Notes under the pieces: model-generated
The model's input: the letters and a program-made list of their open reading frames with translations, nothing else
What the model was told of the DNA's origin: nothing
Database searches by the model: none
Program-made: the position numbers and the translations under genes
Shown here: piece after piece, positions 1-64,000 of the stretch
Position numbering within the stretch: position 1 is the first letter of the stretch
How the letters are laid out: the number at the start of each line of letters is the position of its first letter
DNA from: Candidatus Poribacteria bacterium
GTDB taxonomy: Bacteria; Poribacteria; WGA-4E; WGA-3G
Assembly (NCBI GenBank): GCA_965237835.1
Contig: OZ250160.1
Span: forward strand, 2,530,146 to 2,594,145
Direction of reading: 5' to 3'
DNA length: 64,000 bases

Positions 1-341
1 TCAAGAATGTCAGCGATGCGGGTGATGCCAGCATTGTTGATAAGGATATTCACTTTTCCGAATGCATCGTGGGCGGTTTCAAGCATCTTTTCGTGTGCGT
101 CTAAGTTACTGATGTCCGCTTGGATGATAACTGCTTTTCTACCAAGTGCTTCTACTTCACGCTGCACTGCTTCGGCGGCATCGCGATTCTGGTTGTAGTT
201 GATGAGGACATTGGCACCTTGACGTGCCAATTCAATAGCGATTGCCTGTCCAATACCTCGGCTGGACCCTGTTACAATTGCGGCACTATTTTCAAACGAA
301 ACCTCTGTTGCAAAGAAACCGGGGTCTGTGTGTGTTGACAT
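1..341 (-). CDS. Short-chain dehydrogenase/reductase (FabG-like), 3' end runs off the window
   Basis: Reverse-strand translation begins MSTHTDPGFFATEVSFENSAAIVTGSSRGIGQAIAIELARQGANV..., with the SDR TGxxxGIG cofactor motif. An AGGAG RBS sits upstream of the ATG at 339-341. Confidence 0.8.
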   Translation of the reverse strand, partial: MSTHTDPGFFATEVSFENSAAIVTGSSRGIGQAIAIELARQGANVLINYNQNRDAAEAVQREVEALGRKAVIIQADISNLDAHEKMLETAHDAFGKVNILINNAGITRIADIL

Positions 342-569
342 GTTGTTTTGCTCCTTTCAATAGGTAGCAATTTATACCCAATTAACCCGATTTGTAGCGC
401 GAGGTCCCCGACGAATACCGGACGCGTATTCGGCGTTGATTTGGTGTCTCGCAACGGTGTACTATATCAAAAGACTTCTAATCAAGTTGATTTGGTATTA
501 GGTTAAAGCAAATAACTATAGGCTTTTGGAAAGGATACCATTTTTCCACATATATCGCAACATTCCTCA

Positions 570-845
570 CTCTACATGCAGGGCTATTTAGTTCTCCGAA
601 TATTTAGATTTTCAATCTAAGACTTTCCGCTGTAGGAGCGATCTCCGAATCGCGACTTTTCGGATAAAATGGACAAAATGCCTAAAACTAAATAGCCCTG
701 CTCTACATGCAGGGCTATTTAGTTCTCCGAATATTTAGATTTTCAATCTAAGACTTTCCGCTGTAGGAGCGATCTCCGAATCGCGACTTTTCGGATAAAA
801 TGGACAAAATGCCTAAAACTAAATAGCCCTGACTCTACATGAAAC
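570..845. mobile_element. Two tandem copies of a ~122-bp MITE-like element (family 1), each flanked by the direct repeat CTCTACATG
   Basis: Unit cagggctatttagtt...aactaaatagccctg with 15-bp terminal inverted repeats, repeated twice. The same element recurs at 34589-34710 and 48234-48355. Confidence 0.7.
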
Positions 846-906
846 TAACAGAAATTGTCCAAACTTTAGTATAATTAAAACACTATATTCACATAAGGAG
901 AGACAC

Positions 907-1665
907 ATGTATAAACATAATACTGTTATTACGACTCTTTGCATGCTGTTGGTATTCGGCATGTTTGTAGGTTTTAGCGATGCTCAGATTGATCCTGAGA
1001 AGATCGTTGGCATCTGGTTACTTGACGAAAACAAAGGCGATGTTGCTGAAGATGCATCGGGAAACGGGTATGATGGGACAATTACCCAATCAGATTGGGT
1101 TGATGGGGAAGTTGATGGCGCGCTTGATATTAAGAAGGGCGGTACTGTTACGATTCCGTTCGGTAAAGGAGTCGTGACTGATAAAATGAGTTTCATTTTA
1201 TGGATTCAATTTACGGATATATCGGGACAGCAAAACTACTTCTCTATACATGATCAGAGCAGCAACCGCTATGTTCCATATAAAGAGGGACCAAATGTGC
1301 TACGTAGTTGGACAAATAATTGGAATGTTAGCAGTGGTGTCACCGTTAAGGCAGGGACTTGGTATCACGTAGCGAACACCTATGACGGTAACACTGCCAA
1401 GATTTATGTCAACGGCGAAGAAAAGGTTTCACAATCGGTGGCGAAGTTTCAACTCGTAGAAGAGGATCAAACAGCATGGCTTGCCACTGACAAAGGAGCC
1501 AGTTTTCAGTCTGCTTGTATCATGGACGATGTCGGTCTCTTCAACGATGCACTCACTAAAGAAGAGATTAATAACATCATGAATAACGGCATCTACCATA
1601 CTACTTTTGCAGTGGAACCTATAAGTAAACTGCCAATACTTTGGGGGAATCTGAAGAAGCCGTAA
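907..1665 (+). CDS. Secreted LamG/concanavalin-A-like lectin domain protein
   Basis: N-terminal signal peptide. GTWYHVANTYDGNTAKIYVNGEE is the hallmark of Laminin_G_3-type domains. Confidence 0.6.
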   Translation: MYKHNTVITTLCMLLVFGMFVGFSDAQIDPEKIVGIWLLDENKGDVAEDASGNGYDGTITQSDWVDGEVDGALDIKKGGTVTIPFGKGVVTDKMSFILWIQFTDISGQQNYFSIHDQSSNRYVPYKEGPNVLRSWTNNWNVSSGVTVKAGTWYHVANTYDGNTAKIYVNGEEKVSQSVAKFQLVEEDQTAWLATDKGASFQSACIMDDVGLFNDALTKEEINNIMNNGIYHTTFAVEPISKLPILWGNLKKP

Positions 1666-2050
1666 AAATATATTGCCTGTATAAGAAATCTCAATACTTC
1701 TACTCATGTATTGATTCATATCGCGAAAAACAGATTGACATTTGCCGAAAAATCTGTTAAAATTCACTACACAAAAACAGATGATACTAAATTAACTTGA
1801 TATTCTGCTATAGTGAGTATACCGAGGCACAGAGACCTCACAATACAAATCAGGTTAATATATAACAGTACCTATCCATTTCTTTTGATTTACTGAGTTT
1901 GTAGTCCTGCAGTTAATTGTGTAAAATTTATCTTACTACTGTAGAATATTGAAACCAACTATGTGTAAAAGTGTATAAATAAATAATTATTGATTTTGCC
2001 ATAGTTAAAAATAAATTTAACCTAATAAAAATAATTTAAAGGGTAATCTG

Positions 2051-3397
2051 ATGATTAAAAATAGAAATCTCTACGTTGTATTGCTCGTTTTCGTTGTCAT
2101 TCTTAGTTCGTGTGCGTCGTCAAAGAACCAACCGATCCAACCAAACCAACCAAGCGATTTTGAAATATTAAGTTCTTTTGAAAACGCAATTGCTAATATC
2201 GTGGATCAGAGTACGCCTGCTGTTGTCAGTCTTTCCGTTAGAAAAGAAGAGCAAAAGGGTGACAAAACTATTGATAAGTCAAGTGCTGGCTCCGGTTTTA
2301 TTATTCGGAAAGATGGCTACATCTTAACCAATGAACACGTCGTGGCTGGAGCAAAAAGCATTACGGTGAGGTTGTTTGATGGTAGCACGCATGATGCAAA
2401 AGTGGTCGGAGCTGATAAAAACACTGACATTGCGGTTATAAAAATTGAACGAAAGGAAGAATTTCCAGTTCTCACTATGGCAGATTCGGAGAAAATTCGA
2501 ATAGGACAATTTGCAATTGCTATCGGTGATCCGTTACGATTTAGGTATACTGTGACAGCAGGTATTGTCGGTGGTAAAGGACGTTGTTTTCACCCGGAAT
2601 CAGAACTCTTTCAATATCATAATAATTACATCCAAACGGATGCTTGGATTAACCCAGGCAGTAGTGGTGGTCCCTTGCTGAATATCCAAGGTGAGGTAAT
2701 TGGTATCAATTCCTTAAACCCGGGAGAAGGATCAACCTTAGCTATTAATTGCGGTCTGGCTAAAACAATTGGGGAACAACTGATTACGCATGGCAGAGTT
2801 ATTCGTGGCTACATTGATGCTGATATGCAAAGTATTTCACAAGGTATTAGAATTAGAAGAGTAAAACCAGATACGTTTGCATTCCAGTGCGGTTTAAAAC
2901 GCAATGACATCATCGTTGAATTTGATGGAGAAAAGGTGCCATCACTCACTGAATTCGAAATGAACATTATGGAATGCCAGATCGGTAAACAATATGGCGT
3001 TAAGGTACTACGGCAAGAACAGGAAATCGTACTCAATGTTACTATTGATGAGATGCCACTTAAATTGGTGGGACGTTCTGTCAAAACCGAGTCTATTTCT
3101 TGGAAAACGCTTGGGTTAGCCGTACGAAAGTTGGAAGATGGCAATTATCAAAGATATGCCTACCTCACTAGTGAAGATAGCGGCATTATCGTTGAAAAGG
3201 TTAAAAAAGGTTCGCCTGGGTTCAACGCAAAAATTCCGCGTGGCGCGCTCATCGTTGGAATCAATGGTCAAGAAATCACCGACGTTAAAAATCTTGAAAC
3301 ATTTCTTCAGTCTGAACAAGATGGATCAGAAATGATTCTTGATATTAAAAGTATCAATGGCATAGAAAAAGTAACGGTCAAGTTAAAAAGCAGCTAA
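2051..3397 (+). CDS. HtrA/DegP-family serine protease with PDZ domain(s), lipoprotein-type signal
   Basis: Catalytic triad contexts ILTNEHVV (His), DIAVIKI (Asp), GSSGGPLL (Ser). Signal ends LSSCASS. C-terminal PDZ-like region. Confidence 0.85.
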   Translation: MIKNRNLYVVLLVFVVILSSCASSKNQPIQPNQPSDFEILSSFENAIANIVDQSTPAVVSLSVRKEEQKGDKTIDKSSAGSGFIIRKDGYILTNEHVVAGAKSITVRLFDGSTHDAKVVGADKNTDIAVIKIERKEEFPVLTMADSEKIRIGQFAIAIGDPLRFRYTVTAGIVGGKGRCFHPESELFQYHNNYIQTDAWINPGSSGGPLLNIQGEVIGINSLNPGEGSTLAINCGLAKTIGEQLITHGRVIRGYIDADMQSISQGIRIRRVKPDTFAFQCGLKRNDIIVEFDGEKVPSLTEFEMNIMECQIGKQYGVKVLRQEQEIVLNVTIDEMPLKLVGRSVKTESISWKTLGLAVRKLEDGNYQRYAYLTSEDSGIIVEKVKKGSPGFNAKIPRGALIVGINGQEITDVKNLETFLQSEQDGSEMILDIKSINGIEKVTVKLKSS

Positions 3398-3600
3398 CTG
3401 AAAATCAAATGTGGAGATATATTTCGCACACCTGACGTGAGTTTGAATTAGGATTCAATTGTAGGTTGGACCGCGCGGTAAAGACAACGCAACTACTGTG
3501 GATGTGATAAATTGTTGGTTTTCACTCCGTTCAACCTAACCTACAACTTTACGCAAACTTACCTTATTCTTAATGTAGGTTTTCTAAAAAGGATTATTAT

Positions 3601-4932
3601 ATGAAAAAAAAGTATAACTGTTACTGTGTTCTACTCCTTTTTGTTGTAATTTTCTCTTCGTGCGCCTTCCGAACCGAGCAACCGACTAATTTGGATATGT
3701 TAAGTGCTGTTGAAAACGCATTCGTTGATATAGCAACCAATAGTAAGCCTGCAATAGTCGGTGTTTTGGCATTAAATTCAGATAGAGGACAAAGTCGGTG
3801 GGGGTCTGGGTTCTTTTTTAAAGAAGATGGCTACATTTTAACAAATGACCATATCGTCCACGGGGGTGAACGTTTCAGGGTCAGGTTGTTAGATGGGAGC
3901 GAACTTGAGGCTAAATTGGTTGGAACGGATATTGTCACAGATGTTGGTGTTCTAAAGGTTGAGAGTGAGCAGAAGTTTCCATTTCTCCCGTTAGCCGATT
4001 CTGAGAAGGTGCGGGTAGGGCAGTTTGCTATTGCCATCGGTAATCCTTTTCGACTTGAATATACTGTAACTACTGGGGTTGTGAGCGGTACAGGACGTTC
4101 TGTTCTTGGTGGATTGCGCTTTATTCGGTACCAAAACTTCATTCAGACAGATGCGTGGATAAATACCGGTAGCAGCGGGGGGCCTCTGCTAAATATATAT
4201 GGAGAAGTGATCGGTATCAACGCCTTAATTCGGAAGATTGAAGATACACCTGATCCAGTGAAGGCGGGGGCTGGATTTGCGATCCCCAGCAACCTTGTTG
4301 ATAATATTGGTAGTCAACTGATTGCAAACGGCAAAGTTATCCGTGGTTATCTTGGTATTAGGATGGAGGAGGTAGCAAACGGCATACGCATCGAAAGAGT
4401 GGGAATAGACACACCTGCGGACCATGCAGGTTTAGAGAGGCGTGACGTTATCATTGAATACAATGGGAAGAAGGTACAAAAATCACTTGAATTCCAGATG
4501 CTCATTGCGGAATCACAGGTTGGTAAAGAATCTGTCATCAAGGTATTGCGGCATGGGCAAGAAAGAACTTTCAGTGTGACAATTGTTGAGATGCCATCGG
4601 AATTGGTAGGGATACCAATTGAAGATGAATCTGTTTCATGGAAAACACTTGGATTAGCAGTACGTAAGTTAGAAAGGTATGATTTTCAAAGATATCATTA
4701 CCTAACAGATGAAGATCGTGGTGTTATCGTTGAAAGGGTTAAGGATAACGCGCCAGGATTCAAGGCGAAAATTCCCCAAGGCGCGCTTATCGTTGCTATT
4801 AATGGGAAAGAAATCTCTGATGTTCAAACCTTTGAGGCACTGCTTCAGGCTGAACGAGATGCAGTGGAACTTATGGTCGAGATTAAGAGTAGTCACGGCA
4901 CAGAAACATTGAAAGTGCTTTTAGAGAAATAA
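3601..4932 (+). CDS. Second HtrA/DegP-family serine protease paralog (lipoprotein-type signal)
   Basis: ILTNDHIV, DVGVLKV, GSSGGPLL. Signal FSSCAF. PDZ-like C-terminus. Confidence 0.85.
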   Translation: MKKKYNCYCVLLLFVVIFSSCAFRTEQPTNLDMLSAVENAFVDIATNSKPAIVGVLALNSDRGQSRWGSGFFFKEDGYILTNDHIVHGGERFRVRLLDGSELEAKLVGTDIVTDVGVLKVESEQKFPFLPLADSEKVRVGQFAIAIGNPFRLEYTVTTGVVSGTGRSVLGGLRFIRYQNFIQTDAWINTGSSGGPLLNIYGEVIGINALIRKIEDTPDPVKAGAGFAIPSNLVDNIGSQLIANGKVIRGYLGIRMEEVANGIRIERVGIDTPADHAGLERRDVIIEYNGKKVQKSLEFQMLIAESQVGKESVIKVLRHGQERTFSVTIVEMPSELVGIPIEDESVSWKTLGLAVRKLERYDFQRYHYLTDEDRGVIVERVKDNAPGFKAKIPQGALIVAINGKEISDVQTFEALLQAERDAVELMVEIKSSHGTETLKVLLEK

Positions 4933-4997
4933 TGGCTGTATAAGTGAGTTTTCTACATAGATTATCCTCTTTTAATTGAAAGTGGATACTGACAACG

Positions 4998-6995
4998 ATG
5001 GAATCGAAACACATGACACAAACACCAAAAACTCTGACCCTTAAAGATATTTTTTGTCCGGGGGGTATCATCTCGGAACATCTTTCGGGTTATGAATATC
5101 GTGAAGAACAACTTCAGATGGCGAACGCGGTTGCTCGTGCATTCGCTGCATCTGAACATCTGATTGTTGAAGCAGGAACAGGGGTTGGCAAAAGTTTCGC
5201 ATATCTTATTCCGGCGATTTCATTTGCGATAAAGTCAGGTCAGACAGTCGTAGTCTCAACGAATACTATCAGTTTGCAGGAACAACTCGTTACCAAAGAT
5301 ATTCCATTTCTGCAACGCGTCCTCCCGCGTGATTTCAAGGCAGTTCTTGGGAAAGGGAGACGTAACTATCTCTCACGGCGACGATTGGAGAGTTTGTTAA
5401 CTTATGAACGTGGGTTATTTGACACGATGGAAGAGGTTGATCAGGTCAAAACGATTGTTGAGTGGGTGGAGATGACAGAGGATGGGAGCCGTGCGGATTT
5501 ACCGATTCAACCGAAGTCTCATATTTGGGATAAAGTGGTATCCGACCGCGATAATTGCCTTGGGCGCAAATGTCCCACCTATGATGCCTGTTTTTACTTC
5601 AGGGCGCGGCACGAGATGCACGAAGCGAACCTACTTATTGTTAACCATCACCTCCTTTTTAGTGACTTGGCGATTCGGCAGATAGACCCATCGGTAGGGA
5701 TTCTCCCTGACTACGACTACTTAGTTATTGATGAGGCACATCATCTGGAAGCCACTGCAACACATCATACCAGCCTTGAAATCAGCAACACCCGAGTCAA
5801 ATGGTTCTTAGATTCACTTCACAACGAGAGAAACGAAAGTGGGGCTGCCGCACGATTCAACTCAACAGATCTTATTGATGAAGTTGATAAAGCACGTGAA
5901 CAAGCAAACCTGTTTTTCAAGACTGTTGGAGATCATTTGGCAAACGCAGATGGATATACCACGACAGAACGAATTGATGAAAATAATATAGCCAAGGTTT
6001 TTGAGGATGGAAATATGTTGGAGACTCCTTTGTCACATATTGAAAAGACTCTTAAGGGACTACGCGAGAATGCCGAAACCGATGACGATGAGCAGGAATT
6101 GACTTCATACTACAACCAGTGCAGGCGGTTGAGAGATGAATTGGACTTAATGGTTCGGCAACCCGATCCGGATTATATCTATTGGGTAGAAACGTCCGCG
6201 TGGGGTCGAACGCCTCGCATCCTTCTAAATGCTACACCTGTAAATGTTAGTCAGATGTTACAAGAAAATCTATTTGATGCGAAAGAAAGTGTTGTGATGA
6301 CAAGTGCAACACTTTCTACGAACCATAGTTTCGAGTACTTTAAAAAACGGATTGGTATTAATGAGTGCCGGGAACTACTTGTGAACTCGCCATTTAACTT
6401 TAAAGAGCAGGTAAAAATACATATTCCGCCTTCTATGCCGGATCCAAATAGTATTGAGTTTGTCCCCGCTGCCATTCGCGAAATCAAACATTATCTCAAA
6501 ATGACACACGGTAAAGCTTTTGTCCTATTTACCAGTTACAAGATGATGGATGAGGTATATGAGGAAGTTGCCCCTTACCTCGCTGAAATAGGCATTGATG
6601 CGTTCAAACAAGGTGGCGAACTTTCACGGACAGATATGCTGCAGGCGTTTCGGGAGGATACAAATTCAGTACTGTTTGGCACTTCCAGTTTCTGGGAAGG
6701 TGTTGATGTACGCGGTGAAGCACTGAGTAATGTGGTTATTACAAAACTTCCGTTCGAAGTGCCGACACATCCAGTCATAGCGGCACGTGTCAAACAGATT
6801 AAAGATCAAGGGGGAAATGAGTTCTTGGAATTTAGTTTGCCTGAAGCCATACTACGTCTCAAACAAGGGTTCGGACGACTTATCCGCACGCAAAAAGATC
6901 AAGGTATTGTGGTAATTCTGGATTCACGTATTAGAACACGCAGTTATGGTAAACTATTTTTAAATTCTCTCCCACCTTGCGATATTGTTGCCTGA
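4998..6995 (+). CDS. dinG: ATP-dependent DNA helicase, DinG/XPD (Rad3-like) family
   Basis: Walker A EAGTGVGKS, DEAH box DEAHHLE, four-Cys FeS cluster segment NCLGRKCPTYDAC, C-terminal helicase domain. Confidence 0.75.
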   Translation: MESKHMTQTPKTLTLKDIFCPGGIISEHLSGYEYREEQLQMANAVARAFAASEHLIVEAGTGVGKSFAYLIPAISFAIKSGQTVVVSTNTISLQEQLVTKDIPFLQRVLPRDFKAVLGKGRRNYLSRRRLESLLTYERGLFDTMEEVDQVKTIVEWVEMTEDGSRADLPIQPKSHIWDKVVSDRDNCLGRKCPTYDACFYFRARHEMHEANLLIVNHHLLFSDLAIRQIDPSVGILPDYDYLVIDEAHHLEATATHHTSLEISNTRVKWFLDSLHNERNESGAAARFNSTDLIDEVDKAREQANLFFKTVGDHLANADGYTTTERIDENNIAKVFEDGNMLETPLSHIEKTLKGLRENAETDDDEQELTSYYNQCRRLRDELDLMVRQPDPDYIYWVETSAWGRTPRILLNATPVNVSQMLQENLFDAKESVVMTSATLSTNHSFEYFKKRIGINECRELLVNSPFNFKEQVKIHIPPSMPDPNSIEFVPAAIREIKHYLKMTHGKAFVLFTSYKMMDEVYEEVAPYLAEIGIDAFKQGGELSRTDMLQAFREDTNSVLFGTSSFWEGVDVRGEALSNVVITKLPFEVPTHPVIAARVKQIKDQGGNEFLEFSLPEAILRLKQGFGRLIRTQKDQGIVVILDSRIRTRSYGKLFLNSLPPCDIVA

Positions 6996-7037
6996 TTTCA
7001 GTATGCCAGTTTTGTAAATCAGTTCCATATTAAAAGA

Positions 7038-7080
7038 AAAGAGGTTCAATGTGATTATCCACACTGAACCTCTTTTCTTT
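7038..7080. terminator. Bidirectional rho-independent terminator between convergent dinG and the methyltransferase
   Basis: Hairpin aagaggttca...tgaacctctt flanked by T-runs and A-runs. Confidence 0.5.
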
Positions 7081-7339
7081 TATAGTAATACCCAATTAAC
7101 TTGATCCCACTCGGTAGGTGCGGTTTCCCAACCGTACCGGAACTTATCAAATAGACGTCCGGTAACCAGTCGCAAAAAAACACGGGGTGCTTTTCTAACC
7201 GCACCTACCGGACCTGGAGGATCCCTAAATTGACGCATAAGGTGCGGTTAGGAAACCGCACCTACCACAGTGTCCAAGTAATTAACACGCGAATTTGACG
7301 GACTCATGTTGACTCAAAGGGCGAAATGTTTATAGCCGC

Positions 7340-8290
7340 TTATAATGGCAAACGAAGTTGATCGGTATACTGTCTGATCCGTTCGTTTGCCAGTTCAATA
7401 TATTTCTCCTCAATATCATAACCAATATAGTGCCTACCAGATTTTACAGCACTCAAACAGGTCGTTCCACTCCCACAAAATGGATCCAAGACAACATCCC
7501 CTACGTAAGTATAGAGTTGAATTAAGCGATGCGGTAGCTCTTCAGGAAACGGAGCAGGATGCCCGATACGTTTCGCAGAAACAGAAGGAAATGTCCAGAC
7601 GCTTTTTGTCCACGCTAAGAAATCTTCTTTGCGAATAGAATTTTCCTTACCATTGCGTTTCCGAGAAAAGGAATCTTTAGAAAAAACGAGGATATATTCG
7701 TGAACATCTCTCAACACAGGGTTCGCCGCCGATAACCAACTTCCCCATGCCGTAGAACTCCCCGCACTTGCGGCTTTGTCCCAGATGATCTCACCACGCA
7801 TGTAGTAGCCTATATCTAACATATCTTCTATGATGTAACTATGCAACGGGATATACGGTTTTCGCCCTAAATTAGCGATATTAATACACGCCCTGCCACC
7901 AGTCACCAGTTTTTTATAGGTTTCAGCAAACACGGATCGGAGAAGTTCCCTATACCCATCCAGTGACAAATCATCGTCGTACTCCTTTTTCGCATTGTAA
8001 GGTGGTGAGGTAACCATCAGATGGATGCTTGCATCGGGGATAGTAGACATCTCCTCGCTGGAGACACAATAGAGTTGGTCAAGACTTTCAGGTGGAATAG
8101 CATTTTCTATCCAATTATCAGGTTCTGGTATCTCCTGCTCTGCGTAGAGTTTCCCTTTATAAAATTCACTGGAGTCATGGTTGATTCTTCCGGGTGTTCC
8201 GAACGCGCTTGTCTGGGTGCCCTGCTTTTGAGATTCCGAGTTTGATTTACCCATACTTTCTATGTGCCTCAATATCGATCCGGATACCAA
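7340..8290 (-). CDS. Beta-class DNA methyltransferase (N4-cytosine/N6-adenine; the SPPY motif suggests N4C)
   Basis: Motif IV VTSPPYN precedes motif I DPFCGSGTT (circularly permuted beta-class order, PF01555-like). Confidence 0.8.
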   Translation of the reverse strand: MVSGSILRHIESMGKSNSESQKQGTQTSAFGTPGRINHDSSEFYKGKLYAEQEIPEPDNWIENAIPPESLDQLYCVSSEEMSTIPDASIHLMVTSPPYNAKKEYDDDLSLDGYRELLRSVFAETYKKLVTGGRACINIANLGRKPYIPLHSYIIEDMLDIGYYMRGEIIWDKAASAGSSTAWGSWLSAANPVLRDVHEYILVFSKDSFSRKRNGKENSIRKEDFLAWTKSVWTFPSVSAKRIGHPAPFPEELPHRLIQLYTYVGDVVLDPFCGSGTTCLSAVKSGRHYIGYDIEEKYIELANERIRQYTDQLRLPL

Positions 8291-9480
8291 AAAATTACAT
8301 CACGTTTCGGAAACAACGCCCCTAAAAATGCCGAAACCTCCGCAGAAACCGAAGCATCCGAATTGACCTGATTCCACCCTATTGCCCCGAACAGCAGTTG
8401 CCAAAAATCCTCTTCGCTTATATCCAAGCTAACCGCATCCGATGCGTCATCCACGATTTGGATCGTGTCATTACCATTGTAACGCAACACTGCCTGTTGG
8501 TTGTTGACAATCGGAAATTTTACTGCGATTTGCGGGAACGATTCATCGGAAGCAGCAATTTGCGATTCCCACCCTACCACGAGACGACGCAAAAGCACAG
8601 ATAGACGGATGGCATAGAGCATCATTGCTGTATCTGTTATGAAACTAATCTCACTGTTGGACGTTGCTATGAGCCGTTGGACAAACGGATGTTGGGGTGA
8701 GAACATCCCATTGATCTCTTCAACTTGTGCTGCTTCACACCCCTGCAAAAGGTGGTAGACAAGCGCGTCCAAAACATCTAGATTATCGGATAGATGACCT
8801 ACTTCACGCACATCCGCACACTTTCCATCTATCTGATAGTTCAGATAGCCACTAATGTTCCGATCTTGATGTCCGATAACAGTTGGAAGAATGCCACGGA
8901 TGCGCGAGGGTTCCATATCCCAATAAGCACGGGTGCGAGAAACGGTTCCACTTTGTTGTCTGTTAGCAATGTCGTGTATTGATGCCACAGCATCTAAATC
9001 CGTTTCTGAGTTGAAATCTCTAATCTGCCAGTCTGACGGTTTTTCAACTGTCATAACCGAGTTAAACTTTGCTGTGAAGCCGTGTAGCGGAAATGCTGTC
9101 CACCCGAATTTGTGGTAAAATTCCTCCGGAATGATGGTAAACAACACACCGAGGTCACATCCTGTTGTTTTTAGATACCCGATTGCCTGTTGCATGAGTG
9201 CAGATGCATAACCCACCCCACGATATTTGGAATGTGTGCAGACACCACCGATACCACCCATCGTTACGAGGGACGCACCAATCCTTATCCTGCGTTCCCA
9301 CACACGTAACGTCGAAACAACCCGATCATTCACAACAACCACACGGGTTTGTGAGAGTCTGTAACTACTATCACCTCGGACATATTGCCAATAGCGTTCA
9401 TGTTGGTTCGGATTGAACGCCATGCAGTTGAGTTCAACAACTTGTTCTAATTCTGATTCCTGAGCTGCTCTAATTTCCAT
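8269..9480 (-). CDS. GNAT family N-acetyltransferase, Eis-like (GNAT plus C-terminal SCP2-like region)
   Basis: GNAT acetyl-CoA site RGVGYASALMQQAI. About 400 aa, the usual length of Eis-type proteins. Confidence 0.55.
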   Translation of the reverse strand: MEIRAAQESELEQVVELNCMAFNPNQHERYWQYVRGDSSYRLSQTRVVVVNDRVVSTLRVWERRIRIGASLVTMGGIGGVCTHSKYRGVGYASALMQQAIGYLKTTGCDLGVLFTIIPEEFYHKFGWTAFPLHGFTAKFNSVMTVEKPSDWQIRDFNSETDLDAVASIHDIANRQQSGTVSRTRAYWDMEPSRIRGILPTVIGHQDRNISGYLNYQIDGKCADVREVGHLSDNLDVLDALVYHLLQGCEAAQVEEINGMFSPQHPFVQRLIATSNSEISFITDTAMMLYAIRLSVLLRRLVVGWESQIAASDESFPQIAVKFPIVNNQQAVLRYNGNDTIQIVDDASDAVSLDISEEDFWQLLFGAIGWNQVNSDASVSAEVSAFLGALFPKRDVIFWYPDRY

Positions 9481-9499
9481 TTATGTGTCCTAACAAAAG

Positions 9500-10636
9500 T
9501 TACTGCATAGTGAAGATAACGCCTAAAGCTTCATTTGGAGTTTGAATTAATTTTTCGCATGCGTCTGCGGCTTGATCAATTGGCACAATATCTGTAATCA
9601 ACGGCTGCACCTTAATCTTACCGTCCGATATCAATCGTAACGCCAGTTCTAAGTTGCGTTGTGTTGGCCACGGCACAAACACCGGCGGATAATCTGCTCC
9701 GTGTTCATAATCCTCATCGTGGTATCCCGGTCCGGTTCTCGCCGCGCTGATAACATCCACATTCCCAAGTCCCGCCGCAAAACCGTGCGTAATACTTGCC
9801 CCGCCAACAATAACAATCCGTCCCATTTTGTGCGTGTCCGGTGCTGTTTTCAACATTGCGCAGATCTGTTGAAAAGCACTCGTAGCATCCCCACCAAAGG
9901 CGATAATCCCGCAATCCATCCCATATCCTCTGGTGAATTCCTTCGCAATCGGAATCGGGTCTGTTTCAGAGACGTTTATTGCCAAATCAATGCCCGCGTT
10001 TTCAGCAATTCCTATCCGCAAAGGCAGCTGATCTAAACCGATCACATACGCACCAGCAGTTTTGGCAACTTGACTCGCAAATTGTCCGAGGACACCTAAT
10101 CCTGCAATGACAACATTTTCGCCGATACGGATACGTCCGCGTTGCACAGCGTGCAATGCTGTCGCCGCAAGGTGAATGCATGCCGCTTCTTCAGCCTTGA
10201 CATTATCAGGAATCTTAGCGCATAAGTTATGCGGCACACAAGCATACGTAGCGTGCAGAGCATAACCACCGCCCATACCTGCAACCCTATCGCCAATCTC
10301 AAACTCGTCGCAATCTCCTTCTTTACCGATGACAACGCCGGCATTAGTATATCCGAACGAATGCTTCTGTGTTTCGGAACCTGGATTTTCGCGTCTTCGC
10401 TTTATACCACCAAGTTCTGTGCCGGGACTAACCATTGAAGCGTGAACTTCAATCAGTAACTGTCCGTGTTTCGGTGCAGGTGTTTCCTGCTCCTCTGTCA
10501 AGATGCGACCCGCATCATTTCTCATCACAACTTTTCTTGTTTTACTCATAAATGCTTCCTCAGATTCGTCATACAAACTCAATTTTCCTTTTATATTAGG
10601 ATTTACGCAATATCCATTTTTAGAGACGAGACTCAA
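9500..10636 (-). CDS. Zinc-type alcohol dehydrogenase-like / MDR superfamily oxidoreductase
   Basis: GroES-like N-domain followed by a Rossmann motif AGLGVLGQFASQVAKTAGAYVIG. Confidence 0.7.
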   Translation of the reverse strand: MSLVSKNGYCVNPNIKGKLSLYDESEEAFMSKTRKVVMRNDAGRILTEEQETPAPKHGQLLIEVHASMVSPGTELGGIKRRRENPGSETQKHSFGYTNAGVVIGKEGDCDEFEIGDRVAGMGGGYALHATYACVPHNLCAKIPDNVKAEEAACIHLAATALHAVQRGRIRIGENVVIAGLGVLGQFASQVAKTAGAYVIGLDQLPLRIGIAENAGIDLAINVSETDPIPIAKEFTRGYGMDCGIIAFGGDATSAFQQICAMLKTAPDTHKMGRIVIVGGASITHGFAAGLGNVDVISAARTGPGYHDEDYEHGADYPPVFVPWPTQRNLELALRLISDGKIKVQPLITDIVPIDQAADACEKLIQTPNEALGVIFTMQ

Positions 10637-10910
10637 TATTTTTCATACTATGCACCCTTTCCGACCTAATACTGTGTCTCTATATTGTGAAAGGTGCCAT
10701 ATACCACTGTTTGGTCAATTCATGTCGGACTTTTGCGTAAATCCTATTATATAAGGAGTTTCAACTCTGGCTGTATTTTATTCTATTTTCCATTTGTTGT
10801 CAAATCTACTATGGATATTCAGTATCGTTAGGGATATGTGTATTGGTTAAATTATCCATGTATATCGCCGTATAAATCAATATTATCAAAAAAATATACG
10901 ATTACATGTC

Positions 10911-10929
10911 GGAATTGTCCCCAAATCTA
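10911..10929 (+). promoter_or_regulatory. Conserved upstream motif cGGAATTGTCCC-N-AAATCTA (candidate ECF-type promoter or operator)
   Basis: The same motif occurs at 14799-14819, 19611-19629 and 24121-24140, each directly upstream of a cassette gene (sigma or TPR-X). Confidence 0.35.
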
Positions 10930-10940
10930 CGTCATTATCA

Positions 10941-11712
10941 ATGAAGACAGTTAAAAATTTTTCTTGGAAGAGGGAAATCGAGGATGGTGCGCTGCATCGT
11001 CGGTTTTTGGAAACAGGCAGCGAAGCAGCACTGCGTTTGCTTATGCAGAAGTACTATAAGCCAATTTGTAGTCACGTTTTCGCGATCTTGAAAGATCATC
11101 AAGATGCAGATGAAATCACAAATGAAACCTTCCTCAAAGCCTTCAATAAGAGGGAAACGATCAAGTATCCTGATAAACTCGTGAGTTGGTTATATAAGAC
11201 CGCGAAAAATGCGGCGATTGAGCGATTAAGAGCCAGACAACGAGATGTTCACCAGATGCTCGATTTAGTCTCTCTTGATAATTTGGATGCTGAAAGAGAA
11301 GCTGCAGCCGCATCAATATTTGCGGCACAGCAGATTGAGACTGATCAATACTTGTTGACAAGTCTGCTGCGACTTCATAACGGAAAAGGATCGTGAGGTT
11401 GTAGAATACTTATTAGATGACCTAAAGCCGAAGCAGATTGCTGAAGTGATAGACTCCACACCGGAAGCAGTTCAGAAAAGATGGGAACGGATACTCAAGT
11501 GGTTAAGCCCGATTGCTCACCGATTAGACGAACTGCTTAATAACCTTCCGCCTCAAGAACGGAAAATAATGGAACGGTATTTAGATAATCAACCTCTTGA
11601 AGAGATTAGTGAAAAATTAGGTATCTCCCCGACTAATGTTAAAGCATGCGTGAAACGTGTGATGAAGCAGTGGAAGAAAACCACAAGGCAAACGCCACGA
11701 AACGGAGGATAA
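10941..11712 (+). pseudogene. ECF (sigma-70 family) sigma factor, split by an apparent +1 frameshift near 11375-11380
   Basis: Region 2 (ETFLKAF, KLVSWLYKTAKNAAIERLRARQR) lies in frame 0 and ends at 11396. A region-4 HTH (EISEKLGISPTNVKACVKRV) continues in another frame to 11712. Deleting one A in the A-run restores LRLHNGKDREVVEYLLDDL. Confidence 0.6.
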
Positions 11713-11713
11713 T

Positions 11714-12472
11714 ATGCTTCGCGACATCTGGACAAATAAATGGTTTATCGGTGGCTTTGGTTTTCTGATTGTTTTCGCGGTGCTGTGTTACTTCTGGTAC
11801 CAACACGATATTGCGTCATTCCAACAACAGTTATCGGCTACCGGTGATATTGTCTTTCAAGGGGATCTATCTCAAAAGGCACAAAAAACCGTTCAAACAG
11901 ACGTGCCGCTGATAGAATCTCTTGAATCTGTAGAAAATAGGTCTGAATCTGTTAGGGATACGTCGGTTCCCACAGAGAAGACAACAGAAAAAACCGACAC
12001 GTTTGAGATAAACACAAATTTAACTGCGGATGCTCCTATCTCTCCCTTTGGATTTGGTGCGTATCCTGAAGTTCCCGCTGATTATCCGTTTCAGGAACAA
12101 CTTTGGGATAATGCCACGCCAGAGCATGAGTTGTTAGTCCGAGTCGAAGTTAAGTTATGGAAACAAGGCACACAAACTAAAGGCTCTATGTTTGATCCTA
12201 ATAATGGTCTCATTTATCCATCTATTCCTGGTGTCCTTTACGTGCAATGGCGTTACATTGAAGAAGGAGACCCAGATTTAGTAGGGCAACGGTATGCCGG
12301 TAGAGTAAGCGGTGACGGAGATACTGCTAAAAAGTGGCAATCCTTATACCTTACTGACCGTATGTTTGAACGCACAGACGTAACGCATGACACTGAGGCA
12401 TCAGGTATAAAGATTTATGAGTACCCAGACGGGGGTATAGACCCCTACAAATTCCTCGATTTAACGAGGTAA
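11714..12472 (+). CDS. Cassette protein X1: N-terminal signal-anchor TM helix plus a conserved ~150-aa C-terminal domain of unknown function
   Basis: TM segment WFIGGFGFLIVFAVLCYFWY. The C-domain SPFGFGAYPEVPADYPFQE...YEYPDGGIDPYKFLDL is shared with 15254-16051, 19810-20568 and 24258-25397. Confidence 0.7.
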   Translation: MLRDIWTNKWFIGGFGFLIVFAVLCYFWYQHDIASFQQQLSATGDIVFQGDLSQKAQKTVQTDVPLIESLESVENRSESVRDTSVPTEKTTEKTDTFEINTNLTADAPISPFGFGAYPEVPADYPFQEQLWDNATPEHELLVRVEVKLWKQGTQTKGSMFDPNNGLIYPSIPGVLYVQWRYIEEGDPDLVGQRYAGRVSGDGDTAKKWQSLYLTDRMFERTDVTHDTEASGIKIYEYPDGGIDPYKFLDLTR

Positions 12473-12482
12473 GGAAAATAAA

Positions 12483-13256
12483 ATGAAATTGTATCGTGTT
12501 CTTTTACTAATTTTCTGTTCAGGCATCCTCTTCGTTGGTGTCGTTAGTGATATTTCAGCAGCAGGTTTTGATCGTGACGGTCCCTATGAAGCTTCTGTAG
12601 ATGCCCGTCGCTTTGGCGGAAATGAAAACAGATTACATGTCAATTTGTATGCAAGGGCTTCTAGTACTGACCGAGCGAGAAATGGTTACTTGAATATATT
12701 TCTTAAGATAACTAACGGATGGTCAGTAGATCCGGCTGTTACCCCTGTTGATAGTCACGTCTGGCTTTGGGATCACCGTGATTTTCAGTTTGAAGAAAAC
12801 GGAGGCTATGTTTATGCATATGCTTCTGGACAAGACACAGGGAGAGCCTGGTATACCGCCTACACTGACGACACTGCGGAGCCGATGCCTCCTCCTGATC
12901 CTCCACCCGCCACCAACCCCACCAACCCCACCAACCCCGAACCACAATTGGGCATATCCCCCGTAGATCCAGATGACACTCCTTATCCCGGCGAAGCACA
13001 TGAGTACAGACTTGTCACAGATGCACCTTATTACTATGTGTATTGGTATGTGAAGGCACCTTGGGAGACAAGTGAACGCGGATCATATATAGGGAGTGAC
13101 TCAGGTGACGGCACGACAACTGAAGCAACATTCAGTTACACGTTCCCGAGCGGTGCAATGCATACTGGAGATTTTCTGATAACAGCGGTCATTTACCGGT
13201 GGTCAGATATGTCTGAGTATGAGGAGACCTATACTGCGACTGTGTTGTTAGATTAA
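12483..13256 (+). CDS. Cassette protein Y1: secreted protein with a variable N-domain, a Pro-rich linker and a conserved C-terminal domain
   Basis: Signal peptide. Linker PMPPPDPPPATNPTNPTNPEPQLGISPVDPDD. The C-domain (...YYYVYWYVKAPWETSERG...YEETYTATVLLD) is shared with 16066-16836 and 20579-21358. RBS-coupled 10 bp after X1. Confidence 0.7.
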   Translation: MKLYRVLLLIFCSGILFVGVVSDISAAGFDRDGPYEASVDARRFGGNENRLHVNLYARASSTDRARNGYLNIFLKITNGWSVDPAVTPVDSHVWLWDHRDFQFEENGGYVYAYASGQDTGRAWYTAYTDDTAEPMPPPDPPPATNPTNPTNPEPQLGISPVDPDDTPYPGEAHEYRLVTDAPYYYVYWYVKAPWETSERGSYIGSDSGDGTTTEATFSYTFPSGAMHTGDFLITAVIYRWSDMSEYEETYTATVLLD

Positions 13257-13292
13257 AAATTATGTCACATTTATCAGTATGAATAACAATAG

Positions 13293-13330
13293 ACAGGTAA
13301 CTTTGCGGTTACCTGTCTTCTCTTTTTATC
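13293..13330 (+). terminator. Rho-independent terminator after Y1 (copies follow Y2 and Y3)
   Basis: acaggtaac-tttgc-ggttacctgt followed by cttctctttttat. Confidence 0.6.
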
Positions 13331-13338
13331 AGAAAAAG

Positions 13339-13367
13339 TTGACATGTAACATGTATACGCGTATATT
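13339..13367 (+). promoter_or_regulatory. Near-consensus sigma-70 promoter upstream of the WD40 gene
   Basis: TTGACA, 17-nt spacer, TATATT. Identical in the duplicated intergenic segments at 16919 and about 21437. Confidence 0.5.
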
Positions 13368-13544
13368 ATCTGAACCAGGATTTTCAGGATTATCAGATTT
13401 TCAGGATTATAGATACTTCCTCAAATGAACAAGGACTTTGTTGAGAAATATAGATTTGAAGATAATACTAGCAGAAGATAGCCATCCATCTAAAAGCATA
13501 CTAATCCTGATAATCCCATAATCCTGTCCATCCTGGTTCAGACA
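13368..13544. repeat. ~177-bp element bounded by ~40-bp imperfect inverted repeats (tctgaaccaggatt...aatcctggttcaga), MITE-like family 2, forming the 5' leader of the WD40 gene
   Basis: Left arm tctgaaccaggattttcaggattatcag, right arm ctaatcctgataatcccataatcctgtccatcctggttcaga. A complete copy lies at 34728-34852 and partial copies near 31716, 52640 and 55385. Confidence 0.5.
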
Positions 13545-13643
13545 ATCCGAGATTTAGACAGAACCTTTGACATTTAATCCAACACATAGTAGAATAAACA
13601 CAACGTTAATTGGTATTAGAACAGCACATAGGAGAACACACCC

Positions 13644-14753
13644 ATGAGAAACAGATTGTTTTCAATTTTTACAGCACTGTTTGTAGCACTCCCATTTATG
13701 ACCTGCAGTCTCCCATCAGGTTCATTGGAGGATCCGCTGCATGATCCACAGCAAGCCCCGCAGCAAGAGCATTTACCCGAAGGCGCGAAAGGGCGCATCA
13801 AGAAAGACAGGATCAATGATATAGCGTATTCACCAGACGGCACAAAGCTCGCTGTAGCAGGTGGTAGCGGTATTTGGCTCTACGATGCACAGACAGGTCA
13901 TGAACTTGTCCAATTCGCAGGACATACCGGTAAAGTCCACAACGTGGCATTTAGTCCGGATGGAAAGACTATCGTAAGTGCCGGTACCAGTTACGATCGG
14001 ACCATTCGTATATGGGATGTGAACACGGGAAGAAACCTACGAACATTCAAATATCAGGTCTTTGACGTTGCGTTTAGTCCGGATGGAAAGACGATCATAA
14101 GTGGCAGTCATGACAAAAACCTCTACTTATTGGATGCGGACACAGGTAAACTCCTACGCACCCTCTCTGGGCATACGGATTTTGTCTGGTACGTGGCGTT
14201 TAGTCCGGACGGAAAAACTATTGCAAGTCGCAGTCAAGACCAGACCATTTGTCTGTGGGATGCGGACATAGGTAAACTCCTACAAACAATCACATGGCAT
14301 TCGCATCTGCCCAAGCATCCTCTCAAGCATCCTCTCAATACCGTAATTTTTAGTCCTGATGGAAAGATGATCGCAAGTGTTGGTGATGACCAGACTATTT
14401 GGCTGTGGGATGTGAACACGGGAAAACAACTACGAACAATCGCAAGAAACACGTCTCCTCATCGTAAGAACTTGGCATTTAGTCCGGATGGAAGCATGAT
14501 TGCATGTAACAATTGGAAGGATATTGATCTGTGGGATGTGAACACGGGAAAACTCCTACGAACACTCACAGGGTATCGGGAGAATAACCCACCGCGTCGG
14601 GACCGGTTCAGCGGACATATTTTAGGATCCCCCTGGGTCTTTATGGTGGTGTTCAGTCCGGATGGAAAGACTATCGCAGGTGCCAGTGGGCATGGCGTCC
14701 ATCTGTGGGATGTGAACACGGGATACCTCCAAAAACTCATCAGTGGTTTTTGA
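13644..14753 (+). CDS. WD40 repeat beta-propeller protein with N-terminal secretion/lipoprotein-like signal (WD40-1)
   Basis: Repeated [21 protein letters not shown] WD40 units. Signal [17 protein letters not shown]. Confidence 0.85.
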   Translation: MRNRLFSIFTALFVALPFMTCSLPSGSLEDPLHDPQQAPQQEHLPEGAKGRIKKDRINDIAYSPDGTKLAVAGGSGIWLYDAQTGHELVQFAGHTGKVHNVAFSPDGKTIVSAGTSYDRTIRIWDVNTGRNLRTFKYQVFDVAFSPDGKTIISGSHDKNLYLLDADTGKLLRTLSGHTDFVWYVAFSPDGKTIASRSQDQTICLWDADIGKLLQTITWHSHLPKHPLKHPLNTVIFSPDGKMIASVGDDQTIWLWDVNTGKQLRTIARNTSPHRKNLAFSPDGSMIACNNWKDIDLWDVNTGKLLRTLTGYRENNPPRRDRFSGHILGSPWVFMVVFSPDGKTIAGASGHGVHLWDVNTGYLQKLISGF

Positions 14754-14935
14754 TACGACCGCGCTGCGGTCTGTTGTAAAATGCCAATTTTCTGTTAGCG
14801 GAATTGTCCCTTAAATCTATCTATAAGAGAAAACTCTCATAGAATAATAGCATCTGTTTGCAAGCATTCCTATCTGGTTTTGTGAATTAAATTCTAAACG
14901 TCCCTGTTAATTTCTACTTGGTAAGGAGAAAAATC

Positions 14936-16051
14936 ATGAAATTTGTCAACTTCTGTCTGTTTACTACTTTTGTTCTTACAACAGTAATGCAAATCGGATG
15001 TTTGTCCGGTGGTGCGATGGGTACTGCGGAAAAATTAAGTGAGACGAAAGACTATCGCGGTGCATTAGAAGTCTATCAAAATGTTGTAGATACCAAACCC
15101 GGTACTGCTGACGCGCGCGCAGCACAACTCGCAATAGGTGAACTCTACATTGAGCATATACATTAACCCGAACAAGGGATTGAAACTTATGAAGCGGTCA
15201 TTGCTGAAGCACCCACAAGCGATGAAGCTGCAGAGGCACACTATCGTCTCGGGATGCACGCCTATCGCCAAAAAGACTATGACGCAGCGCAAACCCAATT
15301 TGGTACTATTGTTAACCATTTTTCGCATCTGGAATTGAGTCACAACGCACAACTGATGTCGGCAAAAAGTTATGAGGATGGGCAAAAATTTGAACAAGCT
15401 GTAGAAGTTTATGATAATTTTGCGAACCGCAACCCACAGAGTAAACGCGCTGCACAAGCCCTCGCCAATAAAGCACGAATACAACGCAAATTCCTTAAAG
15501 ATGATGATGAAGCGATACGTACCCTGCAATTATTAGTCATAAAATACGGCAAAATTAAGAGCGCAGAATCATACGTTAAAGAAGCTAAAAAAGTATTAAT
15601 TGAATTCAATGTCTCTCCTTTTGGATTTGGTGCATATCCTGAAGTTCCCGCCGATTATCCATTTCAGGAGCGACTTTGGGATAATGCCACGCCAGAGAAT
15701 GAGTTGTTAATCCGAGTTCAGATTAAGTTATGGAATCAAGGAACACGAACTAAAGGTGCAGCGTTTAGTAGTAATGGTCTCGTTTATCCCACAATTTCTG
15801 GTGTCCTTTACGTAGAATGGCGTTACATTGAAGAAGGTGACCCAGATTTAGTAGGGCGACGGTATGCCGGTACAGTAAGCGGTGACGGAGAGACTGCTAA
15901 AAAGTGGCGATCTTTATACCTTACTGACCGTATGTTTGAGCGCACAGACGTAACGCATGACACTAAGGTATCAGGTATAAAGATTTATGAGTATCCAGAT
16001 GGAGGAATAGACCCCTACAAATTCCTCGATTTACCGAGGCAAGGAGAATAA
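14936..16051 (+). pseudogene. Cassette protein X2: TPR lipoprotein carrying the conserved X C-domain, interrupted by an in-frame TAA at 15164-15166
   Basis: The intact paralog at 24258-25397 reads CAA (Q) where this copy reads TAA. Lipobox MQIGC. TPR-like helices. The downstream ORF 15254-16051 carries the X C-domain. Confidence 0.6.
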
Positions 16052-16065
16052 AATGAAACTGTCCA

Positions 16066-16836
16066 GTGTTTTTTTACTTTTCATGCGTTGTCCTCTTCGT
16101 TGTTGCAGTTGGTGATATTTCAGCAGCTGTTGGACAGGACGGTCCCTATACTGCTGAAGCATACGGCTATCGCGTGGGCGGAATTAATAATGACAGATTA
16201 AATGTCAGTTTGTCTGGTAGGGCTAGTAGTACTGTGTTTGGAAGTGACGGTTATTATAAAATAGAGTTATTTAAAGAACTACCCAGCGGATGGAGTATAA
16301 TTGCTGAACAGGACGAGGTTGATACACATGGTGGTCAAATTGATGGCCACTTCTATGTAAACCTAGACTTAGATCTTCCTAGGGAAGAATACGCATGCTT
16401 TATTGACGTTGATGTTAGTGGTAGAGCGACAAATGGAAGGTACTGTTTTGCGGATGCTGATGAATATGTGGGACCGATGCCTCCACCTCCCCCTAATCCT
16501 CAACTCATCATCGACCCCGAACCACAAGTGGGCATATCCTCCGTAGATCCAGATGACACTCCTTATCCGGGGAACACATACGAGTTCAGACTTATCACAG
16601 ATGTCCATTATTATTGGGTGGACTGGTATGTGAAAGCACCCTGGGAGACAAGTGAAAGGGGAACACATATAGAAGGTCAATTAGGAGATGGCGAGACAAC
16701 TGAATCTACATTCAGTTACACGTTCCCGAGCGGTGCAATGCATACTGGAGATTTTCTGATAACAGCGGTCATTTACCGGTGGTCAGATATGTCTGAGTAT
16801 GAGGAGACCTATACTGCGACTGTGTTGTTAGATTAA
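16066..16836 (+). CDS. Cassette protein Y2 (secreted; variable N-domain, conserved C-domain); the native ATG at 16053 is out of frame through a T7 homopolymer, so the ORF opens at a GTG
   Basis: The ATG at 16053 reads into a TGA. A T7 run at 16068-16074 sits in the signal-peptide codons. The C-terminal 100 aa are almost identical to Y1 and Y3. Confidence 0.55.
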   Translation: MFFYFSCVVLFVVAVGDISAAVGQDGPYTAEAYGYRVGGINNDRLNVSLSGRASSTVFGSDGYYKIELFKELPSGWSIIAEQDEVDTHGGQIDGHFYVNLDLDLPREEYACFIDVDVSGRATNGRYCFADADEYVGPMPPPPPNPQLIIDPEPQVGISSVDPDDTPYPGNTYEFRLITDVHYYWVDWYVKAPWETSERGTHIEGQLGDGETTESTFSYTFPSGAMHTGDFLITAVIYRWSDMSEYEETYTATVLLD

Positions 16837-17223
16837 AAATTATGTCACATTTATCAGTATGAATAACAATAGACAGGTAACTTTGCGGTTACCTGTCTTC
16901 TCTTTTTATCAGAAAAAGTTGACATGTAACATGTATACGCGTATATTATCTGAACCAGGATTTTCAGGATTATCAGATTTTCAGGATTATAGATACTTCC
17001 TCAAATGAACAAGGACTTTGTTGAGAAATATAGATTTGAAGATAATACTAGCAGAAGATAGCCATCCATCTAAAAGCATACTAATCCTGATAATCCCATA
17101 ATCCTGTCCATCCTGGTTCAGACAATCCGAGATTTAGACAGAACCTTTGACATTTAATCCAACACATAGTAGAATAAACACAACGTTAATTGGTATTAGA
17201 ACAGCACATAGGAGAACACACCC

Positions 17224-18333
17224 ATGAGAAACAGATTGTTTTCAATTTTTACAGCACTGTTTGTAGCACTCCCATTTATGACCTGCAGTCTCCCATCAGG
17301 TTCATTGGAGGATCCGCTGCATGATCCACAGCAAGCCCCGCAGCAAGAGCATTTACCCGAAGGCGCGAAAGGGCGCATCAAGAAAGACAGGATCAATGAT
17401 ATAGCGTATTCACCAGACGGCACGAAGCTCGCGGTGGCAGGTGGTAGCGGTATTTGGCTCTATGATGCACAGACAGGTCATGAACTTGTCCAATTCGCAG
17501 GACATACCGGTAAAGTCCACAACGTGGCATTTAGTCCGGATGGAAAGACTATCGTAAGTGCCGGTACCAGTTACGATCGGACCATTCGTATATGGGATGT
17601 GAACACGGGAAGAAACCTACGAACATTCAAGTATCAGGTCTTTGACGTTGCGTTTAGTCCGGATGGAAAGACGATCATAAGTGGCAGTCATGACAAAAAC
17701 CTCTACTTATTGGATGCGGACACAGGTAAACTCCTACGCACCCTCTCTGGGCATACGGATTTTGTCTGGTACGTGGCGTTTAGTCCGGACGGAAAAACTA
17801 TCGCAAGTCGCAGTCAGGACAAGACCATTTGTCTGTGGGATGCGGACATAGGTAAACTCCTACAAACAATCACATGGCATTCGCATCTGCCCAAGCATCC
17901 TCACAAGCATCCTCTCAATACCGTAATTTTTAGTCCTGATGGAAAGATGATCGCAAGTGTTGGTGATGACCAGACTATTTGGCTGTGGGATGTGAACACG
18001 GGAAAACAACTACGAACAATCGCAAGAAACACGTCTCCTTATCGTAAGAACTTGGCATTTAGTCCGGATGGAAGCATGATTGCATGTAACAATTGGAAGG
18101 ATATTGATCTGTGGGATGTGAACACGGGAAAACAACTACGAACACTCACAGGGTATCGGGAGAATAACCCATCGCATCGGGACCGGTTCAGCGGACATAT
18201 TTTAGGAAACCCCAGCATCTTTACGGTGGTGTTTAGTCCGGATGGAAAGACTATCGCAGGTGCCAATAGGCGTGGCGTCCATCTGTGGGATGTGAACACG
18301 GGGTACCTCCGAAAACTCATCAGTGGTTTTTGA
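17224..18333 (+). CDS. WD40 repeat lipoprotein-like protein (WD40-2), near-identical to WD40-1
   Basis: 369 aa with only a few substitutions relative to 13644-14753. The upstream 387 bp is identical to 13257-13643. Confidence 0.85.
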
Positions 18334-18351
18334 TACGACCGCGCTGCGGTA

Positions 18352-18579
18352 TTAGGTATTTAGAACAGCACAAAAGGAGAACACACCCATGAAAAATAGC
18401 ACGAAACCAACTTTGTTGACATTTCCAACGCAAACCCTCCTCTTTGAGCCATTCCCAGATCGTTGAATCAGAAGATGAATACCCGTTTTCTCTGTAAACG
18501 CAGTTTGCAATCGTCCCAGTGTCCATACCTCAAATGGATAACCGAGACTACGCGGTTTTTGCAACGCTAAATCTATCAT
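18352..18579 (-). pseudogene. Remnant of an IS630-family transposase N-terminal HTH region
   Basis: [24 protein letters not shown]...RSGNGSKRR resembles the winged-HTH region of IS630/Tc1 transposases. Only ~75 aa remain. Confidence 0.35.
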
Positions 18580-19640
18580 ACCATATTAACTTGATTAGAA
18601 GTCTTTTGATATAGCACACGGTTGCGAGGCACGGGGACCTCGCGCTACAGATCGGGTTAATTTGGTATCAGTTGACCGCGCACCTCCGTTGAATGAATAC
18701 GCGGTTTACCGCTTTTCGGTTTATCAGCAGGTTTTCCTTTGATACCTTTTTCGTTCACGCAGCAGATATACTTGATTTGAAACCCGCTTGTTTTGCTGCT
18801 TGGGCAGCTGTCAGGGTGTTGTCATCAATCATGCTGACAATCAACCTGGCTCTCTGCACAGTCCGATAACATCTCCTCTATTTATAGCCCTCCGATCACT
18901 GTGTATTTATACCATTCTAAGTGATTATGTTGTGTTAGTTCGTAGGTTCGGTAGAGCGGTAACGAAACCATAAGTGTCAATTTAGTAGTCTTCCAACCCC
19001 GGTAGGTGCGGTTTCCTAACCGCACTATAACCGTCACCAAGTCTAACCGTAGATAAAGGGATACCACTCTCCATTGATAGAATACGAGGCTTCACTAGGT
19101 ATCTCATCACCATTAGCGAGTCCGGAAATGGGTTGGGTTAGTAAACAGACAGCTGCTAGTGCAAAAAGTATGTAGGTGCAAAAGGGGGCATGATATGAAA
19201 AAAGTTGGAAATGTTGAATGTCCACGGTTGAACGTAGGTGTGTAATTATCGGATATTTGCTATCTGGAATACGCAGGGCTGCATTTTTTGACACTGGGAA
19301 GTAATATGGGGGGGCTGGTTGTTTTGAAAAAGTCGTTGCGAGGCGTTTTTGACAGGAATTCGTTATATCGTAATGTTGGTCTGTTCAGATGTGCGATACG
19401 CGCATATGTGCAGCAGTCGCACACGTGCGCAGCACTCGGTGTTCATCTTGCCATATTATTAAAAGGTGTCAGGGATATCGTGCCCTAATATTTTATCCAT
19501 CTTTCAACGAACATTCTAACAGTATCGTTAGGGATATGTGTATTGGTTAAATTATCCATGTATATCGCCGTATAAATCAATATTATCAAAAAAATATACG
19601 ATTACATGTCGGAATTGTCCCCAAATCTACGTCATTATCA

Positions 19641-19808
19641 ATGAAGACAGTTAAAAATTTTTATAGGGAACGGTATTTAGACAATCAACCTCTCAAAGAG
19701 ATTAGTGAAAAATTGGGTATTTCTCTGACTAATGTTGAAGTATGCGTGAAACGTGTGATAAAGCAGTGGAAGAAATCCACAAGGCAAACGCCACGAAACG
19801 GAGGATAA
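19641..19808 (+). pseudogene. In-frame internal-deletion remnant of the ECF sigma gene (55-aa ORF retaining only the region-4 HTH)
   Basis: The first 7 codons (MKTVKNF) are fused to YRERYLDNQPLKEISEKLGISLTNVEVCVKRV. The upstream 140 bp is identical to 10800-10940. Confidence 0.5.
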
Positions 19809-19809
19809 T

Positions 19810-20568
19810 ATGCTTCGCGACATTTGGACAAATAAATGGTTTATCGGTGGCTTCGGTTTTCTGATTGTTTTCTCGGTGCTGTGTTACTTCTGGTACCAAC
19901 ACGATATAGCGTCATTCCAACAACAGTTATCGGCTACCGGTGATATTGTCTTTCAAGGGGATCTATCTCAAAAGGCACAAAAAACCGTTCAAACAGACGT
20001 GCCGCTGATAGAATCTCTTGAATCTGTAGAAAATAGGTCTGAATCTGTTAGGGATACGTCGGTTCCCACAGAGAAGACAACAGAAAAAACCGACACGTTT
20101 GAGATAAACACAAAATTAACTGCGGATGCTCCTACTTCTCCCTTTGGATTTGGTGCATATCCTGAAGTTCCCGCTGATTATCCGTTTCAGGAACGACTTT
20201 GGGATAACGCCACGCCAGAGCATGAGTTGTTAGTCCGAGTCGAAGTTAAGTTATGGAAACAAGGCACACAAACTAAAGGCTCTATGTTTGATACTAATAA
20301 TGGTCTCATTTATCCGACTATTCCTGGTGTCCTTTACGTGAAATGGCGTTACATTGAAGAAGGAGACCCAGATTTAGTAGGGCGAAGGTATGCCGGTAGA
20401 GTAAGCGGTGACGGAGATACTGCTAAAAAGTGGCAATCCTTATACCTTACTGACCGTATGTTTGAACGCACAGACGTAACGCATGACACTGAGGCATCAG
20501 GTATAAAGATTTATGAGTACCCAGACGGGGGTATAGACCCCTACAAATTCCTCGATTTAACGAGGTAA
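19810..20568 (+). CDS. Cassette protein X3 (TM anchor plus conserved X C-domain), near-identical to X1
   Basis: 252 aa with a handful of substitutions relative to 11714-12472. Confidence 0.7.
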   Translation: MLRDIWTNKWFIGGFGFLIVFSVLCYFWYQHDIASFQQQLSATGDIVFQGDLSQKAQKTVQTDVPLIESLESVENRSESVRDTSVPTEKTTEKTDTFEINTKLTADAPTSPFGFGAYPEVPADYPFQERLWDNATPEHELLVRVEVKLWKQGTQTKGSMFDTNNGLIYPTIPGVLYVKWRYIEEGDPDLVGRRYAGRVSGDGDTAKKWQSLYLTDRMFERTDVTHDTEASGIKIYEYPDGGIDPYKFLDLTR

Positions 20569-20578
20569 GGAAAATAAA

Positions 20579-21358
20579 ATGAAATTGTATCGTGTTCTTT
20601 TACTTTTTTTCTTTTCATGCGCTATCCTCTTCGTTGGTGCAGTTAGTGATATTTCAGCAGATGCTCAAGTTAACGGTCCCTATACTGCTGAAGCATACGT
20701 TTATCGTGTTAACACAGCTAATGTCATATTGACCGCTAAAGCTAGTAGTACGCCGCGGGCAAAAAACGGTAAGTATAAATTAGTTGCAAATAAAGATTCA
20801 GATTTAAACAGACAGGTCGAAACTTGGGATCCACTTGAAGAACAAACCCACCTGGATACACATGGTGCTCCAATTGATGGTGAATTCTCCGAAGAGCTAA
20901 AAAGAAATTATCCTTCGACAGAATACGGATACCAGGCTAAATCACTTGTTGATGGACAATTGACAGATGGAGCTTTTCGTGCTGCTTTTGCTGAAGATAA
21001 AGTGGGCGAGATACCTATTCTTGAACCCACCCCCGTCCCTCAACCACAATTGGGCATATCCCCCGTAGATCCAGATGACACTCCTTATCCCGGCGAAGCA
21101 CATGAGTACAGACTTGTCACAGAGGCACCTTATTACTATGTGAATTGGTATGTGAAGGCACCTTGGGAGACAAGTGAACGCGGATCATATATAGGGAGTG
21201 ACTCAGGTGACGGCACGACAACTGAATCTACATTCAGTTACACGTTCCCGAGCGGTGCAATGCATACTGGAGATTTTCTGATAACAGCGGTCATTTACCG
21301 GTGGTCAGATATGTCTGAGTATGAGGAGACTTATACTGCGACTGTGTCATTAGATTAA
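20579..21358 (+). CDS. Cassette protein Y3 (secreted; divergent N-domain, conserved C-domain)
   Basis: Signal peptide. N-domain only distantly similar to Y1 and Y2 (DGPYTAEAY.YRV...ASST). C-terminal ~105 aa conserved. Confidence 0.7.
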   Translation: MKLYRVLLLFFFSCAILFVGAVSDISADAQVNGPYTAEAYVYRVNTANVILTAKASSTPRAKNGKYKLVANKDSDLNRQVETWDPLEEQTHLDTHGAPIDGEFSEELKRNYPSTEYGYQAKSLVDGQLTDGAFRAAFAEDKVGEIPILEPTPVPQPQLGISPVDPDDTPYPGEAHEYRLVTEAPYYYVNWYVKAPWETSERGSYIGSDSGDGTTTESTFSYTFPSGAMHTGDFLITAVIYRWSDMSEYEETYTATVSLD

Positions 21359-21768
21359 AATTACGTCGCATTTATCATTGTGAATAACAACAGACAGGTA
21401 TCCTTGAGGTTACCTGTCTTCTCTTTTTATCAGAAAAAGTTGACATGTAACATGTATACGCGTATATTATCTGAACCAGGATTCTCAAGATTACCAGATT
21501 TTCAGGATTATAGATACTTCCTCAAATGAACAAGGACTTTGTCGAGAAATATAGATTTGAAGATAATACTAACTAGCAGAAGATAGCCATCCATCTAAAA
21601 GCATACTAATCCTGTCCATCCTGGTTCAGACAATCCGAGATTCAGACAGAACCTTTGACATTTAATCCAACATATAGTAGAATAAACGCAACATTAAAAT
21701 GATTTATATTTAGCCCGCGTCTTTCTATCCAGATAGGTATTTAGCACAGCACACAGGAGAACACACCC

Positions 21769-22917
21769 ATGAGAAACAAATTGTTTTCAATTTTGACAGC
21801 ACTGTTTGTAGCACTCCCATTTATGACCTGCAGTCTTCCGCCAGGTTCACTGGAGGAACCGCTACATGATCCACAGCAGGAACCGCAGCAGAAACCGCAG
21901 CAAGAGCATTTACCCAATGGCGTGAAAGTGCCCCCCGGGAGAGTATGGGTTATGGATGTAAAATTTTCACCCGATGGCACATGTCTCGCGGTGGCGGGTG
22001 GCATCGGCATTTTGCTTTACGATACACAGACTTATGACAAACCGGACCTACTTAAAGGGCATACGGGTTATATATGGTGCATAGCGTTTCGTCCGGATGG
22101 AAAGGTGCTCGCAAGTGCAGGTCAGGACCGGACTGTCCGTTTGTGGGATGTGAACACGAGACAACAAATCAGAACATTTGGAATAAACTTGTATCCTACG
22201 TCAAACATAACATTTAGTCCGGATGGCAAGACACTCGCAAGCGCAACTGGAGGTAATAATACGAAGGATGTTATGAACGTCTATCTATGGGATGCAGACA
22301 CAGGTAAACGCCTACGCACACTCTCTGGGCATACGAATATAGTCAACGATGTGTCGTTTCGTCCGGATGGAAATATGCTCGCAAGTGCGTGTGACGACCA
22401 AACCGTCCGTCTGTGGGATGTGGAGACGGGACAACATATCAGAACACTATCTGGGCATACGAAGATGGTCGAGAGCGTTGCATTTAGTCCGGATGGAAAT
22501 ATGCTCGTAAGTGGAGGTGGGTATCATAATGCTGTCGCTCTGTGGAATGCGAACACGGGACAACAAATCAGAGCACTCACTATCAATGCACACTTGGAAC
22601 AACAAATCAATGTCCACATGGAAAAATATAGCAGACACATAGGCGCAAAAGGGGGGAGCAAGATTAGTGGAGAAGATGTGGCGTTCAGTCCGGATGGAAA
22701 CACTATCGCAAGTACCGGTCCTTCTTCCATCCATCTGTGGGATATGGGCTCGGGACAACACCACAGAATACTCCACAACGGAAAGTATCCTGATATAGCA
22801 ACAGATGTAGCGTTCAGTCCGGATGGAAACACTATCGCGTGTGTAGGTTGGTATGAAGCACATGTGTGGGATGTGGAGACGGGAAAACTCATCCGAATAC
22901 TCATGGGCAAACATTGA
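21769..22917 (+). CDS. WD40 repeat lipoprotein-like protein (WD40-3, divergent paralog)
   Basis: Same signal and leader as the other WD40 genes. WD40 units FSPDG....LWDV. Confidence 0.85.
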   Translation: MRNKLFSILTALFVALPFMTCSLPPGSLEEPLHDPQQEPQQKPQQEHLPNGVKVPPGRVWVMDVKFSPDGTCLAVAGGIGILLYDTQTYDKPDLLKGHTGYIWCIAFRPDGKVLASAGQDRTVRLWDVNTRQQIRTFGINLYPTSNITFSPDGKTLASATGGNNTKDVMNVYLWDADTGKRLRTLSGHTNIVNDVSFRPDGNMLASACDDQTVRLWDVETGQHIRTLSGHTKMVESVAFSPDGNMLVSGGGYHNAVALWNANTGQQIRALTINAHLEQQINVHMEKYSRHIGAKGGSKISGEDVAFSPDGNTIASTGPSSIHLWDMGSGQHHRILHNGKYPDIATDVAFSPDGNTIACVGWYEAHVWDVETGKLIRILMGKH

Positions 22918-22971
22918 TACTACCGTTCTGTGGTATTAGGTATTTAGAACAGCACACAGGAGAACACACCC

Positions 22972-24075
22972 ATGAGAAACAGATTGTTTTCAATTTTCAC
23001 AGCACTGTTTATAAAACTAACATTTCTGAGCTGCAGTCTCCCACCCGGTTCATTGGAGGATCCGCTGCATGATCCACAGCAAGCCCCGCAGCAAGAGCAT
23101 TTACCCGAAGGCGCGAAAGGGCGCATCAAGAAAGACAGGATCCATGATATAGCGTATTCACCAGATGGCACGAAGCTAGCGGTGGCAGGTGGTAGCGGTA
23201 TTTGGCTCTACGATGCACAGACAGGTCATGAACTTGTCCAATTCGCAGGACATACCTATACAGTCCACAACGTGGCATTTCGTCCAGACGGAAAGACTAT
23301 CGTAAGTGCCGCTATCGGTTACGATCAGACCATTCGTATATGGGATGTGAACACGGGAAGAAACCTACGAACATTCAGGTATGTGGCCTTTGACGTCGCG
23401 TTTAGCCCGGATGGAAAGATGATCGTAAGTGGCGGTCATGACAAAAACCTCTATTTACTGGATGCGGACACAGGTAAACTCGTACGCACCCTCTCTGGGC
23501 ATACGGATTTTGTCTGGAGCGTGGCGTTTAGTCCGGATGGAAAAACTATCGCAAGTCGCAGTCAGGACAAGACCATTCGTCTGTGGGATGCGAACACAGG
23601 AAAACTCCTGCGAACACTCACAATGGATACGCATCTGCCCAAGTATTTTCTCAATATCGTAATTTTTAGTCCTGATGGAAAAGTGATCGCAAGTGTTGGT
23701 AATGACCGGACCATTTGTCTGTGGGATGCTAACACGGGAAAACGCCTACGAACAATCGCAAGAAATACGACTCCTTTTCATAAAAACTTGGCATTTAGTC
23801 CGGATGGAAGCATGATCGCATGCAACAATTGGCTCGATATTGACCTATGGGATGTGAACAACGGAAAACTCCTACGAACACTCACAGGGTATAGGGAGAA
23901 TAACCCATCGCGTCGGGAGTGGAGGAGAGGACATATTGGACTTATAGGACCCCCCGGAATCTTTACGGTGGTGTTCAGTCCGGATGGAAAGACTATCGCA
24001 GGTGCCAGTGTGCATGGCGTCCATCTGTGGGATGTGAACACGGGGTACCTCCGAAAACTCATCAGTGGTTTTTGA
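22972..24075 (+). CDS. WD40 repeat lipoprotein-like protein (WD40-4)
   Basis: Closest to WD40-1 and WD40-2. The downstream 165 bp is identical to 14754-14917. Confidence 0.85.
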   Translation: MRNRLFSIFTALFIKLTFLSCSLPPGSLEDPLHDPQQAPQQEHLPEGAKGRIKKDRIHDIAYSPDGTKLAVAGGSGIWLYDAQTGHELVQFAGHTYTVHNVAFRPDGKTIVSAAIGYDQTIRIWDVNTGRNLRTFRYVAFDVAFSPDGKMIVSGGHDKNLYLLDADTGKLVRTLSGHTDFVWSVAFSPDGKTIASRSQDKTIRLWDANTGKLLRTLTMDTHLPKYFLNIVIFSPDGKVIASVGNDRTICLWDANTGKRLRTIARNTTPFHKNLAFSPDGSMIACNNWLDIDLWDVNNGKLLRTLTGYRENNPSRREWRRGHIGLIGPPGIFTVVFSPDGKTIAGASVHGVHLWDVNTGYLRKLISGF

Positions 24076-24257
24076 TACGACCGCGCTGCGGTCTGTTGTA
24101 AAATGCCAATTTTCTGTTAGCGGAATTGTCCCTTAAATCTATCTATAAGAGAAAACTCTCATAGAATAATAGCATCTGTTTGCAAGCATTCCTATCTGGT
24201 TTTGTGAATTAAATTCTAAACGTCCCTGTTAATTTCTACTTGGTAAGGAGAAAAATC

Positions 24258-25397
24258 ATGAAATTTGTCAACTTCTGTCTGTTTACTACTTTTGTTCTTA
24301 TAACAGTAATGCAAATCGGATGTTTGTCCGGTGGTGCGATGGGTACTGCGGAAAAATTAAGTGAGACGAAAGACTATCGCGGTGCATTAGAAGTCTATCA
24401 AAATGTTGTAGATACCAAACCCGGTACTGCTGACGCGCGCGCAGCACAACTCGCAATAGGTGAACTCTACATTGAGCATATACATCAACCCGAACAAGGG
24501 ATTGAAACTTATGAAGCGGTCATTGCTGAAGCACCCACAAGCGATGAAGCTGCAGAGGCACACTATCGTCTCGGGATGCACGCCTATCGCCAAAAAGACT
24601 ATGACGCAGCGCAAACCCAATTTGGTACTATTGTTAACCAATTTTCGCATCTGGAATTGAGTCACAACGCACAACTGATGTCGGCAAAAAGTTATGAGGA
24701 CGGGCAAAAATTTGAACAAGCTGTAGAAGTTTATGATAATTTTGCGAACCGCAACCCACAGAGTAAACGCGCTGCACAAGCCCTCGCCAATAAAGCGCGA
24801 ATACAACGCAAATTCCTTAAAGATGATGATGAAGCGATACGTACCCTGCAATCATTAGTCATAAAATACGGCAAAATTAAGAGCGCAGAATCATACGTTA
24901 AAGAAGCTAAAAAAGTATTAATTGAATTCAATGTCTCTCCTTTTGGATTTGGTGCATATCCTGAAGTTCCCGCCGATTATCCATTTCAGGAGCGACTTTG
25001 GGATAATGCCACGCCAGAGCATGAGTTGTTAGTCCGAGTCGAAGTTAAGTTATGGAATCAAGGAACACGAACTAAAGGTGCAGCGTTTAGTAGTAATGGT
25101 CTCGTTTATCCCACAATTTCTGGTGTCCTTTACGTAGAATGGCGTTACATTGAAGAAGGTGACCCAGATTTAGTAGGGCAACGGTATGCGGGACGTGTAA
25201 TGGGTGACGGAGATACTGCTAAAAAGTGGCGATCTTTATACCTTACTGACCGTATGTTTGAGCGCACAGACGTAACGCATGACACTGAGGTATCAGGTAT
25301 AAAGATTTATGAGTATCCAGATGGAGGAATAGACCCCTACAAATTCCTCGATTTACCGAGGTTTGATGTTGAATTGAGAGAAGGAGGCAAAAACTAA
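24258..25397 (+). CDS. Cassette protein X4: intact TPR lipoprotein fused to the conserved X C-domain
   Basis: RBS AAGGAG 7 nt upstream of the ATG at 24258. Lipobox IGC. TPR-like repeats. C-domain SPFGFGAYPEVPADYPFQER... Confidence 0.75.
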   Translation: MKFVNFCLFTTFVLITVMQIGCLSGGAMGTAEKLSETKDYRGALEVYQNVVDTKPGTADARAAQLAIGELYIEHIHQPEQGIETYEAVIAEAPTSDEAAEAHYRLGMHAYRQKDYDAAQTQFGTIVNQFSHLELSHNAQLMSAKSYEDGQKFEQAVEVYDNFANRNPQSKRAAQALANKARIQRKFLKDDDEAIRTLQSLVIKYGKIKSAESYVKEAKKVLIEFNVSPFGFGAYPEVPADYPFQERLWDNATPEHELLVRVEVKLWNQGTRTKGAAFSSNGLVYPTISGVLYVEWRYIEEGDPDLVGQRYAGRVMGDGDTAKKWRSLYLTDRMFERTDVTHDTEVSGIKIYEYPDGGIDPYKFLDLPRFDVELREGGKN

Positions 25398-25414
25398 ACG
25401 TCTCTGAAATTACA

Positions 25415-27943
25415 CTAAATTCCATCAGGGATAACGGTATACCTAAACCAACACCGCGTCCCATCTGTTTTTAACGTGATAGCACCCAGTTGATCTGTTC
25501 GTAGTTGAACACAATTACGTTCCCGATACCGTTCTATGACATCCGCATGCGGAAATTGATACCGATTCCCTAAGCCGAGTGAAAAGATAGCATAACGCGG
25601 TTGAACAGCATCTAAAAACTGTGCACTGCTTGAGGTTCGGCTGCCATGATGCGGCACCTTCAGAATCTCTGCCCTTAAATCTTGCTGAGATGCAATTAAC
25701 CGAGTCTCACCCTTGAACTCAATATCACCAGTAAACAGAATATCCACCTCGCCATAACTAACCTTCATGACAAGCGAATCATTGTTCTTATCATCGTCTA
25801 TAAGATTAGTGGACGCAGCATCAATCGGATGTAGCAGGTTAAGCGTTGCAGTTGGCGTCAATTCAATTTTTCCTGCATAAGGAAAAGCATAAGGGATGTC
25901 TCGCGCTTCGGCAATACTACGTAATTGCTGATGGGTTTGGGAATCAAGTTTCATGTCAGGTATGCCGAGAATTCGCTTCACTCTAAAGTTTCGCAGGATG
26001 TACGCAAGTCCACCCCCGTGGTCAATGTCCGGATGTGTGAGCACCACTAAATCAAGTTCCCGAATGCTGTTCGCATCAAGATAAGGTTCAATAACCCGTT
26101 CACCTACGTCAAATTCTACCTCTTTCCGCCGCTTTTCATCGTAATATGAACGTTGGATACCGCCGTCAATTAACATTGTCCGTCTATCGGGAAATCTGAT
26201 GATAGCCGCATCCCCTTGACCAACATCAAGCGTAATCACTTCAAGCAGGCGACCCTCTTCATGAAACGCACTGTCCCACACCCAGACCGCCATCACAGAT
26301 AGTCCGATGAGACTTGCCATTTTCCACTGCTTATATACGTATCGCCAATGTGTGATGCCTAAGCAGATAGCTATGTAAATAATGATGAGACCAAACGTTG
26401 GCGGTGCTACTTTCATTATACCCCATTTCTGTCCAAATATTCCGATGAGTTCCAAAAAGATGAAGATAATCGCGTGGTTAACCATCGCAAGGAGTTTCGC
26501 GAGCGGCAGCCAGATAAACCCTACACAGACCGATGCCATGCCCACACCAACGATTAACGAAACAAGTCCAACTGCAAATGGACCGACTATTAGTCCGAGC
26601 GGATATGCCCTATAAAAATGAAAAGCGATGAGAAGTCCGGTGCCGAGCTGCGCAGCAAATGTCACGAGATAGGATAGCACCAACCATTTTAGTGCGGTAT
26701 TCTTGAGTTTGACCAATCTACTTATGTCATCAGATTCACCGGTATCCCACAGTCTCCGCAAAGGTTTCTCCATTTTTGGAACAAAATAGACAATGGAGAC
26801 AACAGCAACAAATGAGAGTTGAAAACCGGCATCCCATAGCTGCATCGGGTTAAAAATGAGTAATGCTAAAGCAGCAACAGCGAGCAAGTTGAAGATGTCT
26901 GCATCGCGATCAATGATAGTTGCAAACAGAAATAGGGTTGCCATGAGCGAAGCACGGAAGACAGAGGGGCGGAAACCGACCAAACACGCATAAATTAGAA
27001 CTGCCCCGATTGTTAGCAGACAAACCACCTTCTTGGGCATGCGAAATATTGACAAACCAAGATAACAGAACATCGCAATGAGTCCGACATGAAGACCCGA
27101 CACCGCTAGCACATGGAAAGTGCCACTGTTACGAAAGATGTCCAAAGTCTCTGATGGCACATCTCCCCGTTTCCCGAGCAGAATCCCTTTTAGCAATTGC
27201 GCATGTAACGAGTTTTCTCTTGTAGGCGGAGTTTGTAACCCCGATGTGTCTTCTGTAGGCGGGGTTTCCAATCCCGATGTGTCTTCTGTAGGCGGGGTTT
27301 GTAACCCTGAATATGCACCATCAATAATCCGTTCAGTCCGAAGGCGAAGTGCTTCTATCCACCGCAGCGGTGGAAATCCTGATTGCTTACCTAAGCGAAG
27401 CAGCCCTTGGTGATAGATTATCCCTGATACATTTTGCCGTGCAAGATAGGATCGATAGTCAAAACCGCCAGGATTTCTTTGTGCTTGAGGCTGACGCAGC
27501 ACACCCATCAGTGTTAGGTGTTTACCGTAACGTAGCGGCATCAATTCCTGGAACCTCACCAAGAACTTTGCTGACACTGTTTGCGCTGGATCAGACAGAA
27601 GCTGAATCTGCCCTACGGCATAGCATGCTTCCCACGCCTCCCCGCGTTCTGGTTGATACACGGTGTCGCCTATAAAACTAACGGGTTGGTCATAAAAATG
27701 GTGTGGAATTGTCGGGACGGTAGCGATTTCCAATCTCAGCATTCCACTCGCAAAGATGGCAATATGTAGCAACACATAACACAGATATTTTGCCCGACCC
27801 CTCGCCAAAGTGCTACCGATAAAGCATATCAACACGGACAACCATAGCCACAAGGGTGGAATTGAGGTATATCCACCCGTTAAGATGCCGAGTAGGAAAG
27901 GAATGAGGAAGTAGAACGCAGGACGCGGTTTGAGTTTTATCAT
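25415..27943 (-). CDS. comEC: DNA internalization competence protein ComEC/Rec2 (polytopic membrane domain plus C-terminal metallo-beta-lactamase domain)
   Basis: Multiple TM helices. MBL motif LTHPDIDHGGG. An internal 3x tandem peptide repeat (TPPTEDTSGL). Confidence 0.85.
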   Translation of the reverse strand: MIKLKPRPAFYFLIPFLLGILTGGYTSIPPLWLWLSVLICFIGSTLARGRAKYLCYVLLHIAIFASGMLRLEIATVPTIPHHFYDQPVSFIGDTVYQPERGEAWEACYAVGQIQLLSDPAQTVSAKFLVRFQELMPLRYGKHLTLMGVLRQPQAQRNPGGFDYRSYLARQNVSGIIYHQGLLRLGKQSGFPPLRWIEALRLRTERIIDGAYSGLQTPPTEDTSGLETPPTEDTSGLQTPPTRENSLHAQLLKGILLGKRGDVPSETLDIFRNSGTFHVLAVSGLHVGLIAMFCYLGLSIFRMPKKVVCLLTIGAVLIYACLVGFRPSVFRASLMATLFLFATIIDRDADIFNLLAVAALALLIFNPMQLWDAGFQLSFVAVVSIVYFVPKMEKPLRRLWDTGESDDISRLVKLKNTALKWLVLSYLVTFAAQLGTGLLIAFHFYRAYPLGLIVGPFAVGLVSLIVGVGMASVCVGFIWLPLAKLLAMVNHAIIFIFLELIGIFGQKWGIMKVAPPTFGLIIIYIAICLGITHWRYVYKQWKMASLIGLSVMAVWVWDSAFHEEGRLLEVITLDVGQGDAAIIRFPDRRTMLIDGGIQRSYYDEKRRKEVEFDVGERVIEPYLDANSIRELDLVVLTHPDIDHGGGLAYILRNFRVKRILGIPDMKLDSQTHQQLRSIAEARDIPYAFPYAGKIELTPTATLNLLHPIDAASTNLIDDDKNNDSLVMKVSYGEVDILFTGDIEFKGETRLIASQQDLRAEILKVPHHGSRTSSSAQFLDAVQPRYAIFSLGLGNRYQFPHADVIERYRERNCVQLRTDQLGAITLKTDGTRCWFRYTVIPDGI

Positions 27944-27944
27944 G

Positions 27945-28925
27945 CTATGTGAATTGGATAACTTTACCGGTTTCGGAGGACTGGTATGCTGCGGCGATGA
28001 TTTCGTTTGCCCTTAAGCCGTCGTTGCCGCTTGCAAGCGGTGCAATACCTGTCGTTACGCATTCTGCGAAATGCTCAAATTGATTTTGATAAAGGTCTTC
28101 AAATTGAGATGTGATGACCTGTTTTTCACCATCAAAGTATGTATGGATTTTCCATCCATCGTCGTTCAAAACGGATACGGAGCCTTCTGTGCCGTAAAGT
28201 TCAAGTACAATGTCGCACTGCGCAACGGAGAAACTAAGGTCTGTGAACCCTTGTGCGCCACTCTCAAACCGCATCAGAATACCGCTGGTCTCCTCAACTT
28301 CGTAGTTGTAGATTGGGCTATCACAAAATCCTACGACTTCCGTGACCTCGCCGATGAGGTAGCGCAGCATATCAATACTATGCGGTCCCAAGTCCATCAG
28401 ACACCCACCTCCGCTTATCTCAGGTTGTGCGCGCCATTCGTCGGCTTTTAAAAGGTATTTCTTCAAGAAAGGCATCCTGCCGTGAACAATCTGTCCAAGA
28501 CGATTTTCGCTAACCCATGTTTTGATCTGTTGAAAGCAGGAGTGGAATCGGAAAAGGAAGCATACCTGTAGATGCACGTCGTTTGCATCGCATGCAGTGA
28601 TCATCCGTTCACATTCCTGTGGCGTGAGTGCCATCGGTTTGTCACAGAGGACGTGTAATCCACGTTCTGCGGCGGCGATGACTTGTTCGCAGTGGAGATT
28701 GACAGGTGTTGCGACATAGATTGCGTCAAGTTCAGAATCGTTGAGCAGGTCATCAACACTGCTATATCCTACTGTAACGTTATGTTCTGTTGCGAGATTT
28801 TTGGCGCGTTCGGCATCACGTGAGAAAAGGGCATGCAGTTCTGCACCTGTTGCTTTCTGGATGGCGGGCATTGCTCGGCGTTGCGCGACGCTTCCTGCAC
28901 CGAGGACGCCCCATTTTAATGTCAT
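27945..28925 (-). CDS. Gfo/Idh/MocA family NAD(P)-dependent oxidoreductase
   Basis: N-terminal Rossmann segment WGVLGAGSVAQRRAMPAI. The stop lies 2 bp from the comEC start (operon). Confidence 0.8.
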   Translation of the reverse strand: MTLKWGVLGAGSVAQRRAMPAIQKATGAELHALFSRDAERAKNLATEHNVTVGYSSVDDLLNDSELDAIYVATPVNLHCEQVIAAAERGLHVLCDKPMALTPQECERMITACDANDVHLQVCFLFRFHSCFQQIKTWVSENRLGQIVHGRMPFLKKYLLKADEWRAQPEISGGGCLMDLGPHSIDMLRYLIGEVTEVVGFCDSPIYNYEVEETSGILMRFESGAQGFTDLSFSVAQCDIVLELYGTEGSVSVLNDDGWKIHTYFDGEKQVITSQFEDLYQNQFEHFAECVTTGIAPLASGNDGLRANEIIAAAYQSSETGKVIQFT

Positions 28926-29025
28926 TTATTTGTTCTCCGTGGTTGTTTTATTATCGGGTTACAAAAGGAATGTCCGAGGCGTAATGAATTGCGCGACTAC
29001 GAACAATCCTGTCCTACAAGATATG

Positions 29026-29808
29026 TCAACTGAACAATAATAGATGTATACCGGTTGCGAATAGGACGATTAGGACGATTCTGGAAAAGTTTCGTTCTGA
29101 GAAGTGATCGTTCAAATATACGCCGACCTGCACGCCGAGTCCGACAAATGGGAGGAGGACTAAAGCCTCAACAATAAGTTCAACCGAAAACATACCAAGT
29201 TGGAAATACGCTGGAATCTTAACCAGATTGATAAAAAAGTAAAGTAATGTCGTTGTCGCAACGAATGTGCGATTGCCTAATCTTTGCGGTAGAAGAAACA
29301 TGACGATGACCGGTCCTGCCATGTGTGCAAGCGTTGAAAATATACCTGCAAGCGTGCCTAACAGCACGCCATGCCACGTTTTGAAATGGACAACCGATTC
29401 TTCATCCGTATCATCCGGATTTAGTGCCTGTTTGAGTTTGGAACGTAAAAATTCTAATACGGCAAATAGGCAGGCGATTCCTCCGATTACCTTCTTTAGA
29501 TGAATATCTGATATGTCTTTTAAGATGAAACTTGCAAGTGCGATACCAACGATGGCACCGGGAATCAGCTGCCAGATGCTTTTGCGATGCCACTGTTTCC
29601 AATAATGCCCCAGTGAGATAACATCTGTTGAGAAGAGTAAAGGGAGCATGAGCGCGACAACGTTTCGGACAGGACGAAACTGGGCAAATAGCGGGATGAC
29701 TATCATACCGATGCCTCCGCCGAAACCGGCTTTGCTTACACCTGTGAGCCATGTCCCAAAACATAAGATCAGTATTTCGTAGATAAGGTTTCTCCTGTCA
29801 GGGGTCAA
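29026..29808 (-). CDS. TauE/SafE (DUF81) family membrane transporter
   Basis: ~8 TM helices with duplicated glycine-rich motifs (AGFGGGIG, AGIFSTLAHMAGPV). Confidence 0.7.
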   Translation of the reverse strand: MTPDRRNLIYEILILCFGTWLTGVSKAGFGGGIGMIVIPLFAQFRPVRNVVALMLPLLFSTDVISLGHYWKQWHRKSIWQLIPGAIVGIALASFILKDISDIHLKKVIGGIACLFAVLEFLRSKLKQALNPDDTDEESVVHFKTWHGVLLGTLAGIFSTLAHMAGPVIVMFLLPQRLGNRTFVATTTLLYFFINLVKIPAYFQLGMFSVELIVEALVLLPFVGLGVQVGVYLNDHFSERNFSRIVLIVLFATGIHLLLFS

Positions 29809-30039
29809 TGGTTATTTTATGATAGCGGATTTTTCCAGTTTTGTCAAGATGGAATTGATTGCAGAGTGTGTAAAGTTTTTGTCACAGATGTTCAATGGAC
29901 CAAGAAAACTTCACTTTTTCTATTGTAGAGCGGAATCAACGCAACGTGCGCGTTTAGCACGCTGCGCGGTCTCTGTGTCCCGACAGGCTTCTTGTCTGAA
30001 CTAGTGCTTTGTCCACCTAATTTTTGTGGTCTGTAGTCT

Positions 30040-30850
30040 GTAGGTCGGGTAGAGCGTCCGCGAAACCCATAAGCGTCAATTTAAGAAAAGTCTGCGTTTT
30101 TATAAACACCTCTCAATAAGCATGAGGACTGAGATTGTCTTATATTTAGTCCCGTAGGGACGAAATGTTTATAGTACCTCGTCCTGCAAACCCATCTCTT
30201 CAGCTCCGTAGGAGCGAAATGTGTATAACGTCTTATTATAAACATATTGCCCCGCTGGGGAAATCAAAGAGCATTTTTCATATTTGAAATATCACTAAAT
30301 TGACGCCTATGGGTAGAGCGTCCGCGAAACCCGACAAGATTATTGTATCAGCACATGCCGGGTTTCGCTCTGCTCTACCCATAGGCGTCAATTTAAGAAA
30401 AGTCTGCGTTTTTATAAACACCTCTCAATAAGCATGAGGACTGAGATTGTCTTATATTTAGTCCCGTAGGGACGAAATGTTTATAGTACCTCGTCCTGCA
30501 AACCCATCTCTTCAGCTCCGTAGGAGCGATATGTGTATAACGTCTTATATAAACATATCGCCCCGTTGGGGAAATCAAAGAGCATTTTTCATATTTGAAA
30601 TATCACTAAATTGACACCTATGGGTTTCGCTCTGCTCTACCCATTAACGTCAATTTAGGCGTTTTTTGAGAATGAGACATGCTCTTTAATCCCGTAGGGA
30701 CGCAATGTTTATAGCAACGGAGGCACCCCCCCAATTCTTTAGCCCCGACGAATGCCATACGCGCATTCGGCGTTGATTTGGTAAGGGCGGAATGTTTATA
30801 ACGTGTTATTTCACATCTCACAATTAAAAAGTTGACATCTGCCCTTAGAT
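30040..30850. repeat. Mosaic REP/BIME-like repeat cluster: two ~300-bp units of hairpin modules delimited by taaattgacgcctatg...palindrome REPs
   Basis: The unit aagaaaagtctgcg...cccgtagggacgaaatgtttatag...ccgtaggagcgaaatgtgtataac...ccccgctgggg occurs twice. Related clusters lie at 36895-37510 and 49400-50120. Confidence 0.6.
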
Positions 30851-30860
30851 GTGATATACT
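30826..30860 (+). promoter_or_regulatory. Sigma-70-type promoter upstream of rpsU
   Basis: TTGACA, 17 nt, TATACT. Confidence 0.5.
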
Positions 30861-30896
30861 AACATTGTTATTTTTACCTATAGGAGGTTTGTAGAT

Positions 30897-31121
30897 ATGG
30901 TTCAAGTTGAAGTCACAGTCGATTCAGGTGAAACATTTGATAGGGCACTCGCTCGCTTCAAAAAGATGTGTGGTAAGGCGGGTGTTGTCACTGAAATTAA
31001 AAAACGGAGTTTCTACGAAAAGCCGAGCGAAAAACGGCGCCGAATCGAACTGAAACGTCAGCGGAAAGTAAAACCGCGGACGACAGAGTATCGCCCACGC
31101 TACGATAACAGTAGTAGATAG
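30897..31121 (+). CDS. rpsU: 30S ribosomal protein S21
   Basis: 74 aa, highly basic, with the S21 signature ALARFKKMCGKAGV...KRSFYEKPSEKRRR. Confidence 0.9.
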   Translation: MVQVEVTVDSGETFDRALARFKKMCGKAGVVTEIKKRSFYEKPSEKRRRIELKRQRKVKPRTTEYRPRYDNSSR

Positions 31122-31142
31122 GCGGTTCAGGAGGTAGTGTGT

Positions 31143-31670
31143 ATGTCCGTTCGGGATGTTGAGATGACTAATGGGAATTATAAAGGACTTTTAATTCAAT
31201 ATTGCCAAGAACGCGGATTGAGTCAGCCACTATTCACGGAAACACAACACGGCAGACCGGACTCACCCGCTTGGAAGGTTACAGTACATTATGGAGACAG
31301 GGTCCACGAGATGACAGAACCGATACCGGGTGCGAAAAAAGATGCTCACCAATTCGCCGCAAAACAGGTACTTGATTCAATTGGCGATAATCGTGAACGT
31401 TTGTTAGCAGGCGAGGACAATGCAACAGACGCTATTATAACCGAACCTATTGAGACAGCGGAACTTAATGAACCTCTTGAGGTGGCGTTACCGCTTGTTA
31501 CAAGTGCATTGGCAATTGCAAATGAACGACTCGGAACATCGCAGCCATCGCGTTATCGAGGTATTTCTGATGCCGAATTCTCTCGAAAGTTATCGCAGTT
31601 GACGATGCGGATTGTCAGAGATTTGGCGAAGGCAGCGGATGAAGCGAATATAAAGTTTCCGCAGACATAA
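31143..31670 (+). CDS. Hypothetical protein with N-terminal dsRNA-binding-domain-like fold
   Basis: The pattern NYKGLLIQYCQERGLSQPLF...AWKVTVHYGD...GAKKDAHQFAAKQVL matches the dsRBD alpha-beta-beta-beta-alpha consensus. GGAGG RBS 9 nt upstream. Confidence 0.45.
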   Translation: MSVRDVEMTNGNYKGLLIQYCQERGLSQPLFTETQHGRPDSPAWKVTVHYGDRVHEMTEPIPGAKKDAHQFAAKQVLDSIGDNRERLLAGEDNATDAIITEPIETAELNEPLEVALPLVTSALAIANERLGTSQPSRYRGISDAEFSRKLSQLTMRIVRDLAKAADEANIKFPQT

Positions 31671-31683
31671 GCAAGATGATGGC

Positions 31684-31712
31684 GGGGTCAGGATTCTGAC
31701 CCCGTTTTTTTA
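31684..31712 (+). terminator. Rho-independent terminator of the rpsU operon
   Basis: ggggtcagg-attc-tgaccccg followed by ttttttt. Confidence 0.65.
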
Positions 31713-31811
31713 TTGCAGTCAAGGATCTGAACCAGGATTATTTCCATCTATTGTCCTTGAATGTCCGAGGCGCAATAAATTGCGCGACTACAAACGAAGA
31801 TTTAAAATTAT

Positions 31812-32495
31812 ATGGTTGAACGGATTAAACATCGACTACGGCAAAACCGATTTTTGGCACCATTGATGGGGTGTCCTTATCCCGCACCGCGCTGGAATCG
31901 AGCTGTTAAACGTGTGATCCGAGAACTGGGACCTGACGCGCAGATTTTGGACCTGGGATCTGGAACGCATCGCCGTGCACCGAATGTGATTAATCTTGAG
32001 ATTGAAGCGACTCCGATGGTGGATGTTGTGGCGGATGGGCATTGTCTGCCGTTTGCGGATAACGTGTTTGATGCGGTTATCTCTGAGGCGGTGCTGGAGC
32101 ATGTCCGAGAACCACAGCATATTGTAGCGGAGATGTTTCGTGTGCTAAAGCCGGGTGGATATGTGTGCGCAGCGGTGCCGTTCTTGCAGGGGTATCATGC
32201 ATCTCCTCACGATTATCAAAGATGGACAGCGACAGGGTTCGTGACGTTGTTTTCTCAGTTTCGTGAGATTGAAAGCGGTGCATGTGCGGGTCCGACTGCG
32301 GCATTGCATTGGATTTTTCGGGAGTATGTCGGGCTTATATGTTCTTTTGGGAGTTTGTTGGTTGCGAAGGCTGTATCGCTTCTTGTTGGCTGGTTGACAT
32401 TTCCGTTAGTGTTGTTGGATATGTTGTTGATGTTGCATCCGCATTCGCATATTTTAGCGTCTGCGGTGTATTTCGTTGGTCAGAAAGAGACGTAA
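31812..32495 (+). CDS. Class I SAM-dependent methyltransferase (Methyltransf_11-like)
   Basis: Motif I ILDLGSGTH, motif II/III region DNVFDAVISEAVLEH...VLKPGG. Confidence 0.75.
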   Translation: MVERIKHRLRQNRFLAPLMGCPYPAPRWNRAVKRVIRELGPDAQILDLGSGTHRRAPNVINLEIEATPMVDVVADGHCLPFADNVFDAVISEAVLEHVREPQHIVAEMFRVLKPGGYVCAAVPFLQGYHASPHDYQRWTATGFVTLFSQFREIESGACAGPTAALHWIFREYVGLICSFGSLLVAKAVSLLVGWLTFPLVLLDMLLMLHPHSHILASAVYFVGQKET

Positions 32496-32499
32496 TATC

Positions 32500-32630
32500 C
32501 TTTTATTGTAGGGGTGGGCCCCGTGCCCGCCCGTCTCCCGAAATCTGTAGGGGCGGGACCGCGTGCCCGCCCATCTCCCGAAATCTGTAGGGGCGGGACC
32601 CCGTGCCCGCCCGTTTTTGTATAATTCACA
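32500..32630. repeat. Array of three ~40-bp REP elements (GTAG plus the palindrome gggcggg...cccgccc) flanking the RAYT gene
   Basis: The unit tctGTAGgggcgggaccccgtgcccgcccgtctcccgaaa is repeated three times. Confidence 0.7.
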
Positions 32631-32634
32631 ACGT

Positions 32635-33201
32635 TTATTCTGAATGTTCCAGTTCCCATTTGCGAACATTGTTGTAGATATACTCCCGCACAGATCGCAA
32701 AGCACCATCATTTCGGATAACATGGTCATGAAACGAAATTTCCCACAATTTCTTGCTAAACCGTTGCCAACCATTTTGCTTAACACCTTGGATGTATTGG
32801 TTTGTTGTTAAGGATTTGAACCGTTCCATTAGTGTGATTAAAGAAATTGATTCTTTTGAATCTGAAGGTTGCTTTGAAGTAGACAAATCTCCTCTTTCTA
32901 TCCTATTGTATTTTGGTTTGATGATAAGAATGCCATGGAAGTGGTCGGGCATGACTTGGAAAATATCTAATTCAATCTGCGGTGAATATAGCGGCAATTC
33001 TTGCCAAGTTGTTTTTACCATGTGACCGGCATCCGTTAATACAATTTTGCCGTTTTGCAGGTGTGCAAATAGACAAAAGCGGTTCTTTGTTGTGAGTGTT
33101 ACGAAATACCATCCGGGTTGGGAATAGTCATATCCAGGGAGGCGAAGGCTTTCGGATTTGGGGTAATACATCTTTTCTTTATTTCGGATGTAGCGGGGCA
33201 C
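32635..33201 (-). CDS. REP-associated tyrosine transposase (RAYT; IS200/IS605-like Y1 HUH enzyme)
   Basis: HUH motif PDHFHGIL. C-terminal Tyr motif REYIYNN. 188 aa. GTAG-palindrome REPs on both sides. Confidence 0.7.
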   Translation of the reverse strand: MPRYIRNKEKMYYPKSESLRLPGYDYSQPGWYFVTLTTKNRFCLFAHLQNGKIVLTDAGHMVKTTWQELPLYSPQIELDIFQVMPDHFHGILIIKPKYNRIERGDLSTSKQPSDSKESISLITLMERFKSLTTNQYIQGVKQNGWQRFSKKLWEISFHDHVIRNDGALRSVREYIYNNVRKWELEHSE

Positions 33202-33258
33202 GGGGTCCCCGCGCTACGTTTCTGCGGGGCACGGGGTCCCCGCGCTACAGTTATTCCA
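33190..33258. repeat. Two REP copies (reverse orientation) on the other flank of the RAYT gene
   Basis: gcggggcacggggtccccgcgctac twice. The reverse complement is GTAGcgcggggaccccgtgccccgc. Confidence 0.65.
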
Positions 33259-33259
33259 A

Positions 33260-34504
33260 TTATTCCACCGGTTGATATTTAGCTGCATCCACAAAATAGA
33301 GGAAGCCAATGCACATTTCATCTGTGGTTTTGTCTCCCCAACCGACGGGGACAGGTGGGTCGTGCGGGTTGGCTGGGTTCTTGACAGAATTGTCAAAGTG
33401 CGCAACAAGTGAAATACGCGTGCCAGCAGGAAGGAAGATCGGTTTACGATAATGATAGATGTCTTGCCAGTTGAAATCCCAATCCTGTATCCAGATAATA
33501 TCAATCGGATCGCCTGTCGGCGGTTTCGCAATGATCCGCATATCGCGTCCGAGCAGATGCATGTGTGGCATCGTGGCTAACAGATAACTATCCTTTTTGA
33601 CTTGACGCGATGCTTTCACAGGATACTTCGCCTCTCCGGCGGGGATTACGAATTTGTCGTTGATCGCCATACCGATCTCTAAAGGCGTTGTCTCCGGCGT
33701 TTTGGAGAAGTAAAGCCCAACTCGTGATTGGTCGCGTTCCGTGTGCCCAGTGCGGTAGTAATGCACCTGTAGCACGATGTCAGCACCTTTCGGTAACAGA
33801 TACCCGACACCTTTCGGTAGAACGGAAGGTCTGAGACCGGGTGCCCATCCGCCAAGTGTTCCCGCTGAATCAATGCCTGGACCGGTACCTTGTGTGACAT
33901 ACCCGGGTTTCGGGTCTTTCGCAGCAAGTTTACGGGCTTCTTCCTTCGTATCTAAATAGACAATGACGTGATGCACTGTCCTGCGGTTGCCCGGTTGAAC
34001 ATCAACGGCTTGGACATATATGTCTGTGTCAAAGTTGGTGGGAATGATAAAGTGCCGATATTCGTCTTCACCTTCCGGTTCAATTTCGTATTCCACTGGC
34101 ATTTCAAAGATATGATCAGGTTCACCGAGTGCCCACCCATCGTGGAATTTGGGGTTCGGTGGTGTTTTTGAGAGATCGCCTGCTGGTTTCCCTGCTTCTG
34201 CCCATTTGGTGATCATCTCAATCTCTTTGTCGGTGAGTCTACGTTCGTTTTTGAATTCACCATGTCCGACTGTTGGTTTCCAAGGCGGCATCAGGCGCGC
34301 TTTGGTGTATTCAGCAATTTCGGTCGCCCATGCTTTGGCGTCTCTATAGTCAGTGAGTGCAAAGGGTGCGACTTCACCTTGACGATGGCAGGATTGACAC
34401 TGTTTCTGTAGAATCGGTGCGATGTGTTCGCTGTAGGTGACTTCTGCCCGTAGGCAGGGTGCAAGTAGTGTAAACGTGATAAGTATGATTAAGAACTTTC
34501 TCAT
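33260..34504 (-). CDS. Secreted PSCyt1 (planctomycete-type cytochrome c) domain protein fused to a DBH/PHM-like copper monooxygenase-like domain
   Basis: Signal peptide. Haem motif CQSCH within HIAPILQKQCQSCHRQGEVAPFALTDY. Candidate Cu ligands HHVIVY, H~65 aa later, HMH and a downstream Met, spaced as in copper type II monooxygenases. Confidence 0.55.
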   Translation of the reverse strand: MRKFLIILITFTLLAPCLRAEVTYSEHIAPILQKQCQSCHRQGEVAPFALTDYRDAKAWATEIAEYTKARLMPPWKPTVGHGEFKNERRLTDKEIEMITKWAEAGKPAGDLSKTPPNPKFHDGWALGEPDHIFEMPVEYEIEPEGEDEYRHFIIPTNFDTDIYVQAVDVQPGNRRTVHHVIVYLDTKEEARKLAAKDPKPGYVTQGTGPGIDSAGTLGGWAPGLRPSVLPKGVGYLLPKGADIVLQVHYYRTGHTERDQSRVGLYFSKTPETTPLEIGMAINDKFVIPAGEAKYPVKASRQVKKDSYLLATMPHMHLLGRDMRIIAKPPTGDPIDIIWIQDWDFNWQDIYHYRKPIFLPAGTRISLVAHFDNSVKNPANPHDPPVPVGWGDKTTDEMCIGFLYFVDAAKYQPVE

Positions 34505-34588
34505 CGGTTCTGGATTGTCCTCCGGTTTTGTAGTTTGTTTATATTATAGTTTATTTGGTGGTGGATGTCAATCAAATTGACTATCTGT

Positions 34589-34710
34589 CAGGGTTATTTA
34601 GTTTTAGGCTTTTTGTCCATTTTATCCGAAAAGTCGCGATTCGGAGATCGCTCGGACAGCGGAAAGTCTTAAATTGAAAACCTAAATATTCGGAGAACTA
34701 AATAGCCCTG
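34589..34710. mobile_element. MITE-like element family 1 (single copy) with 8-bp target-site duplication CTATCTGT
   Basis: TIRs cagggttatttagtt / aactaaatagccctg. Flanking direct repeat ctatctgt. Confidence 0.65.
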
Positions 34711-34727
34711 ACTATCTGTAGCTTGCT

Positions 34728-34852
34728 CCGGTAATTTGTCTGAACCAGGATTCACAGGATTTTCGGATTTTCAAGGTTAGGAGTTGCGGATACAACCTAC
34801 GATGAGACGATGGGCGCGGCGTTCCTTAATCCTGAAAATCCTGGTTCAGACA
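34728..34852. repeat. MITE-like element family 2 (complete copy; IRs tctgaaccaggatt / aatcctggttcaga)
   Basis: Inverted repeats at both ends. Same family as the WD40 leader element. Confidence 0.5.
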
Positions 34853-34854
34853 AA

Positions 34855-35130
34855 AAAGCGGTGCGGTTAGGAAACCGCACCTTATGCGTCAATTTAGTGA
34901 TTTTTCGAATATAAAAAAGGCTCTTCAGTCCCGTAGGGACGATATGTTTATAGTACACCGTATAGACACGTCTCTTTAGCTCCGTAGGAGCGACATATCC
35001 CGATTCCTAATCCGATGCTAAAACATACCACCCTTACGGGCCTCAAGAGATTGACCGCCTCGTTTTCTATAAACATTGCGTCCCTACTCTCATACACGGA
35101 AAACCACTAAATTGACGCCTATGGGATCCG
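34855..35130. repeat. REP / hairpin-module cluster
   Basis: gcggttaggaaaccgcaccttatgcgtcaattta followed by several ccgtagggacgatatgtttatag-type modules. Confidence 0.5.
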
Positions 35131-35217
35131 AGTGAGGTAACCCGCCCCGCTTTAGACTTCGGCAGTCGGCTTGATGAATACCCCAAACTCGGCACCGACG
35201 GTGCCAGCACGTGGGAT

Positions 35218-35493
35218 ATGACGCGCAGAGATTTTTTAGCCGAAGCAGAAAAATACGAGGCGATCCTCACATCGCAACGGGAGGCAGGTATAGATAGAAG
35301 CCCCGATGATGTTTTCGGTAACAAATACCGAACCTTTGAATCTATACCTGATTTTATTATTTACGCTGCGTGGGAAAGTATTACAAACAATTACGACGCC
35401 CCCGCGCCCTCGCGATCCCGTATGCTGAAAGATATAGAAAAAGAAACCGACGAATCGGGGTGTTTACTTGATGACCCTGATACCTATTGGTGA
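35218..35493 (+). CDS. Hypothetical protein (may extend upstream)
   Basis: ORF only, with no recognisable domain. Confidence 0.3.
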   Translation: MTRRDFLAEAEKYEAILTSQREAGIDRSPDDVFGNKYRTFESIPDFIIYAAWESITNNYDAPAPSRSRMLKDIEKETDESGCLLDDPDTYW

Positions 35494-35523
35494 GAGACAG
35501 CAGGTACGACATTTGAAGAACAA

Positions 35524-35793
35524 GTGGAACGCGCGCAAAAAACTTTGAGTGAAAACTGGGGGAGTTTATCGCACAAGGATAAGGCAGGGACACAGGATTT
35601 TTTGCATCATTTTCAGGACAATCCGCGCGCGCTCAATCATATTGCTCAGCTCGCGGAACAGCATAAAATTGACTCCGCGCACGCGCTCAAAACGCTCTAC
35701 GAACTGAATAAAGATGCCTATACCGCACTGCAGAAAGTTGAACAGCAGGAAGACCAACCTATAGAACAAAAAGAAGATGATAAAGCGGATTGA
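35524..35793 (+). CDS. Hypothetical protein (acidic C-terminus)
   Basis: ORF only. Confidence 0.3.
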   Translation: MERAQKTLSENWGSLSHKDKAGTQDFLHHFQDNPRALNHIAQLAEQHKIDSAHALKTLYELNKDAYTALQKVEQQEDQPIEQKEDDKAD

Positions 35794-35816
35794 GAGCTGC
35801 GCGGCAGGTGCGGAAA

Positions 35817-36893
35817 TTAAGGTGTTTTAAGTTTTCCCCAGGTTACTGTCTGTTTACTTACGCCTGGGGAAACTGAGAAAAAATTTTCTGATGTCCAGAC
35901 TGGCACATGATCGCTTGAAAGACCTTCTGTCTCTTTGAGAGGTTTTCCAACACCACCTTTGGCGTCTACGAGATAAATGGTACTGTCACTAAAAATGAGT
36001 CTGAATCCATTAGCGGGGTTTGGCCACGCATCAACCTCCACAACTGAATAGGCAATCCAGTTCCCATCAGGAGACCATGCAGGATTACCAGCTCGAAATC
36101 CATTGTCCATGTCAGTTAATTTGTGGAGATTTTTTCCATCAACATCAACTGTAAAAATGTTCACACCTTCTACGCCAAAATTTCCAGCAGCAAAGGCGAT
36201 CTGCTTTCCATCTGGCGACCACGCACAACCACCCCACAGCGGTAGATCTTCTGTCACCTGTCTCAACTCCCCACCCACAGCGTTCATGACATAGATAGAA
36301 TGATTTTCTTCTCGATCGGAATCAAAAGCGATCAGCTGACTATCTGGGGACCAGGCAGGGCTCACACTGTGTCCTTGGTCAGTCAATCTTATTAAGTTGG
36401 AACCGTCCGCATCCATTCTGTAAATATCTTGGGTTCCTTCCCGATCAGAGACAAAGACAATCCATTTTCCATCGGGTGACCAAGCTGGCCATAAATCTCT
36501 CTCGGGGTGCTGTGTCAACCGGATAGACTTTTTGTTTCTAATATCCATTTTAAAAATGTCAAGATTTGCGTTTTCGTTAGATGTATAAGCAAAAAGATAA
36601 CCGTTCGGGGAACATGTGAGCGCACTTTTTCTCATTGCATCCGTTGCAAGACGTTGGAGAACTGTCCCTCTCGTATCTATAAGAAAAATGTCATAATGCC
36701 CATCCTCATTAGAAAGAAAAGAGATAACAGATTTTTCAGCCGCGTGTCCGTCCTTAACCAATTGATTGCTACCGATGAATAACACAGTTCCTAACAACAG
36801 AAGATAAACTAATATTTGTTTCATATAGACAGGTTCTCCTAATTTGAATGCACGTCTCCATAGTATACCACAACAGAAAGTTGAAATATACAA
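35817..36893 (-). CDS. TolB-like periplasmic beta-propeller protein (PD40 repeats) with N-terminal signal/TM
   Basis: Repeated AWSPDGKWIVFVSDREG..DIYRMD PD40-type blades. Confidence 0.75.
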   Translation of the reverse strand: MYISTFCCGILWRRAFKLGEPVYMKQILVYLLLLGTVLFIGSNQLVKDGHAAEKSVISFLSNEDGHYDIFLIDTRGTVLQRLATDAMRKSALTCSPNGYLFAYTSNENANLDIFKMDIRNKKSIRLTQHPERDLWPAWSPDGKWIVFVSDREGTQDIYRMDADGSNLIRLTDQGHSVSPAWSPDSQLIAFDSDREENHSIYVMNAVGGELRQVTEDLPLWGGCAWSPDGKQIAFAAGNFGVEGVNIFTVDVDGKNLHKLTDMDNGFRAGNPAWSPDGNWIAYSVVEVDAWPNPANGFRLIFSDSTIYLVDAKGGVGKPLKETEGLSSDHVPVWTSENFFSVSPGVSKQTVTWGKLKTP

Positions 36894-36894
36894 A

Positions 36895-37510
36895 TATGAA
36901 AAATGCTCTTTGATTTCCCCAGCGGGGCGATATGTTTATAGAAAAAGTGCTACCCCTAACTCTTTGGTTTCCCCAGCGGGGCAATATGTTTATAATAAGA
37001 CGTTATATACATTTCGCGGAGCTGAAGAGATGGGTTTGCAGGACAAGGTACTATAAACATATCGTCCCTACGGGACTAAATATAAGACAATCTCAGTCCT
37101 CATGCTTATTGAGAGGTGTTTATAAAAACGCATATTTTTCTTAAATTGACGCCTATGGTGCGGTTAGGAAACCGCACCATAGGCGTCAATTTAAGGAAAC
37201 GTCTATGTTTTTATGAACCCTTATCAATAGGCATGGTTATTGATATTGTCGGACATTTAGTCCCGTAGGGACGATATGTTTATAGTACACCGTCCAGACA
37301 CGTCTCTTTAGCTCCGTCCGAGCGACATATCCCGATTGGTAACCCATTGCTATAAACATTCCGCCCCTACGGGGCTGAAGAGATTGGGGTTACCACGTTT
37401 TCTATAAACATATCGTCCCTACGGGACTGAAGAGCATTTCTCATATTTGAAAAACTACTAAATTGACGCCTATGGTGCGGTTAGGAAACCGCACCTACCG
37501 GACCTGGGGA
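36895..37510. repeat. Mosaic REP/BIME-like cluster (reverse-orientation copy of the 30.0-30.8 kb unit plus extra modules)
   Basis: The perfect palindrome taaattgacgcctatggtgcggttaggaaaccgcaccataggcgtcaattta lies near 37141. Multiple hairpin+ATGTTTATA modules. Confidence 0.6.
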
Positions 37511-37561
37511 AAATCGGCTTTACCGAATTAAATACTTAAACTCATCAGCGCGGTGCGTATG

Positions 37562-38392
37562 TCAATCGAACAGATACTCAAGAAGTTGTTCACCCTCTCG
37601 GAAATCAGGAATGATAATGTCTGCCCCAACGCGAACGAGTCGCTCCCGTTTATCTGCGTTCATATTATAGATATTGTCTTCAACAGAGGCAACACCCACC
37701 GCAATCGCACCCACCGCTTTAGCATTTTCAATTTCCACATATCCATCACCAATAATAAGAAGCTCGCTGCCGCTCAATTTGAAATCAGTAAGGATCTTCT
37801 GGATCACCATCGCTTTGGAAAACTTCTTATATTCTCGTAATGCGCCCAAAATACCACCGTTAAAATATGCTGCAACGCCGAGAAGTTCCGCTTCATTCTT
37901 GACAAATTCAACGTCTGTCCCACTTGCAAGATAACATTTCATACCTGCTTTGTGTAGACTTTGTAAAAATTCAAGTGCCATCGGAACACGCAACGATTCT
38001 GCAGATAACTCCCCTGACGCAAGGTCTGCAATTCGTTGTTCAACAATTGGGAGTAACCTCTGATTGTATGCATCCTTGTATGCAAGCGGCTCCTTTGGTT
38101 TCCCGCCTCGCTTTTCGATCTCTTCACTTAGTTGAATCATCTGATAGATCGTTTGTTTACCTGTTAATCTATCCACAAATTCAACGACGATCGATTCCAA
38201 TTCCTCGCGTGTTTCTGTGGTATCGGTTTCGGTCTGGAGGAATTCAACCATCATCGGGACCATCACATTTTGCCATCCGTTTCGAATCAGGGATATAGTC
38301 CCATCAAAATCGAAAACAACATGGCGAATGTTACCTGTTTGTCCTTTGCGGTGAATTTCAATTGAGGTTCCGTCTAAAAAATCAAACTGCAT
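37562..38392 (-). CDS. HAD superfamily hydrolase
   Basis: Motif I VVFDFDGTIS; motif III/IV IIGDGYVEIENA. Confidence 0.75.
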   Translation of the reverse strand: MQFDFLDGTSIEIHRKGQTGNIRHVVFDFDGTISLIRNGWQNVMVPMMVEFLQTETDTTETREELESIVVEFVDRLTGKQTIYQMIQLSEEIEKRGGKPKEPLAYKDAYNQRLLPIVEQRIADLASGELSAESLRVPMALEFLQSLHKAGMKCYLASGTDVEFVKNEAELLGVAAYFNGGILGALREYKKFSKAMVIQKILTDFKLSGSELLIIGDGYVEIENAKAVGAIAVGVASVEDNIYNMNADKRERLVRVGADIIIPDFREGEQLLEYLFD

Positions 38393-38513
38393 AGGTTTCC
38401 TTATTTTTATTAAGATGTTGATTTCTCGCTGCTTTTCTGATAATATACTTTTCTGATAATATAAAGGGATGTAGATAATTAAGCAACGAAAAAGTTACCT
38501 CACTGGAAATAGT

Positions 38514-39389
38514 ATGGATGAAAAAGAGATTCTAAAAAAGATTCGACGTATTGAGATATTTTCTAATCGGTTGGTAAATACTATTTTTGCTGGTGAATAT
38601 GAAAGTGTTTTCAAAGGACAAGGCATTACCTTTGATGAGGTGCGAGAATATCAACCTGGTGATGAGATTCGGACGATTGATTGGAATGTCACAGCACGCA
38701 TGGGACACGCTTATGTCAAGAAGTATGTTGAGGAACGCGAGTTGGTGATGATGTTGATTGTGGACATGAGTGCCTCAACAACCTTTGGTAGCATTGCCGA
38801 AACAAAAGCAGATGTAGCTGCTGAAATTGCTGCACTGCTTGCTTTTTCCGCCATCAAAAACAATGACAAAGTAGGACTCATTTGCTTTACTGATTCAGTT
38901 GAACACTATGTAGCACCTGGCAAAGGAAAAAGGCATGTCCTACGAGTAGTTCGCGATATTCTACGTTTTAAACCAAAGAGGTTAGGAACTAATATTGCCG
39001 ATGCTCTAACATTTGCAGATCGGGTTCTCAAACCACATAGCGTTGTGTTCCTAATTTCGGATTTTATGGGAACGGATTATCAAAAGCAGCTACGCGTTAC
39101 GAGTAAGCGACATTCGCTAATTGCTATCACACTGCAAGATCGTAGGGAAGTGGAAATGCCAAACGTGGGGTTTATAGCATTACAGGATTCTGAGACCGAG
39201 GAACAATTCGTATTTGATACGCGGTCTGCACAAGCACGGGAATTATATGCAGAAATCAATAGAAATAATGCTGCGGAACGTCAGCAGACACTTAGAGCAA
39301 ATCAGGTCGATTTTATTGATATTCAAACAGATAAGTCTTATGTCATACCACTCGTCCGTTTTTTTCGCCAACGTGCTGCGCGTGGATAA
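38514..39389 (+). CDS. DUF58 domain protein (vWA-like)
   Basis: Characteristic DUF58 block EYQPGDEIRTIDWNVTARMGHAYVKKYVEERE...LIVDMSASTTFGS. Confidence 0.75.
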   Translation: MDEKEILKKIRRIEIFSNRLVNTIFAGEYESVFKGQGITFDEVREYQPGDEIRTIDWNVTARMGHAYVKKYVEERELVMMLIVDMSASTTFGSIAETKADVAAEIAALLAFSAIKNNDKVGLICFTDSVEHYVAPGKGKRHVLRVVRDILRFKPKRLGTNIADALTFADRVLKPHSVVFLISDFMGTDYQKQLRVTSKRHSLIAITLQDRREVEMPNVGFIALQDSETEEQFVFDTRSAQARELYAEINRNNAAERQQTLRANQVDFIDIQTDKSYVIPLVRFFRQRAARG

Positions 39390-40181
39390 GTGCAATCATA
39401 CCAAAGAATTATGACCAAACTTGAAGTATTGAATTTATCTCATACATTCGTCCAAAATAACGTACGTCTGCCAGTGTTAAACAATTTACACTTTTCAGTT
39501 GGTACAGGGCAGTTTATTGCCTTGCTTGGTCCCTCCGGCTGTGGCAAAAGCACGTTGTTCAATATCATCTCTGGGCTGCTGAGACTACAAGACGGGGCAA
39601 TTTATTTGAATGGGAACCCTATTCTGGGTCGTACAGGTGTGTTCGGATATATGCAACAAAAAGATCTTCTTTTACAGTGGCGAACAGTATTAAATAACGT
39701 TCTCATCGGACCAGAAATTCAGAAAGAACCCCTTGAGCCCGCCAGGAAGGAAGCACTAAAATTATTAACCCAGCTTGGATTGCAAGGGTTTGCCAATAGT
39801 TATCCGATGCAACTTTCAGGAGGTATGCGTCAACGTGTTGCATTGGTCCGGACACTCCTTTTCCGAAAAGATATTCTGCTTTTAGATGAACCGTTTGGCG
39901 CACTGGATGCAATGACCCGTAGTGTGATGCAATCCATTTTTTTAGATATTTGGAATAAAGGTGGTCAAACTATCCTATTGATAACCCACGATATAGAAGA
40001 AGCACTCCTGCTCGCGGATAAGATATATGTTTTAACTTCAAGACCCGCATCTATAAAAGCAGAGATTGATGTCTCATTGCCGCGTCCCCGATGCATAACT
40101 GATACGGAGTTAATCAGTTTGAAAAGCGATTTGTTTGAGACGTTAATGGTAGAAATGCAACAAGTATTTCATCCCGATTAA
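39390..40181 (+). CDS. ABC transporter ATP-binding protein (NitT/TauT-like)
   Basis: Walker A GPSGCGKST, signature LSGGMRQRVAL, Walker B LLLDEPFGALD. Confidence 0.85.
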   Translation: MQSYQRIMTKLEVLNLSHTFVQNNVRLPVLNNLHFSVGTGQFIALLGPSGCGKSTLFNIISGLLRLQDGAIYLNGNPILGRTGVFGYMQQKDLLLQWRTVLNNVLIGPEIQKEPLEPARKEALKLLTQLGLQGFANSYPMQLSGGMRQRVALVRTLLFRKDILLLDEPFGALDAMTRSVMQSIFLDIWNKGGQTILLITHDIEEALLLADKIYVLTSRPASIKAEIDVSLPRPRCITDTELISLKSDLFETLMVEMQQVFHPD

Positions 40182-40256
40182 GGCAGGATATATTATTGGT
40201 TGCTTATGCAGTAACATATTAATCCTATGATTTTCTGTTTTGAAGGAGATATTTTT

Positions 40257-41354
40257 TTGAAAAAGAAGTTTAATTTCTTAGCAATTATTCTAATATTTTT
40301 ATTTACAATCTCTATGATAGGGTGTGGAGAAGGTAACACGGTTGAAATTGAATCTGTGGATCCACCTGATGGCAGTACTATACCTACTGAGGCAACGATT
40401 ACGATTAGTTTTAGTAAAATTCCACAGAGCCTTACGGTTTCGGAAGGAAAAGCAACTACATCTGATAGGATTGTAACTATAGTCGGACCTTTCACATTAG
40501 GGAAACTTGAAATAGAAGTTACTTGGGAAGATGGAAATCACACACTTACTTTCACCGTAGAAAACCGAGTAGCGGAATCTACTGTCCTCGCAGATATGGC
40601 ACTAATTCCTCAAGGAGAATTTCAGTTAGGCAGCATCAGCGGAGAAGCAGGGACTGTTGAACAACCTGGACATACGGTATTCCTTGATGCATTCTATATT
40701 GACAAATATGAAGTGACGAATATAGAATATAAAAAATTCGTTGATGCTAACCCAAATTGGCAAAAAGATAATATTGACAGCAAATTTCATGATGGCAATT
40801 ACCTTGTGAATTGGTCTGAAAATACCTATCCAAGTGAAAAAGCAGACCACCCTGTTATTTATGTGAGTTGGTATGCTGCATCGGCGTATGCTACTTGGGT
40901 AGGGAAACGTCTACCGACTGAGGCAGAATGGGAAAAAGCGGCCCGTGGCGGTGTTGAAGGGCAAAAGTATCCATGGGGAAATGCTATAGATAATAGCAAT
41001 GCAAACTACAGTCTCAATATTGGACTTGGTGGAAATACAACTCCAGTAGGTGATTATCCTGCTAACGGGTATGAATTATATGATATAGTTGGGAATGTTT
41101 TGGAATGGTGTCTTGATAAATATGACAAAGATTATTATACTGATCCTCCCCAAAGCAATCCGATTGTGGGTGCCGATAGTGTTAGTGAAATTGCAGATAG
41201 TTTTATGGATATTACAGATTCACGCGCAATACGGGGTGGTTCCTGGGGTGAAAGTGGTCAACCACGCGTGTGGATTACTTACCGCCGCGGGAACGAACCT
41301 GCACGTACAAGTCGTCTTATAGGATTTCGTTGTGCGAAATCAGTAACACCTTAA
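40257..41354 (+). CDS. Formylglycine-generating enzyme (FGE/SUMF1) family lipoprotein with N-terminal Ig-like region
   Basis: FGE-sulfatase blocks VTNIEYKKFVDANP, VSWYAASAYATWVGKRLPTEAEWEKAARGG, RGGSW. Likely TTG start at 40257 after AAGGAG. Lipobox MIGC. Confidence 0.8.
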   Translation: MKKKFNFLAIILIFLFTISMIGCGEGNTVEIESVDPPDGSTIPTEATITISFSKIPQSLTVSEGKATTSDRIVTIVGPFTLGKLEIEVTWEDGNHTLTFTVENRVAESTVLADMALIPQGEFQLGSISGEAGTVEQPGHTVFLDAFYIDKYEVTNIEYKKFVDANPNWQKDNIDSKFHDGNYLVNWSENTYPSEKADHPVIYVSWYAASAYATWVGKRLPTEAEWEKAARGGVEGQKYPWGNAIDNSNANYSLNIGLGGNTTPVGDYPANGYELYDIVGNVLEWCLDKYDKDYYTDPPQSNPIVGADSVSEIADSFMDITDSRAIRGGSWGESGQPRVWITYRRGNEPARTSRLIGFRCAKSVTP

Positions 41355-41576
41355 ACCTTTGCATAAGTATTCCTAATTTCCTTGAGATTGATAGTAGAAT
41401 CTGAAAATATACGGATGTCTATATGTGGGATCACAAAGGACGCAATTAGTGATGTCTCAATAATTATAAATAGTTTGGGAAATATTGCTGGATAGGTTTC
41501 AAAACGACTAAGTTAGATTAATTTGCTAATGCTCAAAATGAATCTGAATAAATTTCTAATCAGAAAGGATTAAGTT

Positions 41577-42557
41577 ATGACAAAATGTGCACTTATCAGT
41601 GGTAGAGGAATGGGTATGATGCATGGTGGTAACTTCCACAATCATCCGGATGCGGAGGTTGTTGCTGTTTGTGAAATGGATCCCAGTGTCCTTGAGAAAG
41701 CCAAGGAACACTTTGGTGTTCCAGGATATTTATCTATTGAAGAGTTGTTAGCCAACTGTGATGCTGAACTCGTTCTCCTGATTGTCAACGAAACACGCCG
41801 TATCCCACCGTTACGTGAGTTAATTGAAGGCAGTCGTAATGTATTTACAGAAAAACCGCTTTGCGGGTTAGAAGGACAAGCTCGCGTTCGAGAAGAGGAT
41901 CTCAAGATTGCTGCACCTGCGATTGCAGAGTGGCGAGACTCTGATCTAAAATTCGGCATTGACTTCAATTATCGGTTTATGCACCATTTCAAAAAACTCC
42001 ATGACGATGTGGCAGAAGGTGGGTTAGGCGAGATCCGCATGGTTCATGCCCGCGCGCACTTCAACTGCTGGTCGCATATCATTGACTTGATTCTTTGGAC
42101 GGTGGGAAGACCAGAGTGGGTGAGTGTTGTTGGCGATCCGAATGCGTCTGGCGGTTGGGCACGCTTAATCCATATTGGTTGGGAAAACGGAGTAATCGGT
42201 ACACTGAGCGGAACAAATCTGTGGGGTTATGACGACCATCCGCTCCGAATCAAGGTTCTTGGTGACAAGTCCTATGCTGAAGCACGGGGTTTAGACGGTC
42301 ATTACTTGCGTCGTAAGGCGAATAACTCTGAAGTTGAAGAACGTTGGGAAAACGAACAAGGTAATCCTGAGATGCCGCAATCTTTCAAAAGAATGGCTGA
42401 TGGTGTGATTAAAGCGATGCAGGCGAATCAACCATTTCCTGCAGATGGAAATGCTGCATGGAATGAACTTCTGTTTGAAGCTGCAGTTCACCGATCTGCA
42501 TTGCAGGATAATGCGCGTGTTTTTCTGGCAGATGTTGAAGCAGACGCATTTGCTTAA
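41577..42557 (+). CDS. Gfo/Idh/MocA-like oxidoreductase
   Basis: N-terminal Rossmann fold ALISGRGMGMMHGGNF...AEVVAVCE, about 330 aa. Confidence 0.65.
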   Translation: MTKCALISGRGMGMMHGGNFHNHPDAEVVAVCEMDPSVLEKAKEHFGVPGYLSIEELLANCDAELVLLIVNETRRIPPLRELIEGSRNVFTEKPLCGLEGQARVREEDLKIAAPAIAEWRDSDLKFGIDFNYRFMHHFKKLHDDVAEGGLGEIRMVHARAHFNCWSHIIDLILWTVGRPEWVSVVGDPNASGGWARLIHIGWENGVIGTLSGTNLWGYDDHPLRIKVLGDKSYAEARGLDGHYLRRKANNSEVEERWENEQGNPEMPQSFKRMADGVIKAMQANQPFPADGNAAWNELLFEAAVHRSALQDNARVFLADVEADAFA

Positions 42558-43168
42558 ACAGATTATTGGTACGTCAAATCACACGCTAAACGCTATAATT
42601 GCATTTGGCGTGTGATTTGACGGCTTGAAACCACTCTTACCCACCCTAAAATCACTCTAAGTTCTCACCTCTAAAGGAGCGACCTCCCAGTCGCTACTTT
42701 CTCATTAAAATTCTAAAAATTGCAACTATGGTCCGTATAAAAATAAGTAGAAACTTATTTACTTGACCTGTACGCGCGCAGATTCACAGTGCATCGTTCA
42801 TTGCAAAGTCTGTAATAGATTCTGCAAATTTACTTGTGTGATGAAGAGGCATTAAGTGTGTCACTGCTTGTGGTTCTAAACCAAACTTTATTGAAAAATT
42901 ATATTTTCATGTGTTGCTAAAGTAAACCCTTTTAATATTGTTATCGTTTCCTAGTCCAGAATCATGATTCTTTCGAGTTATTGCTTTCTGCAGAAAAGCA
43001 ATACGAGTTGTGGCAAGTTAGCAAAATAATTTTCAAATAGTCTGTAGACAGGTTCTGAAGTTCGTCTATTCACACATTAGATAAGAAAGAACATAGAACC
43101 TCCTTAAATAAACACAAAAGTCAACAGGCTGATAACTACTAAATATACACAACCTAAGGGAGTTTATC

Positions 43169-45256
43169 ATGGAAAAGCAAATTTTGAACCAAAAAATCGA
43201 CATGTTCATTTTCTGGATAGTATTACTCATAATTGGTATACAAAATATAGGTTATGCGGAACTGGAGTTCACAGAAGGTGATACAACCACTCGCGAAATA
43301 GAAGAAAATACGCCTGCCAGCACAAACATTGGAGCATCATTGAGATATACTGCAGAGGGAGTCAATAGCTGCTCCCGTGTGATACTTCGTGGTCCGGATG
43401 CAAGGGCATTCGACGTTGACCGTGTCTTTCGCGGCATACAGTTGAAAACCAAATCCGCATTGGACTATGAGACCAAGGACTCCTATGAAGTGAAGGTCAT
43501 CATCTCAGCTTCAGTTGGAGGCAGCAGGGACGCAATCACCGTGACTATTACGGTGACGGATGTCAACGAAGCACCGATGTTTGCTGAGGCGAGTGATGGC
43601 GGGAACCGTATTTACCGCTCAATCCCAGAAAATACAGCGGTAGGCACAAACATCGGAGATCCAGTGTCGGCGATCGATCCTGATGGCTCCGAAGTCGCCT
43701 TGACATACAGCCTGAGTGGCATGAACGCGGATATGTTTGGGATTGACAGTACTACGGGACAGTTGAAAACCTCCGCCCCACTCAACTATGAGGCTTTCGC
43801 CAACGAGCCGCGTGCCTATCTCGTAAGTGTCCGTGTCTTTGATGGTACGATGGATGCTGAAATGGAGGTCAGCATTGCTGTTGAACCTGTAAACGAATTC
43901 GCACCCATGTTTATAGAAGGAGACGCGGCGACCCGCGAGATACACGAAAAAGAAGAGGGAGGCGCGAATATTGGGGTGCCTGTCTCAGCGACAGATATGG
44001 ACATCGGTGAGACTTTAGAATACAGCCTCACCGATGCCGATCTGGATGTATTTGAGATTGATAGTGGTACGGGTCAGTTGAGAACTAAGGCTGCACTGGA
44101 TTATCAAACCAAGCCAGTCCATACGGTGAAAGTAGTGGTCTCGGATGGTACTCGGATCGACAGCATTTTGGTTACTATTAATGTTTTGACTGATGTTGTG
44201 GAAGTGCCAGATCCAGTCTTGGCGAGGATGATTCGTAGAAAACTCGGCTTGCGGGCAGGTGCCGATATCACAAAGAAGGCGATGTTAGAATTAACGACAC
44301 TGAATGCCAACAGAGGCAGGCCAGAGATAAATATTATCACTGGATTGGAACACGCGACGAACCTGACGACGTTACTTCTCGATTACAATAGCATCAACGA
44401 CCTCACGCCACTTACCGGTCTGACGAACCTGATAACGCTACGTATTGATGGTAATCGTGTCGATAGAATTATGCCGCTTGCGGGTTTGACGAATCTGACG
44501 ACGCTACATCTCGCGGACAATCGGATAGGTTATCTTGAACCGCTTGTGGGTCTGACGAATCTCACAGATTTACGCCTCGAATTCAATCGAATAGACGATA
44601 TCACATCACTTGATGGTTTAACCAACCTAAAGACGTTACATCTGGCGCAGAATACCCGACTTACGGATGTCAGTCCCCTCGCAGGGTTAGTTAGTCTTGA
44701 AACTTTAACACTCGCAGGATGTCCGATTGAGGATTTTACGCCGCTTGCTGATCTCACGGCAGATATTGATGTTCTAGGAGGATCTGCTCCGGCGGCGAAC
44801 CGAAACGGAATCAATGTTCTTCTGGATCCGGTAGTGCTTAAGAAATTAGATAGAAAAGCACTTCAGGGACTGCTGCAAAGGTTGCATACTGTAAGCAACG
44901 GGTCTCTGAAGTACCGTGAAATGATTGCTTTGATTGGAAAAATTTTGAAATCAAAACGTCCAAACAAAACAACGCTGCTTGCTAACTATCCGAACCCGTT
45001 CAACCCGGAGACGTGGATACCGTATCATCTCGCACACGGCAGTGATGTGCGGATCGATATTTTTGATACGCACGGCACCGTCATCCGGCATTTAGAGTTG
45101 GGACATCAATCGGCAGGCTATTATACCAATAGGAACGATGCAGCATACTGGGATGGTCTCAATGATTCCGGTGAACATGTTACGACTGGGATATATTTCT
45201 ATCAGCTGCAAGCAGACAATGTGTCCCCAATGCGCAAAATGGTTATCCTCAAATAG
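43169..45256 (+). CDS. Secreted cadherin-repeat and leucine-rich-repeat protein with a T9SS-type (Por) C-terminal sorting domain
   Basis: Cadherin motifs VTDVNEAPMF and VEPVNEFAPMF. LRR run LTNLTTLHLADNRIGYLEPLVGLTNLTDLRLEFNRI. C-terminus NYPNPFNPETWIPYHL...IDIFDTHG...WDGLNDSGEHVTTGIYFYQL matches the TIGR04183-like consensus. Confidence 0.75.
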   Translation: MEKQILNQKIDMFIFWIVLLIIGIQNIGYAELEFTEGDTTTREIEENTPASTNIGASLRYTAEGVNSCSRVILRGPDARAFDVDRVFRGIQLKTKSALDYETKDSYEVKVIISASVGGSRDAITVTITVTDVNEAPMFAEASDGGNRIYRSIPENTAVGTNIGDPVSAIDPDGSEVALTYSLSGMNADMFGIDSTTGQLKTSAPLNYEAFANEPRAYLVSVRVFDGTMDAEMEVSIAVEPVNEFAPMFIEGDAATREIHEKEEGGANIGVPVSATDMDIGETLEYSLTDADLDVFEIDSGTGQLRTKAALDYQTKPVHTVKVVVSDGTRIDSILVTINVLTDVVEVPDPVLARMIRRKLGLRAGADITKKAMLELTTLNANRGRPEINIITGLEHATNLTTLLLDYNSINDLTPLTGLTNLITLRIDGNRVDRIMPLAGLTNLTTLHLADNRIGYLEPLVGLTNLTDLRLEFNRIDDITSLDGLTNLKTLHLAQNTRLTDVSPLAGLVSLETLTLAGCPIEDFTPLADLTADIDVLGGSAPAANRNGINVLLDPVVLKKLDRKALQGLLQRLHTVSNGSLKYREMIALIGKILKSKRPNKTTLLANYPNPFNPETWIPYHLAHGSDVRIDIFDTHGTVIRHLELGHQSAGYYTNRNDAAYWDGLNDSGEHVTTGIYFYQLQADNVSPMRKMVILK

Positions 45257-45459
45257 TATCAAATGACCATTTTCCTATGGGCGCGGTTTCATGAAGATTA
45301 AGAATTTAAGTTGGGTTCAAGCTCGAATTACCTAATTTATTTTTTAATCTTCATCCAACCGTGCCCATTTTTCTAAGTAAACTTTCCATTTTTTCTTCAT
45401 AATTGAATACTTTAGAAGTTGACACGGTATTATACCAAATTAACGGGATTTGTCCTATT

Positions 45460-45760
45460 TTCCGGATGGTAAGTGCGGTTTCCGAACCGCACCTTATGCG
45501 TCAATTTAGTGGTCCCCAACCCGGCAGGAGCGGTTTCTAACCGAACCTTTTTGTATCAACATCTCAAATAACGCAAAGGACGAGAATATCAGTGTTCGTA
45601 GTCGCGCAATTCACGCGCCTCTTTTCTTTGAATGTAAGAGGCGCGTGAATTGCGCGACTACAAACGAGTTCTTTCCTTAAATTGACGCTTATGGTGCGGT
45701 TTCCTAGCCGCACTGATAGATTGGAATCAAGTTAATTTGGTATTAGTTTCCCTTTAGTTT
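45460..45760. repeat. Cluster of three REP families (A: GTAG-gtgcggtt..aaccgcac; C: GTAG-tcgcgcaattc..attgcgc; E-type tail)
   Basis: ggtaagtgcggtttccgaaccgcacc, cgtagtcgcgcaattcacgcgcc...ggcgcgtgaattgcgcgactac, ggtgcggtttcctagccgcac. Confidence 0.55.
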
Positions 45761-46216
45761 CTATTTCTGTTCAATGGTTCTCTCTTGTAAGGACGACTTC
45801 CTAAATAAAATGCGCGAAATCTTAAACAAAATTACCCCGTGAAGTTGGTAAAATTCTTTTACATTTCCTGCAAATGGTAGTAAAATAGGGTGAATTTATA
45901 CGCTACAAGGATCTCCAGGAATCTAACTATGGATGTTGAACTACCGAAAGAGAAATATGATCAATTAATCAATGACGGTTACTGTGTCGTTGAACATGTC
46001 TTAAAGGAAGCTATGCTCTCACAACTTAGATCAGTAACCGACGAATTGCTTGACGCACAGACAGATGATGAACGCGATGCACACCGTTCGTCTGGTAGCA
46101 TGATTAGTGTGTATAAACATTCTTTTTTTGCTGAACTGGTAGTTTATCCTGAAGCATTACGGACCCTTGATGCTTTGGGATTTTTGAGACCAAAATGGTC
46201 GTCAGGATATGTCATC

Positions 46217-47669
46217 GGGTGTGTAAAGTTTTTGGCATGAACATCACGCAGCTTTTGTATTTGGATACCAATATCTGTCCCAGGCATCATTCTTCAACAA
46301 ACACCGCCAAGAAAGCACAGCATTGATCCCCGGTTTCTCCCATCTCATAGAAGCTTGTTTGCATCTTTGTCCGACAACATGTTTACATGCACTCTCAATC
46401 ACACCACTTCCAATCTGATACCCCTTTTCCCGAAACTTTTTATACCGCATACGATCAGAATGTTTTTCAAAATACTTCGCTTCTCTTTCTAAGGTTTCAC
46501 ATACTTCCAGGTTTTGAGCAGCTAAGTTTCGGATGCGTGCGACTACTTCTGTGATGTTGCCAGCGTCCAGCAGGGGTTCCACCTCTTTTATCCATTTTCC
46601 GGTAGTTTCTGTTTCAGTCTCTCCGAAGGCGTGTTTGGCAACATTGAACAGATGAGATTTGGCGTGCATATAATCCACAATCTCAACAGCGTTTGGGAAG
46701 TATTTATCAGCTAAGTTCCAAATCCACGCCGCACCATCTCCGATAAAGACAATCTCCTGGTTTGTTATAGTTTCTTTATAGATACCAATGTTCGTTGCTA
46801 ACGCAAACAACTCCTTACCAAAGTGTTCCGCATCAGAACGACTGGCAATATACCGGATGCTTGATGTTCTGGCACTCGGTGTCGCATCAGAACCGTGTTG
46901 TGGATAGTCTTTGTAAATACAGCCAACTTTCACCTCATGCCACCCATCAGGTGAGTTCGTGTGGCACCCATCACAACTCACATACCACCGCTGATTGTCT
47001 TCAAGCGTTTGTGTTTCCACCTGTTCTGGCACACACAACGCTTCTGACCATTCACCCACTTTTTGATGCAGTGTCGTGTGGCTGACTTCTATCCCCTGAC
47101 GCGACAACTCCTCAGAGGCTTCTCTAAAGTCAAGACGCGCGGCCAAGCGACACATCGCTTCTGCCACACGACGCGTGTATTGTCCACGCAACTTTTGCTT
47201 AGCATCCCACGGCACATAGGTATGTCCAAGAGCACAACGATACACCCAACGCTCAACACTAATAACGCCACAAAGCGTCGTGAAATGTCGCTCTCTCAGA
47301 CGCAACGGACGACATGCTCGGCGACACTCAGGACATTCAATAGGTTCACGGACTTTCTCACCAGCCTCTTTAGAGATGCACATCTCTAAAAGCCTTTGTT
47401 CCCACGAACGAACCGCTTCAGATACAAGAACCTCCGCATCTTCTAACGATACACACCCCTCTGAGGTGATGTCTCTCACAAGATCGTTCACTTCTTCTAC
47501 AAACTTGTTCGCTTCTTCTCTAAACTCATTGATTTCACAACTTTTTAATGATATACTAAACATTGGTATCCTCCTTGATAAATGGAAGTTTTAGGAAGGA
47601 TACCATTTTTATGAATATATCGCAAGTTCTCCACTCAAATCACATTCATGCCAAAAACTTTACACACCC
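46217..47669 (-). mobile_element. Intact IS element (ISKra4-like) with 25-bp perfect terminal inverted repeats and a 9-bp target-site duplication TATGTCATC
   Basis: The left end gggtgtgtaaagtttttggcatgaa equals the reverse complement of the right end ttcatgccaaaaactttacacaccc. tatgtcatc is duplicated at both junctions. Confidence 0.75.
46244..47563 (-). CDS. Transposase (ISKra4-like family, DDE type)
   Basis: 439-aa ORF filling the IS, with N-terminal Zn-finger-like CPECRRAC...C..C and a DDE-like core (IVFIGDGAAWIWN...DYMHAKSHL). Confidence 0.6.
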   Translation of the reverse strand: MFSISLKSCEINEFREEANKFVEEVNDLVRDITSEGCVSLEDAEVLVSEAVRSWEQRLLEMCISKEAGEKVREPIECPECRRACRPLRLRERHFTTLCGVISVERWVYRCALGHTYVPWDAKQKLRGQYTRRVAEAMCRLAARLDFREASEELSRQGIEVSHTTLHQKVGEWSEALCVPEQVETQTLEDNQRWYVSCDGCHTNSPDGWHEVKVGCIYKDYPQHGSDATPSARTSSIRYIASRSDAEHFGKELFALATNIGIYKETITNQEIVFIGDGAAWIWNLADKYFPNAVEIVDYMHAKSHLFNVAKHAFGETETETTGKWIKEVEPLLDAGNITEVVARIRNLAAQNLEVCETLEREAKYFEKHSDRMRYKKFREKGYQIGSGVIESACKHVVGQRCKQASMRWEKPGINAVLSWRCLLKNDAWDRYWYPNTKAA

Positions 47670-48233
47670 TATGTCATCAGCAAACCCGCTCAGAGTCCAC
47701 CCCTCTTTTGGCATCAGGATTGGTGGGGTTGGAACGACCCGTGCAGCTACACAGCATTACCCCAGCAGCTATTTTTGATGTATTATCTGGTTGACACAAC
47801 ACCATATAACGGATGCCTTCGCGTAATAAAAGGTTCGCACCTTAAGCGGCATCCACTCCATGATATATTGCCAAACGCACATGGTGCGGAACTGCAGCGT
47901 GTGGAAAATCCGAACCATCCCGTATTTCAGCATTTCCCTGATGAGGTAGACATAATCGTAAATGCTGGTGACCTCGTTATCGGTGATTCTCGCCTGTTGC
48001 ATGCCTCACACGGCAATCAATCTGATGAACACCGCACAGTCATAACGCTTTGGTATCACCCGTTTTTCGCGCTATTACCGGCAGGGATGCAAGCACATAT
48101 AGGTAGGCTTAGACAGAGTCTCGCTTGGACAGATGCAGATTGGGAACGGATTGCTGAACTTGTCCCAGTTTTTGAAGGAGATGCTGAACCTATGAAATGG
48201 AATCGAGCACCTGGACCTGAACTGACATAACAA

Positions 48234-48355
48234 CAGGGCTATTTAGTTCTCCGAATATTTAGATTTTCAATCTAAGACTTTCCGCTGTAGGAGCGATCTC
48301 CGAATCGCGACTTTTCGTCTAAAATGGACAAAAAGTCTAAAACTAAATAACCCTG
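48234..48355. mobile_element. MITE-like element family 1 (single copy) with 8-bp TSD CATAACAA
   Basis: TIRs cagggctatttagtt / aactaaataaccctg, flanked by cataacaa on both sides. Confidence 0.65.
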
Positions 48356-48457
48356 CATAACAAGATTTAATTTGAAAGAGATTATATCTCATGATATACT
48401 CTACAGCAAAAAAGTTTTCGGTTTATAGTCGTGACGCCTAAAGAATAGGAGTTTGCC

Positions 48458-49216
48458 ATGCCACAGCCCCCGATTTTTCATACTTATACTTTCGGTGATC
48501 AAGAACGCGAAGAATTAGATCGTGATGGTCATTATGCCCTCCCAGGACTATTGACAGATGATGCTCAGGAACGATTGACAGAATCGTTGGCTCGGATTGA
48601 ATCACTTATACCTGGTTGTAAACAAGGATATGAACCGAACCGATTTTCTGCTGAGTATGATAGTTATCTTGAAAGTCTTATCCCTCATCCCCAAATGCTT
48701 AAACTCGCGCGTGAAGTACTCGGTGAAGATATTCGATACGACCACTGCGTTAGCCTCAATCGCCGGGGTGGCAATGGTGGCATCGGATGGCACAGCCACG
48801 GATACTCAGAAGATGATCCGCGCTACGGTTTTGTCCGCATCTTCTTCTATGTCAACGGATTTGAGGCAAATGATGGTGGTTTGAAGGCAGTCCCTGGAAG
48901 CCATCTGTACCGAGATCCAAAAATTCATGGTGCGACTGATGAGTTGTTGCAAAAAGGATGGTTAGCAGGAAAAACCCATCATGACACGGGTGAACCGTTG
49001 GAAATTGAGGCTTTATCGGTACCACCAGGAACGGTCGTATTGATGTGGACGCATGCGGCACATGCAGTAACACCAAGAAAACAGGATAGCGATACCAGAT
49101 GGACAGTCGTATACGCCTATCGTAAACCCGGTAAAGATGCTGGTGCGCGGTGGATCACTCCAGAATTTGAACGCAAACCTATCCCCGGTGCAGAAGGACT
49201 TATGTCTCTATATTAA
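48458..49216 (+). CDS. Second PhyH-family Fe(II)/2OG dioxygenase (intact)
   Basis: GWHSHGYSEDD, LKAVPGSHL, HAAHAVTPRKQDSDTRWTVVYAY. Confidence 0.7.
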   Translation: MPQPPIFHTYTFGDQEREELDRDGHYALPGLLTDDAQERLTESLARIESLIPGCKQGYEPNRFSAEYDSYLESLIPHPQMLKLAREVLGEDIRYDHCVSLNRRGGNGGIGWHSHGYSEDDPRYGFVRIFFYVNGFEANDGGLKAVPGSHLYRDPKIHGATDELLQKGWLAGKTHHDTGEPLEIEALSVPPGTVVLMWTHAAHAVTPRKQDSDTRWTVVYAYRKPGKDAGARWITPEFERKPIPGAEGLMSLY

Positions 49217-49399
49217 CGTGAGTTCGGTGTCCGAAATAACGTGAGTTTTGGTATAGATCAATACCTTCGCCGCCGACGCCGGACGCGGACGACCCCGCAT
49301 CTATGGTGATCGTTTCAACCCACGACAGATTGACGCAAAATACTGTGTTTCTACCGACATGATCGGGAATCTGAAAACCGAAGTATATCAAATGAAACT

Positions 49400-50120
49400 A
49401 CGTCACAAAGCGGTAGGTGCGGTTTCCTACACCGCACCTTATGCGTCAATTTAAGAAAAAGTCTGCGTTTGGACAAACACCTCTCAATAAGCATGAGGAC
49501 TGAGACTGTCTTATATTTAGTCCCGTAGGGACGATATGTTTATAGTACCTCGTCCCGCAAACCCATCTCTTCAGTTCCATCCGAGCGAAATGTGTATAAT
49601 GTCTTATATATAAACATTCCGCCCCTACGGGGAAACCAAAGAATTGGGGGTGCTTCCGTTGCTATAAACATTGCGTCCCTACGGGACTAAAGAGGGTTTC
49701 TCGGACACGGAAAATCACTAAATTGACGCTAATGGTGTGGTTTCCTAACCGCACCATTAGCGTCAATTTAAGGAAATAAACCTATATTTTGGATATCTTA
49801 GCCCCAGCGGGGCGGAATGTGTATAGACCACGATCCATACCAAACTCAAGCCCCAGCAGGGCGAAAGGTGTATATGGGCACATGTTGTCAGACATCTGTC
49901 ACCCCGAATCAACGCCAAATGCGCGTATGGCATTTGTCGGGGTTCAAGAGACTGTTGGACACCGTTTTCTATATACCTGTCGCACCGCTGGTGCTAAGAT
50001 GTGATTTACCAAAGCCTCGGGGGAGGCGAAAGATGTATCAGACGCACTAAATTGACGCCCATGGTGCGGTTTCCTAACCGCACCGATAGATTGGAATCCC
50101 GTTAATTTAGTATTAAACCT
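49400..50120. repeat. Mosaic REP/BIME-like cluster with hairpin+GAA(A/T)NNTGTNTA modules
   Basis: A copy of the 300-bp unit (49440-49700), followed by ccccagcggggcggaatgtgtataga, ccccagcagggcgaaaggtgtatatg, caccgctggtgctaagatgtgattta and cctcgggggaggcgaaagatgtatcag. Confidence 0.6.
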
Positions 50121-50346
50121 TAAAGCACGCTACCAGGGGGCGAAGTATTTACACGAAACATTAAAAATACTTCCGCAAAAACCTGATCCTATTGTTATTG
50201 AACAAATCGCTCAACATCTGGGGTCAATCGGTGCTATTCATCAAACGCAACCTGAACTAAACCCCAGATAATTGGCGAAGGTATTGATACTAATGTTGTT
50301 TCATTTAATGCAGTTTTGATTGGAAAAATGGACATTTAGTCCACTA

Positions 50347-51450
50347 TCAATTGTCTGCATCATTCCATTGCGCATGTCGCTGTAGTGTTCGGATATCAAT
50401 CTCTAACGAATCTGCTGCCTTACGGAGCGATGTATATCTTTGGATACGCATCTGCGCAACTTCTCGTAGAATTTGATTTTGGTTCATGTTATTTATATTG
50501 ATAGGTTCTGCTTCGACTTCAGTTCCATTACCATGCGAATTTCTTATGCTATACCACGGCTGGGAAACCTCAGTGGAGAATTCATGCATTATTATATGTT
50601 GCGTCTCCGGATGGAGTGCCTCCCAAATCGCATGTTGAGTCTGCGGTGGGAGTGTTTTCCATGTTGTGATTAGCGTTTGTAAATACTCAGGATAAATATT
50701 TGGGAAATCTTTCGGTTCAAGCCGGTTGCTTGTGGAAAGAGCGATAGCAGTTTGAATAGTACTTCTAAGCTGCCGTATATTACCGGGCCACGCCGCTTGT
50801 TCAAGCCGAGTGAGTGCCTCAGCACTAATCCCTTTAACCTCTTTACCATGATTGAGACTGAATTCACGAATAAAAGAATCTACCAAAGGTGGAATATCCT
50901 CTGTCCTTTGCCTTAGTGGTGGAAGGTGGAGTGTCATGCCTTTAAGACGATAGTAAAGGTCTTCTCTAAATTTGTTTTTTGCAACGACCTTTTCTATATT
51001 TCTGTTTGTTGCAGTGAGAATATGCATATCTACTGTCAAAACCTGATTTCCACCAAGTCTCGTGAATGTAGTTGTATCCAAGACACGGAGAAGCATCTTC
51101 TGTGCGTCAAAAGACATTTCAGGTACCTCATCTAAAAAGAGGATTCCACCGTTTGCCTGTTCAAATGCACCTTGCCGCTGGCGTATTGCGCTGGTAAACG
51201 CCCCTGCTTCATGACCAAAGAGTTCACTTTGCAAAAGTTCAGCGGAAAATCTGCCACAGTTGATGGCTACAAAAGGTTGATCCCGACGCGGACCATTTTC
51301 ATGGATATATCTTGCAATTCCTTCCTTACCAACTCCTGTTTCACCAGTAATTAAAAACGGAATATTAGATTTTACAACCTGTTTTATTGTTTTGTAAATG
51401 ACCTGCATTTGCCCTGATGGCAATTCGATGAATGCTGGTTGTATGTTCAT
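50347..51450 (-). CDS. Sigma-54-dependent transcriptional activator (AAA+ EBP core plus C-terminal Fis-type HTH; no N-terminal sensor/receiver domain)
   Basis: Walker A GETGVGKE, GAFTSA (GAFTGA variant), ESELFGHE; HTH near LRKAADSLEIDIRTLQRH. Confidence 0.8.
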   Translation of the reverse strand: MNIQPAFIELPSGQMQVIYKTIKQVVKSNIPFLITGETGVGKEGIARYIHENGPRRDQPFVAINCGRFSAELLQSELFGHEAGAFTSAIRQRQGAFEQANGGILFLDEVPEMSFDAQKMLLRVLDTTTFTRLGGNQVLTVDMHILTATNRNIEKVVAKNKFREDLYYRLKGMTLHLPPLRQRTEDIPPLVDSFIREFSLNHGKEVKGISAEALTRLEQAAWPGNIRQLRSTIQTAIALSTSNRLEPKDFPNIYPEYLQTLITTWKTLPPQTQHAIWEALHPETQHIIMHEFSTEVSQPWYSIRNSHGNGTEVEAEPININNMNQNQILREVAQMRIQRYTSLRKAADSLEIDIRTLQRHAQWNDADN

Positions 51451-52269
51451 AATGTGCTCCTTAAGTATATTGTTAGTCTGGACGGAGTATATTAAGTTTG
51501 AGCAATTATATACCTAAAAGCAGATAGCGGTGTGGTGCGTCATTACCACGCGCAAATCATTCTTTGCCTTGTAGGAAATATAATACAGCACATTGTTTTT
51601 TTACATAAACGTTTGATTCGGAATTTTGGTTGACTTTAAAATTTAATTCCTTACGACACACATGTTTTCTATTTCAAATCACAAATGTAGAGGTTGAGAA
51701 TTCAACACGCAAAAATTGCATGTAACATACTATTTTTGCGTCATAATCTATAATTTTCGCGGTTCATCATACAACTTTTGCGTACCGGCAATGAGATGGA
51801 ACATTAAAGAACTTACACTTTTTAATGAAAATAATTTAATTTTAAAATATTATAGCGGTAATTTTCGATTTGATGAATCCAATGTTTACCTATGTTTAAG
51901 ACGTATAGAAGTTAGAAAACATAATTTCAACCCAATGGTTCTGACACAAAAAATGGTTCATAATAAAGTAATGGCACGAAACTTGCTTTATTATTTAGGT
52001 TTTATACCAAATTAACGCAATTTGTAGCGCGAGGTCCCCGTGCCTCGCAATGCTAACCGCTATTAGAAAACTTCTAATCAAGTTAATTTGGTATTAGTAA
52101 GTATTGTAGTCTATGTGACATTCAAAATGAACTTATTATATTAAATTTTACATAAGATATTAGGCATACACCGTGTGCCTTAACGGTGTAAGTACGCCTG
52201 TCCCTCTCCCCTTTGGGCGTGCTTACAAAAATCGCGATTTGGATAGGCGCGCTAACCAAATCGCGATTT

Positions 52270-52312
52270 ATGGAGGTAGCGATCTTCGGGTCGCTACCTT
52301 CTTTTTTGTATT
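52270..52312 (+). terminator. Rho-independent terminator-like hairpin
   Basis: ggtagcgatc-ttcg-ggtcgctacc followed by ttcttttttgta. Confidence 0.45.
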
Positions 52313-52329
52313 TTTTATACGTTCAATCT

Positions 52330-52620
52330 TGAAGGTATGAAACACCTGTGGTGCGATTAGAAACCACACCATTAGCGTCAATTTAGCGGTCCTCCAGGGC
52401 CGGTAGGTGCGGTTTCCTAACTGCTCCTTTTGTATCAACATCTCAAATAACGCAAAGGACGAGAATATCAGCGTTCGTAGTCGCGCAATTCATTGCGCCT
52501 CTTTTCTTTAAACGAGTTCTTTCCTTAAATTGACGCCTGTGGTGCGATTAGAAACCACACCTACCGGTCCTGGAGGATCAGTGATAAATTGATACCTATG
52601 CGTCAATCAGAAAAGATACC
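52330..52620. repeat. REP cluster (families A and C) in the long intergenic region
   Basis: ggtgcgattagaaaccacaccattagcgtcaattta, ggtaggtgcggtttcctaactgc, cgtagtcgcgcaattcattgcgcc, ggtgcgattagaaaccacacctacc. Confidence 0.5.
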
Positions 52621-52766
52621 CAACACTACAAAAAAATATTAGATGAGAACAACTCTGAAAATCCTATAATCCTGTGAATCCTGGTTCAGAAAAGATGAAT
52701 TTATTGAGAAATATGCCTCTTTAATGATATAATCTATGTTGCTACCATTACAATGGAGGGTATACA

Positions 52767-55196
52767 ATGTTATTTCAGAAACAGAGAATGATAGGGATGT
52801 GTCTGGCACTGCTGATGTTAGTCGCCCTTAGTGTAAACATAACCGATGCACAGCAGTCGGGTGCCAATGTAAATCTTAGGAAATCTGAGTTAAGTGATGC
52901 GGTCAGGGCATATAACGAACTTTCGGCTGCAGCAGCGCGTGCTTTTATGATACACCTCACCGACCCAACCAATACCGAAGCGTTAGAGAAATCGGTTACG
53001 TTGTCAAACAACTTTATCGCTGAATATCCGACATTAGACCGCGTGCATGCTGTCAACTACTACCTCGGCAGAGCATTGGTGCAATTAGGGGATGTTGAAA
53101 CGGGCATCGCTACCCTCGAAAAACTGATAGAGGATACCCAGTCTGATCGTCCCGCTACGACGCGGTATGTAGATGAAATCGGGGATAGGTTTATATGGAA
53201 TCCCTTTGAACATGGTTTGCTGGAGTTAGGATTGGCTTATGATAAGAACAAACAGCACGATAAGGCAGATGCCGTCTATAATAGGCTGATAACACACCCA
53301 AAGTTTGGAGGCTGGCATCAGGCACGGATTGCAAGGCAAATACTTATAACGGATACTGCTTCGCGAACAGGTCAAACCCCCATGACTCACAATGCGTGGA
53401 TATATAAACCAGCACTCAATTTTCGGATGCAATATGGGGAAAATAGACGGCAAGTACGCACATTGAAGGAATACGAGGGACAGGTCGTGTTGCTCTATTA
53501 TGGCGCACCCGACACACCAATTCTCAAACAAGTTCACGATAAATATAAAGACCAAAAGTTTCAGATTATTTCCGTGAACGCAGACGTATCCGAACTGCCT
53601 ATTGCTAAACCTATAGTGGAAAAAGGTGACGCATGGATTCACTATCACGACACACACGGCAAAGTCGCCAATATGTATGAGATACGCGCCCTTCCCGCTG
53701 TCTTTCTGTTGGATAGCGAAGGTTCTATCCGAAAGACGCACCTTGACGCGGCATCTCTTGAAAATGCAGTTGATGAACTGGTGAAGGAAAACCTTGCTAA
53801 ATACGCTGATCCGAGAACGCAAGCGGTTATCGCAAAGGCGGTTGAGGCACACGGCGGACTTGAGAAACTAAAGGCTGTGGAAAATATGGTAATGGATGCA
53901 AGCATTTTTGAACACCATCCGGATGGTTCTGTAGACGAAGAAGCACGCGGAAAAGTCTACCTTTACCGTGATAAATTCTATATGGAATTCATTGCTGATA
54001 AGGGTGAACGGCTCATCAGTATCTTTGATGGTACTACAATTTACAGGAAAAAACCAGATGGAACTTATGAACGTATGCCTGATGAGGTTGCCAAATCTCT
54101 AACTGCTTTCCATAACGATTGGCTTTTCAGTATGCCGATTTGGCTCTTGCCAGTCCTCGCTGAAAACGAGATCCCTATTCAGTATGTCGCGACAGGGCAT
54201 GCGAAAGGTGCGCCTGCTGTTGTGCTAAGTGTTCAGCAACCTTCTGGGAGACCGCTCAAAATCTACATCAGTTCTGAAACACACTATATTGTGCAGCTTG
54301 CGTTTCATGATGGACGCGTAAACAGAGTTACGTCTTTCGAGCAGTATAAGGATGTAGATGGCATCAAAATGTCGCATTCTTGGACTGAGAAACACCAGTC
54401 GCATACTGAAACATTTCTCAGCAATGTCATCATCAACGCAGATATTGACCCGAAACTTTTTGATCCGAATTCTGGCGAAAAGAATTGGGCGAATGTACCC
54501 AAAGTGAACCCCGACAACCTTGCAGAAAACGCTGAGCCAAAAGCCGATGATATTATCGCAGCGATGGTCGCGGCGCACGGTGGGATTAGGAAATTACGTG
54601 CGGTTGAAAACATGGTGCAAGATTATACCCTCTTTGTGGCGCGTCCTGATGGCATTTTGGAAAATTATGGCGGCGGGAAAGCATATCTTTATCCCAAAAA
54701 ATATCGCTCAGATTTCTTTACTGTCAACGGTGAAAAGTCTTCGATGTTTACGGATGGCAAAACGATATACTACAAGGAAGGCGACATATTTGCAAAATTG
54801 CCTGAAGATCAAGTTAAAGCGCAGATGAAGAGCGATAAAGATATGGCGTTCCGTGAACCGATTTGGTTGTTGAAAATGCTGGCTGAATACAATTTATCTA
54901 CGGAATATGTGGGTGTTGAGGATGTGGATGGTGGCACTGCTTCAGTGATGCGTCTTGCACAACCTTCTGAGATACCTATCAAACTCTATATCAGCGATAA
55001 AACGCACTATCTCGTGAAGATTGTGGTTGAAGAGGAAGAGCAGACGGTGAAACTTTATAGGCAGTTCAAGGATGTTGATGGTATCATGCTTCCGCATCAA
55101 TCTATTACAAGAAGGGCAGGTTTGCATCATGAAACGCATTTCAGTAACGTCATCCTCAACGCAGAAATTGACCCTGCCCTCTTTGAACCGAAATAG
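52767..55196 (+). CDS. Secreted multidomain protein: TPR-like N-region, redox-inactive thioredoxin-like (TlpA-like) domain, and two tandem LolA/RseB-like (outer-membrane lipoprotein-sorting-like) domains
   Basis: Signal peptide. The thioredoxin-like block VVLLYYGAPDTPILKQ...VFLLDSEGSI lacks CxxC. Two ~200-aa repeats begin AVENMV.D...PDG. Confidence 0.5.
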   Translation: MLFQKQRMIGMCLALLMLVALSVNITDAQQSGANVNLRKSELSDAVRAYNELSAAAARAFMIHLTDPTNTEALEKSVTLSNNFIAEYPTLDRVHAVNYYLGRALVQLGDVETGIATLEKLIEDTQSDRPATTRYVDEIGDRFIWNPFEHGLLELGLAYDKNKQHDKADAVYNRLITHPKFGGWHQARIARQILITDTASRTGQTPMTHNAWIYKPALNFRMQYGENRRQVRTLKEYEGQVVLLYYGAPDTPILKQVHDKYKDQKFQIISVNADVSELPIAKPIVEKGDAWIHYHDTHGKVANMYEIRALPAVFLLDSEGSIRKTHLDAASLENAVDELVKENLAKYADPRTQAVIAKAVEAHGGLEKLKAVENMVMDASIFEHHPDGSVDEEARGKVYLYRDKFYMEFIADKGERLISIFDGTTIYRKKPDGTYERMPDEVAKSLTAFHNDWLFSMPIWLLPVLAENEIPIQYVATGHAKGAPAVVLSVQQPSGRPLKIYISSETHYIVQLAFHDGRVNRVTSFEQYKDVDGIKMSHSWTEKHQSHTETFLSNVIINADIDPKLFDPNSGEKNWANVPKVNPDNLAENAEPKADDIIAAMVAAHGGIRKLRAVENMVQDYTLFVARPDGILENYGGGKAYLYPKKYRSDFFTVNGEKSSMFTDGKTIYYKEGDIFAKLPEDQVKAQMKSDKDMAFREPIWLLKMLAEYNLSTEYVGVEDVDGGTASVMRLAQPSEIPIKLYISDKTHYLVKIVVEEEEQTVKLYRQFKDVDGIMLPHQSITRRAGLHHETHFSNVILNAEIDPALFEPK

Positions 55197-55199
55197 AAT

Positions 55200-55320
55200 T
55201 TGTTCTCTGTCGCGCGAGGTCCCCGTGCCTCGATCTTTGTCTGAAACGCCACACCAACCATGTCGGGGCACGGGGTCCCCGACCTACAATAAAAACAATG
55301 GTAGGTGCTGGTCCCCGTGA
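55200..55320. repeat. REP elements (RAYT-type GTAG plus GC palindromes)
   Basis: gtcgcgcgaggtccccgtgcctcga, gtcggggcacggggtccccgacctac, gtaggtgctggtccccgtga. Confidence 0.5.
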
Positions 55321-55424
55321 TTGTCTTTAGCACCAGCAGTGCGAAAGGTATATAGAATTTGAGAAAACCCTTGATATAACAGTTCCTAATCCTGAAAATC
55401 CTTGTTCAGACAAACCCGAATTTT

Positions 55425-55455
55425 CCCCTTGCAATCACACCCCGATTCGCATATA
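55425..55455 (+). promoter_or_regulatory. Sigma-70-type promoter for the Type IIG gene
   Basis: TTGCAA, 17 nt, TATAAT. Preceded by the family-2 element tail cctaatcctgaaaatccttgttcagacaaa. Confidence 0.45.
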
Positions 55456-55456
55456 A

Positions 55457-58400
55457 TTGCCGTTGCATCAATATCAACAGTCACAAGGGGACACCATGCC
55501 ATCTCTCAACATCAAACCCACACACAAACCGATCAAGACATACTACATGGAACTGGAAAAATATGAACAACTCGGCGCAGAAAACGAGGGCAGCGTCAGA
55601 GCAGCATTCCAAAACCTACTACAGCACTACTGCGGACAATCCAACCTCACGCTCCTTTGCGAAAAAACGATCCACACCACAGATAACAGGCGGATAATCC
55701 CTGATGGCGAAATCGTTGACGTATACAAATTACCGCACGGCTATTGGGAAGCAAAAGATACACAGGACGACCTACATAGCGAAGCAGACAAGAAGTTCAC
55801 CGTAGGCTACCCCTCCAAAAACATCGTGTTTCAATCACCGACACACGCGCTCCTCTATCAGAACGGGCAGCTACGACTTGACACAGACATCACCGACCCG
55901 AAAAACCTTGTCCAAGTGCTGCAAACCTTCTTAGCATATCAAGAGGAGAACATCACAGCGTGGCATCAGGCTGTCGCAGAATTCAGAGAGATTGTCCCAC
56001 AACTCGGTGAAAAACTGGCGACGTTGATCCAAACCGAACGTCAGAACAATCCACATTTTCAGGAGGCGTTCTCCAATTTCCATCAGCAGTGCCAAACCTC
56101 TATTAACCCGAATCTATCTATCGCTGCAGTTGAGGAGATGCTCATCCAGCACCTGCTAACCGAACGGATATTCGCTACCATTTTTGATAACCGCGACTTC
56201 ACCCGCAGAAATATCATCGCACGCGAGATTGAAAATGTTATTGATGTGCTTACTGAACGCACCCTGAACCGATCCGAATTTCTCCGTCACTTGAACCCGT
56301 TTTACGTAGCAATAGAGAAAACTGCCCGCACGATTACCGATTTCTCACAGAAACAGGGATTTCTGAATGCGGTTTATGAGCAGTTTTTTCAAGGCTTCTC
56401 TGTCAAGGTCGCAGATACGCACGGTATCGTCTACACACCGCAACCGATTGTGGATTTCATGGTGAAAAGCGTTGAACACATTGGACAGACAATGTTCGGT
56501 CGTTCCCTGTCCGATAGCGGTGTGCATATCATTGACCCATTTGTCGGCACTGGCAACTTCATTGTCCGCATCATGCAGGAACTTGACCCGATCGCACTGG
56601 AACGGAAATACACCGCCGACCCGCCAGAACTGCAGTGCAATGAGGTGATGCTCCTACCATACTACATCGCCAGTCTGAACATAGAACATCAGTTTTTCAC
56701 GGCGACGAACCGGTACGCCGCATTTGAAGGTATCTGCCTTGTGGATACTTTTGAAATGGCAGAGGATCGGCAGATGTCGCTATTTGTGCCTGCAAACACG
56801 GCACGCGTTGAGAAACAGAAGCAGACACCGATGTTTGTGGTTATCGGCAATCCGCCCTACAATATGGGACAGGTGAATGAGAACGACAACAACAAAAATC
56901 GCAAATATGAGACGATGGACAAGCGGATTGCGGATACTTATGTGAAAGATTCTAAAGCGACGCTCAGAAATAAACTCTACGATCCTTATGTCAAGGCGAT
57001 TCGGTGGGGCTTGGACAGGATTGGTGAGGAAGGGGTTGTCGCCTTTGTTACGAACAATAGTTTTCTTGATGGCATTGCGTTTGATGGCATGCGGAAACAC
57101 CTTGCAGAGGATTGCGATGCTATCTACATTCTGGATTTAGGCGGAAATGCGCGGAAGGGATTGAAGGTCTCCGATGCCAATGTATTCGGTATTCGGGTTG
57201 GGGTGAGCATCAATCTATTTGTCAAGAAAAAGGATGATTCATCTGAGACACCGCACCTCTTTTACTATCGCACCGATGACTTGTGGAACAAAAAACAGAA
57301 GTTTGATTTTCTCAATGAACGTCAACACATAGGCGGTATTGAATGGCGACCTATTCTACCGGATGCACGGCAAACATGGCTCACCGAAGGTCTGCACGCC
57401 GAGTTTGACACTTTTATTTCAATGGGAGACAAGGAAACGAAAAGATCTACAAGTGAGGTCGATTCAATTTTTCGTCTTTACTCTTTGGGAGTTGCTACAA
57501 ACAGAGATGTTTTGGTTTATTCTTTTGATCTTGGCTTGTTACAAGAACGCGTTGACACATTTATTGAAATATACAATACAACCGCTGATAGGAAGAGGAG
57601 GCACAGTCCGAAGGATCCCGTTGAAAGTTTCATTGATACGAATGATCCTTGCATCAAATGGACTCGTCAAGTTAAAGCATCGCTGAAAAGACTTGAGCCA
57701 AGCAGCTACGAAGAGACACACTTTCGTTCTGCTTTGTATCGTCCGTTCTGTCAGAAACATCTCTACTTTGATAATTTTTGGAATGAGGAACGTTATCAAC
57801 AACATCGAATTTTTCCTACATCAGAGGTAGAAATTGAAAATCAGGTAATTTGTGTTGGAGGGTACGGTAGAAAAGAATTTGCTGTTTTGATGAGCAATTC
57901 TATTCCTGACTTGAATCTATATTCTGATCCGCACCAATGCTTCCCGTTCTACACCTACGACGAAGATGGCACAAATCGCCGCGAAAACATCACCGATTGG
58001 GCATTGGCGCAGTTCCGCATGCACTACAAAGACGACTCCATCAGCAAGTGGGACATCTTCCACTATAACTACGGCATCCTGCATCATCCGGACTATCGCA
58101 ATAAGTATCAGGCGAACCTCAAGCGCGACCTGCCGCATATCCCGTTTGCCCAAGATTTTTGGGGATTTGCCAACGCTGGCGCGCGCTTAGCAGACATACA
58201 CGTCAACTACGAATCCCAACCCGAATATGACAAACTCAAGTTCGTGCAGAACCCAAACGTCCCGCTCAATTGGCGCGTTGAGAAGATGAAACTTGCCAAA
58301 GATAAAACCTCGCTTGTCTACAATGATTTTTTGACGCTTGATGGTATTCCAGCAAAGACGTTTGACTATCGGCTTGGCACCCGTTCTGCGTTGGAATGGA

Positions 58401-58561
58401 TTATCAATCAGTATTGTGTCAAAACGGACAAGCGGAGTGGCATCGTCAACGACCCGAATCGTGCCGATGATCCGCAATATATTGTGCGGTTGATTGGGCA
58501 GGTGATTTCGGTGAGCTTGGAGACGGTGGATATTGTTGAGAATTTGCCTGCGTTACAGTAG
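55457..58561 (+). CDS. Type IIG/IIL restriction-modification enzyme (MmeI-like: N-terminal PD-(D/E)xK nuclease fused to gamma-class N6-adenine methyltransferase and a TRD)
   Basis: N-terminal IPDGEIVD...WEAKD (the D...ExK of the MmeI family). MTase motif I DPFVGTGNF, motif IV VIGNPPYN. 1034 aa. Confidence 0.7.
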   Translation: MPLHQYQQSQGDTMPSLNIKPTHKPIKTYYMELEKYEQLGAENEGSVRAAFQNLLQHYCGQSNLTLLCEKTIHTTDNRRIIPDGEIVDVYKLPHGYWEAKDTQDDLHSEADKKFTVGYPSKNIVFQSPTHALLYQNGQLRLDTDITDPKNLVQVLQTFLAYQEENITAWHQAVAEFREIVPQLGEKLATLIQTERQNNPHFQEAFSNFHQQCQTSINPNLSIAAVEEMLIQHLLTERIFATIFDNRDFTRRNIIAREIENVIDVLTERTLNRSEFLRHLNPFYVAIEKTARTITDFSQKQGFLNAVYEQFFQGFSVKVADTHGIVYTPQPIVDFMVKSVEHIGQTMFGRSLSDSGVHIIDPFVGTGNFIVRIMQELDPIALERKYTADPPELQCNEVMLLPYYIASLNIEHQFFTATNRYAAFEGICLVDTFEMAEDRQMSLFVPANTARVEKQKQTPMFVVIGNPPYNMGQVNENDNNKNRKYETMDKRIADTYVKDSKATLRNKLYDPYVKAIRWGLDRIGEEGVVAFVTNNSFLDGIAFDGMRKHLAEDCDAIYILDLGGNARKGLKVSDANVFGIRVGVSINLFVKKKDDSSETPHLFYYRTDDLWNKKQKFDFLNERQHIGGIEWRPILPDARQTWLTEGLHAEFDTFISMGDKETKRSTSEVDSIFRLYSLGVATNRDVLVYSFDLGLLQERVDTFIEIYNTTADRKRRHSPKDPVESFIDTNDPCIKWTRQVKASLKRLEPSSYEETHFRSALYRPFCQKHLYFDNFWNEERYQQHRIFPTSEVEIENQVICVGGYGRKEFAVLMSNSIPDLNLYSDPHQCFPFYTYDEDGTNRRENITDWALAQFRMHYKDDSISKWDIFHYNYGILHHPDYRNKYQANLKRDLPHIPFAQDFWGFANAGARLADIHVNYESQPEYDKLKFVQNPNVPLNWRVEKMKLAKDKTSLVYNDFLTLDGIPAKTFDYRLGTRSALEWIINQYCVKTDKRSGIVNDPNRADDPQYIVRLIGQVISVSLETVDIVENLPALQ

Positions 58562-58594
58562 TAGGCACACTCCGTGTGCCATAAACCATATTCC

Positions 58595-58623
58595 TTGATA
58601 TTTTCTTCGGAATGTGCTATTAT
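58595..58623 (+). promoter_or_regulatory. Sigma-70-type promoter for the SIR2-NTPase operon
   Basis: TTGATA, 17 nt, TATTAT. Confidence 0.45.
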
Positions 58624-58694
58624 TTAAACAATCAATTGCCACGAATCTCCAGAGGATTTTCGCTGAGGACTTTTGTCATCATATCACTTTATAA

Positions 58695-59750
58695 ATGAAT
58701 AATCAAAAAATAATTTTACCCGAAGTTTTTACACCACAAGAACGAAACGAAAACACTGAGCGAAAGCGTGAATTGGTTGAGTTTGTTGCTTCTGGAGAAG
58801 CCGTACTTATAGTTGGCGCAGGAAGTAGTGTGCGTGTCTGCTACGTGACTTGGGATGGTCTTATGGTGAATTTGGAGAATTTAGCCAATGAATGTGGTGA
58901 AGGTCTTACTCAAAGATTTAAGAATGACCCATTAGCATACGCAGAAGACATCAAATTGCACATTAAAAATGAAACAAGCAATCTAAACAGATATCACGCT
59001 TTGCTTCAGAACCTATTTTGTCCAAAAGATCCACCGTGTAATGATTTTCATAAAAAACTTGTTGCACTACCCTTTAGAGGAATCTTGACAACCAATTACG
59101 ATACTGTGCTTGAAGCAGCATTAGGTGAGATAGAACCGAGATTTGCCTATGATAACTCATTCATCATTAACGAAAATTCCGCTGGACGAGTTCATGAATT
59201 TTTGATGGCAATGAATAATGATAAAAGAATGACTCGGCGTATTGCACACTTGCACGGAAAATTTGATCCAGTGGATAGTATAATTTTGAGTATTGAAGAC
59301 TACAAAAATGCTTATGGTTTGAATCTCACTGACAGAGACAATCGACAAGCAGATGAATCTAAACTTCGTTTCAGACTACTTTGGTCGGTTTTAGCAACCC
59401 GTAGGGTCGTATTTATCGGTTTCAGCATGAATGATCCCTATTTCAACAAGATGTTAGAAACTGTCAGTGCTGACTTGTGGAGATGGAATAAATCCATTCA
59501 CTTCGCAATTATGAGTATTGCCTCTGGTAGTGCCGAGAATTCAAAAGTTAAAGCTGAAACGCTTAAGAGTGAATATGGCGTTGGCACTGTGTTTTACGAA
59601 GATTCTGACGACACGCATCAAGGTTTGGATCGTATACTTGATGAAATTGATGAAGCGTGCAAAGTTAAGAATCAACCGACAACTGATGAAGTAGATTGGT
59701 CAGAACAAATAAATCGACGAATGGAAGGGGGAATCGGGGATGAAGATTAA
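58695..59750 (+). CDS. SIR2-like (SIR2_2/DSR/ThsA-type) domain protein, putative NAD+-depleting defense effector
   Basis: Defense-SIR2 motifs LIVGAGSS (GAGxS), TTNYD, HLHG, and a late VVFIGFSMNDPYF block. Confidence 0.7.
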   Translation: MNNQKIILPEVFTPQERNENTERKRELVEFVASGEAVLIVGAGSSVRVCYVTWDGLMVNLENLANECGEGLTQRFKNDPLAYAEDIKLHIKNETSNLNRYHALLQNLFCPKDPPCNDFHKKLVALPFRGILTTNYDTVLEAALGEIEPRFAYDNSFIINENSAGRVHEFLMAMNNDKRMTRRIAHLHGKFDPVDSIILSIEDYKNAYGLNLTDRDNRQADESKLRFRLLWSVLATRRVVFIGFSMNDPYFNKMLETVSADLWRWNKSIHFAIMSIASGSAENSKVKAETLKSEYGVGTVFYEDSDDTHQGLDRILDEIDEACKVKNQPTTDEVDWSEQINRRMEGGIGDED

Positions 59751-62700
59751 TCGCAAGAAACTGTTGAACGACTTGCAGGACTTTGCATCACGAGGGGATG
59801 GAGTCATTATCGGTAGTCCGGGGATCGGAAAAACATACGTGCTGAAAGAACTTCGTCAAAGTCTAAAGTCTGCCGGAATACCACATCTCCTTTTACGGAT
59901 CGACCAACTTGGAGATGGCACGGACAAAACTTTACGAGAAGAGTTATCTTACAAAGGCGATCTAATTGAAAAATTGAAATCTATACCTGTTTCAGGCAAG
60001 AACGCAATTTTACTGTTTGATGCCTTTGATGCTGCACGGGATGAACAAACACGCAAACGCTTTTTAATCCTGATTCGACGTACAATCCGAGAACTCGTGA
60101 AGTGGAACGTAGTCGTTACAGTGAGAACCTATGACGCAAAGAAATCACAAGAACTCTTAGACATGTTTGGTAGTCCTGATGAATCGGTCCCACTCAATTA
60201 CCAGACCAAAGAAACCTTATGTCGACATTTCATAATACCACCTCTTGTTGAAGACGAAATCTTACACGTATTGGATCAGATTGGGTGTCCAAAAGACGTC
60301 TACTATGGAGGTTCGCAAGAGTTTAAGCATATTTTATCAATACCGTTCAACCTTTTGCTATTAGAAAAGATTATTAAATACTCACCAAATGAAGATATTA
60401 AATCCATTAGTCAAATTCGTTCAGAAGTTCAGTTGTTTGATCGGTTTTGGCAACAACGAGTTGATAATGAAACAAGTAAACGTGTTCTGCGAATAATCTC
60501 AAGTCAAATGGTTAAGGAACGTTCGTTGACCGTGAAAGTGGATGACATTCATGACGAAGTGGACCTTGACAACCCAGTGAGGAAATCCGCTTGGGATAAG
60601 CTCCAGAGTGATGAAATTTTGGCAATGGTTTCTTCAACAGGCCAAAGAATTGCATTCTCTCACAACATTCTCTTTGACTATGCAGTAAGCGTTTTACAGA
60701 TAGATGACAAACCACGACATTTTGAGAGATTTATTACCGAAGATCCCTCGCGCCCACTTTTTCTCAGACCAAGTCTTACCTATTTTTTTACACGCCTTTG
60801 GTATTATGAAGACTCAAAATATTTCTGGCGTGCATTCTGGCACATTTTATCAAGTAATCAATCTATCCATTTGCGTCTTGTCGCGCGCTTGATTCCGACA
60901 AGCGTTATTGCAAATGAAGCACGAAATATTGAACAACTGAATCAACTTATACAAAGACTTCAGAATAGTGAACCTTATGCAGACGAAGCAACAACAAGAC
61001 TTTTTCAGGCACTACAGTCCCTACAAATTAAACGAGAAAATCCCTGGATTGATTTCTGTGATCAAGCATCAGAATACTTGCACACCGACTTTGCTTGGGA
61101 TTTGGCAAACCTCACATCAGATATTCTTGAGGACACAAAAGATACAAATGTCGAAAATGCTTGTGGACGTGTAGGACGACGGTTACTTGAATGGGTTTGG
61201 CAAGAGAGAGAAACGAATGAAAGTGATTGGTATAACCGCTTTGGGGGACGTTGGGCAGTACCGCTTGTTGCAAAAACATATCATACAAATGTTGAAGAAT
61301 CTCGCGCACTTCTTGAAAAAGTTCTCCAATTAACACAAGAAGATAATTTCCCAATAGGATTTCTGACATGGTTGACTGACAATGTTGACAATATTTGTAT
61401 GCATGACCCAGAATTTGCAATCTTAATATATCGTACTGTTTTTTCACACCAATTTACCAGTGAAGGAGAGACACAACGCGGTACCCCTATTTTACCTATA
61501 ATTACCTATCGGAGCCAAGATTTTGGTATGTGTCAATATCGTCTGGTAAAGCATTTCCCTAAATTTCTACAAAAAAAACCTATATATGCAACACAAGCAG
61601 CAATCCAAAGTTTGAACTGTTTTATTGCTAAAGAACATGTTTTCCAGTTTTCCAGAAAAGATATGACAATTGATAAATTAATAGAACCGTTCGATTTTCA
61701 TGGGAAGACTGCATATTTTGTGAAAGACGATAGTTATATCTGGGATGCACAAATATCTTCTGATGAACCAATTGAAATGGCGAATACGCTGTTTGACTTT
61801 ATGACAAAATTGGCAAAGTCTGAAGAACAATATAACCTTCTCGATTCAATTCTTGATGTATTTGTAGATCAAGTGTATGTCGCATTTTTCTGGAAACGCC
61901 TATTGAAAATAGCGTCTCAGTTTCCAAAAGTTTTCGCACCGCGTTTGTTTGAGTTATGCATAGCAAAACCGATACTAATACATCTTGAAGTTTCTTATGA
62001 ACTCGGTCTATTTATAGAAAATGCTGCCTATGAATTTTCATCTGAACAACTACATCAGATTGAAGAAAGCATATTAGCACTCCCCAATGAATTGAAGAAC
62101 CAGGAAAATCACAACTATCTTAAAATGCATAGAGACAGTCTCCTTGCACAAATTCCTATGGAATTACTTTCTACAGATGAAGCTAAGTCAATAAGAGAAA
62201 AAATGGAACGTGAAAACAATGTTCCAGAAAATCGACCATTAGCGAGTTTTCATACTGGATGGGAATCTGTAACTGAAGAGAAACTGTTAAAAGAAAAAGG
62301 TATTGATCCTAATAAGCCTGAAAATCAAGTGTTACTTAGCTTATCCAAACCTCTTGTACAATTCAGTTCTGAATGGAGGAATAGTTCCCTGTCTAATGAA
62401 GCTGCAAAATTGGTTTTTCCTCAACTACAAGAAGCCTATGCAGCTAAAAGTAATACACAAGCGAAAAAAGAGGTAATAAACTCACTCTTCCATAAAATAG
62501 CTGAATGTGCGGCAATTCTTGGTAGAATCGCTGATAAGCTTGACAATGAAGCGTTTGTATTTTGCCGTAAAGTGCTACTTGAAGCTGCAAATCATGAAGA
62601 ACCAATACCAGATCCTGAAAACGATGAAAAATTCGATTTTCCAGGTTATTCATCACAACCACGACATTATGCTGCTGAAGGACTACTAAGAATAGTGTTC

Positions 62701-63801
62701 TATAAACCCGACTTGGAGATATTATCTGTAATTGAAAAGTTAGCTGATGATCCAGTTCCATCTGTTAGAATGTTGGTAGCTATGTATTTATCAAAAGTTC
62801 ATGTCAAAGAACCTGATAGATTCTGGCATATCATTAATAATAGAGCAGACCAGGAAGGAAATCTCATCGTTCAAGAATGTCTTTATTCAGCATTAAGGTA
62901 TGTAATAAGACCAACAAAAGAGAATGATGAAAAAACAGCAAGCGTTATGGCTAAAATTCTTGAGAAAACTCCTTTACCACAACAAAAAATGGGTACAATT
63001 GACCCGTTTAGTTTTCTTATAGTTGGCTTAGCAATAGTACGACAAAATCAATGGGCGTTAACCACAATTAATGAAGAATTCTTGAAAGATCCTATCAGAT
63101 TTGCCAATCTCCTCACCCGTTTTGTAACACAGGTTATAAAAGGCTATATAGATCCAAAACATACCCAAGAAAAAGATTTCGAAAGTAATTTAGTACGCGC
63201 AATTACCTTACTCAAAAGTATAGTCACTGTGACTATTTCTGCGATTAATGAATTAGGTTCTACTTTAAAGGAACAGAGAACAGAAAAAGTTGAGGAAAAA
63301 TTGCGAAACACTTACTCAGTCATTGACCAGATCATTACAAGTCTTTACTTTTCTTTTTCATATATAAAAAATAGTGATACCGAATCTACTGAAAAAAATG
63401 AAAATAATAATGCACTCTCTCTAATATTTAATGAAGTCTATCCATTAATGCAACAGATAGTAGATTTCGCACAAGATAAAGAAAACGGACTAATGTTTGC
63501 CCCGACAGCACATTATTTCATACAACTATTAACATGTTTTCTCAAATGTAATCCAAGAATAGTTATAAGTTTAGCCGAAGGTGTCGCGAGTTCAAGTGAA
63601 AGATTCGGTTATACGTTTGATTCAATTGCAGTTAAAGACATAGTTGATTTAGTCGAAATAGTCCTTGCAGACTATCGACATGTAGTGCGGGAAAACGAGG
63701 AAAGCTTGGAACATCTACTGAATTTATTAGATCTGTTCGCTAAAACAGGTCAGTCTGATGCACTTAATCTTGTTTGGAGACTTGATGAGGTATTTCGGTA
63801 G
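59740..63801 (+). CDS. Large (1353 aa) P-loop NTPase with extended alpha-helical C-terminal region (STAND-like candidate sensor), translationally coupled to the SIR2 gene
   Basis: Walker A GSPGIGKT at residues 26-33, Walker B-like AILLFDAFDAARD, then VVVTVRTYD. About 1150 aa of predicted helical repeats. The start overlaps the SIR2 stop by 11 nt. Confidence 0.6.
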   Translation: MKINRKKLLNDLQDFASRGDGVIIGSPGIGKTYVLKELRQSLKSAGIPHLLLRIDQLGDGTDKTLREELSYKGDLIEKLKSIPVSGKNAILLFDAFDAARDEQTRKRFLILIRRTIRELVKWNVVVTVRTYDAKKSQELLDMFGSPDESVPLNYQTKETLCRHFIIPPLVEDEILHVLDQIGCPKDVYYGGSQEFKHILSIPFNLLLLEKIIKYSPNEDIKSISQIRSEVQLFDRFWQQRVDNETSKRVLRIISSQMVKERSLTVKVDDIHDEVDLDNPVRKSAWDKLQSDEILAMVSSTGQRIAFSHNILFDYAVSVLQIDDKPRHFERFITEDPSRPLFLRPSLTYFFTRLWYYEDSKYFWRAFWHILSSNQSIHLRLVARLIPTSVIANEARNIEQLNQLIQRLQNSEPYADEATTRLFQALQSLQIKRENPWIDFCDQASEYLHTDFAWDLANLTSDILEDTKDTNVENACGRVGRRLLEWVWQERETNESDWYNRFGGRWAVPLVAKTYHTNVEESRALLEKVLQLTQEDNFPIGFLTWLTDNVDNICMHDPEFAILIYRTVFSHQFTSEGETQRGTPILPIITYRSQDFGMCQYRLVKHFPKFLQKKPIYATQAAIQSLNCFIAKEHVFQFSRKDMTIDKLIEPFDFHGKTAYFVKDDSYIWDAQISSDEPIEMANTLFDFMTKLAKSEEQYNLLDSILDVFVDQVYVAFFWKRLLKIASQFPKVFAPRLFELCIAKPILIHLEVSYELGLFIENAAYEFSSEQLHQIEESILALPNELKNQENHNYLKMHRDSLLAQIPMELLSTDEAKSIREKMERENNVPENRPLASFHTGWESVTEEKLLKEKGIDPNKPENQVLLSLSKPLVQFSSEWRNSSLSNEAAKLVFPQLQEAYAAKSNTQAKKEVINSLFHKIAECAAILGRIADKLDNEAFVFCRKVLLEAANHEEPIPDPENDEKFDFPGYSSQPRHYAAEGLLRIVFYKPDLEILSVIEKLADDPVPSVRMLVAMYLSKVHVKEPDRFWHIINNRADQEGNLIVQECLYSALRYVIRPTKENDEKTASVMAKILEKTPLPQQKMGTIDPFSFLIVGLAIVRQNQWALTTINEEFLKDPIRFANLLTRFVTQVIKGYIDPKHTQEKDFESNLVRAITLLKSIVTVTISAINELGSTLKEQRTEKVEEKLRNTYSVIDQIITSLYFSFSYIKNSDTESTEKNENNNALSLIFNEVYPLMQQIVDFAQDKENGLMFAPTAHYFIQLLTCFLKCNPRIVISLAEGVASSSERFGYTFDSIAVKDIVDLVEIVLADYRHVVRENEESLEHLLNLLDLFAKTGQSDALNLVWRLDEVFR

Positions 63802-63838
63802 ATTTCTCATAAATATCTGCATTCTGAGGATCAATCAA

Positions 63839-63973
63839 ATGACTGCAGCAGTTATCATCACAGGTTCAATTCTTGGTGTAATAGGCATCGGTTTTTCTAT
63901 TTGGTCCATAATAAACACCAGAAAACGGTATTATGAGGAATATATGAGGAGAAAACGCCGTGCAGACGATTAA
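63839..63973 (+). CDS. Small single-TM protein (possible third component of the SIR2-NTPase operon)
   Basis: MTAAVIITGSILGVIGIGFSIWSIINTRKRYYEEYMRRKRRADD: one hydrophobic helix plus a basic tail. Overlaps the end of the NTPase gene. Confidence 0.3.
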   Translation: MTAAVIITGSILGVIGIGFSIWSIINTRKRYYEEYMRRKRRADD

Positions 63974-64000
63974 AAGTGTTATCTTCTAGCAATCCTATAA

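What the first reader, a model, noticed from the sequence alone, without database searches (positions are those of the whole stretch)
30040..50120. Mosaic repeat clusters built from a recurring module: 4-5-bp GC hairpin with GTA(G) loop followed by GAA(A/T)NNTGTNTA, with compensatory stem changes
In clusters at 30040-30850, 34855-35130, 36895-37510 and 49400-50120 the same architecture recurs more than 15 times with different but always complementary stems. Examples are gtccc/gggac, gctcc/ggagc, cccc/gggg, cacc/ggtg and cctc/gagg, each followed by gaaatgtttata, gaaatgtgtata, gaaaggtgtata, taagatgtgatt or gaaagatgtatc. Covariation that preserves pairing while the downstream box is conserved argues for selection on a structure. 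It could be a recognition hairpin plus cleavage box for an HUH/Y1 enzyme, a family of small structured RNAs, or a protein-binding site. These modules are embedded between larger REPs (taaattgacgcctatg-[palindrome]-cataggcgtcaattta) in BIME-like ~300-bp units present in both orientations. I do not recognise this hairpin+box family.
Basis: seen in the sequence. Interest (0 to 1): 0.6.

Follow-up and report, generated by a model that had tools for sequence, protein, structure and literature searches.

The report
Hairpin-plus-box repeat modules in Poribacteria
The repeats are real: a short DNA hairpin followed by a fixed 10-13-base box builds mosaic, inverted-repeat "junk DNA" elements between genes in sponge-associated Poribacteria and some soil bacteria, most likely a new relative of the known REP/REPIN mobile elements rather than an RNA gene.

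Summary
The window, from a Candidatus Poribacteria genome, holds about 28 copies of a ~40-nt module: TCTTYAG, then a 5-bp GC stem, a 3-nt loop (mostly GTA) and the closing stem, then G-N-W-ATGTKTATAG. A test pattern gives 20 hits against 0.02 expected. A structure-blind, box-anchored scan of 116 related loci found a perfect hairpin at 232 of 317 boxes, with nine different fully complementary stems. The two variable stem pairs carry the highest mutual information of all column pairs.

Modules are almost always extragenic. They repeat in tandem at 49-54 nt and then flip, so boxes face inward, like a REPIN or MITE. In this genome they fill the space between GTAG-headed REP palindromes. The same four-hairpin element occurs in Acidobacteria and Verrucomicrobiota. 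It is absent from Rfam and from viral contigs.

There is no promoter, terminator or G:U signature, so an RNA reading is weak. The window's RAYT, and every other RAYT locus examined, is flanked by its own different REP, never by modules. The enzyme is therefore unidentified.

A 34-nt hairpin-plus-box mini-element sits precisely in the module loop, with empty and filled sites both seen. This points to single-stranded-DNA processes.

Verdict: a new variant of REP/REPIN-like mosaic elements, of moderate interest.

The parts
30037..30083 (.). Left boundary of cluster 1: GTAG-headed REP (GTAGGTCGGGTAGAGCGTCCGCGAAACCC) fused to REP half-site CCATAAGCGTCAATTTA
30136..30181 (+). Module, stem GTCCC/GGGAC, loop GTA, box GAAATGTTTATAG
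   Evidence: 52.6 bits
30190..30235 (+). Module, stem GCTCC/GGAGC, box GAAATGTGTATAA, 54 nt after the previous copy
30229..30274 (-). Module, stem CCCC/GGGG, loop AGC, inverted so that its box faces the previous module's box
30296..30395 (.). 100-nt REP palindrome TAAATTGACGCCTATGG-GTAGAGCG...-CCATAGGCGTCAATTTA separating two near-identical units
30448..30493 (+). Module (GTCCC/GGGAC), second unit
30502..30547 (+). Module (GCTCC/GGAGC), second unit
30540..30585 (-). Module (CCCC/GGGG, loop AAC), second unit
30607..30657 (.). Degenerate REP palindrome (TAAATTGACACCTATGG...CCATTAACGTCAATTTA)
30676..30721 (+). Module (TCCC/GGGA, box GCAATGTTTATAG)
30729..30808 (+). Module (GCCC(C)/GGGC) split by the 34-nt mini-element
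30747..30780 (+). 34-nt mini-element GACGAATGCCATACGCGCATTCGGCGTTGATTTG sitting in the module's hairpin loop, directly 5' of GTA(A)G
34860..34896 (.). REP hairpin GGTGCGGTTAGGAAACCGCACC plus half-site TTATGCGTCAATTTA; left boundary of cluster 2
34915..34960 (+). Module (GTCCC/GGGAC)
34966..35011 (+). Module with intact stem GCTCC/GGAGC but decayed box (GACATATCCCG)
   Evidence: 33.9 bits
35060..35114 (-). Decayed module (5' arm lost; GTAGGGACGCAATGTTTATAG kept)
   Evidence: (19 bits)
35108..35124 (+). REP half-site TAAATTGACGCCTATGG; right boundary of cluster 2
36903..36948 (+). Module (CCCC/GGGG, loop AGC)
36957..37002 (+). Module (CCCC/GGGG), 54 nt after the previous copy
36996..37035 (-). 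Module with a 6-nt deletion that removes the loop and the 3' arm
37044..37089 (-). Module (GTCCC/GGGAC)
37142..37193 (.). Perfect 52-nt REP palindrome TAAATTGACGCCTATGGTGCGGTTAGGAAACCGCACCATAGGCGTCAATTTA
37247..37292 (+). Module (GTCCC/GGGAC)
37298..37343 (+). Decayed module (GCTCC GTC CGAGC; box lost)
   Evidence: (20 bits)
37343..37388 (-). Module (GCCCC/GGGGC, loop GTA)
37395..37440 (-). Module (GTCCC/GGGAC)
37459..37495 (.). REP half-site plus hairpin; right boundary of cluster 3. The unit 37157-37482 recurs at 96-98% identity elsewhere in a related genome.
49417..49453 (.). REP hairpin plus half-site; left boundary of cluster 4
49507..49552 (+). Module (GTCCC/GGGAC)
49561..49606 (+). Module with weakened stem (GTTCC ATC CGAGC)
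   Evidence: 28 bits
49601..49646 (-). Module (CCCC/GGGG(C), loop GTA)
49655..49700 (-). Module (GTCCC/GGGAC)
49719..49770 (.). REP palindrome (TAAATTGACGCTAATGG...CCATTAGCGTCAATTTA)
49788..49833 (+). Module (GCCCC/GGGGC, loop AGC, box GGAATGTGTATAG)
49837..49882 (+). Module (GCCCC AGC AGGGC, box GAAAGGTGTATAT)
49885..49965 (-). Module (CCCC/GGGG) whose loop holds the mini-element. The paralogous unit in L132 has the empty hairpin CCCCAGCGGGG.
49906..49938 (-). Second copy of the mini-element
49962..50007 (-). Module (GCACC/GGTGC, box GACAGGTATATAG).
50006..50041 (+). Divergent module (GCCTC GGGG GAGGC, box GAAAGATGTATCAG)
   Evidence: read directly from the sequence; not reached by the model at E<=1
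50048..50084 (.). REP half-site plus hairpin; right boundary of cluster 4
55317..55362 (+). Present in L131 and L132, absent from L130.
32635..33201 (-). RAYT (Y1 transposase) gene. It is the candidate enzyme class, but its own flanking REPs (32508-32612, 33190-33252) are a different family.

Best explanation
The module is the building block of a family of non-autonomous, extragenic, inverted-repeat DNA elements that work like REPs and REPINs.

Shown:
- Each module is a short palindrome kept complementary by compensatory change. It is flanked by a fixed 5' motif, TCTTYAG, and a fixed 3' box, G-N-W-ATGTKTATAG, which starts one base after the stem.
- Modules are arranged as n direct copies at a 49-54-nt period followed by m inverted copies, with the boxes facing inward. 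The whole element is therefore a long imperfect palindrome.
- In this genome such module blocks sit between GTAG-headed REP hairpins, and the whole ~300-bp unit is dispersed.
- Units differ by whole-module (54-nt) indels and by compensatory stem changes at homologous positions.
- The hairpin loop is a precise insertion site for a second, 34-nt hairpin+box element.

Inferred:
- The selected structure is a hairpin in single-stranded DNA. It would be recognised, together with the adjacent box and/or the GTAG that spans the loop and 3' arm, by an enzyme supplied in trans. That enzyme is most likely a Y1/HUH transposase of the RAYT or IS200 kind.
- Tandem arrays would grow and shrink by slippage or unequal exchange.

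The cognate enzyme has not been identified, and it is probably not the RAYT encoded in this window.
For: - Non-random and structured.
- Extragenic: 245 of 250 modules lie outside ORFs in DNA that is ~78% coding. They occur in convergent, divergent and co-directional spacers.
- Polar architecture: ++ and -- neighbours lie 49-54 nt apart. +- neighbours lie about 100 or 140-152 nt apart. -+ adjacency is rare.
- The whole unit 37142-37510 folds as single-stranded DNA at -91 kcal/mol, z = -14.
- Dispersal: the unit 37157-37482 recurs at 96-98% identity at other sites of a related genome. A paralogue of unit 49771-50047 lies at another locus in L132.
- Unit alignment shows a clean 54-nt module indel and stem swaps at homologous positions, for example GCCCCGCTGGGG versus GTCCCTACGGGAC.
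- Turnover: a genome 98.4% identical keeps cluster 4 intact. A 95% relative has a different repeat cassette at the solo-module site.
- Single-strand-DNA-type activity in the same system: the mini-element occurs in 65 distinct contexts. 50 of them are preceded by CCCG and 18 lie in module loops. Empty and filled sites occur side by side.
- These genomes carry several RAYT paralogues, each with tandem arrays of its own REP. Array copy number changes from 3 to about 27 between sister genomes.
- The GTAG that heads every RAYT-flanking REP seen here also sits at the loop/3'-arm junction of about 77% of modules.
- The string GTAGGAGCGAC of the GCTCC-type module equals the head of the REP that flanks a RAYT paralogue (one search compared).
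- There is no RNA signature.
Against: - No module lies next to any RAYT examined, across two Y1 families in several genomes.
- No RAYT was found in about 0.9 Mb of module-bearing loci.
- No recurrent transposase family appears among 707 neighbouring ORFs.
- No '+ ... ORF ... -' autonomous copy was seen.
- The canonical REP layout, with GTAG immediately 5' of the stem, is not met. About a fifth of modules (loops AGC, AGA and others) have no GTAG at all.
- No clean empty/filled site was found for a whole module element. Mobility of the module itself, as opposed to the composite unit and the mini-element, therefore rests on dispersal and indels.
- No complete genome was available for a full census of RAYT paralogues.
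Confidence: 0.6

Rival explanations
1. The modules are terminal and subterminal binding sites of a MITE that is moved as double-stranded DNA by a DDE transposase encoded elsewhere. The inverted module pair acts as the terminal inverted repeats, and the hairpins are incidental.
For: The elements are inverted-repeat structures with a defined outer edge at TTYAG, about 190 bp long in Acidobacteria and Verrucomicrobiota. DDE transposases exist in related genomes.
Against: No target-site duplication is visible at element ends. Stems vary in sequence while keeping pairing, which a sequence-reading duplex-binding transposase would not require. No transposase gene was seen between inverted modules. 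The nested insertions into loops point to single-stranded hairpins.
Confidence: 0.13
2. The modules are a family of small structured RNAs or cis-acting RNA elements, such as processing or stability signals or protein-sponge hairpins, transcribed from the intergenic arrays.
For: Hairpin covariation with a conserved flank is what an RNA motif looks like. The module reverse strand partly resembles the 3' half of the Acido-Lenti-1 motif at 15 bits. Some copies pass a loose terminator-like scan.
Against: - Every element carries both orientations.
- Promoter-like sites are not enriched (11 against 13.1 expected), and there is no real T-run after the stem.
- G:T wobble (6) is not favoured over A:C (3) among 1045 pairs.
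- Arrays change copy number and are interrupted by insertions.
- The modules are placed equally in divergent and convergent spacers.
- No Rfam family reaches threshold.
Confidence: 0.1
3. The arrays have been taken over by the host as binding platforms for a nucleoid or regulatory protein, as proposed for the BIME-IHF and BIME-gyrase interactions in E. coli. The box would be the contact sequence and the hairpin or cruciform a structural cue.
For: The box and the 5' flank are far more conserved than the stem, even across phyla. Cluster 4 is kept unchanged in a genome 98.4% identical.
Against: The conservation equals that of the flanking genes, so it is uninformative. Content is replaced wholesale in a 95% relative. 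Many copies are decayed. There is no consistent position relative to genes.
Confidence: 0.1
4. There is no selection on structure. The palindromes are simply copied by duplication, and complementarity is restored by intrastrand templated repair.
For: Most copies belong to a few abundant stem types (GTCCC/GGGAC 158 of 250), which is consistent with copying.
Against: Nine distinct perfect stems share the same flanks. The two variable pairs give the top mutual information of all column pairs. 97.7% of 1045 pairs are Watson-Crick, across about 40 species-level genomes and several phyla.
Confidence: 0.05

Closest known systems
REP / BIME elements of Enterobacteria and their RAYT (TnpA-REP) enzymes
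   Same: Both are short extragenic palindromes with a conserved flank. Both are assembled with linker motifs into mosaic clusters in both orientations. The genomes encode RAYTs, and the tetranucleotide GTAG recurs.
   Different: In a canonical REP, GTAG lies immediately 5' of the stem and there is no 3' box. Here GTAG spans the loop and 3' arm, the 5' foot is TYAG, and a 10-13-nt 3' box is the best-conserved part. No RAYT gene was found flanked by modules, whereas the GTAG-headed REPs of the same genomes are.
REPINs (REP doublets forming hairpins; Bertels & Rainey 2011, PMC3116915)
   Same: Inverted pairs are the basic unit. The whole element folds into a long hairpin in single-stranded DNA, with an alternative 'clover' of local hairpins. 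Both form higher-order tandem clusters, and both show insertion of elements into or next to one another (for the definition; here).
   Different: REPIN groups each sit beside their cognate RAYT. That was tested here and not found. Direct tandem amplification at a ~52-nt period and the cross-phylum sequence conservation are not typical REPIN features.
Modular intergenic mosaics: pneumococcal BOX (boxA-boxB(n)-boxC), neisserial NIMEs/Correia elements, rhizobial RIMEs (from my own knowledge)
   Same: Lego-like units bounded by inverted repeats, with an internal module present in a variable number of tandem copies.
   Different: There is no sequence similarity. Those families are genus-restricted, whereas this module spans phyla.
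Small dispersed repeats (SDR) of Nostoc/Anabaena (Elhai et al. 2008, Genome Res 18:1484; cited in PMC4390886 and PMC3116915)
   Same: Tiny (20-35 nt) hairpin-bearing units inserted at precise positions inside other repeats. SDR5 inserts between the third and fourth bases of HIP1. Here the 34-nt mini-element lies after CCCG, often in the module loop.
   Different: Different sequences and a different phylum. Here the host repeat is itself a hairpin, and the insertion is in its loop.
IS200/IS605 ends and their miniature derivatives (PATEs) (from my own knowledge)
   Same: A subterminal hairpin with a cleavage or target sequence a fixed few bases away. Insertion 3' of a short specific sequence without target duplication; this matches the mini-element's CCCG rule.
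   Different: IS200/IS605 ends are direct, not inverted, on one strand. No guide-target covariation between the 5' flank and the box was detected. No TnpA or TnpB gene is associated.
Acido-Lenti-1 RNA motif (Rfam RF01687)
   Same: Its 3' half (CUA-N9-C, a 5-bp GC stem, a 3-nt loop, then U) resembles the module's reverse strand. It is found in Acidobacteria, where modules also occur. A true hit lies in one module-bearing contig (L007).
   Different: Modules score only 15 bits against a threshold of 37. The spacing differs by one base. The 8-bp 5' hairpin of the motif is absent.

Membership tests
REP (repetitive extragenic palindrome) | Short, repeated, extragenic, imperfectly palindromic sequence | tested here: met
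   20 hits against 0.02 expected. 245 of 250 lie outside ORFs. 97.7% of stem pairs are Watson-Crick.
REP (repetitive extragenic palindrome) | Conserved GTAG tetranucleotide at the 5' foot of the hairpin (E. coli-type RAYT substrate) | tested here: not met
   The 5' foot is T(T/C)AG. GTAG occurs instead at the loop/3'-arm junction in about 77% of copies.
REPIN | REPs organised mainly as inverted doublets able to form a long hairpin | tested here: met
   There are 51 '+-' neighbour pairs at about 100-152 nt against 4 close '-+' pairs. The unit fold has z = -14.
REPIN | A cluster of the same REP type immediately flanks its cognate single-copy RAYT gene | tested here: not met
   RAYT loci from two Y1 families carry other REPs and no module beside the gene. 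No RAYT lies in 116 module loci. The census of paralogues within any one genome is incomplete.
REPIN | Excision or transposition intermediates, or insertion polymorphism | tested here: inconclusive
   Composite units are dispersed and differ by module indels. Cassette replacement is seen between close genomes. No clean empty/filled site was found for a module element.
MITE of a DDE transposon | Terminal inverted repeats plus a target-site duplication, and a full-length parent with a transposase | tested here: not met
   The inverted ends are present, but no duplication is seen at element ends, and no parent copy appears in about 1 Mb of loci.
IS200/IS605-derived miniature element (PATE) | Two subterminal hairpins on the same strand, with cleavage sites specified by a guide sequence 5' of the hairpin | tested here: not met
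   The ends are inverted. There is no covariation between the 5' flank and the box.
Structured RNA family (Rfam) | A match to a curated covariance model at its gathering score | tested here: not met
   There are 0 hits at the gathering score in the window. The best partial hit is Acido-Lenti-1 at 15.3 bits against 37.
Structured RNA family (generic) | Strand-specific expression and tolerance of G:U pairs | tested here: inconclusive
   G:T 6 against A:C 3, so no asymmetry. No promoter signal. Expression data are not available with these tools.
Intrinsic terminator | A GC-rich stem followed by an uninterrupted T/U tract | tested here: not met
   The stem is only 5 bp and the tail is GATATGTTTA. 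A genuine terminator at 31681-31716 looks quite different.

The most novel reading that the evidence does not exclude
The hairpin+box modules and the 34-nt hairpin+box mini-element may be substrates of an unrecognised single-stranded-DNA transposition system shared across phyla (Poribacteria, Acidobacteria, Verrucomicrobiota). It would be distinct from the classical RAYT-REP pairing. Exposed hairpin loops would be the preferred landing sites, and units as small as 34 nt would be mobile, placing them among the smallest mobile DNAs known. The nested mosaics in this window would be the fossil record of that process.
Probability: 0.22. Interest if true: 0.72.

Novelty: new variant of a known kind. 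Interest (0 to 1): 0.5.

Why it matters
Poribacteria are uncultured sponge symbionts, and their intergenic DNA has not been described.

This work gives a defined, searchable repeat family (covariance model R1). It occurs in at least 40 species-level Poribacteria genomes and in soil Acidobacteria and Verrucomicrobiota.

It also describes a hierarchy of nested hairpin elements:
- REPs cognate to a RAYT;
- composite REP-bounded units;
- ~52-nt modules;
- a 34-nt mini-element with a CCCG target rule.

Why that is useful:
- The system is a natural test bed for how REP/REPIN-type DNA originates, diversifies and co-evolves with domesticated Y1 transposases, which remains an open question for REPINs.
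- The repeat clusters coincide with synteny breaks and cassette replacement, so they matter for genome assembly and for rearrangement in these symbionts.
- The arrays also generate spurious ORF calls, for example a 441-aa 'gene' inside a REP array.

Tried and rejected
- Rfam at gathering score and at E<=10 gave only microRNA-like chance hits on the long REP palindrome and a 15-bit partial Acido-Lenti-1 hit.
- A viral-contig scan with the module pattern gave 0 hits.
- tBLASTn of the window RAYT, a second Y1 protein and 12 homologues against 116 module loci gave only one distant partial hit, 3.5 kb from a module.
- Clustering 707 neighbouring ORFs produced only the families typically expanded in Poribacteria (WD40, PhyH, GFO/IDH, sulfatase). 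No transposase family emerged.
- Pfam on the neighbours of the non-Poribacteria copies returned housekeeping genes only.
- I searched for an alternative hairpin between the 3' arm plus linker and the sequence after the box. The apparent excess was an artefact of the next tandem module's 5' arm.
- I looked for guide-target covariation between the 5' flank and the box and found none.
- The promoter/terminator scan showed no promoter enrichment. Modules pass only a loose terminator filter.
- Looking up the exact HAD protein for strain variants returned only the source genome.
- A split-HSP search for clean empty sites of whole modules returned only module-number differences between paralogous units.
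- Literature searches for Poribacteria with REP, and for 'Poribacteria-1', found nothing relevant.
- The CRISPR, type III antitoxin array, attC and dif-like readings were rejected on anatomy. The spacers are constant within arrays. No toxin, integrase or cas gene is adjacent. The stems are only 5 bp. There is no match to the dif consensus.

Full report
**Source and setting**

The window comes from a Candidatus Poribacteria chromosome. Exact-protein look-ups place it on a 5.93-Mb contig of sample ERZ26167216. The module pattern hits almost only Poribacteria MAGs in the genome collection. Genes around the clusters are ordinary: ComEC, TauE, rpsU, a methyltransferase, a PD40 protein, a HAD hydrolase, PhyH, a sigma-54 activator and a redoxin. 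No tRNA and no Rfam family is present.

**Checking the observation**

All four clusters contain the module. An ungapped alignment of 21 copies shows three parts:
- a 5' flank, TCTT(C/T)AG;
- a 5-bp stem (columns 14-18 paired with 22-26) with a 3-nt loop;
- a box, G-N-W-ATGT(T/G)TATA(G), that begins one base after the stem.

The test pattern gives 20 hits against 0.02 expected. The covariance model R1 gives 26 hits in the window, all in the four clusters except one solo copy at 55317-55362. Two more copies are interrupted by a 34-nt insertion, and one divergent copy lies at 50006-50041.

The module there is on the minus strand.

**Covariation**

Three tests did not presuppose pairing.
- The collection scan fixed only the inner CC/GG pairs. 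In 183 of 188 hits the two free outer positions were fully complementary, in seven combinations.
- I anchored on the 9-mer box alone across 116 loci plus the window. Of 317 boxes, 232 have a perfect 5-bp hairpin at the fixed offset. Nine different perfect stems occur: GTCCC, GCCCC, GTTCC, GCTCC, GCGCC, GCACC, GCCTC, GTGCC and GCCGC.
- Among 228 distinct 54-nt module windows, the two largest mutual-information values of all column pairs are 15-25 (0.81 bit) and 16-24 (0.72 bit).

The tool count on the 150 best model hits shows 100% pairing, with 19 double-change cells against 1.9 in shuffles. That set is dominated by one stem type. Paralogous units in the window also show compensatory differences at homologous positions.

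**Architecture**

- Same-strand neighbours are 49-54 nt apart.
- A plus copy followed by a minus copy lies about 100 or 140-152 nt away, in 51 cases.
- Minus-then-plus adjacency is rare.

Elements are therefore n forward modules followed by m inverted modules, with boxes facing inward and the TTYAG side outward. Arrays reach 12 or more copies (L094, L035).

In the window, each block of 3-5 modules, with a ~60-nt leader and a ~25-nt trailer, is bounded by the half-sites CCATAGGCGTCAATTTA and TAAATTGACGCCTATGG. These in turn abut a REP hairpin, either GGTGCGGTT-AGGA-AACCGCACC or GTAGGTCGGGTAGAGCG...; there are 21 half-sites against 0.15 expected.

The unit 37142-37510 folds as single-stranded DNA into one long hairpin at -91 kcal/mol, z = -14. 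Local module hairpins would be the alternative 'clover' form that has been discussed for REPINs.

Units differ by one clean 54-nt module indel, by decay of individual modules and by stem swaps.

**Distribution**

By my count of the record titles, these come from 40 Poribacteria species-representative genomes and about a dozen other records: Pyrinomonadaceae and other Acidobacteria, Chthoniobacterales/Verrucomicrobiota, one Bacteroidetes, and unclassified MAGs.

I calculate about 17 chance hits for 18 fixed bases over the whole collection. The non-Poribacteria hits are not chance, however. They show the same compound element: an outer module, an inner AAGCTCCGTAGGAGCG hairpin, its inverted copy, and an inverted outer module, about 190 bp in all. 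The outer stems differ: GCTCC, GCGCC, GTCCC, GTGCC and GTTCC. These elements lie between housekeeping genes such as glpK-glpD.

Model R1 finds 331 hits in the first 100 loci. There are no hits in viral contigs.

**Position relative to genes**

245 of 250 modules lie outside ORFs of at least 120 aa, although ORFs cover about 78% of the loci. The spacers that hold modules are 60% co-directional, 20% convergent and 19% divergent, against 75%, 13% and 11% for all spacers. Unlike classical REPs, the modules show no preference for 3' ends.

**RNA or DNA?**

- Promoter-like sites are not enriched (11 against 13.1 expected).
- Modules lack a T-run. Four of them pass a loose terminator filter only because of the T-rich box.
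- Among 1045 stem pairs, 1021 are Watson-Crick, 6 are G:T and 3 are A:C. There is thus no wobble asymmetry of the kind expected for selection on one transcript strand.
- Both orientations occur in every element.

I therefore favour selection at the DNA level. Expression itself could not be tested.

**Which enzyme?**

The ORF at 32635-33201 is a RAYT: weak Pfam Y1_Tnp, an HxH motif and a C-terminal Y, with homologues named RayT. It is flanked by three copies of GTAGGGGCGGGACCCCGTGCCCGCCC on one side and two copies of GTAGCGCGGGGACCCCGTGCCCCGC on the other.

In a sister genome with about 96% gene identity, the same arrays hold about 27 and at least 15 copies.

Orthologues and paralogues of this RAYT, and of a second 157-aa Y1 family, sit in conserved gene neighbourhoods. 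Each is flanked by its own GTAG-headed REP array.
- R1 finds no module beside any of these RAYT genes. One weak hit (25.8 bits) lies about 260 nt upstream in L135.
- No RAYT lies in the 116 module loci.
- No recurrent transposase family appears among neighbouring ORFs.

A Y1/HUH enzyme acting in trans remains the most economical idea, for three reasons:
- GTAG is the common head of all REP classes seen here, and it also spans the loop/3'-arm junction of about 77% of modules.
- The GCTCC-type module shares the 11-mer GTAGGAGCGAC with the REP that flanks one RAYT paralogue.
- In this genome the module blocks are carried between REP hairpins that resemble those beside the second Y1 family.

**The mini-element**

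A 34-nt unit, (G)NCAAATGCCAWACGCGCATTTGG-CGTTGATTTG, has its own 8-bp hairpin and a 3' box. It lies exactly between the 5' arm and GTAG of the module hairpin.

Empty and filled modules alternate within one array (L098). The window has two filled copies, at 30747-30780 and 49906-49938. The paralogue of the second one in L132 has the empty hairpin CCCCAGCGGGG.

A metagenome scan plus the held loci gave 65 distinct flank contexts:
- 50 are preceded by CCCG.
- 18 are in module loops.
- 47 are elsewhere, inside GTAG REPs or in tandem with related hairpin+CGTTGATTT units.

Its own stem covaries: CCAA/TTGG, CTGA/TCAG and CGGA/TCCG.

This shows that hairpin loops in this system are targets of precise DNA insertion. 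The pattern resembles the 3'-of-target rule of IS200/IS605 and the SDR5-in-HIP1 case in cyanobacteria.

The solo module at 55317 also lies in a ~135-bp cassette inside the loop of another palindrome (GTCTGAA...TTCAGAC). That cassette is replaced wholesale in a close relative.

**Dynamics**

- A genome 98.4% identical (L132) keeps cluster 4 collinear.
- A 95% relative differs at several repeat sites.
- The cluster upstream of rpsU ends exactly where synteny with the sister genome breaks, at window position ~30821.

**Conclusion**

The finding is real. It describes an uncatalogued, widely distributed hairpin+box repeat that works like a REP/REPIN building block. It fails two defining tests for REP/REPIN membership: GTAG at the 5' foot, and adjacency to a cognate RAYT.

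The steps shown are structure conservation, architecture, extragenic location, dispersal, indels and loop-targeted nested insertion. The steps inferred are recognition of a single-stranded-DNA hairpin by a trans-acting Y1/HUH enzyme, and array growth by slippage.

Noticed in passing
window 30747-30780 (+) and 49906-49938 (-); L098 1700-2700; L132 4290-4335: A 34-nt hairpin+box mini-element (…ATGCCAWACGCGCATT…GTTGATTTG) lies precisely in the module hairpin loop. Empty and filled sites both exist. It occurs in 65 distinct contexts, 50 of them preceded by CCCG. It may be among the smallest mobile DNA units.
   Followed up: yes
window 32508-32612 and 33190-33252; L118 5936-7002 and 7653-8225: The RAYT gene is flanked by tandem arrays of its own GTAG-headed REPs, with 40-nt and 31-nt periods. 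Copy number goes from 3 and 2 in the window to about 27 and at least 15 in a sister genome. There the array is mis-called as a 441-aa ORF.
   Followed up: partly
L125 1-1600; L133-L141: A second 157-180-aa Y1_Tnp (RAYT-like) family has several paralogues per Poribacteria genome. Each lies in conserved synteny and has its own REP array, for example ATCGTGGTTTTAGACCACTCCAAC x24. In L133 it occupies the same gene slot as the window's RAYT.
   Followed up: partly
window 11500-25400: A 3.6-4.8-kb segment containing WD40-repeat genes is present in three to four copies at 85-100% identity (families D1-D17).
   Followed up: no
window 570-831 and 48225-48355: A 131-bp repeat, tandem at 570-831, contains another GTAG REP (GTAGGAGCGATCTCCGAATCGCGAC). 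Related copies occur in L042 and L084.
   Followed up: no
window 52001-52097, 45716-45760, 50085-50125; L118 4899-5156: A ~91-bp MITE has ends ATACCAAATTAAC...GTTAATTTGGTAT and carries a GTAG REP in its centre. Two tandem copies, plus duplicated GAGGCGCAAT..TTGCGCGACTACAAACG hairpins, are inserted in the sister genome between the dsRBD gene and the methyltransferase gene.
   Followed up: partly
window 55230-55410 compared with L130 12470-12640: A ~135-bp cassette of repeats, including the solo module, sits inside the loop of a GTCTGAA...TTCAGAC palindrome. It is completely replaced by other repeat modules in L130. L131 carries the window's version, although elsewhere it is about 99% identical to L130.
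   Followed up: partly
L132 12150-12592: A 441-bp insertion of unknown nature lies 13 nt downstream of the solo module, relative to the window (between 55375 and 55376).
   Followed up: no
window 45714-48338 compared with L132 4163-4640: A 2.6-kb segment, holding a 439-aa ORF with no Pfam hit and a PhyH fragment, is present in the window. In L132 it is replaced by an extra REP-bounded five-module unit.
   Followed up: no
L007 64-109: A genuine Acido-Lenti-1 (RF01687) match at 40.5 bits lies in the same unclassified-bacterium contig that carries modules. The 3' half of that motif resembles the module's reverse strand.
   Followed up: partly

What the first reader, a model, noticed from the sequence alone, without database searches (positions are those of the whole stretch)
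32500..33260. Bona fide RAYT (REP-associated tyrosine transposase) flanked on both sides by tandem GTAG-palindrome REPs
A 188-aa HUH/Y1 protein (PDHFHGIL; REYIYNN) sits between three direct REP copies (GTAG plus gggcggg..cccgccc) on one side and two inverted copies on the other. This is the canonical REP-RAYT arrangement, thought to be the source of dispersed REPs. Related GTAG-plus-GC-palindrome REPs (for example GTAGcgcgaggtccccg) are scattered through the window (360-400, 18600-18660, 52010-52050, 55200-55320).
Basis: partly seen in the sequence, partly recalled or inferred. Interest (0 to 1): 0.6.

Follow-up and report, generated by a model that had tools for sequence, protein, structure and literature searches.

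The report
REP-associated transposase with flanking hairpin arrays
A small gene for a domesticated single-strand-DNA transposase (a RAYT) sits between two short arrays of the GC-rich hairpin repeats it should recognise, a known arrangement found here in an uncultured Poribacteria-like genome, so it is real but ordinary, except that most scattered copies of the hairpin sit inside a different kind of miniature transposon.

Summary
ORF 32635-33201(-) has its conserved start at ATG 33171, giving 178 aa rather than 188. It encodes a Y1 HUH protein with H77-F-H79 and Tyr164 intact, a confident IS608/TnpAREP-like fold, and dN/dS of 0.12-0.16. Two GTAG-headed hairpins lie 5' of the gene (31-nt period) and three lie 3' in inverted orientation (40-nt period).

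The hairpin is a 6-7 bp stem with a conserved 8-nt loop, WCCCCGTG. Compensatory stem changes support it (5 of 7 pairs; 0 of 500 shuffles reach the score).

Motifs, a variable loop after HUH and a "double-foot" REP match TnpAY1 subclass 2.4 (Bertels group 4), not the E. coli type (NCBIfam 51 bits against a cutoff of 80). The gene keeps the same chromosomal position in relatives at 72-77% identity. In a co-occurring strain the arrays grow to about 18 and 28 copies.

Four of the seven dispersed copies in the window, and nearly all of those sampled in a related Poribacteria genome, sit inside an 88-90 nt element (one disrupted copy is longer). That element has terminal inverted repeats and a 3-bp TNA target-site duplication, so it is a DDE-type MITE, not a RAYT product.

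Verdict: a new member of a known kind, of moderate-to-low interest.

The parts
32635..33171 (-). RAYT / TnpAREP-like Y1 HUH gene, 178 aa from the conserved ATG. The maximal ORF runs to the GTG at 33201, giving 188 aa. H77-F-H79 is the HUH motif and Y164 the catalytic Tyr.
33190..33219 (-). Gene-proximal 5' REP. It is a 'double-foot' form, GTAGCGCGGGGACCCCGTGCCCCGCTAC, with GTAG at one end and CTAC at the other. It overlaps the alternative GTG start.
   Evidence: The double-foot type is described for subclass 2.4 in PMC6006769.
33221..33250 (-). Second, distal 5' REP, 31 nt from the first. It lies in the 58-nt gap after the stop codon of the upstream co-directional 414-aa gene.
32506..32614 (+). 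3' array of three REPs with a 40-nt period (32506-32534, 32545-32574, 32585-32614), inverted relative to the 5' REPs. It lies between the convergent RAYT and methyltransferase genes.
32591..32621 (+). The last 3' REP hairpin followed by GTTTTTGT. This is an intrinsic-terminator-like site for the convergent methyltransferase gene (31812-32495, +).
   Evidence: This is a consensus match only.
52005..52093 (+). 89-nt MITE with TIR TACCAAATTAAC..GAT and TSD TTA/TTA. It carries the REP GTAGCGCGAGGTCCCCGTGCCTCGC at 52022-52051.
18579..18667 (-). 89-nt MITE of the same family, TSD TGA/TGA, carrying a REP at 18621-18650.
375..497 (+). MITE of the same family, TSD TTA/TTA. A roughly 34-nt insertion of another small palindromic repeat interrupts its REP loop. 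The weak REP hit is at 392-414.
1785..1923 (+). Degenerate MITE-like remnant. Its left TIR is recognisable. Its boundaries are approximate, because the right end has no TIR/TSD match. It holds a decayed REP at 1819-1848(-).
55207..55341 (.). Cluster of three naked REPs, not inside a MITE, in alternating orientation: 55207-55236(+), 55260-55289(-) and a degenerate 55301-55341(+). The arrangement is BIME/REPIN-like. It lies in the intergenic gap after ORF 52767-55196.

Best explanation
This is a REPtron. It consists of one vertically inherited gene for a REP-associated tyrosine transposase (RAYT / TnpAREP, TnpAY1 subclass 2.4 = Bertels group 4), bracketed by inverted sets of its cognate REP hairpins. 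The host is an uncultured Poribacteria-like bacterium.

Shown here:
- The protein has an intact HUH motif and catalytic Tyr.
- It has a Y1-transposase fold.
- It is under purifying selection.
- It stays at one syntenic site across species.
- The REP is a GTAG-headed perfect hairpin. Its stem covaries, while its 8-nt loop is conserved and changes in concert on both sides of the gene in orthologous loci.
- The two flanking arrays change copy number strongly between strains.

Inferred from the biochemistry of E. coli, S. maltophilia and Marinomonas TnpAREP (PMC3479197, PMC8266576):
- The enzyme binds the folded REP on one strand of single-stranded DNA. It most likely reads the conserved loop plus the GTAG, as the perfect-palindrome group-3 systems do.
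- It cleaves at a nearby dinucleotide through a 5'-phosphotyrosine intermediate. CT immediately precedes GTAG in most array units.
- It can rejoin strands. That activity could add or remove REP units next to the gene and occasionally seed naked REPs elsewhere.

Most dispersed copies of this REP in the lineage are not explained this way. They are passengers inside an 88-90 nt MITE with a TIR and a TNA target-site duplication, which a DDE-type transposase presumably moves.
For: Protein identity.
- HUH and Tyr are invariant across 46 homologues.
- The family profile's best PDB hit is 4ER8 TnpAREP at E=4e-6, with HUH and Tyr aligned.
- The AlphaFold2 model has pLDDT 89.5. Its top Foldseek hits are IS608 and ISDra2 TnpA, plus 4ER8, which shows the highest sequence identity at 22%.
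- NCBIfam's best family is REP_Tyr_transpos at 1.2e-13.

Subclass 2.4.
- The motifs are DHFH, WE and YIYNNV in the window, against NHFH, WQ and YIxNNP in homologues.
- A variable, low-confidence loop runs from about residue 86 to 110.
- One REP is a double-foot type, and homologues carry intragenic REPs.

REP structure.
- 93.5% of cells are paired and 5 of 7 pairs show changes on both sides.
- 0 of 500 shuffles reach the covariation score, and slid controls are far lower.
- DNA folding energies are -6 to -9 kcal/mol.

Vertical inheritance and selection.
- Gene order is the same (414-aa CxxCH/Cu-monooxygenase-like protein | RAYT | SAM methyltransferase | dsrm | S21) in L001, L003, L110 (76% aa) and L112 (71% aa).
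- dN/dS is 0.12-0.16, and dS is similar to that of the neighbouring genes.

Co-evolution. The loop is ACCCCGTG on both sides in the window and TCTCCGTG on both sides in L110 and L112, while the stems differ.

Array dynamics. The window has 2 and 2.7 copies. L001 has 17.9 x 31 nt and 27.8 x 40 nt.

Association beyond this lineage. The same REP type lies next to, or inside, RAYT homologues of 36-45% identity in three other phyla.

MITE. The 3-bp flanks are identical in 26 of 33 copies (TAA, TTA or TGA). L001 holds a paralogous pair of empty and filled sites.
Against: - No activity was tested.
- The window protein departs from the subclass consensus at three conserved positions: N to D before HUH, WQ to WE in the GTAG-contact region, and NNP to NNV after the Tyr. 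Its closest orthologues share these changes.
- It scores below two curated cutoffs: NCBIfam 51.2 against 80, and Pfam Y1_Tnp 22.9 against 23.
- Neither flanking REP variant has an exact or near-exact dispersed copy in the window.
- Most dispersed relatives are MITE-borne and carry TT rather than CT before GTAG.
- Array size changes could arise from slippage or unequal recombination without the enzyme. Higher-order 70-nt blocks are present.
Confidence: 0.85

Rival explanations
1. The RAYT is domesticated or idle, and in this lineage it is not the agent that spreads REPs. On this reading the flanking arrays are relics kept for gene regulation or termination. The MITE's DDE transposase does all REP dispersal. 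The protein is conserved for some other single-strand-DNA function.
For: - The TSD and TIR structure of the REP-bearing element shows non-Y1 mobilisation.
- About 29 of 32 sampled REPs in OZ244616.1 are MITE-borne.
- REP orientation shows no bias relative to local GC skew, at 13 against 15.
- The window protein carries substitutions at conserved positions.
- The last 3' REP doubles as a terminator-like site.
Against: - Purifying selection keeps HUH and Tyr intact.
- The REP loop changes in concert on both sides of orthologous genes, which implies continuing protein-hairpin recognition.
- Naked REPs in BIME-like order exist at 55207-55341.
- The flanking arrays are highly dynamic.
- The same REP type travels with this RAYT clade across phyla.
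Confidence: 0.1
2. This is an autonomous IS200/IS605-type insertion sequence, a selfish mobile copy whose end hairpins happen to be repeated.
For: It has a Y1 HUH fold, and IS608 and ISDra2 TnpA are the top structural hits. Hairpins lie at both ends of the gene.
Against: - It sits at a fixed syntenic position across species, with dS like that of its neighbours.
- No second copy is seen in the window, and no paralogue on the same contig appears among 114 homologues.
- The Y motif is Y---NN(P/V), not the Y---Q of IS200.
- NCBIfam transpos_IS200 scores 17.9 against a cutoff of 55.
- There is no tnpB gene.
- Both ends carry the same GTAG-headed REP family in arrays, not distinct left-end and right-end hairpins.
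Confidence: 0.03
3. The repeats are an assembly artefact or a chance juxtaposition of a GC-rich tandem repeat with an unrelated small ORF.
For: The arrays are short in the window. Long arrays are hard to assemble, and the copies in L003 look degraded.
Against: - Four independent assemblies reproduce the window arrangement.
- Orthologous loci in other species carry the same architecture with covarying stems.
- 0 matches are expected by chance.
- The RAYT and this REP type co-occur in other phyla.
Confidence: 0.02

Closest known systems
TnpAY1 subclass 2.4 of Quentin et al. 2018 (PMC6006769), equal to RAYT group 4 of Bertels et al. 2017 (PMC5581495)
   Same: - The HuH, W and Y motif pattern in the family is NH[IFV]H, WQ and YIxNNP.
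- The length is about 180-195 aa.
- A variable-length insertion lies between HuH and Y.
- The GTAG REPs are long and perfect, and include the 'double-foot' form.
- REPs are inserted in frame inside the gene in homologues (L074, L075, L043, L113).
- Copy number is low.
- The distribution over many phyla is patchy.
   Different: - The window protein and its closest Poribacteria orthologues have DHFH, WE and YI(Y/H/S)NN(V/I).
- The window gene holds no intragenic REP.
- It is strictly syntenic across species, whereas the subclass is described as spread by horizontal transfer.
- The papers I read do not mention Poribacteria.
E. coli TnpAREP (RayT/YafM) REPtron, subclass 2.2 / group 2; PDB 4ER8
   Same: - It is a single-copy domesticated Y1 HUH enzyme flanked by inverted GTAG-headed REPs.
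- HUH and Tyr align, as do several GTAG-contact residues: W94, H101 and R104 match, and E100 aligns to a conservative Asp (D149).
- It is the best sequence-profile hit among solved structures.
   Different: - The window protein reaches only 51 bits against the 80-bit equivalog cutoff.
- E. coli REPs are imperfect palindromes with a bulge, arranged as REPIN/BIME pairs. Here the hairpins are perfect, with a conserved 8-nt loop, arranged as head-to-tail arrays.
- Q95 is replaced by E.
Group 3 / subclass 2.5 REPtrons (Stenotrophomonas, Marinomonas, Pseudomonas), PMC8266576 and PMC2817692
   Same: - The REPs are perfect palindromes in which specific loop positions are essential for recognition.
- E100 is replaced by D.
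- RAYT and REP co-evolve.
- Rayt genes are often next to repeat arrays.
   Different: - The protein subclass differs: the Y motif there is YI[VI]ANP and there is no variable insertion.
- Those REPs are shorter.
- Those genomes hold hundreds of naked REPs or REPINs rather than MITE-borne ones.
IS200/IS605 TnpA (IS608, ISDra2)
   Same: It shares the fold and the HUH/Tyr chemistry, recognises subterminal DNA hairpins on single-stranded DNA, and has a tetranucleotide 5' of the hairpin in the position of the guide sequence.
   Different: Those are multicopy mobile insertion sequences with distinct left and right ends, a Y---Q motif and often a tnpB gene. None of these features is found here.
Bacterial MITEs mobilised by DDE transposases with 3-bp TNA duplications (IS5-family subgroups; PIF/Harbinger-like). 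This comparison rests on my own knowledge and was not tested.
   Same: The REP-bearing 88-90 nt element has 18-20 nt TIRs, a 3-bp TNA target-site duplication, tandem insertions that share a TSD, and variants with other cargo.
   Different: It carries a RAYT-type GTAG hairpin as internal cargo. No autonomous partner with these TIRs was found in the DNA available.

Membership tests
RAYT / TnpAREP (class 2 TnpAY1) | HUH metal-binding motif | tested here: met
   H77-F-H79. H77 is invariant and H79 is at least 90% conserved in 46 homologues. It aligns to PEHMH of 4ER8.
RAYT / TnpAREP (class 2 TnpAY1) | Catalytic Tyr in the motif Y---NP | tested here: met
   Y164 is invariant and aligns to the DYIYINP Tyr of 4ER8. 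In the window the motif reads YIYNNV, with the final P replaced by V, as in its nearest orthologues.
RAYT / TnpAREP (class 2 TnpAY1) | Y1 HUH transposase fold | tested here: met
   AlphaFold2 pLDDT 89.5. The 30 best Foldseek PDB hits are all IS608, ISDra2, IS200 or TnpAREP chains, with E from 1e-6 to 1e-4.
RAYT / TnpAREP (class 2 TnpAY1) | Gene flanked by REPs in inverted orientation | tested here: met
   Two REPs lie 5' on the coding strand and three lie 3' on the other strand. Orthologous loci show the same arrangement.
RAYT / TnpAREP (class 2 TnpAY1) | REP is a GT[AG]G tetranucleotide at the foot of a stable hairpin | tested here: met
   GTAG lies 1 nt before a 6-7 bp GC stem. Covariation holds in 5 of 7 pairs.
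RAYT / TnpAREP (class 2 TnpAY1) | The same REP family is dispersed in many intergenic copies in the host genome | tested here: inconclusive
   The window holds 7 further copies in 64 kb. A truncated scan found at least 32 in a related Poribacteria chromosome. However, the full 5.93-Mb genome could not be scanned, the exact flanking variants are not dispersed, and most dispersed copies are MITE cargo.
RAYT / TnpAREP (class 2 TnpAY1) | Single or low copy number with vertical inheritance | tested here: met
   There is one copy in the window. No paralogue on the same contig appears among 114 homologues. Synteny is conserved down to 71% aa identity, with dS like the neighbours. The whole-genome copy number was not verified directly.
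RAYT / TnpAREP (class 2 TnpAY1) | Strand-specific binding, cleavage and rejoining of single-stranded REP DNA | not testable with these tools
   This needs a biochemical assay.
NCBIfam NF047646 REP_Tyr_transpos (equivalog of the E. coli-type RayT) | Score at or above the curated cutoff of 80 bits | tested here: not met
   The score is 51.2 bits, E=1.2e-13. It is related to that family but is not an equivalog.
Pfam PF01797 Y1_Tnp | Score at or above the gathering cutoff of 23 bits | tested here: not met
   The score is 22.9 bits, which is borderline. Many orthologues carry a precomputed PF01797 hit.
TnpAY1 subclass 2.4 / Bertels group 4 | Motif set NH[IFV]H, WQ and YIxNNP | tested here: inconclusive
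   The family consensus of the 46 homologues matches (MPNHFHG, LWQR, YIxNNP). The window protein has DHFH, WE and YIYNNV (table). No phylogeny with reference members was run.
TnpAY1 subclass 2.4 / Bertels group 4 | Variable-length insertion between HuH and Y (beta3 to alphaC) | tested here: met
   Alignment columns after HUH vary from 0 to about 70 residues. Residues of about 86-110 have pLDDT of 62-69 and no secondary structure.
TnpAY1 subclass 2.4 / Bertels group 4 | REPs that are long, 'double foot', or inserted in frame inside the gene | tested here: met
   A double-foot REP lies at 33190-33217. Intragenic in-frame REPs occur in homologues L074, L075, L043 and L113, but not in the window gene.
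IS200/IS605 TnpA (subclass 1.1) | Y---Q motif, multicopy near-identical insertion sequences, and the NCBIfam transpos_IS200 cutoff of 55 bits | tested here: not met
   The motif is YIYNN. The gene sits at a single syntenic locus. The NCBIfam score is 17.9 bits.

The most novel reading that the evidence does not exclude
A hairpin that is the cognate substrate of a domesticated Y1 (HUH) transposase has been captured as cargo by a DDE-type TIR/TSD MITE. That MITE now carries most copies of the hairpin through Poribacteria genomes. On this reading the single-copy RAYT is kept because it acts on these MITE-borne hairpins and on its own hyper-variable flanking arrays. That would functionally couple two unrelated transposition chemistries, and the arrays (2 to 18 and 3 to 28 units between co-occurring strains) would be a natural read-out of RAYT activity.
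Probability: 0.15. Interest if true: 0.6.

Novelty: new member of a known kind. Interest (0 to 1): 0.33.

Why it matters
It extends the REPtron arrangement of subclass 2.4 / group 4 RAYTs to an uncultured Poribacteria-like lineage. None of the papers I read or searched mentions REPs in Poribacteria.

Group 4 was described mainly as patchy and horizontally spread. Here the gene is strictly syntenic, under purifying selection, and co-evolving with its hairpin. That is the "domesticated" behaviour previously stressed for groups 2 and 3.

The practical lesson for REP censuses is that counting GTAG palindromes overstates RAYT-driven spread when the hairpin rides inside a MITE.

The strain-to-strain array expansions offer a simple natural system for asking whether a RAYT amplifies REPs next to its own gene.

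None of this overturns current understanding.

Tried and rejected
- A single-sequence phmmer search against the PDB found nothing relevant. A 46-sequence profile was needed.
It did not include the window's own genome, so a genome-wide census and a RAYT copy count were not possible.
- Rfam found no family in the window at gathering thresholds.
- The search for an autonomous IS with the MITE's TIRs failed. None of the ten window ORFs scanned with Pfam, including those next to the MITEs, is a transposase. TIR pairs 1.5-2.3 kb apart in L019, L032 and L048 enclose ordinary genes (ParA-like, HEPN, ferredoxin, alanine-racemase-like) and are chance pairs.
- REP strand bias was tested against local GC skew in 18 loci of OZ244616.1. 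The GTAG strand matched the G-rich strand 13 times and the C-rich strand 15 times. This shows no bias, but 8-kb skew is noisy. The window holds too few copies to test.
- A CRISPR-like array was considered and rejected, because the "spacers" between units are identical.
- I briefly treated REPs inside the RAYT ORF of homologues as new. This feature is already described for subclass 2.4.
- Tandem head-to-tail REP arrays are also already described.
Full report
**What is in the sequence**

The window has 43% G+C. Between a SAM methyltransferase gene (31812-32495, +) and a 414-aa CxxCH/Cu-monooxygenase-like gene (33260-34504, -) lies ORF 32635-33201 on the minus strand.

All orthologues start at the ATG at 33171 (MYYPKS...), so the product is most likely 178 aa.

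Downstream of the gene are three direct repeat units with a 40-nt period, at 32506-32614 on the + strand. Upstream are two units with a 31-nt period, at 33190-33250 on the - strand. The upstream units are inverted relative to the downstream ones.

With up to three mismatches, the 25-nt upstream unit has 5 matches in the window against 0.00 expected from shuffles. Four independent assemblies hold the same arrangement.

**The protein**

- Pfam gives only a borderline Y1_Tnp hit, 22.9 bits against a cutoff of 23.
- NCBIfam's best family is REP_Tyr_transpos at 1.2e-13, but at 51 bits against an equivalog cutoff of 80. IS200 scores 17.9 against 55.
- In an alignment of 46 homologues, Y16, G20, Y22, T25, P75, H77, K119, W143, Y164, I165 and N168 are invariant, and H79 is at least 90% conserved.
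- A profile of that alignment finds E. coli TnpAREP (4ER8) as the best solved structure at E=4e-6. The HUH and the YIxxNP tyrosine are aligned.
- An AlphaFold2 model (pLDDT 89.5, pTM 0.83) matches only Y1 HUH transposases at the top of a PDB fold search: IS608, ISDra2, IS200 and 4ER8. The highest sequence identity, 22%, is to 4ER8.
- Residues of about 86-110, just after the HUH strand, have low confidence and are length-variable in the family.

**The hairpin**

The unit is GTAG, one nucleotide, a 6-7 bp G+C stem, an 8-nt loop WCCCCGTG, then the return stem.

I aligned 24 variants taken from the window, sister strains, orthologous loci and other phyla. On this alignment 93.5% of cells pair and 5 of 7 pairs have changes on both sides. 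No shuffle out of 500 reaches the covariation score, and slid controls drop to 39-55% paired. As single-stranded DNA the units fold at -6 to -9 kcal/mol.

The gene-proximal unit reads GTAG...CTAC. This is the "double foot" form that Quentin et al. describe for subclass 2.4.

**Which kind of RAYT**

Quentin et al. 2018 (PMC6006769) define TnpAY1 subclass 2.4 (Bertels group 4) by these features:
- the motifs NH[IFV]H, WQ and YIxNNP;
- a median length of 194 aa;
- a variable insertion between HuH and Y;
- REPs that are long, double-footed or inserted in frame in the gene.

The family consensus here matches that description. The window protein and its nearest orthologues have DHFH, WE and YI(Y/H/S)NN(V/I).

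In-frame REPs inside the gene occur in homologues from a Neomarinimicrobiota MAG (L074), Sedimenticola (L075), Ca. Electrothrix (L043) and another Poribacteria-like genome (L113). They do not occur in the window gene. I first took this as new. It is already published.

The protein is therefore a RAYT in the broad sense, best placed in subclass 2.4. It is not an equivalog of the E. coli enzyme.

**Evolutionary behaviour**

The organism is probably a member of Ca. Poribacteria. The REP pattern and several other repeats recur in the Poribacteria chromosome OZ244616.1, and some homologues are annotated as Poribacteria.

The gene keeps the same neighbours in two strains (L001, L003) and in two more distant genomes (L110 at 76% aa, L112 at 71% aa). 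The order is 414-aa protein | RAYT | methyltransferase | dsrm | S21.

Against L110 and L112, dN/dS is 0.16 and 0.12, and dS (0.93, 1.48) is in the range of the neighbouring genes. This is a vertically inherited gene under selection, not a moving IS.

In those orthologous loci the stems differ. The loop is TCTCCGTG on both sides of the gene, against ACCCCGTG on both sides here. A concerted loop change with free stem covariation is what loop-specific recognition predicts. Such recognition was shown experimentally for the perfect-palindrome REPs of group 3 (PMC8266576). For this protein it is an inference.

**Array dynamics**

A strain from the same metagenome (L001, 98% aa) has 17.9 units of 31 nt upstream and 27.8 units of 40 nt downstream, against 2 and 2.7 in the window. 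L003 has intermediate, partly degraded arrays.

Unit variants are interspersed, and the upstream array contains a 70-nt higher-order block. Unequal recombination or slippage therefore contributed. An enzymatic contribution is possible but unproven. Head-to-tail REP arrays as such are known (PMC3733652).

**The dispersed copies**

A covariance model finds 12 copies in the window. Five flank the gene, four are strong dispersed hits and three are weak. All are intergenic.

The copies in 375-497, 18579-18667 and 52005-52093 are not free REPs. Nor are about 29 of 32 copies in loci sampled from OZ244616.1. They occupy the same position inside an 88-90 nt element; the disrupted copy at 375-497 is longer. 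The element reads TACCNAATTAACNNGAT - TT - REP - about 28 nt - ATCNNGTTAATTNGGTA. A fourth, degenerate remnant at 1785-1923 holds the decayed copy at 1819-1848.

The three bases outside the two ends are identical in 26 of 33 copies (TAA, TTA or TGA). The rare TGA is matched by TGA in three of its four copies, including the window's. Left and right frequencies alone would give about 38% matches.

L001 contains a paralogous pair of sites reading CTC-TTA-CAC and CTC-TTA-[element]-TTA-[element]-TTA-CAC. Terminal inverted repeats plus a 3-bp target-site duplication are hallmarks of DDE-type transposition. Y1 HUH transposition produces neither (established knowledge of IS200/IS605).

The same TIRs bound elements with other cargo (window 45433-45742 and 7088; L110 8090-8178). 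I found no transposase with these ends in the DNA available.

Only the cluster at 55207-55341 consists of naked REPs in alternating orientation. Neither exact flanking variant is dispersed in the window.

The implied link to this RAYT as their source is not supported for most of them.

**Wider distribution**

The collection scan returned the nearly identical sequence GTAGGGGC(A/G)GGTCCCCGTGCC(T/C)GCCC from MAGs and genomes of many phyla. In 68 of 91 hits outside this lineage the 3' half, which the pattern did not specify, completes the hairpin. In three of them a RAYT homologue lies within the 8-kb locus. This fits the patchy, horizontally spread picture of subclass 2.4.

**Mechanism, with the status of each step**

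Shown:
- intact catalytic residues;
- the Y1 HUH fold;
- purifying selection;
- inverted cognate hairpins;
- hairpin covariation;
- concerted loop change;
- variable arrays;
- MITE carriage of the hairpin.

Inferred from characterised TnpAREP enzymes (PMC3479197, PMC8266576):
- strand-specific binding of the folded REP on single-stranded DNA;
- cleavage near the hairpin through Tyr164 (a CT immediately precedes GTAG in most array units);
- strand rejoining that can add or delete units.

Not shown:
- any activity;
- any role in dispersal.

**Verdict**

The finding is real and correctly named. It is a new member of a known kind, with a caveat about what actually spreads the hairpin in this lineage.

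Noticed in passing
window 52005-52093, 18579-18667, 375-497; L008-L091 (OZ244616.1), L001 5492-5670, L049, L083: An 88-90 nt MITE has TIR TACCNAATTAAC..GAT and a 3-bp TNA target-site duplication, identical on both sides in 26 of 33 copies. It carries a RAYT-type GTAG hairpin as cargo. It also occurs in 91-nt tandem arrays that share TSDs (L048, L072, L023). As single-stranded DNA it folds with z = -6.9.
   Followed up: yes
L001 2438-3009 and 3588-4698 (sister strain, same metagenome): At the orthologous locus the RAYT-flanking arrays are expanded to 17.9 x 31 nt and 27.8 x 40 nt, against 2 and 2.7 units in the window. A gene caller turned the 40-nt array into a spurious 441-aa ORF (L001 3543-4868).
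   Followed up: yes
window 32635-33171 compared with L001 and L003: Among close strains the RAYT gene is the most conserved stretch of the locus. It differs at 5 of 537 nt against L001 and 0 of 537 against L003, while neighbouring genes differ by 3.7-7.3% and 1.1-1.7%. dS is 0.018 against 0.11-0.25. Across species, though, it is among the faster-evolving proteins. This suggests a recent exchange or sweep of the cassette between the REP arrays.
   Followed up: partly
window 45433-45742, 7088-7260, about 50048-50115; L008 310-567; L110 8090-8178: The same MITE TIRs, with a TTA duplication at 45433-45742, enclose other cargo. Examples are a 310-nt element with GGTGCGGTTTCCTAACCGCACC hairpins plus a long GTAGTCGCGCAATTCACGCGCC...CTAC palindrome, and in L110 a different GTAG hairpin (GTAGGCGCGC-TTTGTCC-GCGCGC).
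   Followed up: partly
window 570-831 and 48225-48355; L001 5400-5480: Further families of GTAG-tagged palindromes exist. One is a 131-nt unit, tandem at 570-831, bounded by the inverted repeats GCAGGGCTATTTAG/CTAAATAGCCCTGC and containing GTAGGAGCGATCTCCGAATCGC. Another is a tandem GTAGTCGCGCAATTTATTGCGCC unit. The intergenic regions of this genome are packed with modular small repeats.
   Followed up: no
window 409-442, 30766 region, 49919 region; L032 3293: A small palindromic repeat of about 34 nt (ACGAATRCC..ACGCG..ATTYGGCGTTGATTYGG) follows CCCCG at each site. At 409-442 it interrupts the loop of the REP inside the MITE at 375-497.
   Followed up: partly
L074 4437-4961, L075 1896-2417, L043 3587-4078, L113 4001-4729: In RAYT homologues from other lineages, REP hairpins are inserted in frame just after the HUH motif (for example ..VGTGPRACP.., and AGHGDPAKQ four times). 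This is already described for subclass 2.4. The L113 protein (P0019) has HFY in place of HUH and may be inactive.
   Followed up: partly
L006-L109 (genome-contig scan): A nearly identical REP, GTAGGGGC(A/G)GGTCCCCGTGCC(T/C)GCCC, occurs in genomes of many phyla, including Armatimonadota, Nitrospirota, Chloroflexota, Cyanobacteria, Acidobacteriota, Planctomycetota and Desulfobacterota. In 68 of 91 hits the unspecified 3' half completes the hairpin.
   Followed up: partly
window 32591-32621 (+): The last 3' REP plus GTTTTTGT matches an intrinsic-terminator pattern for the convergent methyltransferase gene.
   Followed up: no
window about 10800-25400: There are three to four tandem paralogous cassettes. 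The unit is about 3.58 kb: two ORFs of roughly 252 and 257 aa with no Pfam hit, plus a 369-aa WD40 beta-propeller protein. Their promoter-proximal intergenic segments are 87-100% identical. A sigma-70 region-2 ORF precedes them at 10941-11396.
   Followed up: no

What the first reader, a model, noticed from the sequence alone, without database searches (positions are those of the whole stretch)
45890..48230. Recent IS insertion splitting a PhyH dioxygenase gene: 25-bp perfect TIRs, 9-bp TSD, ORFs rejoin exactly
The IS (46217-47669) has perfect 25-bp terminal inverted repeats and a duplicated tatgtcatc. Excising it plus one TSD copy fuses 45890-46216 to 47679-48230 in frame (...SGYVISKPAQSPPLFWHQDWW...). 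The insertion is therefore recent and the element probably active. An intact PhyH paralog (48458-49216) lies 230 bp downstream, which may buffer the loss.
Basis: seen in the sequence. Interest (0 to 1): 0.5.

Follow-up and report, generated by a model that had tools for sequence, protein, structure and literature searches.

The report
Recent ISKra4-family insertion splitting a dioxygenase gene
A 1.45-kb mobile DNA element of a known family (ISKra4) recently inserted into, and inactivated, a PhyH-type dioxygenase gene in a sponge-symbiont (Poribacteria) genome; this is real and well documented but ordinary biology.

Summary
A 1453-bp insertion sequence (46217-47669) has perfect 25-bp terminal inverted repeats and a perfect 9-bp target duplication (TATGTCATC). 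It sits after codon 96 of a 279-aa PhyH gene.

- **Element family:** its 439-aa transposase scores above NCBI's curated cut-off for the ISKra4 family. It has an intact DDE triad and models onto the IS256-family ISCth4 transposase fold.
- **Empty site:** a metagenome contig 98.6% identical carries the uninterrupted gene with a single TATGTCATC.
- **Recent and probably active:** the same 5.93-Mb Poribacteria chromosome holds a second copy differing by 2 nt with its own 9-bp duplication. A related genome holds at least 9 copies.
- **Paralog buffering not supported:** the neighbouring 252-aa gene is only a distant PhyH relative and a conserved tandem partner. Dispensability is better shown by at least three other null alleles of the same gene in close relatives.
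- **Target choice:** relatives sharing the same repeats (about 69% aa identity) insert 16-18 bp upstream of TTGACA boxes, the published ISKra4 behaviour. This lineage shows no such signal.

It is a new member of a known kind, of low interest.

The parts
45929..46216 (+). 5' fragment of the PhyH dioxygenase gene (codons 1-96). As an ORF it reads on for 7 codons (GCVKFLA) into the IS and stops at 46240.
   Evidence: It is 100% identical to residues 1-96 of the rejoined protein. The intact allele P0001/L003 starts at the same ATG.
46208..46216 (.). Left copy of the 9-bp target-site duplication, TATGTCATC.
   Evidence: The empty-site contig L003 has a single copy.
46217..47669 (-). Complete insertion sequence, 1453 bp, ISKra4 family, with its transposase on the minus strand.
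   Evidence: A second copy, L001:2895-4347, is 99.86% identical.
46217..46241 (.). Terminal inverted repeat at the transposase 3' end, GGGTGTGTAAAGTTTTTGGCATGAA.
   Evidence: The first 22 bp recur exactly in more than 116 stretches of genome-collection contigs, nearly all labelled Poribacteria.
46244..47563 (-). Transposase gene, 439 aa. It has an N-terminal helical region, a Cys-rich motif (C77-x2-C80, C110, H114) and a Mutator/IS256-like DDE core: D198, D276, D297-x2-H300 and E390.
   Evidence: NF033572 scores 239 bits against a cut-off of 205. These residues are invariant or nearly so in 26 homologues and are placed on a predicted RNase H-like fold. The best solved fold match is the ISCth4 transposase.
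47564..47644 (-). Transposase leader. A Shine-Dalgarno GGAGG lies about 7 nt before the ATG. A 9-bp stem, 47597-47605 (UGGUAUCCU) with 47564-47572 (AGGAUACCA), covers the 3' half of the Shine-Dalgarno and the spacer up to the start codon. A candidate promoter is TTGCGA (47620-47625), 17 nt, then TG-n-TATCCT (47597-47602).
   Evidence: The fold is (z = -2.3). Both arms are invariant in 12 copies that are about 75-100% identical to the window IS over the full element, while their surroundings vary; there is no covariation. The promoter assignment is my reading of the sequence and is inferred.
47645..47669 (.). Terminal inverted repeat at the transposase 5' end.
47670..47678 (.). Right copy of the 9-bp target-site duplication, TATGTCATC.
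47679..48230 (+). 3' fragment of the PhyH gene (codons 97-279 plus stop). It carries the H108-x-D110 iron-binding motif and LLHASHG. No start codon is in frame before TTG 47775 / ATG 47778.
   Evidence: The ENA gene call is a 150-aa PhyH fragment.
48458..49216 (+). Neighbouring intact 252-aa distant PhyH-family gene. It is a conserved tandem partner, not a close paralog. A promoter-like site (TTGAAA-17-TATACT) lies at 48372-48400.
   Evidence: The gene is retained in all null alleles of the upstream gene.

Best explanation
A single-gene DDE insertion sequence of the ISKra4 family (prokaryotic Mutator-like transposases) integrated into the coding sequence of a PhyH-type Fe(II)/2-oxoglutarate dioxygenase gene. 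The host is a Candidatus Poribacteria chromosome from a sponge-symbiont lineage.

Shown:
- The element has exact boundaries, identical 25-bp ends and a 9-bp staggered-cut duplication.
- An intact allele without the element exists in a 98.6% identical relative.
- A near-identical second copy lies on the same chromosome, and there are many copies in related genomes.
- The transposase has all conserved catalytic residues.
- The gene is cut after codon 96, upstream of the HxD iron-binding motif, so neither fragment can be a working enzyme.

Inferred:
- By fold similarity to the IS256-family ISCth4 transposase, the element probably moves by copy-out/paste-in. The transposase would bind both identical ends, a circular copy with abutted ends would form, and it would be pasted into a target cut with a 9-bp (sometimes 8-bp) stagger. 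The donor copy stays in place, which fits the growth in copy number.
- Transposase expression is probably driven by an internal promoter whose extended -10 lies in the upstream arm of a conserved stem. Only read-through transcripts from outside would contain both arms and hide the 3' half of the ribosome-binding site and the spacer before the AUG.
- The insertion is recent and either neutral or tolerated. The same gene has been lost independently in close relatives, and Poribacteria carry very many PhyH genes.
For: - Boundaries, inverted repeats, duplication and rejoining.
- Family: NF033572 at 239 bits against a cut-off of 205, while ISLre2, ISH6 and the Mycoplasma-ICE models all fall far below their cut-offs.
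- Catalytic residues: D198, D276, D297xxH300 and E390 are invariant or nearly so in 26 homologues. In the model (pLDDT 80, pTM 0.72) D198 lies in beta1, D276 directly after beta4, and E390 in a helix after a long helical insert. The top solved fold match is the ISCth4 transposase, E = 5.6e-9, probability 1.00.
- Empty site: L003.
- Second copy: L001, 2 nt different, duplication ATGTGAATG.
- Other sites: 17 distinct insertion sites of transposases at least 96% identical, mostly with perfect 9-bp duplications, including at least 9 copies in one 6.6-Mb genome.
- Recency: 10 synonymous against 2 non-synonymous codon differences from the intact allele.
- Leader stem conserved.
- Other null alleles of the same gene in close relatives.
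- PhyH abundance in Poribacteria (PMC3909097).
Against: - No transposition has been observed. Activity is inferred from sequence integrity and polymorphism.
- Only copies with an exactly identical transposase could be counted in the source genome (2). The whole chromosome could not be scanned.
- The copy-out/paste-in mechanism rests on a distant fold match (TM about 0.5, 11-14% identity), not on any circle-junction evidence.
- The D(2)H motif lies 21 residues after D2, slightly outside the 11-19 reported for the superfamily.
- The leader stem has no covariation support because both arms are invariant. Their conservation could instead reflect the promoter and ribosome-binding site alone.
Confidence: 0.93

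Rival explanations
1. The insertion is old and fixed. The element is a dead relic and the gene was already a pseudogene.
For: No direct evidence of mobility was obtained. Several other broken alleles of this gene exist in relatives, so the gene may have been under relaxed selection.
Against: - The inverted repeats and duplication are perfect.
- The 439-aa ORF is intact, with all conserved residues.
- The two copies differ by 2 of 1453 nt.
- An empty allele exists at 98.6% identity.
- The split gene has no further lesions and a 10:2 ratio of synonymous to non-synonymous differences.
- The exact 150-aa 3' fragment was found only in this chromosome.
Confidence: 0.03
2. The structure is an assembly artefact: an IS copy wrongly placed inside the gene by the assembler.
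For: The source is a metagenome-assembled chromosome (ctg495931, about 48x). Repeats are classic sites of misassembly.
Against: A misjoin would not create a perfect 9-bp duplication of unique target sequence on both sides, nor leave the two gene halves exactly contiguous in frame. The 1.45-kb element is short compared with long reads. Sister copies show the same 9-bp rule.
Confidence: 0.02
3. The IS-bearing state is ancestral, and the intact allele in L003 arose by precise excision.
For: Formally, a single comparison cannot give polarity.
Against: The great majority of the closest homologues are intact and about 279 aa long, and those that carry a source name are Poribacteria or allied uncultured phyla. 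Several strain-level alleles are also intact (P0258, P0262, P0268). Loci from two other Poribacteria assemblies show an intact, IS-free gene. Precise excision of a DDE insertion sequence, removing one duplication copy, is rare (established knowledge).
Confidence: 0.02
4. Loss of this PhyH gene is positively selected in this clade, and the IS is merely one of several mutational routes to the same adaptive null phenotype.
For: At least four independent lesions of the same gene occur in genomes whose flanks are 95-98% identical:
- this IS;
- a 363-bp insertion at codon 61 (L139, L140);
- a deletion of about 1.2 kb of host sequence leaving 47 aa (L144-L149, three samples);
- a 404-bp 3' remnant in a rearranged context (L141-L143).

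The downstream gene is always kept.
Against: Intact alleles persist in the same clade. The gene is conserved at 72-87% identity in the next tier of Poribacteria-type homologues. Recurrent loss is equally expected under relaxed selection in a genome with many PhyH paralogs (PMC3909097). No frequency or fitness data are available.
Confidence: 0.2

Closest known systems
ISKra4 group of the ISKra4 family (p-MULT 4 prokaryotic Mutator-like transposases; Guerillot et al. 2014, PMC3909097 is not this paper: the reference is PMC3942029)
   Same: - The transposase passes the curated family model.
- It is a single-ORF IS of about 1.45 kb.
- The inverted repeats are perfectly complementary; the paper reports 83-100% for this group.
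- It has a Mutator-like DDE with a long helical insert between D2 and E. Here the spacing is 114 aa, against 99-138 in the paper.
- Duplications are 8-9 bp.
- Relatives sharing the same repeats in other Poribacteria insert 16-18 bp upstream of TTGACA, on either side. This is the behaviour published for the group.
   Different: - Poribacteria are not among the host phyla listed in that survey.
- The nearest relatives outside its own 90% cluster are at most 75% identical in protein, so it would receive a new IS name.
- The window's own lineage shows no promoter-proximal signature: 0-1 of 17 sites, against 10 of 15 for the relatives, Fisher p = 5e-4.
- This copy lies inside a coding sequence.
- The D(2)H motif is 21 aa, not 11-19 aa, after D2.
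IS256 family (ISCth4 transposase; PDB 6xg8, 6xgx, 6xgw)
   Same: It is the best solved structural match to the modelled transposase (E = 5.6e-9, probability 1.00, TM about 0.5). The two share the superfamily, the DDE order, the helical insert and the (C/D)xxH motif. ISCth4 is the structural model for copy-out/paste-in transposition (my knowledge of the ISCth4 work from the Dyda laboratory).
   Different: There is no sequence-level match: no hit in PDB sequences and no IS256 model among the NCBIfam hits. Structure-based identity is 11-14%. It is a separate family within the superfamily.
ISLre2 / TnGBS family (p-MULT 3)
   Same: It is the second-best HMM hit (81.5 bits). Homologues carry the related Pfam family PF06782. 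The family shows the same promoter-upstream targeting as the window element's relatives.
   Different: The score is far below the family cut-off of 200. ISLre2 and TnGBS insert in one orientation because their inverted repeats are asymmetric. Here the repeats are identical, and the relatives insert in both orientations.
PhyH / phytanoyl-CoA dioxygenase superfamily (PF05721); nearest solved relatives are SnoK and ectoine hydroxylase
   Same: The rejoined protein matches PF05721 over the whole domain (1.1e-20). It has the HxD motif (H108, D110). It shows weak sequence similarity to SnoK 5epa (6e-8) and to ectoine hydroxylase.
   Different: The substrate is unknown. The ectoine-hydroxylase equivalog scores 24 bits against a cut-off of 336, so it is not ThpD. 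Here the gene is a null allele.

Membership tests
ISKra4 family IS | The transposase matches the curated family HMM (NCBIfam NF033572) above its cut-off. | tested here: met
   239.1 bits against a cut-off of 205, E = 9.7e-71, covering model positions 19-422 of 422.
ISKra4 family IS | [quoted passage not shown] | tested here: met
   D198 lies in beta1, D276 just after beta4, and E390 in a helix after helices 298-379. The D2-E spacing is 114 aa. D198, D276 and E390 are invariant in 26 homologues.
ISKra4 family IS | A C/D(2)H signature 11-19 aa downstream of D2. | tested here: inconclusive
   D297-Y-M-H300 is present right after beta5. D297 is invariant and H300 nearly invariant. It lies 21 aa after D276, just outside the published range.
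ISKra4 family IS | Terminal inverted repeats that are nearly perfectly complementary (83-100% in the ISKra4 group). | tested here: met
   25 of 25 bp.
ISKra4 family IS | Direct target repeats of about 8-9 bp, an element of about 1.4-1.6 kb and GGG ends. These figures are recalled from ISfinder/TnPedia and were not checked against a source here. | tested here: met
   The window and L001 have 9-bp duplications. Across 30 or more copies in both lineages the duplication is 8 or 9 bp. The element is 1453 bp, with ends GGG...CCC. The reference values themselves were not verified with a tool.
ISKra4 group, promoter-targeting subset | Insertion 13-17 bp upstream of the -35 box of sigma-A promoters at more than 20% of sites. 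| tested here: not met
   For the window lineage (transposase at least 96% identical), 0 of 34 flanks have TTGACA with at most 1 mismatch at offsets 15-19, and one has TTGATA at offset 14. The window site lies inside a coding sequence. The feature is met for relatives sharing the same repeats, in 10 of 15 elements. This is a feature of a subset, not of the family.
ISLre2 family | The transposase matches NF033529 above its cut-off. | tested here: not met
   81.5 bits against a cut-off of 200.
IS256 family | Sequence-level membership (a family HMM or sequence match to IS256-type transposases). | tested here: not met
   No IS256 model appears among the NCBIfam hits. A profile search of PDB sequences finds nothing, including ISCth4. 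Only the fold is similar.
PhyH (PF05721) Fe(II)/2OG dioxygenase | A full-length domain match plus the 2-His-1-carboxylate motif. | tested here: met
   PF05721 scores 75 bits against a cut-off of 22, covering profile positions 4-212 of 213. H108-Q-D110 is present and a distal His lies in LLHASHG. The metal ligands were not checked on a structure.
Close paralog pair (279-aa and 252-aa PhyH genes) | Sequence similarity high enough to suggest a shared substrate or redundancy. | tested here: not met
   The best BLASTP segment is 27% identity over 60 aa, E = 0.005. The pair is conserved as neighbours in two other Poribacteria assemblies.

The most novel reading that the evidence does not exclude
Two Poribacteria IS lineages share the identical 25-bp ends but choose targets differently. 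Their transposases are about 69% identical. The relatives integrate precisely 16-18 bp upstream of -35 (TTGACA) boxes. The window's lineage has lost or relaxed that targeting and lands mostly inside genes, which makes it a more mutagenic, currently expanding variant. If this is real, the pair is a natural experiment for mapping the still unidentified determinant of promoter targeting in Mutator-like bacterial transposases.
Probability: 0.4. Interest if true: 0.4.

Novelty: new member of a known kind. Interest (0 to 1): 0.22.

Why it matters
As a single event it matters little. It is one IS knocking out one of many PhyH genes in an uncultured sponge symbiont.

It does document three things:
- A clean, polymorphic insertion, with occupied and empty alleles, of an unnamed ISKra4-family element. 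The group is widespread in Poribacteria genomes, appearing in more than 116 stretches of GTDB representative contigs, nearly all labelled Poribacteria.
- The mobile elements in these genomes (this IS, a 121-bp MITE and other elements) are actively remodelling this locus.
- This particular PhyH gene is repeatedly lost among close relatives.

The contrast in target choice between two lineages with identical ends could be useful to people who study promoter-targeted transposition.

Tried and rejected
- **Pfam scan of the transposase:** no hit, although homologues carry a precomputed PF06782. The family was assigned with NCBIfam instead.
- **Junction 22-mer in JGI metagenomes:** a pattern matching both the empty and the occupied allele found nothing.
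- **Rfam:** nothing reached gathering score in the window. Sub-threshold miRNA-model hits at 45575-45679 reflect a perfect palindrome, not an RNA family.
- **Covariation for the leader stem:** none, because both arms are invariant. The stem remains an inference.
- **PDB sequence search with a transposase profile:** no hit.
- **Promoter upstream of the insertion sites:** I looked for a sigma-70-like promoter 16-17 bp outside the window copy and the L001 copy and found none convincing.
- **Sulfatase remnants:** sulfatase genes follow the PhyH pair in the two assemblies examined, but no remnant is in the window.
- **Inverted repeats on the 363-bp insert in L139:** none found.
- **A motif separating the two lineages:** the differences between the transposases are scattered and no single motif could be singled out.
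- **Generic promoter and terminator scan:** counts were no higher than in shuffled sequence.
Full report
**1. Check of the observation**

- The element spans 46217-47669, which is 1453 bp.
- Its first 25 bases, GGGTGTGTAAAGTTTTTGGCATGAA, are the exact reverse complement of its last 25. Identity stops at base 26.
- The 25-mer occurs nowhere else in the 64-kb window, even with 3 mismatches, and never in 100 shuffles.
- The nine bases before the element (46208-46216) and after it (47670-47678) are both TATGTCATC. The repeat does not extend further on either side.
- Deleting the element and one repeat copy fuses the flanks into one open frame.

One correction is needed. The frame most likely starts at ATG 45929 (MDVELPKEKY...), not GTG 45890, giving 279 aa. 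That is the length of nearly all close homologues.

**2. What the element is**

The only long ORF inside it (46244-47563, minus strand, 439 aa) has no Pfam hit. It does score 239 bits against NCBIfam NF033572, the ISKra4 family transposase model, above the curated cut-off of 205. ISLre2 (81 bits), ISH6 (53 bits) and the Mycoplasma ICE transposase-like model (42 bits) all fall far below their cut-offs. These four families plus IS256 are the prokaryotic Mutator-like transposases described by Guerillot et al. 2014 (PMC3942029).

The hallmarks of that superfamily are present:
- D198 in VSCDGCH and D276 in IGDGAAW.
- D297-x-x-H300 directly after the fifth strand.
- E390 in GVIESAC, 114 residues after D2. 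The published range is 99-138.

All of these are invariant or nearly invariant in 26 homologues that are 53-75% identical to the window protein.

An AlphaFold model built on that alignment (pLDDT 80, pTM 0.72) gives the expected order of elements: beta1-beta2-beta3-alpha-beta4-alpha-beta5, a long helical insert, then the helix carrying E. Its best match among solved structures is the IS256-family ISCth4 transposase (E = 5.6e-9, probability 1.00, TM about 0.5). No PDB sequence matches at the sequence level. The D(2)H motif lies 21 residues after D2, against the published 11-19, which is a minor departure.

**3. Origin, empty site and other copies**

An exact-protein look-up places the window on ENA assembly ERZ26167216, contig ctg495931. 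This is 5.93 Mb at about 48x, and the "_c" suffix suggests it is circular. The host is Candidatus Poribacteria, on two grounds:
- Most of the source-named homologues among the closest hits to the dioxygenase are labelled Candidatus Poribacteria.
- Nearly all of the more than 116 stretches of GTDB genome contigs that carry the element's end sequence are labelled Poribacteria.

The same chromosome carries a second copy about 310 kb away (L001). It is 1453 bp long, differs at 2 positions, encodes an identical protein and is flanked by its own perfect 9-bp duplication, ATGTGAATG.

The rejoined dioxygenase found a 279-aa protein that is 99% identical (P0001). Its contig (L003, ERZ23495126 scaffold_233624) aligns to the window with the IS removed at 98.6% over 1072 bp. 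The alignment runs straight through the insertion point with a single TATGTCATC.

Against that allele the split gene differs at 10 synonymous and only 2 non-synonymous codons and has no other lesion. Most of the divergence therefore accumulated while the gene was under purifying selection. The exact 150-aa 3' fragment is on record only for this chromosome. The insertion is therefore recent.

The transposase's 90% cluster has 158 member sequences. Look-ups of three members gave 15 more distinct insertion sites of elements 96.6-99.7% identical in nucleotide sequence. At least 9 of these are in one 6.6-Mb genome, and most have perfect 9-bp (one 8-bp) duplications. This supports a lineage that is active or was active very recently.

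**4. How it probably works**

The following is shown:
- The ends are identical.
- Duplications of 9 bp, occasionally 8 bp, indicate a staggered target cut.
- The catalytic triad is intact.
- Copy number has grown within genomes.

The following is inferred:
- **Copy-out/paste-in transposition.** By fold homology with ISCth4, and by what is known of IS256-type elements (my knowledge of the ISCth4 structural work), transposition is probably copy-out/paste-in through a circular intermediate with abutted ends, leaving the donor copy in place.
- **Protection against read-through transcription.** The 106-nt leader contains a 9-bp stem, UGGUAUCCU (47597-47605) with AGGAUACCA (47564-47572). The stem covers the 3' half of the GGAGG ribosome-binding site and the spacer up to the AUG (z = -2.3). 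Both arms are invariant in 12 copies that are about 75-100% identical to the window IS over the full element, while the loop and flanks vary. With no variation there is also no covariation. The upstream arm also reads as an extended -10 (TG-n-TATCCT), placed 17 nt after TTGCGA. If that is the promoter, native transcripts would start downstream of the upstream arm and be translatable. Read-through transcripts from the host gene would fold and stay silent. This is the classic IS10/IS50-type protection, and here it is only an inference.

**5. Target choice**

Guerillot et al. reported that ISKra4-group elements with near-perfect inverted repeats insert about 16 bp upstream of sigma-A -35 boxes, in either orientation. 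I tested this in two groups.

*Relatives sharing the same ends (about 75% nt, about 69% aa identity).*
- Among 138 flanks next to exact copies of the end sequence in Poribacteria genomes, TTGACA reading away from the element occurs 20 times at offsets 15-20. About 0.3 are expected by chance. The reverse hexamer shows no peak.
- Among full-length or degraded elements of this group, 10 of 15 have the hexamer (at most 1 mismatch) at 16-18 bp.

*The window's own lineage (transposase at least 96% identical).*
- Only one of 17 distinct sites has anything similar: TTGATA at offset 14. Fisher p = 5e-4.
- Many of its sites have called genes running into the element's ends. The window copy lies inside a coding sequence.

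So the family trait is reproduced in the relatives but not in this lineage. The differences between the two transposases are scattered, and I could not identify a responsible motif. This is a lead, not a conclusion.

**6. Consequence for the gene and the buffering idea**

The insertion falls after codon 96, upstream of H108-x-D110. The 5' fragment lacks all catalytic residues and the 3' fragment has no start before codon 129, so the allele is null.

The neighbouring 252-aa gene is a PhyH-family member (7e-8), but its similarity to the broken gene is only 27% over 60 residues. The 279-aa and 252-aa genes lie next to each other, about 100-120 bp apart, in two other Poribacteria assemblies. They look like a conserved pair with distinct roles, not redundant copies. 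A promoter-like site lies directly upstream of the 252-aa gene (48372-48400). That gene is retained in every rearranged allele, so a polar effect is not expected.

Recurrent loss is better evidence that the broken gene is dispensable. In genomes whose flanks are 95-98% identical I found the following:
- A 363-bp insertion between window positions 46112 and 46113 (L139, L140).
- A deletion from about 45400 to 48056 that leaves a 47-aa remnant (L144-L149, three samples).
- A 404-bp 3' remnant in a different context (L141-L143).
- Intact alleles alongside these (P0001, P0258, P0262, P0268).

Poribacteria are known for a very high number of PhyH genes (PMC3909097). I cannot tell whether the repeated loss is neutral or selected.

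**7. Comparison with known systems, and verdict**

The element meets the tested criteria for the ISKra4 family: HMM score above cut-off, DDE architecture, perfect inverted repeats, 8-9 bp duplications, and the expected size and GGG ends. It is at most 75% identical in protein to anything outside its own cluster. It would therefore receive a new IS name, and it is a new member of a known kind.

The start codon and the remark about paralog buffering are not supported. A specialist would not be surprised by any of this, so interest is low. The most interesting residue is the apparent difference in target choice between two lineages that share identical ends.

Noticed in passing
window 48234-48354 (also 579-700, 710-831 and 34589-34710): This is a 121-bp MITE-like element with terminal inverted repeats CAGGGCTATTTAGTT / AACTAAATAACCCTG. 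It is inserted 3 bp after the PhyH stop codon and flanked by an 8-bp duplication, CATAACAA (48226-33 and 48355-62). It is absent from the empty-site contig L003 and from all related loci examined, where alignments jump from 48233 to 48356. It is therefore a second recent insertion in this strain. The window holds four copies, two of them in tandem. Its ends also turn up next to IS insertion sites in other genomes, for example L115, L078, L116 and L120.
   Followed up: partly
window 45598-45661 (arms also at 28985-29000, 31776-31791 and 52477-52492): This is a perfect palindrome with 26-bp arms (GTAGTCGCGCAATTCACGCGCCTCTT ... AAGAGGCGCGTGAATTGCGCGACTAC), about 270 bp upstream of the PhyH start. 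It belongs to a REP-like repeat family and is what produced the sub-threshold miRNA-model hits in Rfam. The second IS copy (L001) lies beside a half copy of the same repeat.
   Followed up: partly
L139:2435-2797, L140:1-50, L144-L149, L141-L143: The same 279-aa PhyH gene carries other independent null alleles in close relatives.
- A 363-bp insert at codon 61. Its two ends carry direct copies of a CCCCGCC...GGGCGAGG hairpin and it has no inverted repeats, so it may be an IS200/IS605-type non-autonomous element.
- A deletion removing about 1.2 kb of host sequence (window about 45400-48056, IS excluded) and leaving 47 codons.
- A 404-bp 3' remnant in a rearranged context.

Intact alleles coexist with these.
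   Followed up: partly
L124-L132 (ENA ERZ25072854 ctg60466, 6.6 Mb): This genome carries at least 9 copies of the same IS, 96.6% identical in nucleotide sequence. Several lack a matching duplication, but their flanking 9-mers pair up across copies:
- GATAGTCAC: L124 left, L132 right.
- GTCTGCTAC: L130 left, L125 right.
- ACAGGAATA: L126 left, L130 right.
- TCATAGGTG: L129 left, L126 right.

This is the signature of IS-mediated inversions or rearrangements.
   Followed up: no
L040:4476-4650, L083:6821-7072, L029:2968-3190, L082:4343-4473, L109:316-447 and others: Pairs of the IS end sequence in inverted orientation lie only 130-350 bp apart in other Poribacteria genomes. These are probably MITE derivatives of this IS group. 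Many solo ends were also seen.
   Followed up: no
L023:6504-7983 and L104:3160-6089: Two related IS copies sit end to end. In L023 they are directly abutted head-to-tail. In L104 they are tail-to-tail and 8 bp apart. Such arrangements resemble the abutted-end junctions of copy-out/paste-in elements.
   Followed up: no
flanks of related ISs in L014, L021, L054, L072, L078, L090, L115, L116, L019, L066: TTGACA lies exactly 16-18 bp outside the IS end, reading away from the element, on either side. This reproduces the published sigma-A promoter targeting of the ISKra4 group in a phylum that the survey did not list.
   Followed up: yes
L001:1789-2743: The second IS copy on the source chromosome lies about 150 bp from another transposable element with DDE_Tnp_1, DDE_Tnp_4 and HTH_Tnp_4 ORFs. 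In L122 the IS has inserted inside an IS630-type (DDE_3) transposase gene, so the elements nest within one another.
   Followed up: no
window 49217-50346: This 1.1-kb stretch between the 252-aa gene and the sigma-54 activator gene has no ORF longer than 77 aa. It shares short repeats with 45468-45746 and with related loci. In the two assemblies examined, the corresponding position after the PhyH pair holds sulfatase genes, which are missing here.
   Followed up: partly
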